Source: Stegostoma tigrinum
Lineage: Eukaryota
DNA length: 64,000 nt
NCBI RefSeq assembly: GCF_030684315.1
Contig: NC_081369.1
Location: 50,885,598 to 50,949,597, forward strand
Direction: 5' to 3'
The notes beneath the pieces were generated by a model. It was not told the DNA's origin and ran no database searches. It was given only the letters and a program-made list of their open reading frames with translations. Below, one piece after another: positions 1 through 64,000 of this stretch (position 1 is the stretch's first letter; every line of letters begins with the position of its first letter). The position numbers and the translations under genes are program-made.

Positions 1-139
1 TTTATCCATTTGCTCATAATACAATATTTCAGCTCCAGAATTGTGTCACTTCCTGATTTTGGGAAAGATTAGAAAAAGCTGTTTCCTGATTGGCAGGTTT
101 AGACCAAGGAAGTGTTACTTTTAAGAAGCAAAAAAGGCA

Positions 140-530
140 AGTGATTTGATTTGCTTTGATTTATGACTGTCATTTGTACTGAGATACAGTGAAAAGCATT
201 GTCTTACATGCTTTACAGGCAGATCGTTCTATACAAACAGATGAGAGTAACAGAACAATGTGCAGGATACAATCTACAGCTGCCAAGAAGGTGCAGCAAG
301 AGTCAATATTACATTAAAGAGGTACATTCAGAAGTCTGATAACAGCAGGGAAAAAGCTGGTGTTCTTGAACCTCTTCTTTCACGTATACAAACTTTTATA
401 TCTTCTGCCTGACAGAAGAGGGTGGAAGAGAGTGTAACCAGGGTGAGAAGGGTGTCTTTAATTATGCTGGTTGCTTTCCCGCTGCAGCAGGAAGTATAGA
501 TGAAGTCAATGGATGGGAGACTGGTTTGCG
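140..530 (-). mobile_element. 3' end remnant of a Rex1/Babar-like LINE
   Basis: Resembles the reverse complement of 8430-8883, including the (gattt)n tail at ~143-162. Confidence 0.55.
342..444. repeat. Segment A; inverted copy at 1366-1468
   Basis: 103 bp reverse-complement match with one mismatch, read directly from the sequence. Confidence 0.95.
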
Positions 531-1080
531 TTCTAGGTATGCAGTTAATGTTTACAACAAGACTTTGAAAGATTGCAGATGGAAAGCTTTGCAGTTTGCA
601 TGCATGTGAGGTTTTGATTTTATCCTTTGTAGAAAGTTATGGACATTTCATTCTTTATATATTGCATGCTTGAATTTGTTTTTGAAGTTTGGGTGCTCTG
701 CATTCCTGTGTGCAGAGCTACATATTTTTTCTCTCCATATGTATCAATCTTTTTATAAAAATAGGGCTTTAATTTTTGTTTGTCAGAGTTGCACACTTAT
801 AGATGCGTACATCTCAAATTATTTGCATTTGCAGTTCTATGTGATCATGTATCACCCTTTGTGTTATGGTCACCCAGCTCAAAAGGATTGGATACCCTCA
901 AATTACAAAGCCTGCTTTCAGCCTTTGTGCTGAACTTCCTCTGTCCTGTGGAGATGGCATCAGCAATGCAGGAACCTGGAAAATGTGGAGCTACCATGTT
1001 AAGTTGGATCTCTGATAAATTCCCAGGTCCAAGAAACTTTCCCAAAGTGGACAGGGAACCAGGTCAGTTAGCTGTGCTGG

Positions 1081-1236
1081 TTGCTCTGTAAATTGTTAAT
1101 GATTATAATTAAGGCCCCATTGGTCAGCACTGGCATTTTACAGATATCAGAACAAGCCTCTCTCCACTTCCTCCATTCCCTCCCAAATACATGTATGCAC
1201 ACAACTGCTGTGAGCAAAAATCATCAGCTGTATCAA
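1081..1236. repeat. Segment B; inverted copy at 1659-1814
   Basis: 156 bp reverse-complement match. The ORF track shows identical peptides on opposite strands (1081..1320+ vs 1605..1814-). Confidence 0.95.
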
Positions 1237-2124
1237 GGCAGCTTCCTAATTTCATGCCATATTCCACCAAAACAAGGGCTCCATGAACAAATGATGATTG
1301 GTGAGGTTGAAAGACCATAACCCCATTTCCGAATAATCCTGTGGGACATTTAGACCTCCAGTTTAACCCTGGTTACACTCTCTTCCACCCTCTTCTGTCA
1401 GGCAGAAGATATAAAAATTTGTATACGTGAAAGAAGAGGTTCAAGAACACCAGCTTTTTCCCTGCTGTGATTGAAATTTGCCAACTTCAATCGATCTTTT
1501 GTGTGCAGATTACAATGATTGCCTGTCCCATTCAGGCATTCTCTACAATTCCTGCCAGCAATGGTATTGCCCTTTTCTGCCATTGGGCCATCAGCCTGAC
1601 ACCTCTACAGACCTTCTGAGCAGAACAGAGAGCAACCAGAAAGCTGCTTTCCAGACAGTTGATACAGCTGATGATTTTTGCTCACAGCAGTTGTGTGCAT
1701 ACATGTATTTGGGAGGGAATGGAGGAAGTGGAGAGAGGCTTGTTCTGATATCTGTAAAATGCCAGTGCTGACCAATGGGGCCTTAATTATAATCATTAAC
1801 AATTTACAGAGCAAATCAGGCCAACGGAGATATTGGCCCGCTTGAAATTTCTTATGGGATACCCACCAAAAATTCAGCCATTTGTTGCCACAGAATTTTA
1901 GGCAAGATTAAAAATTATTGAAATATTCCATTTCGGGATGTGGAGGAAGTGGCATCTTCTGTTTGCACCACATGTGTTTTTATTCATGATCATTTACTGC
2001 AGTAGTTCACTTTGTTGTCAGAGTTACTTTACTCCATATTAAAGGCCTCCTGGGTATACACTGCCAGCATCTCACAGTCTCTTCCTTTTTTTTGAGTTAT
2101 CTACACCAGCACAAACTACTTGCT

Positions 2125-2405
2125 CACAGAATATAGTCTGAGAGGTACTGTTAAGGCCAACCAATTCAGGAGAGATGTTAGGCAGCACTTCTACACACAA
2201 GCTTGGACCTCTCTTGCAAAACCTGCTGTGGGCATTGGATCATTTGTTGATTTTAAATCTGAGATAAATAAATTTTTGTTCATCAAAGGTATTAAGGGAA
2301 TATGGGCCAAAAGTAGGTTTACACAGTTAGACCACAGATCAGCCATGATCTCATTGAATGGCAGAACTGGATCAAGGGGCAGATTGGCCTACTGCTGCTC
2401 CAATG
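2125..2405 (+). mobile_element. CR1-clade LINE 3' end (decayed)
   Basis: Translates as FRRDVRQHFYTQ...SLAKPAV...FKSEINKFL, followed by the typical 3' UTR agatcagccatgatctcattgaatggc...ggcctact. Confidence 0.75.
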
Positions 2406-3044
2406 TAATATTATAATGAGCGAGCGTTTGGTAGGTATTTTCAATTAATTTACCAGCATTCCGTGATGAGATCACTGTCTGTTTCCAAAGCAGCTTTGTC
2501 CACAGCTTTATTGTCCAAACCAGACATGCAAAATATAAAATGATTCAAAACTTCCCACAATCAAAATACAAAACCATGACTTGATGTAGAAATCAATTTG
2601 TGACCTAACCCATAATCCACTCACTCCAGTGGTACCTTTAAATTATTTTGCCCTGTATAATATATAGTTCTTAGTTTAGTTCTTAGAAACCCACCATCAG
2701 TAACTCTTCCAATTCTTCTGAGATCCCACTTTGCAATTTTTCTATTTCTGGGAGGAATGAAGCCAGCCAAACAATTGCTTAAAGACTGGAAGGCATACTC
2801 AGAGGAAAAAATTGTCTTTGTCATTTTCATACTAGGTACAGTTCTGAGATTACACTTGAAGTTCACTATCAACTGCAGATGGGTTGATGGATTTTGATTT
2901 GAATTGACCAGGAAGAGAAAGAAAAGATAATGTGAAGGGAAAGGTTTGTATCCTGATTTTACAAATTGTAGTAAGTTTAAAATCTTTGGAATTTTCTTAC
3001 ACTTTAATGTCAAAGATGAACATAGATAGCTTTAGGACTCATAG

Positions 3045-3165
3045 ACCCATACAGTCATCGTGTCATACAGAGTGGAAACAGGCCCTTTGGTCCTACACTT
3101 GGTTGCTGACCAGGTTTCCCAAACTAAACTAGCCCCATTAGCCTTATTGGCCCATATCTTTCTAA
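3045..3165 (-). mobile_element. CR1-family 3' terminus fragment
   Basis: tggaaacaggccctttgg...aaactaaactag motif, also seen at 58630 and 40150. Confidence 0.6.
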
Positions 3166-3874
3166 TTTTTTTCCAATTCAAATTTGACAAACAATGGTAA
3201 AAGTGCTATACTCCTTGTTTCAACTATTTGCAGAACCAAGCTTCTAAATCTGTTTAATTTCACAGTAGGAATAAGCTGAAGAGATAGAAATTCAAACTAG
3301 TCTCCAAAGAATCACTTAAAATACATATGCAGCACTCACAGAGCTGGTCTAGGGAACTTGAGAGAAGCCTGCAGCTGTCTAAATGATATTAATGGGGCCA
3401 GTAAATAACTAAAACAAAACAAATGACCCACACAAGTGATATGTCACAATAAAGCGTACAGAGCATAAGGGAATTTTATTTTATCTACTGAGTAATCGCT
3501 ATGATTTTAGAGTTATTTCTGATTTCAGTACAATTCAAATATCTGTGCCAAACAGTTAGAGAAGGACCTTAAGGCATTGATCTTCATGCCCAAGTATTGG
3601 ATTTTGATGACATAATTTAATTCACCACAGTAGTATATCTAACTCAAAGAATGATAATCTGCAACCAATGACTGCAATTCAAGATCATAATGCTAAAGTA
3701 TTGTTTGATCTAAAGTTTCAGAGGTGGCTAAAGATGTGTCAGTGTTGAGGCTACTATTGCACTGTGCCATTCCTGTAACCAAAGGGACAACCATTTAACC
3801 AATCACTTAAGCTGAACTCAACACATGTTTTATTGCATGCAAGAACATGATTTTTTTAAAGTGACACAGCAAAC

Positions 3875-4706
3875 AGGAATTTATTGACTGAACAGCTTGC
3901 AGATGCCATATAAATACTGCGGTTGCAAGAGCAGGTCAGAAGTTAGGAATGCTAAGACCATAAGACCATACAACATAGAAGCTGAAGTAGGCTAATTGGC
4001 CCATCGAGTCCAATCTGTCATTCAATGCAATCATGGCTTATCTGGTAATCCTCAATTCCACTTTCCTGCCTTATCACTTTAGCCACTGTTTCCCTTAATG
4101 ATTAGAAATCTGTCTATCTCAGTCTTAAATACACTTTACCACCCAGCCTTGAGAGCCCTCTGCAGCAAAGGATAACTCACTGTCACAAGTAGCTCACCGC
4201 CTGACTCCTCAAAGCTCATCCACCATCTACAACGCACAAATCAACAACATTCAAGAGACTCAACACCATACAGGATAAAGCAGCCCTTTTGATAATCAAC
4301 ACTTATCCACAAGCTTTCATTTCCTTCAGTACCATTGCTCAATGGCAGCAAGATACATCATCTGCAAAATGCACTGCAGAAGTTAGCAAGGGTCCTTCAA
4401 AAGCACTTTCCAAATCTGTAACCACTGCAATCGAGAAGGACAAGGGCAACAGATACATTGGAAATCCACCACCTAAACTTCTGTTCAAGCCACTCACTAT
4501 GCTGAATTGGAAATATAACACTGTTCCTTCAGGGTGCCTGGGTCAAAATCCTAGGTTCTCTTCTTAACGTCATTGTGGGTCTACCTACACCAAATGAACA
4601 AAAGCACTTCAACAGGGTGGCTCAACACCACCTCATCAATGTCAGCTAATGATCATAAGTAAATGCTGGTGCAGCCAGCAATGCCACTTCCCATGAATGA
4701 ATAAAA
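3875..4706 (+). mobile_element. RTE-X-like LINE 3' part, interrupted by a CR1 3' end (-) at ~3953-4172
   Basis: Contains gcaagagcaggtcagaagttaggaat...ctgactcctcaaagc...accatctacaa (AGQRLG...TPQS.STIYK) and the tail taaatgctgg...ccatgaatgaataaa. Related copies lie at 37470-39182 and 44050-44675. Confidence 0.55.
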
Positions 4707-5381
4707 GGACTCTTAACAACCTGACTCTTCAGAAGAGACTAGAGTTGACACAATTTGGTAAGCACTGTTTCTTCTAGAGATAGAAGTTGAATTCAGAACA
4801 GTGTTCTCCAGTGTGCTCATTTTCACTTAGTTAAATTTGGCTAGACTATCAATCTTTGAAATGGCTTAAAAAAATTTAAGTCCCATTTTACTATTGTGAT
4901 GATTCAGCAAGATGGCAAAAGCTTTATGCACATTTCAAAGAAAAGTATAGGATCCATTCATGACATTTGCAGCAATATTCCTCCTGTGCTTTTTCCATAA
5001 AAATACATTAACTCACCTTGCATTTTATGGTTGTTAGTGGTATGTTTTGAGTAGTGACTAGGTGCTTTATATGCTGCTATGTTAGTTCACTGTACTTCAA
5101 AGTTATTAATCATATGAAATCTTTTCAGGTACTTCACTGACATGTTATTTAAAATATGCATTATTTTAAATTTTTTCAAAATATTTCAAAATGAACCTCT
5201 CTCTCAGTCTCAGCAAAACAAAAGGACTGATCATTGACTTCAGAAAGAAAGGAGAACATGCTCCCATTTACATCAACAGAGCAGAGAATAAGGTGGTTGA
5301 CAGCATCAAGTTTCTATGAATAACAATAACTGACAACTTGTCCTGGAGTTCTCGCATAGATGCAACAGTCAAGAAGGCACA

Positions 5382-6830
5382 ACAATAAAATGTGAGGCTG
5401 GATGAACACAGCAGGCCCAGCAGCGTTTCAGAAGCACAAAAGCTGACGTTTCGGGCCTAGACCCTTCATCAGAGATGGGGATGGGGTGAGGGTTCTGGAA
5501 TAAATAGGGAGAGAGGGGGAGGCGGACCGAAGATGGAGAGAAAAGAAGATAGGTAGAGAGGAGAGTATAGGTGGGGAGGTGGGGAGGGGATAGGTCAGTC
5601 CATGGAAGATGGACAGGTCAAGGAGGTGGGATGAGGTTAGTAGGTAGGAGATGGAGGTGCGGCTTGGGGTGGGAGGAAGGGATGGGTGAGAGGAAGAACA
5701 GGTTAGGGAAGCAGAGACAGGTTGGACTGGTTTTGGGATGCAGTGGGTGGAGGGGAAGAGCTGGGCTGGTTGTATGGTGCAGTGGGGGGAGGGGACAAAC
5801 TGGGCTGGTTTTGGGATGCGGTGGGGGAAGGGGAGATTTTGAAGGTGGTGAAGTCCACATTGATACCATTGGGCTGCAGGGTTCCAGAGCGGAATATGAG
5901 TTGCTGTTCCTGCAACCTTCAGGTGGCATCATTGTGGCACTACAGCAGGCCCATGATGGACATGTAATCTAAACAATGGGAGCGGGAGTGGAAATGGTTT
6001 GCGACTGGGAGGTGCAGTTGTTTATTGCGAACTGAGCGGAGGTGTTCTGCAAAGCGGTCCCCAAGCCTCCGCTTGGTTTCCCCAATGTAGAGGAAGCCAC
6101 ACCGGGTACAATGGATGCAGTACACCACATTGGCAGATGTGCAGGTGAACCTCTGCTTAATAGGGAAAGTCATCTTGGGGCCTGGGACAGGGGTGAGGGA
6201 AGTGGTGTGGGGGCAAGTGAGCATTTCCTGCGGTTGCATGGGAAAGTGCCGGGTGTGGTGGATTTAGAGAGCAGTGTGGAGCGAACAAGGGAGTCACGGA
6301 GAGAGTGGTCTCTCCGGAAAGCAGACAAGGGTGGGGATGGAAAAATGTCTTGGGTGGTGGGGTCGGATTGTAGATGGCGGAAGTGTCGGAGGATGATGCG
6401 TTGTATCCGGAGGTTGGTGGGGTGGTGTGTGAGAACGAGGGTGATCCTCTTTGGGCGGTTGAGGCGGAGGCGGGGTGTGAGGGATGTGTTGCAGGAAATG
6501 CGGGAGACGTGGTCAAGGGCGTTCTCGACCACTGTGGGGGGAAAGTTGCGGTACTTGAAGTACGTGGACATCTGGGATGTGCGGGAGTGGAATGCCTCAT
6601 CGTGGGAGCAGATGCGGCGGAGGCGGAGGAATTGGGAATAGGGGATGGAATTTTTGCAGGAGGATGGGTGGGAGGAGGTGTATTCTAGGTAGCTGTGGGA
6701 GTCGGTGGGCTTGAAATGGACATCAGTTACAAGCTGGTTGCCTGAGATGGAGACTGAGAGGTCCAGGAAGGTGAGGGATGTGCTGGAGATGGCCCAGGTG
6801 AACTGAAGGTTGGGGTGGAAGGTGTTGGTG
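5382..6830 (-). mobile_element. Penelope-like element, 5'-truncated (left arm of palindrome)
   Basis: RT C-terminus (LTFLDLSV...HFKPTDSHSYLEYTSSHP) and GIY-YIG endonuclease (NVVYCIHCTRCGFLYIGETKRRLGDRFAEH), frameshifted. Confidence 0.93.
5445..5472 (-). ncRNA. Minimal hammerhead ribozyme motif (Penelope pLTR)
   Basis: The - strand reads CUGAUGA-AGGGUCUAGGCCC-GAAAC-GUC. Confidence 0.8.
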
Positions 6831-8308
6831 ACCTTCCACCCCAACCTTCAGTTCACCTGGGCCATCTCCAGCACATCCCTCACCTTCCTGGACCTCTCAG
6901 TCTCCATCTCAGGCAACCAGCATGTAACTGATGTCCATTTCAAGCCCACCGACTCCCACAACTACCTAGAATACACCTCCTCCCACCCATCCTCCTGCAA
7001 AAATTCCATTCCCTATTCCCAATTCCTCCGCCTCCGCCGCATCTGCTCCCACGGTGAGGCATTCCACTCCCGCACATCACAGATGTCCAAGTTCTTCAAG
7101 GACCGCAACTCTCCCCCCACAGTGGTCGAGAACACCCTTGACTGCGTCTCCCGCATTTCCCGCAACACATCCCTCACACCCCGCTCCTGCCTCAGCCGCC
7201 CAAAGAGGATCACCCTCGTTCTCACACACCACCCCACCAACCTCCGGATGATACAACGCATCATCCTCCGACACTTCTGCCATCTACAATCCGACCCCAA
7301 CACCCAAGACATTTTTCCATCCCCACCCTTGTCTGCCTTCCGGAGAGACCACTCTCTCCGTGACTCCCTTGTTCGCTCCACACTGCCCTCCAATCCCACC
7401 ACACCCGGCACCTTCCCCTGCAACCGCAGGAAATGCTACACTTGCCCCCACACCTCCTCCCTCACCCCCATCCCAGGCCCTAAGGTGACTTTCCATATTA
7501 AGCAGACGTTCACCTGCACATCTGCCAATGTGGTATACTGCATCCATTGTACCCGGTGTGGCTTCCTCTACATTGGGGAAACCAAGCGGAGGCTTGGGGA
7601 CCGCTTTGGAGAACACCTCCGCTCGGTTCGCAATAAACAACTGCACCTCCCAGTCGCAAACCATTTCCGCTCCCCCTCCCATTCTTTAGATGATATGTCC
7701 ATCATGGGCCTCCTGCAGTGCCACAATGATGCCACCTGAAGGTTGCAGGAACAGTAACTCATATTCCGCTTGGGAACCCTGCAGCCAATGGTATCAATGT
7801 GGACTTCACCAGCTTCAAAATCTCCCCTTCTCCCACCGCACCCCAAAACCAGCCCAGTTCATCCACTCCCCCCACTGCACCACACAACCAGCCCAGCTCT
7901 TCCCCTCCACCCACTGCATCCCAAAACCAGTCCAACCTGTCTCTGCTTCCCTAACCTGTTCTTCCTCTCACCCATCCCTTCCTCCCACCCCAAGCCGCAC
8001 CTCCATCTCCTACCTACTAACCTCATCCCACCTCCTTGACCTGTCCGTCTTCCCTGGACTGACCTATCCCCTCCCCACCTCCCCACCTATACTCTCCTCT
8101 CTACCTATCCTCTTTTCTCTCCATCTTCCGTCCGCCTCCCCCTCTCTCCCTATTTATTCCAGAACCCTCACCCCATCCCCCTCTCTGATGAAGGGTCTAG
8201 GCCCGAAACGTCAGCTTTTGTGCTCCTGAGATGCTGCTGGGCTGCTGTGTTCATCCAGCCTCACATTTTATTGTCTTGGATTCTCCAGCATCTGCAGTTC
8301 CCATTATC
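6831..8308 (+). mobile_element. Penelope-like element, 5'-truncated (right arm of palindrome)
   Basis: ~300 open codons of RT C-terminus plus GIY-YIG with Cys/His motif (ORF 6810..7739). Ends with the complete tail gcatctgcagttcccattatc. Confidence 0.93.
8185..8212 (+). ncRNA. Minimal hammerhead ribozyme motif (Penelope pLTR)
   Basis: CUGAUGA core, GGGUC/GGCCC stem II, GAAA, palindromic ACGU stem III; predicted cleavage after GUC at 8212. Confidence 0.82.
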
Positions 8309-9096
8309 AAGGCACAACAATACCTCTTTTTCCTCAGGTGGCTTGAGAAATTCAGTATGTCGATAAGAATCCTCACCAACTTTACAGATTCTCCATAGAA
8401 ACCATGTTATCTGGTTGAATAATGGCCTGGTATGGCAACTGCTATGCCCAGGAATGTAAGAAACTACAGAAGGAAGCCAAGGCCACCATGGAAGCCAACC
8501 TTCCATTCCTAGACTCCAATTCCACATCTCATTGCAGCAGAAAGGCTGCCAACATTGTCAAAGACCCCTCCCACCCTGTAATGCTCTCTGATGACCTTTT
8601 CCATCAGGTAGAAGATACAGGAGCTTGAACATCCATCAACAGGTTCTAGAACTGCCTCATCTCTGTCGTTATTAGACTGATGAATGGACTCTCTAACTTC
8701 AAATAATATTGATCTGTTAATGTTGATCTTGCTTTGTGCACCTCCTATGCAATGTAATCTGCATGCCTCACTCTGTCTAAGCTCCCTGTGTTCTGTATGT
8801 CCTTACCAACTATGATCTCTTTGCAAACAAAGCTTTTCGCTGTACTTAGGTACATGTGACTACATTTAATCAATCAAATCAAATAGTTTTGAACATTTCA
8901 TCACACTTTAGAATAAAACGTATAATTACACTATCTTAAATTCAGAAAACATACTGTGGTTGCAACCATCATCAGCCAGTTGAGTAATGTATAATCACTT
9001 AAATGGCTATAAATGTCAAGCATATTTCAAGTTCTTACTCGCATTTATGTTGTAACAATCTTTCTTTACCTGCATTGTTTTCTAAATGCCAATCTT

Positions 9097-9482
9097 GGGT
9101 TGGGGATAACAAAGTTTCATCTGAGTCAGGAAGAGCATTTTGAGTTCAAACCCTGCTCCAAAATGTGCAACACTGTTTGTTAGAGCTGTCAGCTTTCAGA
9201 AAAACTGTTCAACTGAAGCTCTGCGTTTCCTCAGGTGGATGTGGAAGACCCATGACTCTAGCCAAAGGAAACCATTCTCCTGGAGTTCTGACTAGTGTCT
9301 TTCCCTGGGCCAACATCACTTGAATACATTATCTAGACTTTATTATCTAATTGTCTTGTATACATTCGCTACTGCATTTTCCGATGTTGCAACAGAAACT
9401 ACATTTCAAAAGTGCTTAATTGGTTGAAGCAATTTGGAACAGTCTGGGAGAATGGAAGTATTGATATATAGACTTGCAAGTC
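9097..9482 (+). mobile_element. DeuSINE-like (SacSINE1/AmnSINE-type) SINE, decayed
   Basis: Head tctgagtcag...gttcaaacc, central ggtggatgtggaagacccatg, tail ttcaaaagtgcttaattggttgaagcaatttgg. Family matched from memory. Confidence 0.55.
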
Positions 9483-9559
9483 TAATTTTGGATTCTATAG
9501 TGAAGAACAGACATGATTGAGCACTTAGAGAAATTTGCACAGTGTAGAGGCAGCCAGTG

Positions 9560-10812
9560 TAAAATCCAATAAATAGGTTATGCTTATTATGTTTATGAGA
9601 AACCGTAGTATTATACAGAAGAATGTCTATGGATGCAGTGTGCATGGACTTCTGGAAGGCCCTCAAAAAGTTTCCACATAAGATATTGTCACGAAAAATG
9701 AAAACTCAAACGTTTGAAAGTTTATTATTGAAACAGTTAGAAGATTGGTTATGTAGAAGACAGAGTCTAGAGGTAATGAATAAGTACCAAATTGGAAAAA
9801 AATTGGGTGTCATTGTTGCACAAGTTTCTGTGCTCAGGCTGTAAATAATTCATTATTTTTATTGATGACTTAGATGGTAAAGAAGAATGATAAATACATG
9901 AGTTTGTTGTTAATATGAAGTTAGGTGACATAGTAAGTAGTGTAGATGGGACAAAATAATTGCAAAGGAACATTTGTTAATTTAATATGAGCACTTTCAA
10001 TGCACCTAAATGTGAGTACTTTGTGCTAAAACATAAAATCTGGGTTTTCTTAACACGATGAAAATCTAGAAACAGTGGCAGTTCAAGGGCTGCACATCAA
10101 TAAAATGTACAGATTTTTAAAAAATGACAGGGGCCATTAGATGGTAATGTTCCTAATTAGAAGGTAAGGATATAAAAGTACATATTAACATATACATAAA
10201 TTTTCAGAAGAAGGGTCCAGACCCGAAATATCAGCTTTCCTGCTCCTCCAATACTATTTGGCCTGCTGTGTTCATCCAGCCTTACACCGTGTTACCTCAA
10301 AATATAAAGGTGGATGCTTTGCTACACCTGGTCAAAGGTCTGGTTAGATCACATCTGAAGATCTGTCTTTAATTCTAGGAAAGGCAACTTAAAAATGATT
10401 TATTGGCCTTAGAAGTGCAGCACTGATTCACCAGAATGTTGCCAAGGCACCAAAGATTAAAATATGGGGAAAGATCACAAAAATAGAATTATATTTTTGT
10501 ATAAATATAATTATTGCAAGTAATTCAGAGATTTTGCATTTTGAAAGAATTGATTGGAAATCTTCTTGCTGATAAAGGACAAGGGACAATATCTTACAAA
10601 TCAGAGCCAGGCCATTCAGGAGATGAGGTAAAATAGTTGATCCAACTCAATCAGTAGTTTTAAATCACACATCAATTGGCTTTTCCGAGCAAAAGGTACC
10701 AAGGAAGATGGAACCAAAGTGATTGGGTGAAGTTGATATATAAAAATAAGCCACAATTCATTGAGCAGTAGGATATTGAGGAGCTGAAAGGCCAGTTCTT
10801 AATTTTATGTTC
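9560..10812 (+). mobile_element. CR1 LINE ORF2 relic with a small Penelope pLTR fragment at ~10202-10298
   Basis: MDAVCMDFWKALKKFPHKIL resembles the DVVYMDFQKAFDKVPH motif of CR1 RT; a CR1 3' end lies near 10740-10812. Confidence 0.7.
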
Positions 10813-13800
10813 CTACATATTTCTTTAATGGCACTGATAAATTAACTACTTAGAAAATTTGTTTTTACTCTCTTTTTCACCTGTTCCTGCAGTTGCTACT
10901 CGCAGGTCACTATCAAAGTAGTATAGTTTCTATCTGTTTGCTGTTGGCCATCACAGTAACCTTTACAATTAATTGAAAATGCTATTTTTCTGCTATACTT
11001 AACATTCACAGCATATTGGTTTTGAATTTACAAAATAACTAGAGAATTAGTGTAGTCTCATGGATTACTGATATGTGGAATATAAATTCCTGGTACAGTA
11101 ACCCCAAGCAGGGGTTAAAGTAGGATGGGGTAAAATTGCTCCCAGCAATAACTTTAGAGAAAGCTAATCGTAAGTTAGAAATCATTTGTTATTCATGCTA
11201 ACTCTGATGGTAATAGTATCAATGAGAGGCATTTCACATTGTTGATATTTTAATATGGAACAATTAAATTTTTGCTGTACCTGATTCGGAAATGCCTGAT
11301 GATGACACTGGATAGATGTTACATTTCTCAGCTCTGAAATTCTTAACAAAATATTGAAATAAGTATCAATTTAAATCATGAAAATTAATTCTGCAATTTC
11401 AACCACAAAATAATTCTCTTGCCATGCTTAATTTATAATGGTGCTCCTTTATCCAATGCCACTGGGTAAAATGTCTATTCCTTTCACCACTAGCATCACC
11501 TACTAGTGGATAAGGTTGATTAAAGGCTTGCCTCAGGCTTATTTTCCACATTGTGGTTCCTTAGCTAATCGTTTTGTAGAACAATGCAGCCCATAATCCA
11601 AAATAAGAATGTCATTTTCAGTGACAAATTATTTTACCTAGTGACCTTAAGTGGAATATTGTGAGGCTTTTGTTCTCTTGCTCGCAATGCCAATTCAATG
11701 AAGATTATTGCCCCTGAAATCAGGAGCAAGACACAGGACAAAACATTTTTTTACATGTGAGTCAATATACAGGTAGGATCACATTTTATTTCTATTACCG
11801 TATGCATTCAAAGAAATATGCAGTTGTTATGGTAGGAATTGTATGTTGATTATTAAACTCCAAATAACTACATTTGCTCTGGATGTGAATCAGTCAAATT
11901 ATTTGATTTGAAATCAGTATGTCCAGCTAATTAGTCTCCTTAAGAATAGTAGTTTTAATCTGACTCATGCACATCAATACATACGAGAACACGGAGAGGT
12001 GCCTAAATATACACGCAGTGGAAATAGCCAAGAGCTTTCAAAGCGCAATGAAACACGAGGCCTATGCGGCTCACAAAGGTCATAGCCAGTGCTGTACATA
12101 TTTATGTTCATTGTATAGTCATCTTGAGATTTACTGTGTAACGTGTACTTTGAAGTGCACTGTATAGAATTATTTGGAAAGGAACTGTTCTGTGCATGAG
12201 AGCATTTGATTAAAAAAATTCTCTAAACAGGAAATACTTGCAAACGTCTTGGTTCTTTGCAGCAATCTGATGAAGTTTATTTACGTTTATGCACATTCCT
12301 CAAGTGCACCCCACATACATATAAAAACAAGAATCCTGGGAGGGGGACCGAAAACCAAGAGGTTTATTTCTTTCGTCTTAGGTTACATTAAAACAAACCA
12401 TTTTCACACAGGCTCAGTAGGGACAGTGGTATTACCCAGAACTTCCAACGAGCTGATACTTTGGAGATAGTTTGAAGTTTACTTTGCCAATGTCTGATCT
12501 CGCCAGATCAGTGCCTTTGTTTACAGGTCAGTCTCGAGACACCTGAAAATGTTACTTTGAGGACTGCAACACGCGGTCTCTCTCTTCATCTCTCGGAAGC
12601 AAAATCTTGACTACATTAAAATAACTTTAATATCATTCTGCTTTCATTTCTGTCTAAAATTTGTAAATAATGCAATCCGTTGCTCCGATTGCCTCGGCCC
12701 CGTTGGTAGTGGACAAGTATTGTCTTTCTGTTAAAATTGAGCATAAAAATAGCCGGTGATAATACTTTATTACAATTCAGATTTTAAAAATCGCTAGTTA
12801 TTGAGAATTACTTCGATGTGAAACTGTATTCGTGGTCATTCTTTTAAGTTACTTCAATAAAGAAAAGATCAATCGTTTTACCTTACGGCATACGTGCGAT
12901 ACCCAATTTTATTATAAATGTGAGCTAAACATTCACTTAGACCCGGATTTTCTTATTTTTCCCGCCCTGTTTATTTGATAGCAATTGGCATTAGAAATGA
13001 TAAAATATGATGTAATAGAAAATTGTCACTTTTCCTAAATCTAAAGAAAATGTTTTCTTTCAGAGCGACGCTGAGTATTTTAAATCTCTTGCTTCAGACA
13101 GGTGTCCTCTCGGCACCTTTAAGTTAAAACAAAAGGTGAAAGCACAGCACCTCCTGGTATGACCTGTGTTATGAAAGTTACACGGGAGTGGAAAGATTGC
13201 AGACTCCAACGTGCAGAGAGTAGCGTTTCCACAGAAAACCTTCAAACTCTCCCGAGCTGTGGGAATTCGGTGCTGTTTTGAAAGGGAGCTTTGTTCAGAC
13301 GCGGGACCTCCGTCAAGTGTTGGATCTTTTTCCTACTCCCATTCCGCTTGTACACTCTCCAGTCCGGCTCTGACTCTCCTAACACGCCCGCTTTTTTAAA
13401 AGTTTTTTTTAAAGGATGTCGCTTTGAGGAGAAAAGAATAATTTCGATGTATGTTTTCTAACCTTAACAGCGAAGGGCCCTGTAACATATTTTTAAATGG
13501 ATTGGGTAATTCAATTAACTATTAGAGGGGAATTCCGCCTACCAAAATAAACAGCTGTCGGTCTTCTATGAGCCCTGGTGCTTGAATTACCATTAGCAAT
13601 GATATTATAGTCACTATCTTTAAACACAACTAGTTTAGATTATAGAACGATTGTCGCCTTAACATCTTAGCACCTCCTTGGCACAATAAAGTTTAGCGCG
13701 GCTGGCGTTTGGTGTAATCGCCCAACTTGTGGTGTGGAATCGTTAGAAACATTTTCTCAAGACACCTAAGCTTGTTGCTGCAGAATCAGAGAATGCCTTG

Positions 13801-14151
13801 TTCTGTGCGACAGTCGTACAAATTACCCGAGTGAACAGGATTACACTTGAGTCTGCACTTTTCCCCATTCTGTTACAAAACTATGGAAACCTCGGCAGCC
13901 GCTAATTCGCGCAGAAAGTGACGGCGCTTCCAAAAGTAAATGACATCATCGGGTTCGGCTCAAGCGGTTTCACCTGGTATGAACAAGGGCCAGGTGCTGT
14001 GTTCCCGTTCCCGTTATTCAATACGTTGTTGAAACATCTCGGTTTGATGGGGAGAGGGGTGAAAAACCAAACAAAGCGGCATAGATAACACAACTTGTCG
14101 AAATGAAATAACAAGTGATACGCTATTCAATCGAAATAGTTCAACAGATAT

Positions 14152-14157
14152 TTTATT
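14152..14157 (-). terminator. Candidate FOXL1 poly(A) signal AATAAA
   Basis: tttatt on the + strand, ~635 nt past the FOXL1 stop; usage not demonstrated. Confidence 0.4.
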
Positions 14158-14792
14158 CTATATTACATATCAGCAAAACAGTGTAGTCAACAGAAGTTAC
14201 ACTAGACGTCAAAAGTCCTCTGCAAGAAATGAAGCGTTCTTTAGCGTGCGGGATGGTAAGGGAATAAAACTAAACTTGATTGTACGGAATAAAGACATTG
14301 TTTTCGCCCAGATATACATGAATACAGCTGGGGTCTATCTCATATAATGGTTGATATCAGGATGTGCTGGCTTAAGCAAGCGGAACGTTTACTGGTGAGC
14401 TAATGGGATTTGTATCATCTAAAAGCTCTGGATGCAGCAACTAAAACGATACCCCGTTTAACTCGACTTAGTTTCAATGTATATGAAACCCCCTCTGAGG
14501 CATGATCAGGCGCCACATAAATGGAGAGATCCCTCTCATCGGTTTATAAAAAATCCCCGCCCAAGAGATGATAATAGGGGGTTCATTGCCATGGGTCTGT
14601 TTTAACTGCTGGAAACAATTAACCCATCGCTTCTCATAAAATTAATCTACCTACACACTGTAGGTATTTAAATATTCAATTCACAAAAAGTTCAATAAAA
14701 ACGTTGTCATCCGACAGATGTTTGAGGCTTCGGTCAAATATTTGTTGTCGTACCATAGAAGGTGATCAGGTGATTTATGATAAATTACTGAT

Positions 14793-16256
14793 CTATTTAA
14801 AATTGAAACATGTTTCTGAACAGGTTAAGGGAAGGTACGAGTAAAAAGGAAAACCGATTTGATAATATTTACCAGGTAAGTGATGTGAATCAAACGGCAA
14901 AGAAGTGTTTAAAGCGGCGTAGACTTTAGTCGAGGTATCTAAAAGCGAATTGCCGAAACATCTATTGGGTAGGTGTGTTAAATTCATTTTTGAAGTTGAA
15001 TTTTTACCAAGCTGGTCACTTTCACAACTGGTGTCGCTGTGATGGCTTTCTCTGGATAGGATACTTTCTATGCTAAAACTCTTGGACCGTGCACTGTGTG
15101 AGTTGGAGCTATTACCAGCTTTCTGTCCTCTGTTCTGATGGCTGCTGTTTCCAACCACTGAGGGGGAGCTCAGTGCTTGATTTCCGGGGGTTCTCACAAC
15201 CCGGGCTGAGTTGATACCCCGAGGTGATGGCTGAGAACTAGAAGATGGTTCGGCCGGCGTAGGCGAGTCTGCCTTCGTCGCTCTTCCTGGCATCTCCTCA
15301 CCTTGGTTCCCCTTCATGCAAGGGCCTGTGGATCCATCTTGCCCTGGCAAGGCCGTGAATCCAAATGCACCAGAGGCAGCGGTTGGAGGAGGGAAGGACA
15401 CGGCAGGCGGAAGAGCTGGTGAGGAAGAGTTGGTCCACACACGACGTTGGACTGGATGGGTCACCGCCTGGTCAATAGACTCCGCAGCAGGCGGATAAAG
15501 AAAAGTTACTTCGTCACACCTCAGTGCCTTGACATTTTTGCCCCCGATGCTTGACGGTGCCAACTCAGGATGGCAATCATTTTGTTTCTTTCCGCCGCTT
15601 TGAGTTCTCAAATTTCCTGAACGCGCTCTGTCTGACGAATCGCCGGCTTGTTTGAAGTTCTCCGGGTCAGATGAGTTGGGTCTTGGTTTGATGTCATGGT
15701 CAAATCCAGGCTTGGGAGACTCGTCAGCCTTCGTGCACTCTTCACCAGTTTCTGATTTGGCCCTCTTCCTCTCCATCTGCTCCTGAGCTCCTTGGGACTT
15801 GGCCTTTCTTTTTCTCCGTCTGTAGTTGCCATTTTCAAACATGTCCGTGCATCTCGGATCCAGGGTCCAGTAACTCCCCTTTCCAGGTTTGCCCTTCTCC
15901 CTGGGGACTTTGACAAAGCAGTCGTTCAGTGAGAGGTTGTGCCTGATGGAGTTTTGCCATCCTTGCTTGTTGTCATGGTAAAATGGGAAGCGCTCCATGA
16001 TGAATTGGTAGATGCCGTTCAAAGTCACTCTCTGTTCAGGGACACTTTTGATCGCCATGGCAATCAGGGCAATGTAACTGTATGGAGGCTTTTGAGGAGG
16101 CTCGTGCCTGGCCATCACGTTATTTCCACTGAATCCCAAGGAAGGGAACATCCTACTGTCCCCTCCATATAGGTACACTGAAGAACTACTGTTCAGGCCC
16201 ATTGTAGATCCTGACCCTCTGAGTTGCTGCAACTGATTGCTATAGATATGGTTCAT
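14793..16256 (-). CDS. FOXL1: Forkhead box protein L1, single coding exon, 487 aa
   Basis: [19 protein letters not shown]...[75 protein letters not shown] is diagnostic of FOXL1. Has an eh1 motif (FSIESIL) and lies in tandem downstream of FOXC2. Confidence 0.96.
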
Positions 16257-16439
16257 AGCTGTTCCCGGCGTCGCCTGAGCAAAACTATTCTTTTTTTTCT
16301 CTCTGCCTCTTCTTTTCTTTCAAACTTCCAAAAGAAATCACAGTTTACAACAAAAAAAATGTGGACTTGCAGGAGTCCACCACAGACCCTGTGTGCTACA
16401 GTTCAGCAAATGTGAGTACTGCCTCTCTTAAGATTGTTC

Positions 16440-16639
16440 CCACTTTGTCCCTTCGTCATGGCTTAAAATGTTAAATAATTGTTGTAAGTTGCTATTTTAT
16501 GTTGACTTTGCACTGGAAAATAAATTGTCTATGATAAACAGTCGTTTTATTCTCAGCCCACCCACATTAATTAAATTTCATTGCAAAAAAAAGCCTAAGA
16601 CTTCTCCACGTGTCTTCGAGGTACCAGCCAATCGCTTGC
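16440..16639 (-). promoter_or_regulatory. FOXL1 proximal promoter candidate
   Basis: Immediately upstream of the CDS. Contains forkhead-type motifs (tgttgac, taaaca), homeobox ttaattaa and a CCAAT at ~16628; truncated by the gap. Confidence 0.5.
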
Positions 16640-16795
16640 NNNNNNNNNNNNNNNNNNNNNNNNNNNNNNNNNNNNNNNNNNNNNNNNNNNNNNNNNNNNN
16701 NNNNNNNNNNNNNNNNNNNNNNNNNNNNNNNNNNNNNNNNNNNNNNNNNNNNNNNNNNNNNNNNNNNNNNNNNNNNNNNNNNNNNNNNNNNNNNN
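16640..16795. other. Assembly gap (156 N)
   Basis: Run of N. Confidence 1.
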
Positions 16796-19504
16796 AAGCA
16801 CACAAACACAGTTACCAACAAAATCCAAAAAGACTCAAACTTCTGCAACATATGCATACTTCTTTTAATCTGTGCGAATCTATCACGACTTCAGATATTC
16901 CTCAATCACGGTGACTTTAAACGGATGGTGGCACTTTCATTGTTTTTTTGTGTGTGCTTTTTGCTGTTGTTGTACGCAGCTGGTCATTTTTTGTGCAACC
17001 ATCTGCAAGGCACAGGTTGGGCCGGAGGCTGTCAGGAAGAGGACTTACGAAGAAGGCAAATTCCAAGCGACAGAATTCCATAAAAGGGGAACTTGGCAAA
17101 GAGTGACAAAAAAGTCTCTTTCGTGGACCACTTGCATTGTTAATGTATGCCTCTTGCTTTATGTTCTATACTTTTCCTGTTTACAGCAAGAATGGGGATT
17201 ATAACAACTTTACAAGTAATCACAGCTGTCCAGTGCTTACATAGAACGCTAGTCGCTTCGGACTTGAAAACGTTTGTTCATTGAGTGAATATAACTGTGC
17301 CAATTGTGCAAAGATGAATTGTGAAGTGTGTTGCAATAGCTTTGATGGAGAAACACTTTCTTTTCTGTCACTCGAGTCGTGTGAAACATCGAAACGCGAT
17401 CAGAAGTGAGAGTGCGAATGCACGGTTTGAAATTTGGCCAGAATTTGGAGCAAGGGTTTTCAAAGTAGTGCTGAAGCAATGATTTGCTTGGCAGATGCGA
17501 AGCAATTTCAGACCGTCAAAAGTCACCCCGGATATCTCTGTGAAGTGAGTGGAATTGGATGAGGAGGGGCTATTAGTAAATATGAGACAGTGCAAGGGCA
17601 AAACAAAACCCAAGGGAGTCTCATGAAACAAATCCTGAAATTCAAATAGGTGGCTGTGTACTTAAGTTGCCTGTTTTTTTCAGTCTAGTTCAGGCTAGGT
17701 AACTCCCCCACACTTCCATGCTTGCCTCCAGAAAAAGGATGTTGCAATGCTTCTTGCTAGCAAATGATAACGGTAACTTTATGCCTTGAAATGGCATTTT
17801 TATTTTCATTTATTTATGGTAAGTTCAACAACTGCATGTTTTGTCCTTCTGGCATGAAGATGTTAAAAAAAACACAGTATGTGTACATCCTGTTAACCTC
17901 TTCGGGGCTGGAGTAACTTTTTTTGCCATTTTCCAAAAATAGAACGTTAGACGCTTGTGTTTCGTTCAGTCAAAATAAAACACCAAATGCAGACATCCTG
18001 TTAACCCACAACTACAGACTTCTCTCTGCCTGAAGTTTACACATGAGATGTTTTCAGTTTATTCTGAATCCTCTTTTCCTCAATCTGGTCGCTAATAGTT
18101 GCAAAATCGTCCTGATAATTTTTTTTAAAAACAAATAAACGAACTGATTTCTGTCTAAATATTAAGACGTTTTGCGATATTAAGACGGTAAGGACTCCAG
18201 CTTAAATAAATGAGTTATTCAGCTCTTTTTTTGCAACTTTTGTTTATAATGTGAAAATAAACCTTTAATTTTGATCAACTTCAGTACTTGATACACTTGT
18301 TCACATGAGTTTGTGTTAAAGGAACCTTTGCGACAAGTTCACTGCTTATCTTTCCCTGTCCGGCCCAATACCTTAGAGTGTGGCTTTCACAGCGGGACTG
18401 AATTATCCGAGTTTAATTACATGGTCTACTGAGGTAACACTGAAAGTCGTCCACCCTTCGTATTGTTCACCGAAAAAAAATAAACGAAATGTTTTGTTTG
18501 CCCATTTATTTTAAAGTCTTTGGTTGAAGGAACGTCTCATCCAAGAGAAATCTAGGCAAGAAAAATAAAAAAAATGACATGGAGGATGTCCAATCCCAGT
18601 AGGGAAAGGAATTATCACGTGCGAAGGGTGATCTTGCTGCCTTAGTCCAGCACTTGATGTTTTCATGGCAAGGATGCTCCTTAGTGTAATTATTCACATT
18701 GCAACAACCCTTCAGAAGCTTTCATTTCAGCTTCACACGCTGCAATCTACGCACATCAAGGATAGGCTTGAATGATGAAGTGAGTGAGGGTTGTGCTTGT
18801 CATTTCAGTAATTAACTTCAAATTGAAATCTGAGAAGCAATAATGACTTTCGCAGAGATTCGGCGGCTGGATAAACGCTGACAGGTTTCGATCTGACTAC
18901 GTTAACCGGCCCGACCCGATCCAGCCAGGACGAATTGTTGGCCATGAGAAGCCCACAAAGTATCAGTAATAGATTTAAAAGAGTATCATTTTCAAATAAC
19001 ACTGAACAGATCCCTACGGTCAAAATTATTTCCTGATAAACGATATTTAAACCATCTGATTGCAATAAGATCGACTGCCATAACGTTAAGTATTCGCATT
19101 GCGCTCTCCAAATTCAGTCCAGATTTTTTTTCACCACGACGTGAACGGCTGTACATTTCGTGGTGCATTATACAAGATCGCGTTTGCAATCTGAAGAACT
19201 GTGAACATGACCCGCGTTGTTTTATTTACGCTAAATCAGTCACTGCACCTCAATCAGTGGTTACATAGGAGGTGCTTTCAGCTACGTGGCAAGTATCTTA
19301 CATATATATGTCTGAGCGCTGTAATTAAGAAAGTAATGCGCACCGTTCGGTGAGTAATTATTATTAAAACTATTTGACTCGTTGCTGTTATATCACACCC
19401 TTCGTATCAAAAGTTGCAATGTTTAATCGCCTTATTTTTCCCCGGAAAAGCTGACAAACGTTATATGAGACTGGAAATAAATTCAGTTTTGCTTTCGTAA
19501 CTTG

Positions 19505-19925
19505 AGTGAACCATAGGATGGTACAGCACAGGAGACAATTCGGAACGTCATGTCTGTGAGGTCTGTTTGAAAAAAAATGCCTTAATTAGCCCCTCTATCC
19601 GGCTTTCTCCCCATAGCCCCATAAATATTACCCTTCGACCAATCAGCCAATTCCCTTATGAAACTTATTTTTGATTTGCTTCCACCACCCTATCAAGCAG
19701 CATATTTCAGGTCATCACAATGTTAATGTACGTTAAATAAAATGCTTTCCCCATCCGCCCTTTGATTGTTTAGCCAATGCGCATAAAACTGTGTCCTTTG
19801 CCACTGCTTGTGCCATGGGAAAGTTCTCTGTCAAAACAAGAAAAAAACTGCAAGGTTTTGAGCATCTTTATCAAATCTCCCTTTGACCCTCTCTGCCCTT
19901 AGGACAACAATCCAGGTTCTCCTGC
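19505..19925 (-). mobile_element. Old CR1 3' end
   Basis: catagga...tacagcacagg..., gcttccaccaccct, atcaaatctccc...ggacaacaatccag are typical of a reversed CR1 3' end. Confidence 0.55.
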
Positions 19926-22900
19926 CTTTTCAACAAATAATCACCAGCCTTTGCCAAATTGCTGACAGAAATTATTCAGCCCTGTACAGTTTTAATATTA
20001 TCAACCGAACTGCAGCTTTGGGTCCGTTTCCCGAAGGGAAGCGGAATGGCATTGTACTGTGTGAACATGAACTAAATTATATTCTTCGCTGTCGGCCAAA
20101 GATCAAGAAAATGCCACTTTGTACCCACATGTGTTTCAGTATTCGAAACGATTAAAATCGGAAATAAACGAGTAAGGTAATGTCAGTAGAAAGACATGTT
20201 ACCATCCCAGACCATAAATTATACTGAATGTCTGGCGCACTATAGCAAGTAATCAGGGTTAAAGCCTTTAATACTCCTAAATTGTATTTGGTCAGCTTAT
20301 AAATTAAATGGTTCGCGTCAATTTCAAACACATTAAACAAATATAAGTATTGTATATATAAACAAATACAGGGTGCGCCTCTCAATGATCACTTATTTTG
20401 TTTTGAAAAGAAAAACAGTTTTACTTTTAAATGTCCTGGTCTGGTTTTGGTTTATTGTGAACCTGAGGAATACAGGGTTCGATTGCATTTCCATATGTTC
20501 CGACCCCCGCCCCCTCCCGGTTAAAGAATACGGTGCAATATATACAATTACACTGGCTTTTGTTTTCGGCTGTTATCTCGGTCATGAACTATACCAGCCC
20601 TACAGGCAGCTGACCGACCAATCAACGCCGCATGAAGAATAGGTCCGCAGTCTGTAGAAAACCCGAACTGTTACAGTGCTTTACGCAAACCTTGTTTATC
20701 CCATGCGAGAACCGTGCCTAGGGGATAAACCTTCAATCAGTGGCCGTACGATAACTGCCATTTACTCACGGACTCCCACTATCTCAGTCAATTCATTGCT
20801 TTACAAACGAGACAAAGTATTATTCCAATTCCTAAACGGGGCTGGAACTAGTTAACAAATCGTCTTTATTTTTTAAATCTAAAGAAAGATAGCTTACATG
20901 GATGTGTTTGAATTACAGGTAGATGGGAACCGTGCCAATTTTACAAGAGAATGTCCAATGTCTAATTTTATCAGCAAACCCCTTCGGCTTATGGTTTCTA
21001 TGTTGAATTTGAAAGAAAAAGAGAAGCCGTCTCCTGTACCTACGTAACAATTGGCCACTAATGATCCTGAGAACGAGTTTTTTTTTAATTTTTAAAACGG
21101 GAAGAGACATTTGCTGTTTATTCAAGTAAATAATGTAAGGGGTAAATTTATCCTGGGAAACAGTCAGTAGAAGCGGGCCCAAGTATTCTGTTGACAATTT
21201 ACTGTAGGATTCTAGATAATAGTTTGTTCCATTTAGAGGATTTAAATGAGAGGATCACCTTTAGGTGGTAAATAGACAGTTTACTAATTCAGCCTCAGTG
21301 CCTGTTGTTATTCAGAGCTGAATCTACGCAAGCGATAAGCCTATAACATTTACAGGCTTGTTCTATCTAAACGTAAAATCCTTATTCCGCTTGTATTGAG
21401 CACTGAGTCAAAGTTCATCCTGCATGTTCTTTCTCTTTAAAAAAATCGTCCTTTTAAAACTTTGCCAGGTTGCTTAATATATTCAACGTAGTCACGCTGG
21501 GTTCAGTGTGGTAGCGTGCGAAATTTGAAAAATTATATTAAAAATAATAACGCCAGCACAAAATTGATCTCAGATTGTCGGAAAAATGCACGCGATTTCC
21601 ATGCCTGGTTCTTGGCATGAAACCGCATACACAGCTTTTTTTTTTACAGAAACAGAGGAGTCATTTCATTCCAAATTTGCACTGGACATTTTAGTTTATT
21701 TGGATCATGCAAATCAATGGGATCCCAAAGCGCCAGACAGACTTCCGTTCTGATTACCCAACGCCAGATGTTTGCGCATTCTATTCGCAGCTGACTTTCA
21801 ACTAGATATTGTTAATGACAGGTGCAGCTATCTACCGAGGCCAGGAGGCTGTGCCTGAGAAGATAGAGCGACCCGATTTGAGACAGAACCCGCATGTATG
21901 CTCAGAAACACGCTCATTCTTTTATTCACATGGCTTGCCTCTTGGTCAATTATAATTCAACTCGGGCTTGCTTGGTGCACTTTCCAGTAACTTATATCAG
22001 GTCCAAACCTGCCAAGGCTAGCTTACAATGGAGTCTACCGGAGGAATATTTGGCTACAAGCCTTAAGAGTTGCTACATGACAGCAAGTCAGAGCACCACA
22101 GACCAGTAACTGTCGTTATAAAATACGCCACCATAAATAAATATTGAATCAAAGACTATGTCCAGAAAACATTGTGCGTGTAATTGATATTAAATTTCAC
22201 AGATCAATCGGAATTCTGTAAATTTCACTTGTCAAAATAAGTTACATTCTTTTCACTTAAATCCAATACTTCAAGTGGAATTAATGCTTCAGGGGGATAG
22301 TGGCAGGCTCTTTGAGGCCTATTCAGGAAGCATATCTGCAAAGTAAAATTATACCGGCCTGGTTTCAGCTTTGTTGTGAGTTTCTGCCAATCGTAATCAG
22401 GTTTTAGCATTTAGGCGGAGATGAGCTTTTCTGCTGCAAGCCCCGTTCTTTCAGTCAACTGAAACTGGTGTTTGGTGGGTTTTGTACATCTGATGAATGA
22501 ATTTAAAATTGATGACTAAGTCTGTCAGTGAATGGACCTGCACCGTCTCAAATTTCTAAGTTCTAAGGCTTCGGGAACGTAAATATAGTTCAGGACTTTT
22601 AACTTTGCAAATCTTATGCTTTGTAATTGATAAATATTTTTAAGAGGGGGCAGCACATCCCATACAGGAGCATCTAGGAATCGGCATATTTATTAAAGTT
22701 CTAAAGGTTTATTTTATCGAAGCAAAATAAAACTAATTATTTGGATCAAACAGTAATCAAAAGTGCATTTCATAGGGGTACGACATTGTCCTGTAAATTA
22801 TGGGCTCAGACATTACGTAGAGTTCACATAGTCGCCTCAGATCCTTGACATGTCTGCTGTAGACTTGTTCTCAGTTACATTCATGGGTTTTAGTCAACCT

Positions 22901-24033
22901 AAAAACAAAAATCATTTTTAATCCTGGGCACCTATTTGACAGCCTCGAAACTTTATAGCTCTCAGTAAAATAATGGTGTGATGTGGTCAACTCTCTATCG
23001 CCCGTGCGATCTGTTACCGCTCTGGTAAGCTAATCGACAGTCAATAACACAGACAGAGTAGAAGTATGCACGGTAATTATCAGAATTCTGCATAAACCAG
23101 ACAAAAGGCCAATATCGAGCCAGCATGCAATCAACCAGGAAAAAAATCCACTACGCCACATTAACTTAAGGCAAAAAAAATCAACGCTGATTTATTTTGG
23201 GTTTTTTTAAAAGATAAATACAGAAATTAAGATGAACTGAACTTAGAAAGGAAATGATCTTAAAAGGATCAACTACAGACCGGAGGAGTCAGGGTCGGCA
23301 ATACAGAACTGTCATTATTTTTAAAAAAAGAGATTTCGTGTTTTAGAAAAATACTATGCATCCAATAAATTAGTTCTTCGGCTTTAAACGGAGCAAATAT
23401 ATCGAAGTTAAGAACGTAATAAAAATTACACTGTACACGGCACATAGCTATAAAACTGAGGTTGAATAACAGTTACGCTTTGGCACTTTACAATGGCTGG
23501 GGAACAGTTTTTTTTAAAAAAAATCCAGTGAACTGAACTTTAAAATATATTAAATGGCTCTGTAACGTAGCCTCCATAGAAAATCGTACAATTTACATCA
23601 TCTATAACGTCGCATCAACATCGGACAAAATGTCAGGAGAGAGAAAAAAAGATCTTAGCTGTGGAAAATGGAACGTGACTGAATTAAACAACAACTGCAG
23701 AAACAGAACACACAAAAGGCATCGTTAGATTCTTGGTCCATTAAACAGTTTAGACCCTACATTTGGCAGTTGCCACTTTGCTAAACTTTCGTTATTCAAG
23801 TAGGTTTCCCTTATGTTAAGAATGTTAAACAAAATCTGTGTCTTAAGTTTTTTGATTCCTCATACACACTTTCTAACAACAAGTCGTCAACACGTTTGGC
23901 CACACACCGTAGTTTGGACTGTCACAGTCAGCAATTTTATGTGCAGTCTTAAGTTTTTTTTGCGGTTTTGTTTTCATCTCCCAATACACAATCTTTTACT
24001 TTAAATGAGAAGATAGAGAGGTTGGTTGCTAAA

Positions 24034-25440
24034 TCAATACTTATTGCAGTCGTAGGCGTATGGCCCTGAATGCCGGTATACTGACGGTGTTGATCGGTAA
24101 GGGATTTGACAGCTTGTATTCCCGCTCACCTGATGGTCATTGAGTGCTGAGCTCTCAATGCCGAGTCGGTGGGAGTTAAACATCTCCCGTACATTGGGGA
24201 AAGTCTGCTGCTGGCTGGCGAACGTGTGGCCCGGGAGGTGGTTGAGATCTGCTCCGTGGTTGAGGTACCAGGAAGCGGCTTGTCCCGCCGGCGCCCCCGC
24301 CTGCTGAGGGTGACTCGGGCTGAGGACACCTTCCGGCGCTGTGCTCAGATTCATGGCGTTCAGGGAGGAGCTGCCGGAGTGGTCTGAGATAGCATCCTCC
24401 AGGCTGGTTGGTACCAGCATGTGGCTGCTCCTGTCCCCCGCGTACAGGCTCATGGTTCTCATACTGCAATGGTAACTTCCACTGGAGTCCATATTGTGGG
24501 TGCATCCTGGGCTGTACACGGCTTGCTGCGTTGGAGGGTAGTTCACCGGCAGTGAGGAGCCCATACCAGTCCTGCTGGAGCTCACAGCCACGGGGCTGAG
24601 GTCCCCTGGAGGAGATGTCCTCAATGTCATGATATTTTCCACGCTGAAGCCGGAGAGGTTGCTGTTGGTTGTGTTGTGATCCGGGATGGAGTTCTCTGTA
24701 GACACGGACGGCGTGGAGGCCACGCTCCTTGGGCTGTCCTGGATCAAGCTGCCATTGTCCGGGCTCTCCAAGCTCTCGACCTTGGTGATGACAGGCATAC
24801 AGGGCGAGCCCGCTTCGTTCTTGACCACCACCTTCTTCTCGGGGCAGGTGTCGGTCTGCGAGGCGACGTGCTGACCCCCTTTCGCCTCCTTCTGCTGCCG
24901 GTCGCGTTCCTCCTTGTCCCTGACCGCGTCTTTCTTCTTGAACCTCCGCCTCCTCCGCAAGAAGCTGCCGTTCTCGAACATGTTGTACGAGTCCGGGTCC
25001 AGCGTCCAGTAGCTGCCCTTACCCGGCTTTTTGTCGTCACGGGGCACCTTGACGAAGCACTCGTTCAGGGACAAGTTGTGGCGGATGCTGTTCTGCCAGC
25101 CCTGTTTATTCTCGCGGTAGAATGGAAAGCGGTCCATGATAAACTGATAGATCCCATTGAGAGTAATTTTCTTATCAGGCGCGTTTTGGATGGCCATGGT
25201 GATCAGGGCGATGTAGCTGTAAGGAGGCTTGACTAGGTCTTTAGGTACCGGCTGCTGGTGATGGTGATAGGGTCCATACGATCTCGCCATGCCTGTTGCG
25301 TACTGCTCGTGGCCCGGGTACATAGTCATCGGGGTGGGCATGCTGCCGTAAGTGCCGGCGGCTCGATAATAGTTTTGATCGCTGAGGTAAGGCACGACTC
25401 CCAGAGCATTGGGGTCTGACACTGGGTAACGCGCCTGCAT
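24034..25440 (-). CDS. FOXC2: Forkhead box protein C2, single coding exon, 468 aa
   Basis: N-terminus [29 protein letters not shown] is FOXC2-type rather than FOXC1-type. FoxC forkhead domain, eh1 motif (FSVENIM), C-terminus YAYDCNKY, adjacent to FOXL1. Confidence 0.97.
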
Positions 25441-25543
25441 CGCCGGGGAGTGAGACTGATTTTTGGTTTTACTTTTCGGCTCAGAATGCTGCTTGGACCG
25501 AGTATTTGAGAAATTATCTTTATTGGTTGAAGGGGTGGATCCG

Positions 25544-25565
25544 TTCTCTCTCTCTCTCTCTCTCT
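25544..25565. repeat. (CT)n microsatellite in the presumed FOXC2 5' UTR
   Basis: Read directly from the sequence. Confidence 0.9.
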
Positions 25566-25599
25566 ATTTTTTTAGAAAAAAATGCTGAAGGTCCCCTTG

Positions 25600-25830
25600 A
25601 TTAAGAGCGCGCCCGCAGATAGTCCTAAAAGCTTTTGGGGGAAGTTTCAACAACTTTCAGAAGAGAGAAGCTTTTACGGCAGGCAGGCTCCGCCCCTTCC
25701 CCAAACTTTGGGCCAATCGGAATGCGAGCTGCGGGGCGTTATTACATGGCAATACACGTAGGTGGCGTCTCGTAAAAGGGAAACAGGTTTTACTGATATT
25801 GGGGTGGGGAGAGGTAGGGGGCTACCAAGA
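25600..25830 (-). promoter_or_regulatory. FOXC2 promoter candidate
   Basis: CpG-rich, with a GC box (ctccgcccc ~25688), CCAAT (~25713) and posterior Hox/Cdx-type motifs (ttttacgg ~25672, tcgtaaaa ~25770). Confidence 0.6.
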
Positions 25831-28800
25831 TTCAGTATTGTCAATACTTTTATGTGTTATACAGTATTGGTACATCAACCTTAGTCAGGCGGTCATATAA
25901 AGACACGAGCTTTTATTTTGGACTAAACCCCTTTAGCTATTGCTCTGGGCCTCACATAGCCTGCAATTGCCCCTTTCTAACGAAAATCTCAGAATTGACT
26001 TTTTTTCGCATGAAATACAGCCTGTTGTGTGTGAGTTTGAAAAAAAAACCTTCATACTCAAATTAATTCTTGGCAGATTTTCAAGTGATGTTTTTCGCCC
26101 CTCAATAACCAATTTGGGGCGACGGTTTAATTAATTCCATCCCTTCCCACCGTCTCGCCCCATCCCCCCCCCCCCCCCCCCCCACAACCCACACTTTCCC
26201 ATGCCCATTTAACGGTCCTGTTAGCAATTAACCCGGCTGCGTTACTTAACGAAGGAATTCCTCCGACAAGGTGCCGATACTGAAATTCCGTCCTCACGTA
26301 GCCAAGTCAAAAGGTTTTATTTTGTCTGGTTTTTTTTTACTTTATTACTGCACAATCCGAATTAAACATTCGAAAAATATATTTATGTAAAGGTTGCCTT
26401 CAAACATCCTTTAGTGACATTGAAAGCAGCATGTGGTTGCAATGTAACCAGCCCTTCTCCCCTAAACGGATACACCAATGAGTACACGAAAATCTGACCT
26501 TACTAAATGGGTGGAAACTATATTCTGACTGTTTTTAAAATCAAATCATTAACATGAGAAATGCTATTCGAATGATACATTGCATTGCGAACAAAGCAAA
26601 TATATTCTACTTCATAACGAACTGCTATTTCTAAATGTGGAGGAAATAAGGTCTTCTTTTGATTAATGAGTTTGTATTATTAAAGTCTCTAGACCGTTGC
26701 TAAACGCGATTTATATTTATTCCCTGGTCCACGAGGATTGTACATGGAATTCGATTACATCCTTCACCCAAAAACTCATGAGAGGAGTCTCCTGGGTCTC
26801 CCCGCTAGTGAGCTCAAACTCAAATCGTCGGGGAATAATCTCCAGAAATTATCAATGCCCTCATTTATTTTCATGCATCCGATGCTGATTATTTTTGTGT
26901 TGTGTCTGTCTCATTGATTATTTAACTTTACACTTCAAACCGACATAAATCAGATTATCCATCTGGGGTAATAATTACACCGATAAGTGACAAACGTCCT
27001 GTGGTTCCCCTGAAATCTGGCGGACTTTGATAACAGCTTTTCTTTCTCTCTATCGGGTTATTTTTATTGTTGTTATCTACAACTTCTACCCCCACCCCGC
27101 CCCATGTGTCCACCCTCCACCGCCACCATCTCACGACGTACAAAACAGATTTTCGGAATTGTTTGCTGTTAACGCTTTTCAGCAAGTTTCAAAAATAAGA
27201 AATTAAGTTAAAAAGAAAACAAGTGTTTACAGTATTGAGTCAGTCAGCGAATCTCATTTGCAATGCAGCAAACAAGTGTGTTCATTCTAAATTACTTTTT
27301 GAAACAATAATCGGGATGAAATTAAATGTGTGAGGGCATTCGGGCTTGGCACCAGATAAACAACAAGTGCTCTTCAAATTGCTGAGCACTAATTTATGCA
27401 TCTGGTTACTAGTTCATTTCTAAGGTTGTTCCATACATACGGACACACTCTCTCCAATTAATCTGCCTGCGCCGTTACCATCTGTATCGTAATTTACATC
27501 GGTTGCGAATGTGAGAGGCAGTGTCGCCAAGAAAGTGTACATACAATTTGCAGCTTGGTGAACCATCGATTTCATAAAGATTGCCTAAAATCAGGCGTAG
27601 GCCATGCAAGTGAGAGTCGAAAAATGATAACGGGAGATTGAGGTGTTTTGGATTTATCTTTATTCAGTATGGGCTTAAAGCATGTGCACATTTATTTTAC
27701 AATAAACAGGCGTGGTATTGTATCTTGCCTATTCAAATCAAGAATGCGGACCGCACTATAGTGGGACACAGAGTAAGACACAAAGTGGAGTTCTGTTTAT
27801 CCAGTGCATGGATGTGAATGTGTATTTTTTTATTGTTGTCAAGCATCGTTATATTCCTTATTCATATTTCTTTGAATAAGGTTTCTGCGGCGTTTCACTT
27901 AAACCACTTCAAAATCCCTGCCATGGTAGTGGATGGAGGTCTCTTTAATTTTTTGGAACTGTCATAGCGGTCTGACACATTGAAATGGACGAACAAATAT
28001 TATGTCTCCGTTGTTTTATTGTGTCTGTGTTAATCCTAATGTCAATACCAACTGAAAGCAGCATGGTTCAGTGGCAGCAAAAACAACTTGTTGCAAACGC
28101 CAGGGCAAGAAAAAGTCTTCAGTAGCAGAGACGTACGTGCAGATAAGGTCAGAATTTCCCTCGACTTAGACTATGGCTTTCTATAATGCCTCTTCCCTTG
28201 CCAAGCTAATAATAGCTGAAATACATTATTCCCCCTCATAAAGGGTTTTTTTCCCCTCGCTTAATGTACTAACGTTGCTACATATTTATAGATAAAGTTA
28301 TTTCCCCATTGCGGTTTATTAAAGTAACAAATGCTTCACTGACGATTCCAATTCGCGTACCGACGGTGTAGAAAAAAACTGAAGACTTTATTGTTAAAAA
28401 AAACGTTCGTTCCTAGGATTCCATATTTTCAATGAATAAAAAAAAGTCTTCACTACTAAGGAAAAAGCAGAGCTTACAACCGAAATTTGAACTGAATTCA
28501 GTAGTAACAACGTTATGAATCTGTGCAGTATTCTTTGGGCGATTGAACTGATTTTCAATAATGCATTATTTCATGAACTTGTCACGGAACTAAATCTTTC
28601 ATCTAACGTCGTACGACCCCATGCATTCAGATCAGCTTTTGAACTAATGTTTTACCGCCGTCTGTGCAAATAGGTCGAAAGTTTTAACGATAACCGACTG
28701 GTTACTCACACTTGTTTGAAACAATCTTTTCATTCTCAATTTACTCCTGCCCTCTACTGGCCTTATTTATGTCTGCAGGATTTCCCGATGTTACACTTGT

Positions 28801-31800
28801 CAAATCTTTGATACCTTTACCTGAGTTGGCCAATAAGAAGCAAATCACCATTTACCCCCGACTTAGTCTTCTTTGTCTTTTCTCAACATCAAATTTTATT
28901 CCAAGCCTTTAGAAACGGGACGGCACAAAATTACCAGTAGCAAATAAGATCTGAAATTGACTGGACGAATGGATTGTCTGAAGATCAGATTTTTTAAAAA
29001 AAACTCACTATTCATGTTATTATATAGATTGACAATATACTGCAAAATTCCATGCGGAAAATTTACGGGTTCGAGAGATAATATAGAGAATGTTGCAACG
29101 CTATTTTGTAGGTACTGATTATATTACTGAATTATAATTCACCACAATTGATCCGTTTATCGAATAAAGAAAATGATTGTTTTATTTCCATTGCAGGTTA
29201 CAATAAAAGCGGCTAATTGGTTTGGTTTCGACAGACCCGTCAGTTCCGACCACTGAACAAGATCGGGGTCAGTCTCTTGGCATTTCTAAACTTGGACGTC
29301 TACAAAGACTCGTTTGATTTGCTTGGGGCTTCGTTGCCAATGTGACTAACATTTCACATTGAATACTGAAGCTTAAAACGAGAGCGATATCCCAAAGACG
29401 TATCTACGGATTGTTCAGAATATTGCACGAAAAACATGAAAACTCATGACTCTGTCCGATTCATTGTTATCGATGCCTTAAATTATTATTTCTGTTGCAC
29501 CCCCCCCCCCACCAAATTTTGCATATCCGGAAAGTTGTCTTTTATCAGAATCGAAATGCTGAACGATTTTTTTTACTGTAAGGTTAAGTTTGACCAAGTA
29601 CTTAATTTGGTCCGTTTTGGAATGGAACTTCTCTCGCATGAACCAATGTACAAATCATCTGAGGACAAAATCGGATTAACGATGCGAAATCAAAAGAAGG
29701 TCCTAGTATAGAGGAAGACCACAGGAAACAACTATATCCTGTACTTGCGCCGTTAGATTTCTTCTCGTTTCAGTTTTCCATCAAATAAATATCTCAGTTT
29801 GCTGAACACCGGCGGGAATAAAAAGCCTTTTTATATTTGTAAGTTAATATTTCCATCAAAAACAAACAGACGCTCGCAGGATTCAATAACTTAAATTGGA
29901 GGTCGGCGCTCAGATATAGGTGTATGTGCACACATAGGAGCGTTAAAATAAATTGTGCTTGCTTGAGCTTGAACGCCATGAAGGGAAAACATTAAGTGTC
30001 ACTTATTCTATTTACCTTCAATATTTCGTTCCTGACAACGTTGTTGCAAATTCAGACAAATGAAATATGAAAAGAAATCCCTTCGGAATTGCAACATAAG
30101 GAATAATCAGAATGAATGAATAGTGCACTTTGCTGTATGAGAAGAACGCCAGCAACATAATCAGACTTTCCCTCTCCAGCTAGTTTTGCATCGCCACAAA
30201 ACTAAATGGACTGAAACTACACACAGGTTCGGCGGCAGGGCAGCGAATCGGGATGATGAGAGAAGAAAAGAGGGAGAGAAAGAAAACAATACAGCCCTCA
30301 AGAGTCTTCTGAAAACTCAGCAAACGTTGCCTTTTTAAATGTGACTGCACACTGTATAACATAACGGAAACAAAATGAAACAATTTTCTGCAGCGTTTGG
30401 AGCATTCGTTATTTCTTGTTGAAATTTTAACATTAAACTCTCCTTTCGGAGAATTAAAGCGTTTTTTTTTAAAGATGTCGATTACAATTTTTAACCTGGG
30501 CTTCTTTGTTTAATTATCGCAGCTAAAGCTGGACAATTTCGTGCCTATCATTGAGACATCATTCAACATGTAGGTAGGCATTTTAATATTTTCCTAATAA
30601 GATCTACAGTTTAGTTTATAAGAGACGGTCCTACTTCAAACTTCGAAAGGAAATGAGAACATTCATCGCTGGATTTGACAATAATAATTCCTGATTGCAG
30701 AATCTATTGTAACGAGAATTTATGACTGCGCAGCAGGAAGGACAGCAAAGATTTACTGCACCAAGGTGGAAAGGATTTCTGAAATAGCCTAATCATTAAT
30801 AAGAAAAGGATGGAGCCACTAATTGGGAGATAGTGATTGGAGATGGGGTGGGAGCAAGATGAGTTCTGCTGGAAGTTTCCCACTTGTTCAACATCGCCTT
30901 TCACCTTTAGCTATGCTGTCATCGTTCTGTGCATTTTCTTTTCTGCTGACATGAAAAGGGGGAATGCTTGTGATCTGGAATTTGCTTGTAACATTTTATT
31001 GCTCTTGATCCCCCGTCGACAGGATTGCACTTCAAAACAACAGACTTGGGAGTTGTCAACAACTTCTGAAGTGGTCGGAAAGGTATGAATGATATTCGAT
31101 AATTCCAAAGACTGATTTTTGCAGTGCCATTTAGTCCAGTGATCCTGTACGACAGTTGTCTCCCAAGGTTCAAGCCAGACAATTAAACAGCATTTCCACA
31201 CAACAGTGGCAACACTTCCAAAATGATTTACTGACATGCTGTGGTCGTGGAAAGCACAATATAGATGCGAGTCGTTTTTATAATCCCTTTGCAAAATACA
31301 TTTGAGTATGTAGAACGGTGTTTAAACAACAAACAGCAAATTAATGGTTGCACAGTATGTTGAAATATTCCAAAGACTTCGGGTGCTATATAAATGTAAG
31401 TCCACACTTTATGAATTCAAGTACAACTAGGCACAACATTCTATGAACTATCAAGTTCAGAACCAATCAATTAATTTCTCTTTAATAAATTATGTTGCCC
31501 TGTATTGGTAACTTTAAACAGAAAGATTGCATATAGTAAAGCCGTGTACCATATGTATCCCCTTCTCCATTTATTTCCGTAAATTGATATGACGAATAAC
31601 CGGTCAAAAAAGCTATATCCTGTTTGTAAAAATTTTCATTAATTACTTGAATAACTATAATGTTGATTCATCAACTAAACAGCAGTGAAAGTGCACCAAA
31701 GTTTGCACTTATAGACTGGTTTCAGTGGCACTCCTGGTACCCCTCAAATCCAACTGTCCTTTTCAAGCCAGTGAAGTACTTTTGAAATACAAAGGGGCAA

Positions 31801-34800
31801 CCAATATGCAAACAGTAAGGCCTCACAAACAGCAATGTGATAGAGGCCATATGGTCTGTTTATTTAGAAATGTTGGTTGACAATAAATCTTATCAATGGG
31901 CAGTGTACAAATGAGGCAAAGCTGCTTTTGTGGCATAGAACCTTAACCTACTGCCGAAATGGAGGGCAGACCCAATGAGTAATCAATTTCAGCAAATAAC
32001 TGAAGCTACTCAAACTTTGGAAATAATGTACAATCAAATTCTCAGTCCAATAAGAAAATCTACAGAATGCAAGTAACAGAAGAGCAGTTTTTCTTGTGCA
32101 GTTTTATTAATCAAATATTAGATAAAATACCCCATTAAAATACTGAAAACCAGAAAATCAATCAACTACAGTGAGCTATAAAATGTTCCAAATGCAGTAG
32201 GTAAAGTATTGTAAATTTAATTTGAAGTATTCAACATCATTCAAGTTATTACTATGATATAATGACTGTTGTAAAATAAAGTAATTTGTCAAAGTGGAAT
32301 GTTATTTGTTGAATATGTGCTATTTGTTAAATGGACATCCTAACCTAATGTGGGTCAATGTGACATTAACATCACATAACCAATAATGAAATTGAGTTGT
32401 GAAATGCAATATATTTTCATTATGTCTCCCATGATAGGATATCTGGGATGTTGTGGGTGACAAAAAATATTAATGTGTTGAATTTATGTGTTTGACTTGT
32501 TGAGTTTCAGTTGCAAGAAGAGATGCAGGAAATCGCTATTATGAGAAAGATTAGATATTTATGCACTGAATGCAAAGGAGATTGAATTCTTCTTCTTCAT
32601 GCTGAAATTAATTTTCCTTGCTTTTCTTGATGGTTAATAGAAGGAAAAGAATTTTACAGGGATGGAAATTCATATAAACAAGTAGAATCAATTATCCTGA
32701 TACTTTGTTGAGGGTTTTTTGCATCTTCTTAGATAAGCAGTGGCATTTTGCGTTACATTGGCATGGTGTATTTTTTGAGCTCCCATCCTTCCTGTCATAC
32801 AAAGACTAAGAAGTGCTTTTGGCTATTCTTTTTCAGGGCTCCAGGGCTCCAGTTTTTCAGTTTCCATATAACGATGTCAGCAATTTCCATGGAAAACAGT
32901 GCAGCTGTCAGCAAAGTGCCTGCATTGTAAGTGTTTTGCACTCATTGCAGTTTCCAATTATAATACACTGTGTATATTTTAAAATAATTATTTACTTTGT
33001 CAAATGGCCTCTTTAGAGATTATGAGTGTTCCAATATACATCTAAATTTCAACAAACAAGTAACAAGAAAATGAACAGCTGATTCCAGTCAACCCAAGCT
33101 GTAATGTCTTCTTACAAACTACTGTCCATATTTATGCCACTACATCGTGTGGAAATTTTGAACTACTTCTACAATGCACATTGTTAGTGCTTACCAATTC
33201 CATAACCATAGATCGACACTGCTTGGCAAATATTGAAAACAACAAAAGTTTAGTAGAGAATTTTCATGTGATTTTATTAAAAATAGGGAACTTAGCAACA
33301 GGTAAGAAGGCTAATGGTTAAAAAAAAAGTCTGCAATAGACAATAAAGTGGATACAGATGATTCTTGTCTCTATACTCTAGAGTTGGCGATCTACTGACT
33401 CTTCTGTAAAGCTATTTTTGATATAAATTGCTTTAAAATGTTGAGAAGTAATTTGGGCGTCAACTGTCAATCTAGAAAAACTTTGAGCAGTGGAAAAGCA
33501 AGTGCCGTACATTAACTTATAGTATATGCACTCTATACTGAAAACTGAACCCAGCGTAAATTTGAATTTCAAATTAATCAAGCAATTTCTTGGACTATCT
33601 GGAAACATTTGACAATATGAAATAGACTTTTTTGAAGATATAAAAGAAAAAAAAACAAATGTCCCCAAAACATTTCTTCACATAAAAATTAGGTGTGGAG
33701 TGTTACATAACACATGGCCTATAGAGAGCACATATGGTCACAGGCCTGCATAGTTGGGCAGATTGGGTTAGAAAGCACATTATCAAGGGTTTACAGTGAA
33801 GAGCTGTACATTGAAGCCAGATGATGATTCTTAGGTTGTTAGCTATGGCAAAGTTGCATCAAAGTTTCTTCATTTTGGCACAAACCTCAGTCAGAAGATA
33901 AGGATCAGCCGTGGTTTAGAAATTACAATCAAATGTGAGTAATGTATCACACAATTTACAGCACAGACACTTTTATTACGTTGTGGAGACAGGCACAAGG
34001 GAGGAATATACAGCATCAAACATCAGCAGAATGGTTCTTCTCATTTTCACATTATTCATAAAAAGTGTTGACTAATAATTGCACAGCCATAATTCTGAAA
34101 GGATTTCATACTTTATACATGAAATACCAATGCAATGGCATCTTCCATGTGAAGAAGTTTTTACGTTATATTTGCATTGGATGGCCATTATCTTCTAAAT
34201 ATCTAGTTGCATAATTATAGCTCTTTGTACAGATTGTTTTGAACATTTTATTCAATTTCAATAGATCTACACCTCAGAAAGGGAACCATTTCATGATTTC
34301 AAGACACTTCATCCCACTATAATAGTGTTAGAGGAAAAGAAAGTCTCCTGTATACAAATGGCACATTCAATGTTTTCTTTCACATCGGAAGGATCGAATA
34401 GCTTAGTGGCACCTCAACCAAACTGAATAAAAATATTTTTTCATCAGATGATTTTCCTCAACTACGCCAGACTGCTTGGTTCGGACAAACAGACCTAGCC
34501 TGCACCAAAGCAAAGTACTACAGCTGTTGAGTGTTTGACATAAACATTGAAAATATAGAAATATTCAACAAGCCTTGCAAATCTGTGGACAATTAAAATG
34601 GAAATATCACTTCATGTCAACTCATTTTTTAATCAGAATTGCAAATGTGGTCTGTAGTCTAGAGCAGGGTACAATCAGAAGGCTTAGGACATGTTTTGAA
34701 TTTGGATCCAAGTTGCTGAAAATGTAACACTCAAACATTATAATTATTCAGATAACTTTGACAACCCAAAGTAAGAGTTAGGTATTGCTTCACAACAATA

Positions 34801-34879
34801 TAGGGAGTCATTCTAAGCACATATACTGTTAGATCTCATTGGAACAATCTACCTGCTATCCACTTCTATAGGAGACATG

Positions 34880-36300
34880 AGATAATGGGAACTGCAGATG
34901 CTGGAGAATCCGAGATAACAAAGTGTGGAGCTGGATGAACACAGCAGGCCAAGCAGCACCTTAGGAGCTGGAAAGCTGACGTTTCGGGCCTAGACCCTTC
35001 ATCAGAAAAGGGGGATGGGGAGAAGATTCTGAAATAAATAGGGAGAGAGGGGGAGGTGGACCGAAGATGGATAGAGGAGAAGATATGTGGAGAGGAGAGT
35101 ATGGGGGTCGGGGGGGGGGGGGGGGGGTGGGGGAAGAAGGGAGGGGATAGGTCAGCCCAGGGAGGATGGACAAGTCAAGGGGGTGGGATGAGGTTAGTAG
35201 GTAGGAAATGGAGGTGCGGCTTAAGGTGGAAGGAGGGGATAGGTGAGAGGAAGAACAGGTTAGGCAGGTGGGGACGAGCTGGGCTGATTTTGGGATGCAG
35301 TGGGGGCAGGGAGATTTTGAAGCTGGTGAAATCCACATTGATACCATTGAGCTGCAGGGTTCCCAAGTGGAATATGAGTTGCTGTTCCTGGAACCTTCGG
35401 GTGGCATCATTGTGGCAGTGCAGGAGGCCCATGATGGACATGTCATCTAGAGAATGGGAGGGGGAATTGAAAATGGTTCGCGACTGGGAGATGCAGTTAT
35501 TTATTGCAAACCAAGCATAGGTGTTCTGTAAAACGGTCCCCAAGCCTCCGCTTAGTTTCCCCAATGTGGAGGAAGCCACACCAGGTACAGCGGATGCCGT
35601 ATACCACATTGGCGGATGTGCATGTGAACATCTGCTTGATGTGGAAAGTCATCTTGGGGCCTGGGATGGGGGTGAGGGAGGAGGTGTGGGGGCAGGTGTA
35701 GCACTTCCTACCGTTGCAGGGGAAGGTGCCGGGTGTGGTGGGGTTGAAGGGGAGTGTGGAGCAGACAAGGGAGTCGCGGAGAGAGTGGTCTCTCCGGAAG
35801 ACAAACAAGGGTGGGGCTGGAAAAATATCTTTAGTGGTGGGGTCGGATTAAGATGGCGGAAGTGTCGGAGGATGATGCGTTGTATTTGGAAGTTGGTGGG
35901 GTGGTATGTGAGGACTAGGGGGATTCTCTTTTGGCAGTTATTGCAGGGGCAGGGTGTGAGGGATAAGATGTGGGAAAAGCTGCAGACACGGTCGAGGGCA
36001 TTCTGGACCACTGCCGGGGGGACGTTTCCTACCTCCTAACTTCATCCTGCCCCCTCAACCTGTCCGTCCTCCCCGGACTGACCTATCGTCTCCCTACCTC
36101 CCCCCCCCACCATACTCTCCTCTCCACCTGTCTTCTCCTCTATCCATCTTCGGTCCACCTCCCCCTCTCTCTCTATTTATTTCAGAATCCTCTCCCCATC
36201 TCCCTTTCCTGATGAAGGGTCTTGGCCCGAAACGTTACCTTATGTGCTCCTGAGATGCTGCTTGGCCTGCTGTGTTCATCCAGCTCCACACTTTGTTATC
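34880..36300 (-). mobile_element. Penelope-like element: long - arm (34880-~36025) and short inverted + arm (~36027-36300)
   Basis: GIY-YIG relic (NVVYGIRCTWCGFLHIGETKRRLGDRFTEH). Hammerhead motifs at 34978-35005 (-) and 36209-36236 (+). Degenerate 15 bp TSD. Confidence 0.9.
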
Positions 36301-36459
36301 TATAGTGGACATGTTCATTTTCATTGGCACTTTATCTATAAGTGTTCTTTTACACAGCCATGTTATCGCAGCCTTTTGAAGCCTGTTCCTATTCCATCAA
36401 ATACAGAAACTTCTCTCTTCATAAAGCAATTGAGCACAATTCAGAACCAACATAAAAAG

Positions 36460-36730
36460 TATGATATCCTCAAGACTGAGATAGATAGATCGATAGTTTT
36501 CTTCATATTAATGACAAGAAGGAATTCAGGGATAATGTTGAAGAAGAAGATCACTATGATCTCATTGAATGACTGGATGGGCATGAAGGGCTGCATGGCC
36601 TATTCTGACTCCAATTTAGAACATAGAACATAGAACATGGAACAATACAGCGCAGAACAGGCCCTTTGGCCCTCGATGTTGCACCAACCTGTAAACTAAT
36701 CTAAGCCACTCCCCCTACACTATCCCATAC
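36460..36730. mobile_element. Two tail-to-tail CR1 3' ends
   Basis: + copy ends atgatctcattgaatga...ggcctattc; - copy begins with (atagaac)n and gaacaggccctttggccc. Confidence 0.6.
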
Positions 36731-37096
36731 ACGTGTCTATTAAAACAGTCTTTTTAAAATTATCCTTTTTTACTTGCATCAATTTTAGGGACATTGAGAA
36801 ACACCTTTGTGTAAGCGCTAGATATGTTCAACCTGCCAATAATTTCATTTGCTTTTAAAAATATTCATCGCAATTTACTAAATTCTCGACAAAATTGGAT
36901 CATTCTCAGAGGCAAATATTAATGTTAATTGAGAACTACATATTTGGACTGAGTAGCCTTGTCATTTTATTTATTTTGACACATGGGCATGGAAAGGCCA
37001 GCATTTGTTGCCTCATCAGTAAAATGTCTTTGGACTGAGTAGTTGCTCTTATTTTAAACCATGACAACAGTTTTATTCTGGGGGGAGGGGAGAGTT

Positions 37097-37135
<39 letters not shown>

Positions 37136-37143
37136 TAGAGAGA
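37097..37143. repeat. (TG)n(AG)n microsatellite
   Basis: Read directly from the sequence. Confidence 0.9.
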
Positions 37144-37469
37144 AACAGCTTACCCTGTTTAAAATATTGAATCTTGCTTTAACTGAATGTAAGTTTCTTT
37201 CAGAATTGCATCACCAATTGTCTCTTGCAGTCATCTCTTTCTTTGGAACCTACCATCCATCAAACCATGCCAACTGTGATAATGTCAAGTCTTCCTGAGT
37301 ATTTTATCCTGCGTGCATTAGTTTTCTGGCTGATAGCATTTCTTTTGTTGCAGTAGGGAATTCAATAATTACAGATTGCATCATTAGAAATTTTATTTGA
37401 TTTGGCTCTTACGGATCAAAGATACATTTTATTATATTAGCAAAGTGATGGAATGCATCAGTCCTTCTA

Positions 37470-39182
37470 AGCAACACATAGTTAACAATAGCCTGTTAAT
37501 TGATGCTCAGTTCGTGTTCTGCCAGGCCCACTCAACCCTAATCTCACTGCAGCTTTGGTCCAAAAATGGACAGAAGAGCTGAACTCAAGAGGGAAGTGAG
37601 GGTATCAGAGATAATGGGAACTGCAGATGCTGGAGATTCCAAGATAATAAAATGTGAGGCTGGATGAACACAGCAGGCCAAGCAGCATCTCAGGAGCACA
37701 AAAGCTGACGTTTCGGGCCTGGACCCTTCATCATCTGATGAAGGGTCCAGGCCCGAAACGTCAGCTTTTGTGCTCCTGAGATGCTGCTTGGCCTGCTGTG
37801 TTCATCCAGCCTCACATTTTATTATCAGGGAAGTGAGGGTTACAGCTCTTGATATGAAGACAGCATTTAAGTGAGTGCAGTATCAAGGAGTCCTTGCAAG
37901 TGGAAATCAGGGAAAACACTCTCCATTAGTTGGGAATCATACCCAGAAGATGACTATGGTTCTTGGAAGTCAAAATTTTGGCGGAATAATATGATTGCAG
38001 ATTTTCCTTAGGGTATTGTCCTTTGACAATACTCAACTCAAAGACTCAACCACCTTTAACTGTTTTGTCAATGATTTTTTCTCTATCATAAGCTCAGAGG
38101 TGTGGATTTTAGCTGATGATTACACAATGTTCAACATCATTCTTGACTCTTCTAATATCGAACTCCTTGACATCCATGCTGTGCAAGTGCTGGATGATGA
38201 TTATTTCTGAAAAAACAGTATCCTACCAACATTCCTTGACTCAAAATGGCATTGTCTTCACTGAACCCCCCACTATCAACAACCTAGGGGTTATCATTGG
38301 ATGGACTGGACTAGCTATATAAATATTGTGGCTACAAGAGCTGAGAATGAGTAATGTATTTCCTGAATTCTCGAAGCCTGCAAAGTACAAATCAGGAATA
38401 TGATGTAATATCTTCCACTTTTGTGGATGAACGCAGTTCCAACATTACTTGGAAAGGTCAATAACGTACAAAACAAAGCAGCTAGTTTATTGGCATCCTG
38501 CATAGCACAGTCAGAGTAGTGTGCATTATCTGCAACATGCACTATAGTGACTCATCAAGGCTCATAGCACCACCCTCCAAACCCACAATCTCCACCACAT
38601 AGAAGTTGAAGCAGATATCTGGGAACACTACCACGAAAATGTTCACCTCAAAGCCATAAACTATCTGATTCAGAGCTCTTTTGCTGTTCCTTCACTTGAA
38701 TGTTAATTCCTGGAATAACCTTCCCAACTGCCATGTGGATAGAACATAGAACGTAAAACACAGAATAGGGCAACACAGTACAGGTCCTTTGGCCTAATCC
38801 TAAGGTCTATCTAACTTCCAGCCCTACCTTTTACTATCATCCATATTACTATCTAATTGCCGCTTAAATGTCCCTAATGAGGCCAACTCCACTATCATCT
38901 CTGGCAATGCATTCCACGCCCCTACTACTCTCTGAGTAAAGAACCTACCTCTGATGTCTCCCCTATATCTATCTCCACTCACTTTAAAACTCTGCCCCCT
39001 CGTAATAGCTACCTGCACTCTCAGCAAAAGTCTCTGGCTGTCCACTCTGATCATTTGATGTACTGACACCACATAGAATGCAAAAGTTGAAGAATGCAGC
39101 CCACCACCAACTGCTCAAAGAGAACTAGAGATGGGAAAGAAATGCTGTCTTAGAGATCAATGCTCACCATGAATGAATAGAA
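37470..39182 (+). mobile_element. RTE-X-like LINE RT relic with nested Penelope mini-palindrome and CR1 (38742-39055, -)
   Basis: VRVTALDMKTAF resembles ALDIKAAFDRVWH; catalytic ADD (ttagctgatgat) at ~38110; same tail as the copy ending at 4706. The nested CR1 reads GDRYRGDIRGRFFTQRVVGAWNALP. Confidence 0.65.
37604..37826. mobile_element. Penelope pLTR mini-palindrome with 14 bp TSD
   Basis: Arms ~37646-37733 and ~37736-37826 are reverse complements. TSD agggaagtgagggt at 37590-37603 and 37827-37840. Intact hammerhead at 37735-37762 (+). Confidence 0.92.
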
Positions 39183-39489
39183 GTTGATCACATATTTATG
39201 GGATCATACACTCCAAGTGGTTTTCTGGTCAATTATTAAACAAACATGTGAATGCCATTGTTGTGTGAATTATGAATTTTTCTCTTTAAAGCAAAAAAAA
39301 ACTTCTATCAATAGAACACCGTTCATGAGACCTCAGCAGAGCCCAAGGGGCTTCATAGTCAATGAAATACTTTTGAAGCCTAATAACTGTTGTAAAGTAA
39401 TACACTGTGACTGCAATGATCCATCTCCCAGTGTCAATTTTGGTTCAGTGACTACATTTTCACCTCTGAAATCTACTCAGTAGATATGA

Positions 39490-39850
39490 GCAAATCATAT
39501 GTTTGTGCTGAAGTATACTATCGACAGAGTTGGAAGTGCCACCTTTTGGATTAGGTATTAAACCAAAAGACATGACCTACCTGTCAGTTAGGCAATAAAG
39601 ACCCCATGGCTACATGGAAGGAGGTAGAGTAATTCTCAAGATATCCTACCCAACATTTACCCCTCAATATCATCATTAAAACGGATTATTTGATGATCAT
39701 GGTACTTCTGTTAGTGGGATTTTGTGGTTAGCAAACTAACTGTTGCCCTTCCCATTGTATAACAACGACAGTACTTCAAAAAAATACTTAACTCGTGATG
39801 AAGCACTTTGTGGCATCCTGAGATGATTAAAGGCAATATATAGGTTCTTG
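39490..39850 (+). mobile_element. DeuSINE-like SINE
   Basis: aaagaccccatggc...ccaacatttacccctcaa...acggattatt...acttcaaaa...gaagcactttg...tcctgag. Confidence 0.6.
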
Positions 39851-39960
39851 ATCTTTCTTCCCATTTGTGAATTAGGGTCAGAGCAGGAAAACAATATGGT
39901 CAAAACATCTTACCTTGCAGCTTTTAATGTAATTATTTTTAAGTAAATTAATAGGTCATT
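39749..39960. repeat. 212 bp segment duplicated directly at 41079-41290
   Basis: Direct comparison; 3 mismatches counted by eye. Confidence 0.95.
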
Positions 39961-40544
39961 TGAGTGACTCAGAGTGACAAGTCCACAGTTCTTGTGCTCT
40001 TATGATCTACTTCATGAGGTGTTCATATGGAGGAAAAGTTGTGTGATGCGTGTTCTGGTGTAAAGATGTAAATAGGATTGACTAAAAGCACACAATTTTT
40101 TGCCTTTAATAGATATGAAAAACATTTAGATTAGATTAGATTAGATTCCCTACAATGTGGAAACAGGCCCTTCGGCCCAACAAGTCCACTTACATAGTGC
40201 CTTTCAGAACTCTGGAGTTTGTGAAGCACTTAGATTACTTTTGGAGCAATTTGTAACGCCGAAATTAAATCATAAGGGAACAAAATGTAAAGCATGGTGA
40301 TTTTGATTTTCACCAACTTTAAGTAGCAAAACTAAGAACTGAAAATAAATATGCATGAAAATATATTGACATTTCATGAAGTTGCTTATTTTAATTCAGT
40401 CAAATGCTGATTTGAAGATTAACAATAATTATTATTTTACATGTAAGTTAACACAGCAAGCACAACAGGGAAGGATAGTCTAAATCTTGAAAAATATTCA
40501 AGCAATTAGTTTATTTACTTCTTTAAAAAATCTCTTGAGAGGAA

Positions 40545-40760
40545 TTGGGTAGCACAGTTAGTTAACATAACTGTCCTTTCACCTGGGTTTGAACACAGCC
40601 CAAGTTAATGGAATGAAAGATTCTTCTCTGCAAAAGCTGTAAGAGGCCTCAGTGAAGTGAATAAGAACAGTCCCAGTCCATTTCTTAGCCTAGAGTCCCA
40701 AGCACAAAACTGACCGCAAGTTGGCAATCTCACTTAAGCCATGAGCGCAACCGGAATGGG
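40545..40760 (+). mobile_element. LF-SINE-like ancient SINE
   Basis: Ordered blocks cctttcacct, gaacacagcccaagtt, ggcctcagtgaagtga, gtcccagtccatttcttag and cacaaaac match the LF-SINE consensus as remembered. Confidence 0.55.
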
Positions 40761-41292
40761 AAATGGAAAGTACGTGCTTGACAGCTAGGGGAGTGGTTCG
40801 GAGGTTAGGATTAGGTACCTTATTGGAATTGAGTACAAAGAGTTTTGCCATAACCCAAATCTATACCACATTCAATGTGATTCCCTGGTACTGATCAATT
40901 TTATCTTTTTGAATATTTCTGCTGTACATTTAATTTTTTTCTGTATTGTAAAAGTTGAACAAAAAGTACTCTATTATATTCTAAGGCCAGAAACATGCTT
41001 GGAATTCATCACAATAAATATTTGTGCTTTCTCTATAGGTAAAATTGTACAAGCCTGAACATTCAATACAACCTCAAATTCCCATTGCATAACAACGACA
41101 GTACTTCAAGAAAATACTTAACTCATGATGAAGCACTTTGTGGCATCCTGAGATGATTAAAGGCAATATATAGGTTCTTGATCTTTCTTCCCATTTGTGA
41201 ATTAGGGTCAGAGCAGGAAAACAATATGGTCAAAACATCTTACCTTGCAGCTTTTAATGTAATTATTTTTAAGTAAATTAATAGGTCATTAT

Positions 41293-41401
41293 TTGGCAGG
41301 TCATGGTGCAGTTGTATCGGAATTTGGTTCGGCCACATTTAGAGTATTACCTACAGTTCTGGCCACCACGTTACCAAAAGGATGTGATGCTTTGGAGAGG
41401 G
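41293..41401 (+). mobile_element. Internal CR1 ORF2 fragment
   Basis: QLYRNLVRPHLEYYLQFWPPRYQKD resembles LYKTLVRPHLEYCVQFWSP. Confidence 0.8.
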
Positions 41402-42344
41402 ATCAAATAGCTCAGTAATTATTCTTTCCTCAGTTGTTCCAGGAGCGCAAAAGCCAAATGAAGCAAAATGATCATGCATAATGCCTCTTTTTATTACATT
41501 TCTACAATTTCATTTTGTTTGGTTAATGCGTTACTTTAATTTGTTACTTTGCTACTGAAGATTGAAGTGCAACCCTGATGAATGATGTAAAGTTTGACAA
41601 TTGGTACCAACATAAATATGACTTTTGGATTGAATTCTACCATCAGAAGATTAATAAACAGGACAATTTTACAAAGCCCACATTAGCTGCTTGCATTTTG
41701 TCCAAAATGGATGCTGGTTTCCCAAAGGAAGCAGCTAATGTTGATTAGCAAAATGTAGTATGAAAGCAAAAAGAATTTTAATAAAACAGTATAAATTTCC
41801 AATTGTACAAGTGTATATGGTATTCTGACTACCCGTTCCCCACTCTTATATGGGCACTGAAAATGCTGAATAATTTTGAGTAATTTCACAAGTTCAAAAA
41901 TATTCTAATTGTGATTACTTTCATATTGCTTTATAATATTCAGAAGTTATATGAAAAGTATACATTAATATAATCCAAAGTATAATATTATTAATAATAA
42001 CATTACTGACTGCAATACAATTAATCATCCTTTGAAAGACCAATAATACTCCACTTCTAATCTAGGATATAAAGACATAACTGTTAATCTTTGGAATATG
42101 TTGTGATCAAACATCTCAGGAGTAATTCTGCCTGTAGGAAATATAGAGAGAAGACAATTGATGTGAAAGATGTCTGAGTTAGTATAACAAATCATCTTAA
42201 AGATCAGGTAACTCTACCCTTCCAGTGATTTACGACTCTTGAATTTATCCCATTAAATTCTTATCCTCTTTCAACTTGCCTAAAAGAAATGAATAAAAAT
42301 TTATTTAAATATTAATTCATGATGTATTGTCTTCAAAGCCTCTG

Positions 42345-42575
42345 CTAGGCTATTGGATTTGTAGAATGGTAGAACCATAGTATGATATTGCACAGAAAGA
42401 GTCCATCTGTTTCATCATGCCTGTCTGTACTGTTTCAAAGGGGTATCTGATCAGTCCCAGTTCTTTGTTCTCCCAACTGCTGTATAAATCTTCCCCCTTC
42501 CAGTATTCTTCCAAAACCTCTTTAAAAGTTAAATCTGACTCTGCTTCAAATATTCTTTCAGGTGTAGATTCCATT
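42345..42575 (-). mobile_element. CR1 3' end
   Basis: PERIFEAESDLTFKEVLEEYWK in ORF 42350..42583. Confidence 0.6.
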
Positions 42576-43339
42576 TGGAGCACCCTGAGCCAGTCTGCCT
42601 TTGTCTTACTGTGCTGGGAGTCCCTGAGCGAAGACTATACCCCTTGACTTCACTGAGGTCTGTTGATAGATATGACAAGCTTCCTGGTTTTGTGTCTGTG
42701 TTGAATGATTTGGCAAGCAGCAGTAATGTTAGTCTGGGACCTCTGTCTGAATGCACAAAGCACAAAAAGGCAAGACAAGACAGAACAGGAATGCTGTAAG
42801 CATTTAGGTAGACTCAGAGTGAGTGAGTGCTGTCACAGCAAACAAAGGCCTTGAAGGCAGAGCTTGCTCTTGTCCATGAGCAGGGTGCATGTCCTGAACA
42901 CACAGGGCCCTTGCTGCAGCATTACAGGTGCACCACTGAAGTGCAGAAGTGGATCAGTGCGTAAGTTTTCTTAGAAGCTGGCATGTTTTGGATTGCTGTG
43001 TCTGCAGATATGGAGTAAAATGGCCGGGGTAGGGAGTTGAATGATGGGCAACACATGCCTGTCTTGGCTCTTTCTGCCTTATTGCAGGCTATTTTCTTGG
43101 AATGAGAGAGAAGCAGGCATTATTGAAGATGAAAATAGTCAGCACAGTTATTACGCTAGGAACAGGTGGGGAGACGTCCCAAGTAAGGATCAGGAAGCAC
43201 AGGGGGCTTACAGACTCAGTAGTGTCAGGAGTTGAGGCGGGCGACATCAAATGGGGGAGATGTTGCAAGCAATAGTGAGAGTTGTAGAGCATGCACCTTG
43301 GTGGGAGATGGGTGCAGTCGCAGAGACAGAGTGAGCTTG

Positions 43340-43575
43340 CAACATCTGAGAGAAGATGGTGGAACTTCTCCTCCACACTATATTGCTGGGCATTCCTTCA
43401 GGCAGCTGAGAGTGCTGTATGCCTGGTGATGACCTTGGACCAGGCTGGCATGGTCTGGTGCTATAGCCTCCACCACTGGTCTTGGGGGAGGAGGAAGCCC
43501 CACATCAACAATACACTGTTGAGGAGGACTTCAAGGAGCCTGTCCACAAAGTGGGGCACAATTTCCCCTGTGTAT
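43340..43575 (-). mobile_element. Harbinger-type Myb/SANT-like DNA-binding ORF relic
   Basis: The - strand reads VPHFVDRLLEVLLNSV...QTMPAWSKV...RNAQQ...EKFHHLL, with stops. The element may span ~42600-43900. Confidence 0.55.
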
Positions 43576-44049
43576 CATTTTTAGGGGAAATGTCAACAAC
43601 TGTGCAAGGCAGCTGTAGATTGGTAGTGCATATTCAGGTGTACAACAGGCTTTTAAGGATGGTGAAGGTGCCAGGGTGCCGATCAATTCTGGGATATCCA
43701 CTAAGTGGTGACTTGTTCAGGGAATGGCATGAGGTCAAGTGGGTGATAATTGAATGTGATGGACACTATTGTGGCATAGTAAGTAAATAATGAGGCAAAC
43801 TTGATAAGATAGGATGAGAGAACTCACTCTGCCTCATGGTAATAAACCCTCCAAAAAGCTTGATGCAAATGTGGACTTAGCAAAAACATGTAAGATTCAG
43901 CCCAGTAACTTTAAACAACAGGGAAAAGTTAGGAACTTCAGACAGCTATGATATAGTCATTTCGATACATAGTAATCTTGATTAATTCCTTTTATTCCTG
44001 GGTTTCTCATTTCTTATACATCCTGTACAATGCTTTTGTCTAATAACAC

Positions 44050-44675
44050 ATGCAAATAGCTTCACAGTCAGAGAAAATCTAACCATCGCACTCACTTTCA
44101 GTAGCATCACCACAGTTGAATCCCACGCCATCAACATTTTTTTGATTACCATTGACCAGAAACTGAACTGGAGTAGCCATAGAATACTATAGTTACAACA
44201 GCAGGTCAGAGTCTGGGAAATCTGCAGTCAGTAACTCACCTCCTGACTTCCAAAAGCCTGTCCACAAGGCACAAGTCAGGTGTGTGACAGAATACTTTCC
44301 ATTTGCCTGGATGAGTGTAGTTCCAACAAAACTAAAGAATGTCAAGTGACTGGCCAGGATTAAACAACTTGCTTGACTGGTACCCCATCCATCACATTCA
44401 GCATTCACTTCCGTCACTACCAAGGCAAAATGGCTGTAGTGTGTACCTCTTATAAGATGCACTTAGCAAGTAACTCAGCAAGATTTCTCTTCCAAACCTC
44501 TACCAGTGATCTTTACCATCTAAGAGCACCAAAGTAGCAAACCTAAAGGGGCCCCATATGGACTGTAGCAGTTCAAGTTGGTGGTTCACTGCCACCTTCT
44601 TAAGGGCAATTAAGGATGAACAGTAAATACTCACCTTGGCCAGTGACATCCATCTTCAATGAACATGAACAAATA
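44050..44675 (+). mobile_element. RTE-X-like LINE 3' part
   Basis: attgaccagaaactgaactgg...gcaggtcagagtctggg...cctgacttccaaaagcctgtccac; same tail family as 3875-4706. Confidence 0.6.
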
Positions 44676-44689
44676 GTCAGTTTTGACCC

Positions 44690-45110
44690 TTCCCTGCTCT
44701 CCTTCAAGAGATATGGAGCCTACACGTAGTCTTTTTTGACATTTCTGCGGACAACATCGGCCACATAATATTTTAATCCACTGAACAAATCTCTGCTAAA
44801 GCACAGACTTATTCAAGAGCCCAAAATAAAAAGCTCCATTCAATCCAATCAAATGTTGGTTCAGCATGCAGAAGAACACCAGCGCTGAGCAATGAACCTT
44901 CCCATCAACATTTTTTAAGATCAAGTACCTTATGGATATTATTAAAGGCACGTTGATGTTATATAAAATGCACTTGGCTCCAGTGTACATGTTTTGACAT
45001 TGTTTTCTATCATCTTGATGCCAATGTCTTGGCTAAAATTTTGCAACAAACCCAGAATTGGCTGGTCATTCATACAGTCCACAAGAGCTTTTTTGTGCAC
45101 TTCACTTTTT
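44690..45110 (-). mobile_element. Ancient L1/Tx1-clade reverse transcriptase fragment
   Basis: The - strand reads KILAKTLASR...HWSQVHFI...AFNNI...LHAEPTFDWIEWSFLFWALE, resembling KILAK.LANRL...DQ.GFI...LDAEKAFDRVEW.FLF. Confidence 0.65.
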
Positions 45111-45823
45111 TAAAGTCTCCAATGACGCAAGGTCTGACCACATGACAGAAGGGCTTCCTTCAATTTGAGGGGAGTAATTTAAAGTATTTATCAAAAAATG
45201 AGAAGTAGGATCAATTGTGAAGAGTCTGTAGACAGCCCTTTCAAGCAAAAACATTTGCTATCAAACAAATATTGAACATTATTCTTCAGTTCTAATGCTG
45301 CACTGTTTTCCTGCTTACCATCAAGCAGAATATATATTAATTCAAATATTTCCTGTATTTTATGAGTTAATATATTCCTCCGGAAGGCCATAATCATTAA
45401 CTATCAATTATAGGTAAACCTATAGCTGTTTAAATATAGAGCTCTAAAGCAATTAACCACATTCAAATTATTCCAATTGTAAGGATTTGCTGATCCAAGT
45501 ACAATATAAAAACGTATAAAATTTCCTAAGCGTATAGTATTTCCCCAGTTATCAGATTGCTAATCTGTCACATACCCATATATTAATAACTAATAAGAAT
45601 TTGAATTCTAAATAATTTTAACATGTATAATTCATAATGAAACCAGTGGATAAATTTCGTTTTAAATAATTATCTTGTGAATCTCCCAATACATTGCACC
45701 CTTATTTCAAATGAAAGGATAATGCTATTGATAAAAGGAGAAACAATTTTCTGCATTTATTATACTAGTTACATCAATTGTGACTGTAAGATGAAATAGT
45801 CCAATAAATGTTTTTCAAATGCA

Positions 45824-46140
45824 TCTGAGTCAGAAATGTGTGGAGTCACTTATTAATAACTCAATCTAGGTTGACACATCTGGGGTACAGTATTTGGGGA
45901 GTAGAGATACCACCTTTCAAATCAGATGTTAATCTGAAGTCCTTCCGACTGTCTGCTATGAACATTGAAGATGTCATGATGTTGCTTTAAAGAGTAATGG
46001 GATTCGGCACAGTTTCATGACCAATATTCATTCCTCAATCATCAACACTAAAAACAAATCATCATTTACCTACACTTACCCAATTTATGTCATGGGACTT
46101 TGCTTATAAGCATGGCATTTCTGAGATGTGGAGCTGCACT
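45824..46140 (+). mobile_element. DeuSINE-like SINE (decayed)
   Basis: tctgagtcagaa head, plus gccaatattcattcctcaa...actaaaaacaaat-type central block. Confidence 0.5.
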
Positions 46141-46877
46141 TCCACTCTGACAGATTTTTTTTCTCTCATGCATAACTGTAGGGGCAAGGCAAGCCATGTC
46201 CCATTTTTACAGGAGTCAGCCGCCATATCCAGAAATGTAGAAGTCCCAACAGCTGTTCTCAAATGTAATTACTGAGGTAAGTGTAATGTTAGGATGCTGG
46301 AAGGATCAGGTGCCATATGAGAAGTGGGGTAGGCTGCCACATAAGTAGAGTGTCAGTTGGGTAGAGATAGCTGCCAGATAAGTACAGTGTCAGGCAGGGA
46401 GGAGCAGTGTGACAAAGTGGATGGGAGGGCGGTGATGGTTGGAGGGGTACGTTTTGTGGAGCTGCACATCAGGTAAGTAGGATTTCATGTGGGAAGGGGG
46501 AAGGAGGTAGAGTGCAAGGATGCAAGGTGATGAGGAAAGCCAGGTCAGCACTGCAGAGTTTTGAGTTGGTTGAGATGAGTGGGTGAAATTGGACCCGATG
46601 GAGGATGAGAAAGCTGGGTGTTCTAGTCTGGTGGTGGGAATGTAGAGGGTGGGGCTGGGGCTTGTGGGGAATGAGTCCAGCAGCAGTTAGACTGAGAGAG
46701 GCAGCGTTTCCAGCCCTGGGTTGATGGAGGAGGGTGTTAAGTCAAGTCCAGTAGTCTATGGTAGAGGCAGGGGAGAGGGAATGGGGATGGTGAAGTGGGG
46801 TTGGGTCTGGCCTGATCTGATGGTATGGAGGTAGGGAAGGGTAGGCGGATAGGGGGCCGAAGTGGTGGTTCTTCTTG

Positions 46878-47203
46878 TCTGACTGGGACAACACCAAGTT
46901 CTTGGGACAGGCTAGGCAGAGACAGGCATGAGAATTCCTGGAAGCATGGCACTCCACGAAGCATGCCATTAACAAACACATCGATCTTGACCCCATTTAC
47001 GTTTCACCGGAAGTGAGGAAACCCATCGCAATGGACCCCAGAGTTTAAAAACCAGGTGGGAAAATATACCGACACTTCATCAGAGGCTGCACTGAGGATG
47101 TTACCAAGTACGGTAATGAAACATCTGCAGAACAAGAAACTAGCTCGGCGAGCCAACCAACCTCAACACCCACAACCCGAGCTACAAATTTACTCCAAAA
47201 CCT
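46878..47203 (+). mobile_element. 3' end of a second Penelope-like family, with hammerhead motif at 47087-47130
   Basis: DWDNTKFLGQARQRQA*EFLEAWHSTKHAINKHIDLDPIY is a GIY-YIG C-terminus, followed by CUGAGGA...GAAAC. Confidence 0.75.
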
Positions 47204-48277
47204 TAGTGATTATGTTTCCTCTGCTTCTCTTCCCCATCACCTGCACTTGCCTTTACCAGATTCCAGAATGAAATCTGGCTTGATAGACCACATTGCTTTT
47301 CCTTCAGTTAAAAATGGTGGTCGTTCACTGAAACATAAATATTCAAAACAAACCAAGCTATCGGAACATAACATGATTTAAAGACTTCAAACAGTCTGCA
47401 AAACAAATTTGCATCTACTCTCCAACACCATCACTTAGCAGTTAATCAAAAGCCAGGAAAAGATCCCTACCAAAGCTGCTTCTTTTCACTTCTGGTCCTG
47501 TGAGCTGTGAAGCCTTTTTATTTGACACACAACTTAGCTCTTTACATTGAGGTAATGTATTCCATTAATTGCTCCAAACAAACTCCTTTTCCAAGGATAA
47601 AGTAATCCTACATTTGACTTCAGATGGGGCTCTATCAAACATTGACTTCAGATGGAACTGCATCAAACTGAATTCAGAAGTTTTTAAATTTAAAGAAAAC
47701 TTGTTCATCTTAGCTTCAGCTAAGCTAATGGCTTAATGATTTTTCCTTCTGCGGTTCTGAAACCCCACAATATAAACATCGTACATTAACTTTCCAGAAG
47801 GTCTTCAGTCATCTGTTCCCTGACATATACTGGTTTAAAACTGTGCTTCAAAAAAGGCTGGTGTAGTTAATTAATAAACTCATTGAAATGGAAACAAACT
47901 CATATTCCACTATATTAAAATCTGAAATCTTAAATATTTTATATATCTATATCTATGTTTCCTCGCCTAATTTTTACATTCCTTTTAGGCAGCTGCTGCT
48001 TAGTTCTACTGTCTACCTCCATTGTCCTTGATAACAATCATTATATCGTCATTATCACCAAGATAAATTAACAATCATTTGTCTCACTGTTGTTATGCAG
48101 TCTTGTGAACAAACTGACTGTTGCATTTGTCGAAAAAAGTAGCAGTGACTACATTTGGCAGCGAAGCACTTTAGTACATCCTGAGATTGCATAGGATCCT
48201 GGTAAAAATTGTAGAATTTTAAACAATCTCCTCTCACAACATTCAACACTGTATTTAAACTATCATTAACTCCAAGG

Positions 48278-48635
48278 GAAGGCAGTGATGTAGTAGTAAT
48301 ATCACTGAGCTAAAAATCCAGAAAACCACGCTAATATTCTGAGGATATTGGTTTGAATCCCATGGCCGATGGTGAAACTAGAATTCAATGAAAAATATCT
48401 GAAATATAAATTTCATCTAATGGCAACCATGTAACTATTGTTGGTTGTCATAAAAATCCATTAAATTTATTAATGTCTTTTAAAGAAGGAATTCTGCTGT
48501 TCCCACTTGGTCTGGTCTACATGTGACTCCAGACCCATGGCAATGTGGTCAATTCTGAAGTTCCCTTTGCACAATTAGGCTTGGGCAATGAATGCTGATC
48601 TAGACAGCAATGCCCACATATTGTGAATGATTAAA
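48278..48635 (+). mobile_element. tRNA-head SINE with an RTE-X-like tail
   Basis: A-box-like gatgtagtagtaa, B-box-like ggtttgaatccc; tail gggcaatgaatgctg...gcccacat...gaatga shared with the LINE ends at 4650-4706 and 39125-39182. Confidence 0.6.
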
Positions 48636-49259
48636 AAATATCCTGTTTCATTCAAAGATCCCACTTTGAATTATGCCATTGCACTTCCAAGAGAGGCCGA
48701 TCTGAAACAAACAAACTTCTAAAAATTCCTTTCACTGAAATGCATTGAGTTAATTGGATAAAAGTGCTGCTTCTTTCTTGCATGTGACTAACAATCACAT
48801 TCAATTGAATATGAAACCAAAGCATAGTAAAGGTTCAAGATATTCAGAGACCTGCAATACTATTTTATGATCTTTATGTATGACGTGAGGTTGTTAAAAA
48901 GTCATGAAACTTTATGTGAAAACTTTTATTTTTAAAGGCATGTTGTGGGCTACATCAAGAATTAAGATACCAGCTGTGTTTTTAAAATTTCTTTCGATGG
49001 ATTATGACAGGGTAGAAAAAAAAACTTTGCTTAATTTGATTGGCCAATAACTGGGAACATACCAAAGAAAAGGAAAATTGTGAGGAACACAGGGGCATAA
49101 ATGCTATAACCGATGAAGAGAAAGAAAATTGACAGTTGCTCCAGTAGTTTTAATAGTCCCAGTGGGTACGAGGTTAGGTAACGTCACACCATGATTCAGG
49201 AATTACAGTGAAAGAAAACAAGGAGCAACAACAGACTGTTAGCAACCATCAGGATAATG

Positions 49260-49730
49260 CCGTTTTTACAACGGAAAAATTTATACTTTTTTAAATAGTG
49301 TGGATATAGAGGAGCATGTAGAAATGATATACTTGGATTTCCAAAAGGCATTTGATAAGACATCACACAAGGTTAATAATCAAGGTAAAGGTTCATTAGC
49401 AGAGATAAGAAATGGAGAAAAGGAGTAAGTACAATAGTTTCAGGTAGTCTATACTAAATTGAGTGCTACAATTATCTATGCTGGTGCATTATCTTTATAT
49501 TACCTATATTAATGACTTAGTTAAAGAGACAGGAAATAACATATTTAAGTTTGAACATAATATAAAGCTAGATTGGAATGTAAACTATGAAGAGAAGACA
49601 AAGTGGTTGAAAAGAGATACATTATCTGAGTGGTAAACAGATGACAGATGACAGATAAAGTATAATAACATGGAGAGGAATGAAGTAACTCACTTCGGTG
49701 GCAAGAACAGAGAGCAGAATAACATTTTAC
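49260..49730 (+). mobile_element. CR1 RT relic
   Basis: IYLDFQKAFDKTSH and YINDL motifs. Confidence 0.7.
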
Positions 49731-50224
49731 AGTGAAGCCGACTTCCCAGGTTTATTCTATTAAGGAGACATGCATTTTGCAAAGCTTTGTTATTATTTGC
49801 ATGCTGAAATGATCAGAATAGTGCAAGCTTTTTATTCTTTATATGTTTGTTTTATGTTTAGGCATGTTATGGACTATGATTAGTTATTTATCCACATTGT
49901 CATCATAAGTTAACATCTGCCACAATAATGATTTTTTCAATAAATCAATCATCTATCTTATTCATAATTATAGAACATGAGGCACAGTCTTAAGAAAAAG
50001 GAATGTATCATTTGAGATTGAGATAAGGAAAAGCAGCTTCATTTGAATGCTTGTGAATGTTTTGATTTCTCTACCCCAGGGCTTATAAATGCTCCATCTT
50101 TGATTAAATTCAATGGTGAGATAAATAGAATCATGACCTCTCAAGCCAAAAGCACATATGGGAAGCAGGTGCAAAACTGGAGTTGAAACAGAAGCTCAGC
50201 TATTATCATACTGAATGGCATACC

Positions 50225-51330
50225 AAAAGATGTTGCAGTATAAATAGGCCATTTACCTTACACATTTGCACTGCTATTCAATGCAGTCATGGCTGATCTA
50301 ATAATCTTGAACTCCACCTTCCTGCCTTAACTCCATATTACTTGATTCCCTTTAAAACTCTGCCTGTTCCAGCCTGGAAAACACTTAACAATCCAGCCTT
50401 ACAACTCTCTGAAAGAAATCAATTGATTTACTACCATTTGAGAGAAGAAAAACCTACTCAGCTCTATCTTAATTGGTGCCTTTACTCTGAGATTATGCCC
50501 TTTGGTCTTAGGCTCTCTCACAAAGGGAAACAACCACTCCGAACCCACTTTGTCAAGCCTGAAAGAATTTTATATGTTTCAATAAGGTATTTTTTCCTTC
50601 TTCTAAACTCCAATGGGTACAAGCCCAACCGCTGAACTTCACTTCATATGAACATCTTCCCATACACGGGATTAATCAAACAAAACTTCTCTAGACTGCC
50701 TCTAGTGCCAGTATATCTTTCCTTAGATAATGGGGCCAAAGGCGTTCAGAGATGATGGGAACTGCAGATGCTGGAGAATCCAAGATAACAAAGGGTGAAG
50801 CTGGATGAACACAGCAGGCCAAGCAGCATCTCAGGAGCACAAAAGCTGATGTTTCGGGCCTAGTATTCCAGGTGAGACCTGACTAGTTCTGAACATGGGT
50901 CTCGGGACTCGAAATGCTAACTCTGCTTTCTCTGTCAGACCTGCTGAGTTTCTTTGGCAATTTCTGTGTTTCTGATCTGGCTAGTGTCTTGTATGGTTTC
51001 AACAAGGCTTCTTTAATTTAAACTCCATTGCCTTTGAAATAAAGGCAAACAGTACATTTACCTTCCCTATTATCTGCTGGATTTTTACATGCCAGCTTCT
51101 TTCATGCATGTGGACACCCCAAAACCCTCTTTGCTACAGTCTTCTACAGTATTTTCCAATTTAAATAATATTTAGCTCCTCTATTCTTCCTTCCACAGTG
51201 CGCAGTATCATATTTTCCTGCCAAAAATTGTAACTGACAATTTTTTGCCCTCTCACTCAATCTGTCTGGATCCCTCTGCAGACACTTTGTTTCACCCATA
51301 CTACCTGCTTCCACATCAGCTTTTGTGTCT
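50225..51330 (-). mobile_element. CR1 3' region with nested Penelope pLTR fragments (50748-50863 -, ~50886-50975 +)
   Basis: Reversed CR1 3' UTR (atggctgatct). The insert starts gagatgatgggaactgcagatgctgg, like 34880 and 37607. Confidence 0.7.
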
Positions 51331-51599
51331 TGGTGACAGCATATTGTTGAAAAGATAGATTCAGGCCTGAGGGGCTGAATAGTCTTTACCTGTTCCTGTT
51401 TCTTATGCTCTCAAACTACTGTGTAAAGATGTAAGAGTTCTTAATCAAAAATATGTGATAACTTTTCATTGCAAAACATGTTCTTTCACACACAAAATTG
51501 ATGTAAGTACGATACACTGTTCAAAACAGCATTGGGAAGCATTACCATGAATGTCAGACCAATTTAAGAAATAAACAATATCTTCACAAACGATCACAT

Positions 51600-51840
51600 T
51601 TGTTTCTTCATTTTAGAAATCAGATAATCTTTACTAAATCTCATCATTATAAACAACTTGACATTGACTTTTATCAACGTTCTTTGTGTGTCATTTGAAA
51701 GTCTGCCATAGATAAATGCTGAATGTTCAACATCAATTATGGTGACTAGCAGCCAAATATAACACACAGCTAGTTGAAACAATTTAGATACCTCTGGACT
51801 CATTAGTACTCTTGCTTCCAAATTTAGTTTTGACACGGAA
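51600..51840 (-). mobile_element. hAT transposase C-terminal dimerisation domain relic
   Basis: LAVCYIWLLVTIIDVEHSAFIYGRLSNDTQRTL...NVK resembles the PVSS.DVERSFS.Y..LL.DRR.SL..EN pattern. Confidence 0.5.
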
Positions 51841-52689
51841 CAGAAGTTTTCCCTTTATAACTGAAACATATTGGAACCAAAAAAGGTTTATACCCATTAC
51901 TTTCTGTGCTACATAACACTTTTTGAAGACCGGTTTTTAGGTTCATCATTAAATTATATAGTAATCCAACTTGGAGAGGCAGAAATTGGATGATTACTAT
52001 GAAAATAAAAGTGAAGATCTTGTGACACAGTCAGCAGCATCCCCAACTCTGAATCAGAAACTCAGGTGACTCCCATTCGTGATGTGATAACCAACAACAT
52101 TAATGATGCAACCTAACAGACTAAATATTGACTTGACAATCCTTCCACTGTATAGCAACAGCAGGTAATATGAATGGGAGAGGTTCCTGGTCAATGATGA
52201 AATGGCATCATCACTATTCATAGATGCAGACTATAACTTGTATGTTGAAATTGCAACTCAGTCTCCCTGAATGGATTGTAGCACATTATCTCCCCATGAG
52301 ATAAATATGGATTGGAACGGCTGCCATGTCACACTGTGGAATATTTCAGCAGATTAATTTACTAGAACGTACAAGACTAAACCATATCTCATTGTCTGTA
52401 GTTTTGCTGAAGACCTCTGTATTTTGATGGCTGCCAATTTAGCATTATGGATGTATCTGCTCTCTCACGGGTTTTTGCTGAAGCTAATTGGTTTCAGTAG
52501 GGTGTCTCACAAATCAATTCGACAAAGAAAACTGAAGCTGAACCTTTTCAACATTTCTGGCACATTAATTGTGCCTGAACAGAAGAATGTATGTTTTTAA
52601 TGAGATCATTCTATCGAAAGTCAATGCCATTGTCTGTGCACCTTTGTAATCCTCCCCAGAATTTCTTCATTCTTTTTAAGCCATTCAAA

Positions 52690-54538
52690 ATCAGAAATGA
52701 CATGACACCGGGTGATAATCCAACAGATTTAGTTGAAAGCATAAGCTTTCGGCGTCTTAGTCCTTCTTCAGGTTTTAGTGAGAGAGGTAATATCAGACGT
52801 ACAATTTATAAGATCAAAAGGACACATCGCAGATGAGGATATACTAAACAAATAGAAGATGCTGTTAAATGTTTAATCAGTTTTTAAGAAGGTTTTAATT
52901 GATTAATATGTATATGTAAATCCCCAAATTCCTTTGAAGTCACTGTCCTGAGAAAACTAAAGGTTCTATCAATGCAAAAAAGAGGTGACATTTTAGGCCA
53001 GACAATGTATGTTAGGTGTGAGGCCTTGTTTAGAATCTGTTTGTGTTTTGGTTTGGAGTCAGACTGGTTTTATTTCTAAAGTAGGAATTTATAAAATGTC
53101 ACATTGTCTATAAATTGTGTGCTTTTTGAACAAAATAGAATGTATCTGCAAAACAAATTCACCCAATAGCGTCACATGTGTGTGCGTGAGTGTGTGTATG
53201 TGTGGGAGAGAGAGTGTGAGTGTGTGTGTGAGGCACTGTATATTTATGAGAGAGGATCTATGTGAGTATGTATGTGTCACGCATGTGACTTGTCTATCTC
53301 ATACCCTGCAGGCAAGGCTGCCCCAAGGCACGGTATATTGGCAAAACTATGCAGATGCTGCAACAACAGATGAATCGACACCATGCTACAATCATCAGAC
53401 AGGGATGTTCCCTCCCAGTGGGGAAGCACGCACGCGCGCATACACACACACACACATAGACTGTAGGCCTCTGAGGTGGAATATGAGGTGCTGCTCCTCC
53501 AGTTTGTAGTTGGTGTCATTGTGACACTGGAGGACGCCCAGGATAAATGTGTCACCCAGGGAGTGGGAGAGGGAGTTTAAATGGTTCGCGGCCAGAAGGT
53601 GTTGTCGTTTGTGGTGAACAGAACACAGATGTTCTCCAAAACACTCTCTGAGTCTCCGCTTGGTCTCAACAATGTAGAGGAGGCCACATTGGGAGCAGCA
53701 GATACAGTGGGCCAAGTTGATGGATGTGCAGGTGAACCCTTGTCCAATACAGAAAGTTTGTTTAATGCCTTGAATGGAGGTGAGGGGAGAGGTATAGGGC
53801 AGGTATTGCACTTCATGCAGTTGCAGGGAAAGGTACCGATGGCTGGTGGGGTTAGTGGGGAGTATGGAGCAGACGAGGGAGTCGCAAAGAGCGTGTCCCT
53901 ATGAAAGGCAGATAGGAGTGGAGAGGGAAATATCTCTTTGGTCATGGGGTCGGATCATAGGGGGCGGAAGTGGCAGGGAATGACACTTGAATGCAGAGGT
54001 TGAGATTGGTGGGGGAATATGTGAGGACAAGGGGGGGGGGTTCTATCTTTATTTTTGTTGGGGGGAGCGGATGTAAGGACAGAGGTGTGGGAAATGTAAG
54101 AGATGCAGTTGAGGCATTTTCAATCACCGGCGAGGGGAAGTTACAGTCCTTGGAATAGGAGGACATCTGGGATGTTTGGGAGTGGAATGCCCCATCTTGG
54201 GAGCAGACGTGATGGAGGTGGAGGAAACGAGAGTAGGGGATCGCATCCTTGCAGGAGGGTGGGTGGGAGGAGGTGTAGTCTCAGTAGCTGTTGGAGTTGG
54301 TGGGCTTGAAATTGATAGAGGTTTCGAGGCGGTCACCAGAGATGGAGACAGAGAGGGCCAGGAAGGGGGGGGGGGTATTGGAAATGATCCAGGTGAATTT
54401 GAGGTTGGGGTGTAAGTTGTTAGTAAAATTGATGAACTGTTCAAGCTTGTGATTTCAAATAAACCTCTTGGACTATAATCTGGTGTCATGTGATTTCTGA
54501 CCTAGTCCACCCCAGTCCAACACCGCACCTCCACATCC
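52690..54538 (-). mobile_element. Composite Penelope structure: third-family termini (52690-~53280 -, 54443-54538 +) around a GIY-YIG/RT relic (53460-54440 -)
   Basis: CICCSQCGLLYIVETKRRLRECFGEH. Inverted termini: gacaccgggtgataatccaacagattt vs aaacctcttggactataatctggtgtc. Hammerhead-like motif at 52743-52771 (-). Confidence 0.75.
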
Positions 54539-54899
54539 AGCCATTGAGGCTGCTGATATCAATTGGAAAAGCCTGTGTGCCAGCTAATGGCATTTTATAT
54601 TTCAGTTTTCTTTTACACAACTAGAACTTTTAAGGTTATGAAGTAGTTGCCTGCATCACTTTATTAAAGTGGAAGTGAATAGTTTGTTCGCATTGAAACA
54701 TCTGTAAAGTTTGGTTAATGTCTTAAGACATTTGAAAGCAGTATCTGTGCATGTGTTCTTTTAACATTTGTTGCTCAGGGTCCACTGAGACAGCCTCAGG
54801 AAAGCTGTGTAACACAAGTCAATGTTGGGTCACCATTGTCTTTTACATCATTGCAGCCCATTCCTTTGCCTCACAATGATGCTTTGACATATCAGTAAT

Positions 54900-56180
54900 G
54901 CGGCAGAGAGAATGGGTCAAACAGTTCAATTGCTGATTTCCCTGAGGTCCAGGGTCTCCTCAAACACCCACATCACCATGAAGTCATTCAAAGTGCATCC
55001 CTCTCACTGGTGGATTTAGTAAGAAAAGTGTCAGCAGTTTGAGACACCACAATGAGTATGCCACATGTTAATTCCCCACATGTAGGATGCATTGATCCTC
55101 CTCTAATTTGTTCCTCCCACACTGCTTCAAGGAAGAAACCACAGCCAAGAGCTACAATTGGATGTATTTTACCTGCTATCCAAAATGGAAGTAGAATTGT
55201 GGTACAGTGGGGAATTTTCTGGTGTCAGCGTGACCATCAGGGTACTGAAAGTGTTCTTTCAAAGTCCAGACTGGTCCTGTTCGAATTTACCGAAGATATT
55301 TTCTAATCAAAATCAGAAATTGTTGGAAAATTCAGCAGGTCTGGCAATATCTTTGGAAAGAGGCAGAGTTAACATTTCAGATAATGCTTGAGCCATTTTG
55401 CAGAACGCCTAGGTTCTATCCACAAAAATGGCCTGTTGCCTGCCATTTTAATACACCACCGTGTTCCCTGGCCAATGTCTCTGTCTTCAGCATGGTATAG
55501 TGCTCCAGTGAAGCTCAGAGCAAGCTGAAAAAAGAGCACTTCATTTTCCACCTGAAATCTTCTGGATTCAATATCGAGTTTGACAATTTTAGGGTCTGAG
55601 CACCTTCTATATCCTTACCCCAATCTCCATGCATCAGGCCTTGACATCAATGGGCTGCTGCCACAAACCCATTGTCAACAACTAATGGTGCCCATTAGCA
55701 GCTATTCATTCTCCCAAACTGACCTTTACCCATTCCTTTGTCTGCTTAACTTTTTTTCTTTCTCTCTCTGGACTCCATCTCCAGCTATTGTTTACTATTT
55801 TTCCCCCGCCCCACACCCCATCTCTCACATATACATCAACCAATTCCTTGCTACAATCAGTTCTCAAGAAGGGTCACTGGGTATCACCGCGTTCTTTCCA
55901 CAGATGCTGCCAGACCTGCTGAGTTTTTCTAGCAATTTCTGATTTCCAGCTTCCGCAGTTCTTTGGTTTTAGAAAATATTTTCTCATCAACTTGTGCAGA
56001 GATATTATCTCTACAGCAGGTAGGTCTTGAATCCAGTCCTCCCTGCTCAGTGTAGGGACATTAACCTGGCAGTACAAGGTCCTTAGGGCTTTGCCAGATA
56101 GGATTTCCAGAATTGCCAAACCTGCTGTGCCCCTCATAAATACGCCATCGAGGAAGAGCTGCCAGTCTGATATGGTCAAA
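54900..56180 (+). mobile_element. Harbinger (HARBI1-like) DDE transposase relic, interrupted by a Penelope inverted repeat at ~55307-55970
   Basis: IADFPEVQG (~54930) resembles IAGFP.VQG.ID; CCAPHKYAI (~56123) resembles CCALHN.AI. Heavily decayed. Confidence 0.45.
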
Positions 56181-57219
56181 AAGGAGGTACTAGTTAACAA
56201 TAAACTTGAACATCATTGAGCAAAGCAGCAGCATAGCATACACTTGCTGCAAGTTGCAAAGGATACTAAAGGTCAGAAACTTGCAGAGGTCTTCTCTTTT
56301 GTACCTCAGCTTAACCTTTCCAATTTTATCCTGTGTCTCTCAACTTGGCTTTGCCACATGGGTAGTAACAAGTATTCAGCTTTTAAAAACATCTGCACCA
56401 CATACGAGGGGCACAGAGAAAGCTGCAATATGTGGGATGCATGGACCTTTACCAAGTATTCAGTGCATGAATAACTTTAGGTTGACATTTTTAAACATGT
56501 ACAAAAAAAAAATCCTCTAAGAGCACATCATGCTTTTTATCAGTGTGAGAACTTGGTCCTTGGCTTTGCCCACATTGTGCAAATTGCAGCGGGTAGCAAT
56601 TAAACTTTGCATGTAAATAATACCATATTCAATTGCTTTGGTTAATTGTTTCCATCTTTCCCTCAATCTTTAAATATGTTTCCAACTATTATCTTTGCAA
56701 GAATTAACTTCATTAGACATGGTATGAGTAGGTAAGTAAAATCACCCTTTAATGTTTCCTTTCATATTATTGTGTCATTGTTTTTCTCATTTAGCAATCT
56801 CACTCAATGCTGAACATTTGCAATATGGGCACCCCAGGATCAACCAGTTTAATCATTCCTCCATTCATACTGATCAACAACAGCTTGAAGTAAGGCTCTG
56901 AAATCATCTATCTTACTTCTGTGGTACAAATTAATTACATTCTTTGGTTTTGGAATGCTATTCTTGCGTGACTCATCAGCTATATCCACACAAACAAGAG
57001 AATGGGTCTGCTTTTCAGATGTTTAAAAAGTGGGTTCTGCTGTTCACTGTCTGGTGACATTTACTCTACGTTCAAACTATTTGCCTCTACATGCATAACA
57101 GCTTCAATCAGAAATTCTGATTAAAACACTTGTAAGGGTAGATATTCAGCAAGGTGGAAATTCCACCTGCCAATGTCTGTTAATATTATTGTAACTGGAA
57201 TGAGTACCCTACTTACATA

Positions 57220-57465
57220 AAAGCAAAGTGGTGCGGATGCTGGAGATCTGAAATAAAAACAGAAAGTGCAGGGAAAACTCAATAGGTCTGGGAGTGTCAG
57301 GAGAGAGAGAGAGGCAAAGAGTTAACAGTTTTAGTCCAGTATGCTTCTTCTTAATATAACTCTTCTTTGGAAGAAGATTCTGGATTTGAAACATTTACTT
57401 TTTTCTCTCTCTCTCTCTCCACAGATGCTGCCAGACCTGCTGAACTTCTCCAGCTCTCTGTTTTA
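57220..57465. mobile_element. Old Penelope pLTR mini inverted repeat
   Basis: gatgctggagatctgaaataaaaacagaaa... faces ...cacagatgctgccagacctgctgaacttctccagc; decayed hammerhead at ~57368-57395. Confidence 0.7.
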
Positions 57466-58154
57466 AGTACCCTATTTATACTGGGCTGGATTTTTACCAG
57501 TCCTGAAGTAACAGGTTGTGAGAGAGGGGGAGCAGAAGGACACAGGGCGCCCATCATCCTCCTGTTGACATTCTGCCCATGAAGGGAAAGGTGGAGGACA
57601 GCTGTCCCATGAGAAAGACATCTGAGCCACTTAACTGGCCAAACACAGGCTTCTTCCCATAGCCTATAGTATTTTACCAATGGCAGGTGGACGCTCTACT
57701 TTGTGGGAAAACTATCTGGTGTACCTGATGACATTTCTGCCCACTTGAGTGGGAGGACATCTCTGTGAACCTAGTGGGATCGCAGCTGCAATGCCAATCC
57801 CCGTGCCAAACCCTTCCCTGTCCTGAAACTGGTGGTGCATTGACATTATGATTAAACATGATTATTTTTCATGAGATGCCAATCCTCAGCAACAAGTTGC
57901 CATGTTTAAGTATAACCAGAGATATTTTTTACAAGTGAACATTTTAAACTGTCAATTCCACTCTTTGATAATAGAATTTGCATTTTGCAATTTTCAAATA
58001 CTGCTTGAGAAGAAACCTGAGAACAATGCAAACTTTTCTGGAAACTGCCACAATTTTAGGTGGATTTGGAATCTGGTTCACTTATTGCACCCAAACTGGA
58101 AAATCTGATGTGGATTTTAAGGCCTTTAGTTGCAGAGGCATTGGAAGGCCAAGA

Positions 58155-59200
58155 GACCTTGCAAAATGAAACAAAGAGGTCATCTTTCTGTTGAACTTCA
58201 GGAGATGGGAGAAATAGTTAATGAATATTTAGTGTCAGTTTTTATCACGGAGAAAGAAATGGAGGCTCGAGAACTCAGTGAAATAAATATTGATGTTTTG
58301 AAAACAGTTCACATTACAGAAGAGAAGGTGCTGGAGGTCTTAGAAAATATAAAGATGGTTAAAGGTGGGTAAAAGTGTGTCCCAGAACTTTGTGGGAAGT
58401 TAGGGAGAAAATACCTGGGCCCTTTGCAGAAATATTTGTATCAGCCAAAATTACATGTGAGGTCCTGGATGACTGGAGAGAGGCTAATGTTGTGCTTTTG
58501 TTTAAAAAGGGATGTGAGGAGAAGCCAGGGAATCTATGTCCAATAGTTGGAATGGTGAACTGGTGAGGTGAATTGTCAGTTGTGAAATGTCACAAGCAAA
58601 GGATGGCTGAAAATAAGGGGGTCAGCGTCATACAGCACGGAAACAGACCCTTTGGTCTAAGCAGTCCATGCTGACCATGTTTTCAAGCTAAACTAGTCCC
58701 ACCTGCCCGCATTTGACTCATTCCCTCCAAACCTTTCTTATTCATGTACTTATCCAAATATCTTTTAAACAATGTAACTGCACGCGTATCCATCGTTTCC
58801 TCTGGAAGTTCATTCCACACAAAAACCACGTTCTATGTAAAAAAAGTTGCACTTCATGTCCTTTTAAAATCTTTCTCTTCTCACCTGAAAAATATGTCGC
58901 CCAGTCTTGAAATCACCAACCACCGCGAAGGCACACCTGCCATTCACTTTACCTGCACCCCTGCTTTTAAAAAACCCCTATAAGGTCACTCCTCAACCTC
59001 CTAAGCTTCAGGAACAAAAGTCTCAGTCTATCCAGCCTCTCCCAATAGCTCATACCGTCTGTTCTCAGCAACATCCTGGTAAATCCTTTCTGAATCTTTC
59101 CAGCATGATAAAATCCTTCCTACGGAAGGGCAACCTGAAATGGACACAGTATTCCAGAAGTAACCTCACAAATGTCCTACACAGCCTTAACATGACTTGC
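58155..59200. mobile_element. CR1 fragments (+ 58155-58565; - 58625-59200)
   Basis: EMGEIVNEYLVSVF...PRTLWEVREKI...DDWREANVVLLFKKG; reversed 3' end from 58625. Confidence 0.8.
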
Positions 59201-59969
59201 CAAGATTCCGCTGGCGAAGTTGAGTCAGACAGTCAGGGAGTAGTCAAAGGGTATGAGCCGAGGAAGCAGTGATGTCAGCATGTTCAATTGCATAGTTACC
59301 TTAGTGTTAGAGCAAGATTGGGAATGGCAATGAACGCTGGCCTAGCCAGAGAGGCTCGCATCCTGTCAATGAGTACAAGAAAATCTGGCCAGCTGCTACT
59401 TAGTGCATTGACTGAAGTGCAGCAATGAAGTGTGACACCCCATGATATGTATTCGTATTGCAATTAGTTCCTAGCTCTTTAAGAATAATATAACAAAATA
59501 AGTCTCACTTCAAAAAACCTGGAATCATTACATCTTGTTAAATGTGGTGTAACTGAGATTTTATATAGTGCACTAACTTCACCATTACTAATGAAAACTC
59601 TCACCGGACAGGAGAAAGGAATGTAAAATTCCTCTACAATGATAAAATAATTGACACATTTAAAATGAAGTATACTTAAAGACAAGTTTCTTTGCTTTTA
59701 CTTTAGCTTCAATATTACTCCGAATGTTATCAAGTCTTCCACCATCGGAAAATTTAAAAGGATATTTAGGCTCAGATATTACAAGAAATACAATCAGTAC
59801 TTGTCACTTCATTCCTATTTTCTTCTATCAGTACTGAACTGTTTTCTCTACCTTAGAATTTCAATCGTGACACCTTCGTAGATGTGAAGCACGTCCAAAA
59901 TCCAGCAGATCCCTCGTACCGCAGGACAGTGGGAGAAGTCAACCTATCCTCTCAAACTGTGCAGCAATG

Positions 59970-60150
59970 TAACAAAACAGAACTGTGGATATTAGAGATC
60001 TAAAACAAACTAAAACAGAAATTCCTGGAGAAATTCAGCAAGTCTGGCAGATATTGCCAGAAATGCTGCCAGTTCAGATGAAAGAACACTGGACTTGAAA
60101 CATGAACTTTGTTTTCTCTCCACAGATGTTGCCAGATGCTGAACAATTAT
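59970..60150. mobile_element. Old Penelope pLTR mini inverted repeat
   Basis: aaacagaaattcctggagaaattcagcaagtctggcag faces ctctccacagatgttgccag; decayed core cagatgaa...gaaacatg. Confidence 0.6.
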
Positions 60151-60293
60151 CACAGCATCTGCCGCTTCTGGAATTCTGTGTGGTCCCTTCAAAATACCAT
60201 TCTGCACTATTCTATTAACTTGCTGGCTATTGGAACATCTGGGCCTCAGTGTTTGTAAATTGCTGGCTCATTGTTTGTGTGTGTGGATGCTGA

Positions 60294-62900
60294 TGTCTAA
60301 CGGAACATGCAATTTGACTATGGATGGTCCAAAGATTACTAACAAAGGATTCTTTATTCCACTGGAATAATCATTGCAAACATGAAAGATAATTAAGGTT
60401 AAAATAAGGTTTACATGGAATTAAGCCTATGGTTTACTTTGGGTTGAAGAACCCTTTGACTGTCTACACTTCCTTTCCATAAGCCCTCTTTTCTTAAAGT
60501 CATGCATTTTACTACAGAAGATGATTACTCCCGCTGACCTCCCTCACAGACGCCATCTGCTGCTGGAAGTTCCATTACACACTTACCTGCCTGAAATCAG
60601 CTGTCTCAGCAACCCCACATAGCACACAATACCTGTCTATGAAGCAGATGCATGATTAGCAGGTTCAATTCTGCTACAATGGCTCGGATGTTTATTAACA
60701 ATAATATTCACCTCTCGCATTAGCACTCTGGGCAAGTGCTAAGGTTTGCAGTGATATCCAGCATTTACTTTTAGGCATCTTGTCTGCACTGGTACCTTCA
60801 ACAGATTCAGGCGCTGGGGCAGGTCATCCATGTTGGGGTCTAAATTGGTTAGTTTTCCAGGTGTCACATGGCACTTGTTGCTTTAGTTGCTGCCTCCTAG
60901 CACATCCCCCCCTTGCACTGTTTTCCTGTGCAGGAGTAGGCCACACACTGGAGGCACCCTCTGAACTCATAGCACAAAGTTCACTCCAGGATTCCGCACT
61001 GCTATTTGACTCAATTTCAAACAGGCTATCACATACTGACACATCTGGTGTTGCAATACCATTGTGTGAGCTGCTCACTTCCACATCATCCACCAGACTC
61101 TGACCTCTCCCCTTCATCTGAGCCACTTTCTGAGAATCTCTCCACTTACTAGTTAAACAACATAGTGCAGTCACCTGTGTCCAGCTGCCTGACAGCTATG
61201 TGGGGTTCAGGGTCTTATACATCCTTTATCTTATTCTGACCCCTGATATTTTGATTTCAAAGGAATATATGCTTTTGCACTGATTGGAAGGTCACTCCTG
61301 TCAGCCATGTGATCATTCAATGATTTTTGTCTCACAGCTTTGCACTCAGTCTCAGGGTGGGAGGCTCAAACTGCTGTCTCAGCAACCCACATAGCACACA
61401 ATATCTGTCTTATGAAACAGGCGTGCGATTAGCATTAATATCTTTCTCTTGCATTACTGATCCGGGCAAGTGGTAAGGTTTGGGGTGATATCCAGATATC
61501 TTTCTAGTGAGAAAGATATCTGTATTGTGTTGGATCTCTGTGCCTGATGGCAGCGGTGGCTGTACTTGTTGAGGGAAAGCTTGATTGAAGTGGCCAGCCC
61601 TGTCACAATACCAACATGGCTTTGGAACATCCCTTGGATGGAATTGGCTACAGTGCATATACTGAGGATAGGGATCTTGCAATAATCTGTTCTTTGTGCC
61701 TCTTCAACCTTAGGTTTACACCCCCATCCACAGTGACAGTCATCCTTCTGGTGGCAGCGTTGCTCTGGGTCTTAAGTGTTCAATCTTTCCCCATGGTCTG
61801 GATGATATGATCTCAAGCTCAAAGAAAGATAATTGAAGTCTGTTACTATGAAGCATCCTCAACTCCATCTGACGTTCCCATCCTCACAGGTCCAATGGCC
61901 CTTCAGATGTCTGTCCCTGGAGAATGTGAGAGAGAGAGACCTAGGATGATGCACTCGATCAACTTCACCAGCTCCAGCAAGAGAGACCAGATCCCCTCCT
62001 TTGACTTGTCTATACTTAGAAACTTTCTGCTGTAGCTTGTGAGGCTACCACTATCCCCTAAAATCCTTGTTAGTACCTCAAAGGTCTGTCACAGGCTTCT
62101 TTGAACATTTGTACCCCTTCCCAGACTTTCCTGACTGACTTTCCCACACAGGAGTGTGGGATCACCAAACCCGCGATCGCCACCTGCTCACTCGCATTGA
62201 GGGCCCTGGGCATCACAGCCAGCTTCATCTGGATCAATGGGTGTTTCTGGTCTCATGTCAAATCTGTCCAGCTTCTTGCTTATTGGCGTGTAGAATATTT
62301 GACCAGGAGAAATGCTTCCTTATTCCAGAGGGTTATGCAAATACACATGGGTATCTTATGCTAGGGTTTGGCCTAAAGCTTGGATTCCTTCTGCCAATAC
62401 CAGAGTCTCCAATGATTCCAGAGCCGTTTCAGTCTCCCTCGTGGTCATTGCTAGTTTCAACTTCTTCACCATCTCTTCAGCATTGCCTATCATGTTGTGG
62501 GATCCTGCTGACTACGCCAGAAATGTAACACCAAATGTGAACACACAGACGGCCGAAAGATCATGAAATGGGAATTCTTTATTCCACTATCATCAGGTCA
62601 TGACAAACCTTAGGAGGAATTATGTTCAAATGAGGAATTATTTCCATAGAAGGAAGTGGATTGAAGACTCATTTGTCTCAACATTCCTTATTCCCATGAG
62701 CCTTCCTTCCCCAAACACGCCCTTTTACCACAAACAGAATGCTCCATCACCCCTCCTTCCCGCTCCCTGCTGCAGAAAGTCTCGGCATAACTGTTCCAGC
62801 TCCACCCACTCAGCACCTTCCCTCACCATCGCCACCTACTGCTGGATGTCCCCACACAACTGCTCGAGCACTCCCACCTGTTGTTGGAAGTTTTATGACA
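60294..62900 (-). mobile_element. Ancient internally deleted Ty3/Gypsy LTR retrotransposon (5' LTR 62524-62900, 3' LTR ~60294-60579)
   Basis: TG...CA LTR ends; the two LTRs share attctttattccact and ccctcac...cgcca.ct.ctgctgga. PBS at 62502-62519; gag zinc-knuckle relic CWYCDRAGH at ~61590-61615. Confidence 0.7.
62502..62519 (-). other. Primer-binding site for tRNA-Ser
   Basis: The + strand atcctgctgactacgcca matches the 3' end of vertebrate tRNA-Ser (ATCCTGCCGACTACGCCA) at 17/18, 4 nt from the LTR edge tgtaaca. Confidence 0.8.
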
Positions 62901-63140
62901 TTAATTGTGAGTAGGATTACTGGCTTCACTAATGCTGCATGCCAGGAGACTCTTTTGAATTGTGATAGACTTAAATTGGCATGGGGGAGGTGTGGGCACA
63001 CACTGCTTGCAAGTGTCAATGAGTACACTTGGATAGCCTTCTTTGAGATCAAGTGAGCGCAATCTATTTGCCCTTGGCTAGAAAATCCAATCGCACAAAC
63101 CTCCAGAAAAACACAGAACAGAGCTGGCAAATTAAATTCA

Positions 63141-63250
63141 TTTCTGAAGAAGGGTCTGGGGCCCGAAACGTCAGCCATCCTGCTCCTCTGATGCTGCTTG
63201 GACTGCTGTGTTTATCCAGCTCTACACCTTGTCATCTTAAATCTGCATGC
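63141..63250 (+). mobile_element. Solo Penelope pLTR fragment with hammerhead motif at 63144-63172
   Basis: CUGAAGA-AGGGUCUGGGGCCC-GAAACGUC followed by pLTR sequence. Confidence 0.75.
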
Positions 63251-63339
63251 ATTCAGTATTGGCTCCATTGCCAGCATTGCTGGAATGGCCAAGGATTTTT
63301 TAAAAAATTATTATTTGTAAACAGCTCTTGCTGGTTTGC

Positions 63340-63720
63340 CCTAGCGTGAAGTCTCGCTGATTCATGAAACAGTAAAAGGCACATGTGGGGCAACCTACAG
63401 ATGTCGGCAGGCGTTGCAAAACCCAGAAGCAGTCGAGAGGGTTTCGTGGACGTGTGTATCCAGCACTCTAAAAGCGATTCGCAGTTTCGGCTTCTTTTGC
63501 CTCGCAAAGAAAATGCGGAAACTGCGACGACTTCTGTCTGCAGTTTCTAAAGTGAGTGCGGGGACACGTGTCGTCCGCTTGGGGGAGGGGAGGGAGACCG
63601 TGGAACTAATAATTGCTACACTTCACCTCTTACGTCGCGAATTGTGACGTTCCTCGGCTACTTTGTACATTCGCTTTCTTGTAGTCGGAAGCAAATCCCA
63701 GTTCACAGCCGCATTACTTC
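63340..63720 (+). promoter_or_regulatory. CpG-rich promoter and 5' exon of MTHFSD
   Basis: Abrupt rise in CpG; donor AAA|gtgagt at 63551/63552; acceptor tttcttgtag| at 63684/63685. Confidence 0.65.
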
Positions 63721-63763
63721 TGTTGGCACATGCTTAATATGAAGTAGTTCAGGGGATAAAAAC

Positions 63764-63791
63764 ATGGAGCCTGCAATCGAATTAAAGCCTG
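63764..63791 (+). CDS. MTHFSD: First coding exon of methenyltetrahydrofolate synthetase domain-containing protein (gene continues beyond the window)
   Basis: Strong Kozak aacATGG. Encodes MEPAIELKP(G), then a phase-1 donor g|gtaggg. Resembles the MEP... N-terminus of vertebrate MTHFSD and has the expected position and orientation, head-to-head with FOXC2. Confidence 0.7.
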
Positions 63792-64000
63792 GTAGGGTTG
63801 GTACTTCAACAATGTTTTAAATTTATGCCGACACGTATGGCCATTAAATTATACTCCTTTGAAAGAATGTTGTGATGTACTTAACTGATATAATCCCGAG
63901 CAGATCTCTGGTCTCCTAAATAGGAATTTAATTCTCTGCTACTCCTGGGGCGATTTTAGTGGTAGAGGCATTTAAGCAAGTGGGATGGTGAAGGTTCGGG

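Follow-up and report, generated by a model that had tools for sequence, protein, structure and literature searches.

How does a retroelement come to lie in a genome as two head-to-head copies of itself with almost nothing in between? The question is raised by a locus in a 64,000-nt stretch of DNA from Stegostoma tigrinum (GCF_030684315.1 NC_081369.1:50885598-50949597, hereafter the window), which the initial annotation had read as a Penelope palindrome created in a single insertion. Self-BLAST returned positions 5382-8274 of the window as a single inverted self-match, 95.1% identical, whose innermost paired stretches (6388-6823 and 6831-7266) have 7 nt in between, and both arms and loop thus lie where they had been placed. 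Differences between the arms fall on 62 of 1440 aligned columns, in addition to a few indels of 1-3 nt, so that the "near-perfect" palindrome is one of 95.7%. The palindrome is real, and it is one old insertion of a Penelope-type element. The positions of its parts are collected in Table 1.

Two parts of the unit turned out differently from their first description. The 7-nt centre has the size and place given to it, but it is not a spacer: it is a piece of the element, forms part of the left arm, and overlaps the right arm by 1 nt (6831). At 25 of 29 other loci, the match begins no more than 3 nt from the start of the arm, with ..TTCACCAAC or a closely similar sequence just before it; at the remaining four, it begins further inside the element. 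Since the ..TTCACCAAC found upstream in other copies is the loop on the opposite strand, the left arm extends 7 nt further at its 5' end. The arms do pair, but the unit as a whole is not the symmetric palindrome that had been described, for the right arm is longer than the left arm by 34 nt at the 3' end. This one-sided tail had been overlooked, and it is the most mechanistically telling feature of the unit.

Table 1. Features of the palindromic insertion and its target site (window positions)
Feature	Position	Strand	Description or basis
Host decayed LINE fragment, before insertion	5195..5373	+	Paralogue comparison
TSD, left copy	5374..5387	+	14 bp, AAGGCACAACAATA
Left arm	5382..6830	-	Tail-less 5'-truncated copy of the 3' part of a Penelope-like element
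Unpaired centre GTTGGTG	6824..6830	-	Element sequence of left arm
Right arm	6831..8308	+	Tailed 5'-truncated copy; 6831-8274 pairs with left arm
C-X4-C-X2-C linker CNRRKCYTC	7419..7445	+	Right-arm translation; motif definition PMC8557442
GIY-YIG endonuclease core VVYCIHCTRCGFLYIGET..	7530..7643	+	Pfam PF01541, E=6e-4, 20.4 bits, cut-off 22.6
Minimal hammerhead-like motif, putative (CTGATGA - stem II - GAAAC - GTC)	8185..8212	+	pLTR, by eye
Tail	8275..8308	+	34 nt, right arm only
TSD, right copy	8309..8322	+	14 bp, AAGGCACAACAATA
Host decayed LINE fragment, after insertion	8323..8760	+	Paralogue comparison

The window also holds repeats of other kinds. Two interleaved inverted duplications, neither of them Penelope (339-444/1366-1471, 106 nt at 98%; 1081-1236/1659-1814, 156 nt at 100%), perhaps represent a small local inversion with duplicated breakpoints. 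A 212-nt direct repeat (39749-39960 and 41079-41290, 98.6% identical, 1330 nt apart), with no ORF of at least 90 codons between its copies, is either LTR-like or a local duplication. Positions 57256-57464 form a decayed self-inverted match of 209 nt (69%).

To which element do the arms belong? The left arm comprises the RT C-terminus, a Zn linker, GIY-YIG and the pLTR, and is frameshifted near 6219. The start of the right arm lies about 25 codons 3' of the YIDD motif of RT, the catalytic core being absent, and its reading frame is closed by a stop at 7737-7739 that is the same in both arms. As both arms start about 25 codons past YIDD, they are dead. In Pfam, the palindrome arms match GIY-YIG only; two longer copies (L052 and L062) match RVT_1 (E 1.6e-5 and 1.8e-4) and GIY-YIG (E 0.002 and 0.004) in one frame, all below the Pfam cut-offs. 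Between the GIY and YIG blocks, the right-arm translation has two Cys (VVYCIHCTRCGFLYIGET..HLR..NHF), the CCHH motif defined for EN+ Penelope-like elements (PMC8557442). A CX2-5CxxC linker upstream of GIY-YIG is common to Neptune and Nematis and missing from Penelope/Poseidon (PMC8557442), and by its linker alone the present family would be placed with Neptune or Nematis, not with Penelope/Poseidon. The 34-nt tail, the inverted arrangement and the TSD make up the pLTR layout of EN+ Penelope-like elements. The putative hammerhead-like motif, of the kind of the known minimal forms (PMC4209133), has a mirror copy at about 5445-5472 (minus strand), and its stem II folds; an Rfam search gave no hammerhead match for it. 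The 29 Rfam matches obtained, all to microRNA-precursor models on the central hairpin and below the gathering score, were rejected as hairpin artefacts. What was inserted here, and is now dead, is an endonuclease-bearing Penelope-like retroelement of an abundant family.

The target site tells how many insertions are to be counted. The two TSD copies match at 14/14 positions. In 11 of the 11 host-LINE paralogues examined, the upstream flank runs directly into the downstream flank with one copy of the 14-mer, so the 14-mer is a true duplication and a single 14-bp TSD does surround the whole unit, as had been noted. Its last 6 nt in the left copy (5382-5387) double as the left-arm end and are also complementary to the internal start site of the element, a microhomology. 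The host LINE copy is about 78% identical to its many paralogues. Its frame resumes across the TSD (..VKKAQQ / KAQQYLFFLRW..), in line with the first description; the copy is nevertheless decayed, with stops and a frameshift. The host was examined as a C-terminal fragment; the ORF of a paralogue matches PF09004 above the cut-off, a domain that would point to a Rex1/Babar LINE. The window has two intronless forkhead ORFs, at 14793-16256 on the minus strand (FOXL1-like, 487 aa) and at 24034-25440, also on the minus strand (FOXC2-like, 468 aa). The former ends 6471 nt from 8322, which agrees with the reported distance of about 6.5 kb from the FOXL1 stop; the gene is a forkhead gene, but the name FOXL1 is one that we presume from a motif and from its place beside the FOXC2-like ORF. 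Nothing was found that ties the insertion to the forkhead ORF.

Might the palindrome be an artefact, a fold-back formed in the library or in the assembly? This is scarcely credible. A fold-back read has identical arms; the arms here differ at 62 sites and by several indels, only one of them carries a tail, the 7 nt at the centre come from the element, and the unit is bounded by a true TSD. The initial annotation had thought an artefact unlikely as the arms differ, and all of these features agree with that judgement. On the opposite side, public contigs gave no piece over the centre, a result that carries no information in a repeat of this kind. Four runs contained 90% of the flank words, with no RNA run among those listed, and, the family being so abundant, about 300,000 pieces fell on the arm; no listed contig piece bridges the left or the centre junction, the longest at the centre being 32 nt, and contigs drop such repeat paths. 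In a relative (organism B), contigs end at 5115 and 5240, short of the left junction. The flank of organism B is 8.5-9.6% diverged, about twice the arm-to-arm distance, and its site is predicted to be empty.

We then consider the arms as a pair. Measured against the family majority, 10 departures are common to both arms, 34 are found in the left arm only and 31 in the right arm only, and at 1 both differ (gap columns included). The substitutions, 33 left-only and 28 right-only, are randomly interleaved (runs test z=-0.86): both arms have decayed independently and evenly, and the substitutions scattered since insertion, as described before, are indeed present. At the time of insertion, the arms were likely identical, and each has gained about 2% substitutions since then. 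The arm-to-arm distance of 4.3%, against 3.8-4.3% to the best other copies, is not below the family distance, as is expected of a young, star-like family with about 2% decay per arm.

The same equality of arm-to-arm and family-wide divergence would be seen if two insertions, or one insertion and a later repair duplication, had come to lie back to back and gene conversion had kept them alike, a reading that we regard as very improbable. The differences do not have the corresponding pattern. They are evenly spread, and the signal for patchy gene conversion at this locus alone is not significant (chi-square P=0.38). CpG decay was rejected as their main cause: 11 of 62 fall on the 88 CpG sites and 51 on the 1350 other sites, and the difference rate at CpG sites is only about three-fold higher. 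The sorting of differences into CpG decay and gene conversion, which the initial annotation had proposed as a check, therefore yields a minor part for the former and no significant signal for the latter.

The arms also share variants. Six shared states are rare (in at most two other copies) among the 1440 columns, counted in a panel selected by resemblance to the right arm; none of 508 unlinked long pairs has as many, the highest count being five. When a wider panel was used (93 arms, 5% threshold), the locus shares 4 rare variants, and 4 or more are shared in 3 of 747 unlinked long pairs. Three of the shared rare variants occur in none of 42-45 panel copies. Over the family, shared rare variants amount to 3.5 per kb in 22 linked pairs versus 0.25 per kb between unlinked loci. 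They could also stem from later arm-to-arm conversion. Across pairs, shared variants lie farther from differences than expected by chance (P=0.005), and five small-loop palindromes have 6 differences in the inner 100 nt versus 12.1 expected (P=0.04). Arm-to-arm conversion is thus possible family-wide, and these weak signs count in favour of two insertions.

How common the layout is bears on the same issue. We sampled 126 stretches of 10 kb (1.26 Mb) at round coordinates, on large contigs only. The family occupies 87,660 bases (7%) of this sample and is present in 100 of the 126 stretches. Head-to-head pairs number 59, and single arms that extend to the 3' end 135; another 48 fragments (edge-cut or internal, 4 of them from non-random loci) were excluded. 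One tailed and one tail-less arm make up 56 of the 59 pairs, 2 pairs have no tail, and 1 is unclear. TSDs of random pairs, where detected, are 13-18 bp. Both arms exceed about 160 nt in 12 random pairs; in 6 of these 12, the 5' ends are no more than 25 nt apart, versus 0.57 expected, and 0 of 100,000 shuffles reach 6. In four random pairs, the arms exceed 400 nt and have near-equal ends.

A near-twin of 2.8 kb was met in the random sample (L167, 5356-8164), with arms that differ at 2/1368 positions and a 17-bp TSD. Using it as a query led to a very young subfamily with further palindromes, for example L215 (2.2 kb). A query with an 801-nt internal piece of the young copy gave no candidates, its words being too common. 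The arm differences of young pairs are 2/1368, 0/282, 0/246 and 5/1088, the last in L215. As young pairs have near-identical arms, the palindrome at 5382-8308 is an older example. Extrapolated from small counts on large contigs, the genome would hold about 150,000 head-to-head pairs; small counts likewise give about 12,000 (3,300-31,000) symmetric pairs with arms above 400 nt and about 3,500 (90-20,000) palindromes of the present size. The palindrome, first presented as unusual, is not so, given the 59 pairs in 1.26 Mb, the younger twin L167 and a layout already in print.

Several other copies were recorded. The palindromes at L167:5356-8164, L215:1466-3700 and L206:215-2833 (2.2-2.8 kb) have arms 0.15-0.9% apart and copies 99-100% identical, and the family with these members may still be active. 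In the window, 37610-37826 repeats the layout in miniature (one arm of about 124 nt and one of about 93 nt, left arm tailed, 2-nt loop, 97-98% identity to the reference copy), and 34881-36301 is an older (82-86%) asymmetric head-to-head pair of a 1.14-kb tailed arm and a 275-nt tail-less arm. Single fragments of the family, 71-93% identical to the reference copy, lie at 10204-10286, 50751-50863, 53478-54447 and 63143-63238. At random loci, most short insertions start at about 2430-2460 of the reference, which is the start of the hammerhead motif and not the cleavage triplet; this zone may be the RNA 5' end when RT starts in the leading pLTR. Tandem pLTR-derived units with periods of about 440 nt and 58 nt, retrozyme- or satellite-like, are found at L163:4573-8434 and L156:9485-10000. 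Three near-full-length copies on one contig (L200, L202 and L203) are flanked by the same fragments, and are therefore parts of a larger segmental duplication.

Against two insertions stand, in addition to the pattern of differences, the one TSD round the unit, a centre without second TSD or target DNA, the tail/no-tail rule in 56/59 pairs, and the fact that the youngest insertions are already two-armed. The two-insertion reading is largely refuted. That a single event copied one element region twice, in opposite directions, as had been proposed, is well supported by the single TSD, the tail/no-tail pairing, the coupled 5' ends and the shared rare variants.

By what route were the two copies made? 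Each arm holds element sequence missing from the other; simple copying of one arm from the other is therefore out of the question, and both nicks must have been extended on an element template. The tail-less arm is longer at the 5' end in 8/12 long pairs and here, and it is therefore no copy of the tailed cDNA; conversely, the tailed arm cannot have been wholly copied from the tail-less arm. Probably, both target nicks primed reverse transcription on one template and the cDNA ends were joined. The GIY-YIG enzyme, likely a dimer, would nick the two strands at positions 14 nt apart. Of the 3' ends so made, one would prime at the outer RT start site, at the tail end, and the other at an inner site 34 nt upstream, aided by the 6 nt of microhomology. 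Both cDNAs would likely stop at almost one point (7-8 nt apart), the 5' end of a single RNA that was broken or had stalled; they would then be joined end to end over the 1-nt overlap, followed by fill-in. If there are two start sites and the two nicks do not take the same one, one-tailed pairs such as the 56/59 are to be expected. In young pairs, both outer junctions have an overlap of a few bases with element sequence (read by eye).

Coupling of the 5' ends would follow from a single RNA with a single end, and also from a fold-back of the first cDNA. Here, the tail-less cDNA would stall, fold over the 7-nt loop and be copied as DNA into most of the right arm, and a short second cDNA from the other nick would supply just the tail. 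This scheme is, in our estimation, unlikely. It accounts for coupled ends and identical arms without strand displacement, the loop is left-arm sequence and long enough for a hairpin, and the tail-less arm is 2-10 nt longer in 5/6 symmetric long random pairs; self-priming has been suggested for such junctions (PMC3846280). It still requires priming at both nicks. Against it, just 1 nt could pair at the junction here. The 2-nt loops at L143, at 37610-37826 of the window and at L215 are tight for a hairpin primer, and in 4/12 long pairs it is the tailed arm that extends further. Nor were target-derived mismatches from the tail-less end found copied into the tailed arm among the pairs read by eye, although a shared G at 8273 could be such a copied mismatch. 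We prefer end-joining over fold-back given the 1-nt overlap here, the existence of 2-nt loops and the longer tailed arm in 4/12 pairs.

Not all pairs come from one template, as strongly asymmetric pairs share few rare variants: 7/11 pairs with offsets above 450 nt share none, and such pairs may use two templates. At the present locus, one RNA and two RNAs from one source locus are both compatible with the data. The palindrome is a by-product of the way in which the family inserts, and implies no function.

How do these features compare with known systems? Inverted 5'-truncated copies, head-to-head palindromic junctions, a one-sided tail and a TSD are known from PMC3846280 and PMC8557442. Like the present locus, Pen2a_Av and other EN+ insertions (PMC3846280; PMC8557442 Fig. 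2 legend) have head-to-head copies with a palindromic junction, a 30-40-nt tail at one end, a TSD round the unit and a hammerhead-like pLTR motif, which is putative in the present case. The present locus differs in that both arms are 1.45 kb and equally truncated and the insert is wholly palindromic; what the text consulted of the two papers describes is mostly a short inverted pLTR by a longer copy, with no counts of arm lengths or shared variants. The layout itself is thus already published, and this locus is an ordinary case of it.

In the green anole Poseidon element PAc, RT starts at two sites 30-40 nt apart that bound the tail, and the protein, a predicted dimer, cleaves and extends both strands in vitro (PMC11167929). 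Two start sites together with two-strand cutting and extension predict the pairing of tailed and tail-less arms found here, and the accessible part of that paper does not connect the start sites to inverted insertions. PAc belongs to a different clade, Penelope/Poseidon, without the C-X4-C-X2-C linker of this family, and it primes without homology according to the same text (PMC11167929), in contrast to the short overlaps in this family. In the open-access literature, we found no paper joining two start sites to the inverted layout, no count of such palindromes in this animal group, and no shark-specific or twin-priming account. L1 twin priming, in which both target strands prime on one RNA, yields an inversion within one TSD, and L1 inversions mostly involve non-overlapping parts of the RNA. 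Here, by comparison, the two cDNAs begin no more than 34 nt from the 3' end and span one common region, and the outcome is a duplication.

The locus itself carries little weight, being a dead insertion in a dead LINE and one of an estimated thousands. A wider proposal is possible, if doubtful: that Penelope-like elements here routinely form perfect spacer-less palindromes of 1-3 kb, with one RNA as the template on which both target strands are primed at the two start sites flanking the tail, and that thousands of these palindromes grow old without being deleted or homogenised. Long, close and similar inverted repeats are unstable in model organisms (PMC7999016). If true, the proposal would explain how this class of elements builds inverted structures, and it would mean that a vertebrate germline can bear long palindromes much more readily than would be predicted from yeast or mammalian data. 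For work on Penelope transposition and its later steps, the pattern across the family is useful: tail pairing, coupling of the 5' ends and variants common to both arms yield concrete predictions for the existing in vitro system. The many long young palindromes would offer a natural series from which the rate of palindrome loss or remodelling in a vertebrate may be read.

Follow-up and report, generated by a model that had tools for sequence, protein, structure and literature searches.

Tailed and tail-less arms are paired in the inverted Penelope-like insertions of Stegostoma tigrinum: a case for priming from both ends of one staggered cut

Inverted Penelope-like insertions in the genome of Stegostoma tigrinum follow a nearly obligate rule by which one arm carries a short 3' tail (T) and the other is tail-less (S). 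In the main family, 80 of 82 adjacent pairs in 1.28 Mb of genome are T+S (binomial p 7e-22), against 64 T and 62 S among the unpaired arms. The rule probably reflects a reaction in which reverse transcription is primed from the 3' ends on either side of a single staggered cut, at two internal RNA sites whose positions are fixed and lie about 35-40 nt from each other. Besides the T+S rule, the DNA itself shows how long the target duplications (TSDs) are, that 2 nt of microhomology occur at either end, that the target motif is symmetric and that the centre joints resemble products of repair.

Results

The window, a stretch of 64,000 nucleotides (NC_081369.1, positions 50,885,598 to 50,949,597), holds seven inverted insertions, all composed of head-to-head Penelope-like arms and belonging to three families (A, B and C), in agreement with a preliminary description that had counted at least two or three. 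Its claim that one arm keeps the tail while the other stops earlier is borne out clearly in six of the seven, and TSDs of 14-15 bp are present at five. Arms and TSDs of the window pairs other than insertion A and the pair at 37604-37826 were read by eye. Insertion A (family A, 5382-8308) is a 95% palindrome comprising a minus-strand S arm of ~1.45 kb (5382-6829), with its 3' end at element position ~-34, and a plus-strand T arm (6829-8308) with the 3' part of the RT/thumb region, GIY-YIG, the pLTR and the tail of ~34 nt (8275-8308, plus strand), which is found on this arm only. Its left TSD, AAGGCACAACAATA (14 bp, 5374-5387), overlaps the tail-less arm by its last 6 nt, and the right TSD (14 bp) lies at 8309-8322. 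The pLTR of insertion A contains, at 8185-8212 on the plus strand, CUGAUGA ... GAAAC GUC, which we take to be a minimal hammerhead-like motif, with a predicted cut after 8212. By eye, a CUGA(U/A)GA...GAAA core is seen in families A, B and C, and the predicted stem folds in family A; an Rfam scan of the window gave no match, hammerhead or other, at gathering score.

The older family-A pair at 34880-36300 (34865-36313 with TSDs) joins a tailed minus arm (34880-36020, ~1.14 kb) to a tail-less plus arm (36027-36301, ~275 nt) within a 15-bp TSD, 13/15 identical (34865-34879 and 36299-36313), that overlaps the tail-less end by 2-3 nt. In the short family-A pair at 37604-37826 (37590-37840 with TSDs), the tailed minus arm (~37602-37733) and the tail-less plus arm (37734-37826) share a starting point, the CUGAUGA of the hammerhead-like motif, and the 14-bp TSD (37590-37603 and 37827-37840) has an overlap of 0 at the tail-less end and of 2 nt at the tailed end. 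The lengths of 14, 15 and 14 bp given earlier for these three TSDs are confirmed, as is the overlap with the tail-less end in two of them. An unpaired tailed family-A arm at 50746-50863 (minus strand) was absent from the earlier list. The family-C pair (52691-54538) consists of a long S arm on the minus strand, in which RT/EN remnants survive (aa identity to family A ~50%), and a short T plus arm (54443-54538), and its TSD candidate measures only 7 bp (52679-52685 and 54539-54545). Family B contributes a pair at 55307-55970 (55296-55990 with TSDs), with a short tail-less minus arm and a tailed plus arm that contains a fragment homologous to the ORF end, and a short pair at 57220-57465 (57203-57480 with TSDs), with a tailed minus and a tail-less plus arm; their TSDs, both previously unlisted, are 15 bp long and 14/15 and 13/15 identical, respectively. 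In the decayed family-B pair at 59970-60150 the minus arm is tailed and the plus arm fades before the tail, and no TSD was found around it.

By their sequence, these are EN+ Penelope-like elements (PLEs), combining RT and GIY-YIG domains with direct or inverted pLTRs and a 30-40 bp tail that extends ORF-ward. The copy L012 has an open frame of 736 aa with an RVT_1 match at residues 244-364 (E 0.00028, below the Pfam cut-off), and its C-terminal part, as copied in the window (88% identical), matches GIY-YIG (E 0.00066, also below the cut-off). A PDB sequence search gave no match, and an NCBIfam search nothing beyond a weak match to a group I intron endonuclease (E 0.066). The full-length copy L115 is arranged as pLTR-ORF-pLTR (unit 3528 nt), together with a truncated arm in inverted orientation; it obeys the T+S rule inside a 14-bp TSD, and its tail sequence carries on into the ORF.

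In counting the 1.28 Mb sample, we dropped 50 kb from the C14 block that hold two surplus copies of a segmental triplication. The tail was found on either genomic side of pairs. The single S+S pair (L121) is old and reached -7 against another reference, and the single T+T pair (L140) has a 52-nt gap, with no TSD seen. Genome-wide, tail-tail short palindromes number 589 vs 18,382 of the tail-core type, or 3% vs the 25% expected under arm independence. Inspection of the first 40 tail-tail loci showed an internal pLTR continuing into the ORF in 16, mirrored flanks in 7 and other situations in 17, with a real TSD in only 3; most of the inspected tail-tail exceptions are not single insertions. Short pairs of family B are T+S in 7/10 (2 unclear, 1 S+S) and those of family C in 3/3, in a set used for T/S class only, its TSD windows being ill-placed and a clear TSD found in few pairs.

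Palindrome formation had been proposed to be a normal outcome for these families, and this is upheld. Inverted pairs are common and arm ends are not random relative to the tail: random blocks totalling 750 kb contain 32 head-to-head abutting pairs vs ~0.5 by chance (arithmetic from arm density), 64/113 terminal arms in random blocks belong to pairs, and the genome has 18,235 short exact-core palindromes. The two-armed share of these insertions is ~40%. The shape is not peculiar to these families but general to EN+ PLEs.

TSD scores, microhomology and target motif were analysed at an identity filter of 85%, with 7/80 T+S pairs left out, and solo copies, centre joints, pair-vs-solo TSDs and subfamily match in young pairs at 88%. 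In 37/45 pairs the S end holds a fixed place at -30 to -35. Tailed ends spread 0 to +11 nt into the ORF-ward continuation, the T minus S distance being 31-46 nt, mostly 35-40 (35 clean pairs). A ruler setting a fixed tail length was rejected, as the offsets of S and T show no correlation (Spearman 0.00, 35 pairs). Solo S copies have TSDs of their own, and S is therefore a true priming site. The earlier proposal of two priming events stands, but its placing of one of them at the RNA 3' end does not: the tailed end corresponds to an internal RNA site, because L115 continues into the ORF, T ends scatter and the in-vitro starts given in the available text of PMC11167929 are internal.

By one rule applied to both classes, a TSD is present in 44/51 young pairs (mean 14.7 bp) vs 26/68 unpaired arms (mean 11.4 bp; p 2e-9), as expected if extension protects both overhang ends only in pairs. 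Counting against the explanation favoured here, 9/54 young pairs analysed have no TSD with a score of at least 10. Microhomology averages 2.0 nt at the S end (38 junctions, null 0.80) and 2.0 nt at the T end (40 junctions, null 0.89), and the observed mean was reached in 0/2000 target swaps at either end. The microhomology noted earlier at the tail-less end is thus real but not particular to that end, since equal strength at both ends does not single out the internal site; as a selector of the S site it was rejected, measuring merely 1-5 nt and being equal at T. The target motif is two-fold symmetric, with A in 67% three bases left of the TSD and T in 58% three bases right (45 sites).

Arm lengths, counted in 78/80 T+S pairs (L082 and L115 left out), are independent: in 26 long pairs the S arm is longer in 14, the T arm in 10, and 2 are equal. 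Arm starts lie no more than 20 nt apart in 44/78 pairs. The centre joints are repair-like, with perfect palindromes and, at some, snap-back inserts. Four young arms begin exactly at the predicted hammerhead cut (-96); hammerhead-cut RNA as template is not claimed, the cut site also being a 4-nt palindrome.

Discussion

The model favoured here proposes that the GIY-YIG endonuclease, probably dimeric, nicks both strands ~14-16 nt apart and leaves 3' overhangs, each of which would pair with RNA over 1-5 nt, one at the upstream S site (~-33) and the other at the downstream T site (0 to +8). Both probably prime on the same RNA, whereby double use of one site would be excluded. The two cDNAs would be extended independently, and their free 3' ends joined via microhomology or short templated patches. 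Priming by one end only would yield a solo S or T copy, the unused overhang being trimmed, and many arms of ~130 nt are likely run-off from the transcript's 5'-most pLTR. A constant lead of the S enzyme should make S arms the longer ones, which the count of 14 vs 10 fails to show. A point against the model is that twofold copying of one stretch would need strand displacement or RNase H. The chances are about even that PLE integration in general is a routine two-primer reaction distinct from LINE-type TPRT, in which an RT-endonuclease dimer makes a symmetric cut with ~15-nt 3' overhangs and copies one RNA twice, simultaneously, from two fixed internal sites; such a reaction would explain why the pLTR is inverted, why the tail is one-sided, why TSDs are long and where the 130-nt stumps come from.

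T+S exclusivity, full-length TSDs, symmetric nicks and independent arm lengths would be explained equally well if the ends were primed from two separate RNAs held by an asymmetric dimer with its subunits set on S and T, an alternative that we consider unlikely. It could also accommodate the 2/46 informative young T+S pairs of mixed subfamily, one with a clean TSD (14 bp in the discordant pair C9 block 76917). However, a homodimer would require built-in asymmetry, rare variants are common to both arms in several pairs, the arms of p3, p14 and p74 are mutually closest copies, and two long pairs have arm starts no more than 11 nt apart (~-1470 and ~-1610), as if running off one broken RNA. The subfamily match between arms, found in 15/16 long pairs (by eye) and 44/46 informative young pairs, loses weight as proof that a single RNA was used, since the long-arm subfamilies are two of unequal age (within-group divergence 2.2% vs 3.9%), so that a match is expected anyway.

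A fold-back, in which the T-primed cDNA copies itself and is then joined to, or EN-cut at, the AT-rich -33 site, comes close to the self-priming and EN-resolution ideas in the available text of PMC3846280 and PMC8557442. It would predict both the near-equal inner ends in 44/78 pairs and the snap-back inserts, perfect palindromes at centre joints are in keeping with it, and the S site has the ATT motif favoured by the anole enzyme (PMC11167929, available text). We nevertheless regard it as quite improbable, because the tail-less arm is longer in 14/26 long pairs and thus is no copy of the T cDNA unless later deletion intervened, TSDs are untrimmed in pairs and shorter in solos, and S coincides with the end of solo copies that have TSDs of their own and matches an RT start site seen in vitro. 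Independent neighbouring insertions, later inverted duplication or assembly artefact are very improbable sources of the T+S pairs. Mirrored flanks at 7/40 tail-tail loci and the commoner mixing of subfamilies in such loci (7/31 vs 2/46, p 0.026) speak for a secondary origin, but one TSD surrounds both arms in 44/51 young pairs, arms that differ by ~1-6% are not assembly mirrors, and 80/82 T+S is unattainable by random adjacency; given the enclosing TSD, a secondary origin of the T+S pairs is largely refuted.

Neither the elements nor their shape is new. Published work already covers the architecture (PMC3846280, PMC8557442), and a pair of start sites has been described in vitro (PMC11167929). 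The canonical EN+ PLE layout given there (Pen2a_Av, PMC3846280; PMC8557442) is an inverted 5'-truncated pLTR with a one-sided tail of 30-40 bp, and L115 has exactly the 'typical' arrangement. Common to both are head-to-head arms, a tail at a single end, one enclosing TSD, a hammerhead motif in the pLTR (here a candidate one), and RT followed by GIY-YIG. However, in the available text of the canonical accounts the tail counts as optional, or as 'often at one end', and TSDs measure 8-10 bp; the mechanisms put forward there are self-priming or EN resolution. Here, T+S is quantified as near-obligate, TSDs are 13-17 bp, and pair and solo TSDs differ. The origin of the inverted repeats and the one-sided tail is called undefined in the available text of PMC8557442.

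For PAc (Poseidon of Anolis carolinensis), the available text of PMC11167929 describes in-vitro cleavage and extension of both strands, two internal starts that bracket the tail and a modelled dimer, and the start sites lie roughly 100 nt downstream of the hammerhead, as they do here relative to the hammerhead-like motif. In that text, however, the two sites are not tied to the two strands of one insertion, inverted arms and TSD length stay unexplained, later integration steps are left unvalidated, and no homology is reported for priming, whereas ~2 nt of microhomology is enriched here. A literature search did not find the coupling of one site to each strand, which subscription papers or the supplements of PMC11167929 may already contain.

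The genomic rule predicts that nicks come in pairs ~15 nt apart, that each strand uses a single start site and that the exclusivity holds on single molecules, all of which the anole assay can test. It also bears on repeat annotation, implying that at least 18,000 short palindromes in the genome arose freshly by retrotransposition and are neither MITEs nor assembly errors.

In L1 twin priming, reportedly described by Ostertag and Kazazian in 2001, both target nicks are said to prime cDNA, leaving an inversion within one TSD and microhomology at the centre joint; the second primer reportedly acts at a variable upstream site, the arms mostly hold different parts of the RNA, and only a minority of events are affected. 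Traits of twin-primed L1 that recur here are a single TSD enclosing an inversion, and microhomology both at the centre and where the second priming takes place. Unlike in L1, the two sites have fixed positions 35-40 nt from each other, both arms copy the same sequence and ~40% of insertions are two-armed; nor is there an L1-type poly(A)-primed first strand with a variable second site, poly(A) being at neither end and S being fixed. These insertions work like twin priming, yet they are no L1 event.

Results

In about 1.28 Mb of sampled DNA (four 200-kb blocks placed at random, from which 50 kb of segmentally duplicated sequence was left out; the window; and selected stretches, 50 of them picked for a core match in contig C1 and 10 for a tailed match), 164 of the 290 terminal arms of the main Penelope-like family (family A) were located in 82 abutting head-to-head pairs, 80 of which united a tailed (T) with a tail-less (S) arm, the remainder being one S+S and one T+T pair. 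As unpaired arms in the whole sample comprised 64 T and 62 S, half of the pairs would be expected to be mixed under independence (p 7e-22). The random blocks alone gave T+S in 32/32 pairs, with 49 arms unpaired. Within the sampled DNA, a unit of ~24–25 kb occurs in three tandem copies at G000:C14:30,033,000-30,090,000 (L064-L069), each carrying an identical set of Penelope insertions, and no family-A match was found across 185 kb at G000:C5:60,000,001-60,185,000 (L021-L039), which lies in a block of 50% GC and probably belongs to satellite DNA or to some other repeat.

A genome-wide search for short palindromes by exact patterns recovered 18,235 with the core on both sides, 18,382 with the tail on one side and the core on the other, and 589 with the tail on both; the tail-tail share is thus 3% versus 25% expected, and is an upper bound because more subfamilies share the tail motif than share the core motif. 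Sixteen of the first 40 tail-tail loci were internal pLTRs continuing into the ORF, seven had mirrored flanks and 17 were others. A TSD was scored at six of the 40, three being element-derived palindromic matches and three real; among the latter, L165 terminates in an S end and has a second copy nested inside. The tail-tail palindromes whose unique flanks also mirror each other (L143, L146, L147, L156, L167, L169 and L179) are either inverted duplications of greater extent, with a Penelope stump at the centre, or errors of assembly.

When the final base of the tail motif is numbered 0, T arms end at ~0 to +8 and S arms at ~-33. The full-length copy L115 (pLTR, ORF, pLTR and tail; unit 3528 nt) also bears an inverted truncated arm, the whole insertion being enclosed by a 14-bp TSD, and in its 5' pLTR the tail sequence continues directly into the ORF, which places the tailed end at a site internal to the RNA. 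In the same copy, the 8-mer TCTCTGAT lies at -127 to -120, where the 5' ends of short arms usually fall, and again at about -1 to +6, at the T site, and ATTATCT is found at both S and T sites; these are possible protein-binding or template-jump motifs. In a related copy (L012), RVT_1 is matched weakly by a 736-aa frame, whose C-terminal part, as present in the window copy, has a weak match to GIY-YIG. A pLTR 28-mer occurs 111,430 times genome-wide. Families B and C have different pLTR sequences and the same two end classes.

The start of most short arms falls between -130 and -111, coinciding with the hammerhead core or lying slightly upstream of it. The 51 centre joints included 24 with 1–12 nt of overlap, five flush and 22 with inserts of 1–19 nt, some of which are local snap-back copies. 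At one T+S joint (L096 ~1813-1831; G000:C1 near 521990), a 19-nt insert of telomere-like CCCTAA repeats suggests that telomeric sequence was added during joining.

TSDs were present in 45/54 analysed young pairs, and measured 13–17 bp in 42 of those 45. Their mean length was 14.7 bp in pairs (44/51) versus 11.4 bp in unpaired arms (26/68; p 2e-9), under a single rule for both classes and with some "unpaired" arms being wide-gap pairs. Microhomology averaged 2.0 nt at both outer joints versus 0.8–0.9 with swapped targets, a level matched by 0/2000 swaps. The flanks are two-fold symmetric: three bases out, A makes up 67% on the left side and T 58% on the right, and at the adjoining base a purine makes up 82% on the left and A only 7% on the right. 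This symmetry would fit one enzyme specificity cutting both strands ~15 nt apart to leave 3' overhangs.

In the window (G000:C19:50885598-50949597, within the 3.2-Gb genome), self-BLAST and direct reading confirmed all seven of the inverted insertions listed in the preliminary description; two older, unpaired family-A pLTR stumps of ~80% identity, absent from that list, lie on the plus strand at 10204-10286 and 63143-63252. Two interleaved inverted repeats of 98–100% identity (339-444/1366-1471 and 1081-1236/1659-1814) showed no similarity to the Penelope families, and either arose by a recent rearrangement of this locus or are a feature of the assembly. A 212-bp direct repeat of 98.6% identity occupies 39749-39960 and 41079-41290. 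Two minus-strand forkhead-domain ORFs (14793-16319 and 24034-25563; each ~508 aa, Pfam Forkhead E 1e-40) resemble two members of the vertebrate FOX cluster, FOXL1 and FOXC2.

Discussion

The simplest account of these data is priming from both 3' ends of a staggered cut, where one end would start reverse transcription at S and the other at T, after which the free ends of both cDNAs would be united by microhomology repair; solo copies would arise where one end primes and the remaining overhang is trimmed. With one RNA template, S would be hidden under the hybrid and only T left free, which would naturally explain the T+S exclusivity, and a second enzyme would presumably displace the first cDNA. 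The main rival is an asymmetric dimer with two RNAs. Diagnostic-site agreement between arms was 0.88 versus 0.63 in shuffled pairs, and arms were of the same subfamily in 15/16 long and 44/46 young pairs, although this match is no proof of one RNA because subfamilies differ in age. A fold-back origin would fit the short symmetric pairs, but is at odds with S arms longer than T (of 26 pairs with one arm >200 nt, 14 had a longer S, 10 a longer T and two had equal arms), with untrimmed TSDs and with the existence of solo S copies.

Dual priming may be compared with L1 twin priming. The feature is real, its architecture has been described before, and the elements form new families within a known type. 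PMC3846280 reports inverted pLTRs, one of which may carry a 31-bp tail, and TSDs of 8–10 bp, and prefers self-priming as the origin; the TSDs here are mostly 13–17 bp. The same layout appears in PMC8557442, where the tail is ascribed to EN-mediated resolution, and PMC11167929 gives two internal start sites flanking the tail, with both strands extended and a dimer predicted. Minimal hammerheads occur in PLEs, according to PMC6155905; passages of bioRxiv 10.64898/2026.07.22.740005 and reference lines of PMC3649969 contributed nothing further to this comparison. No statement of one-site-per-strand coupling for PLEs was found in the non-subscription literature searched. What the present data add is the quantified coupling rule and the TSD difference between pairs and solos, which together allow direct tests of how PLEs integrate.
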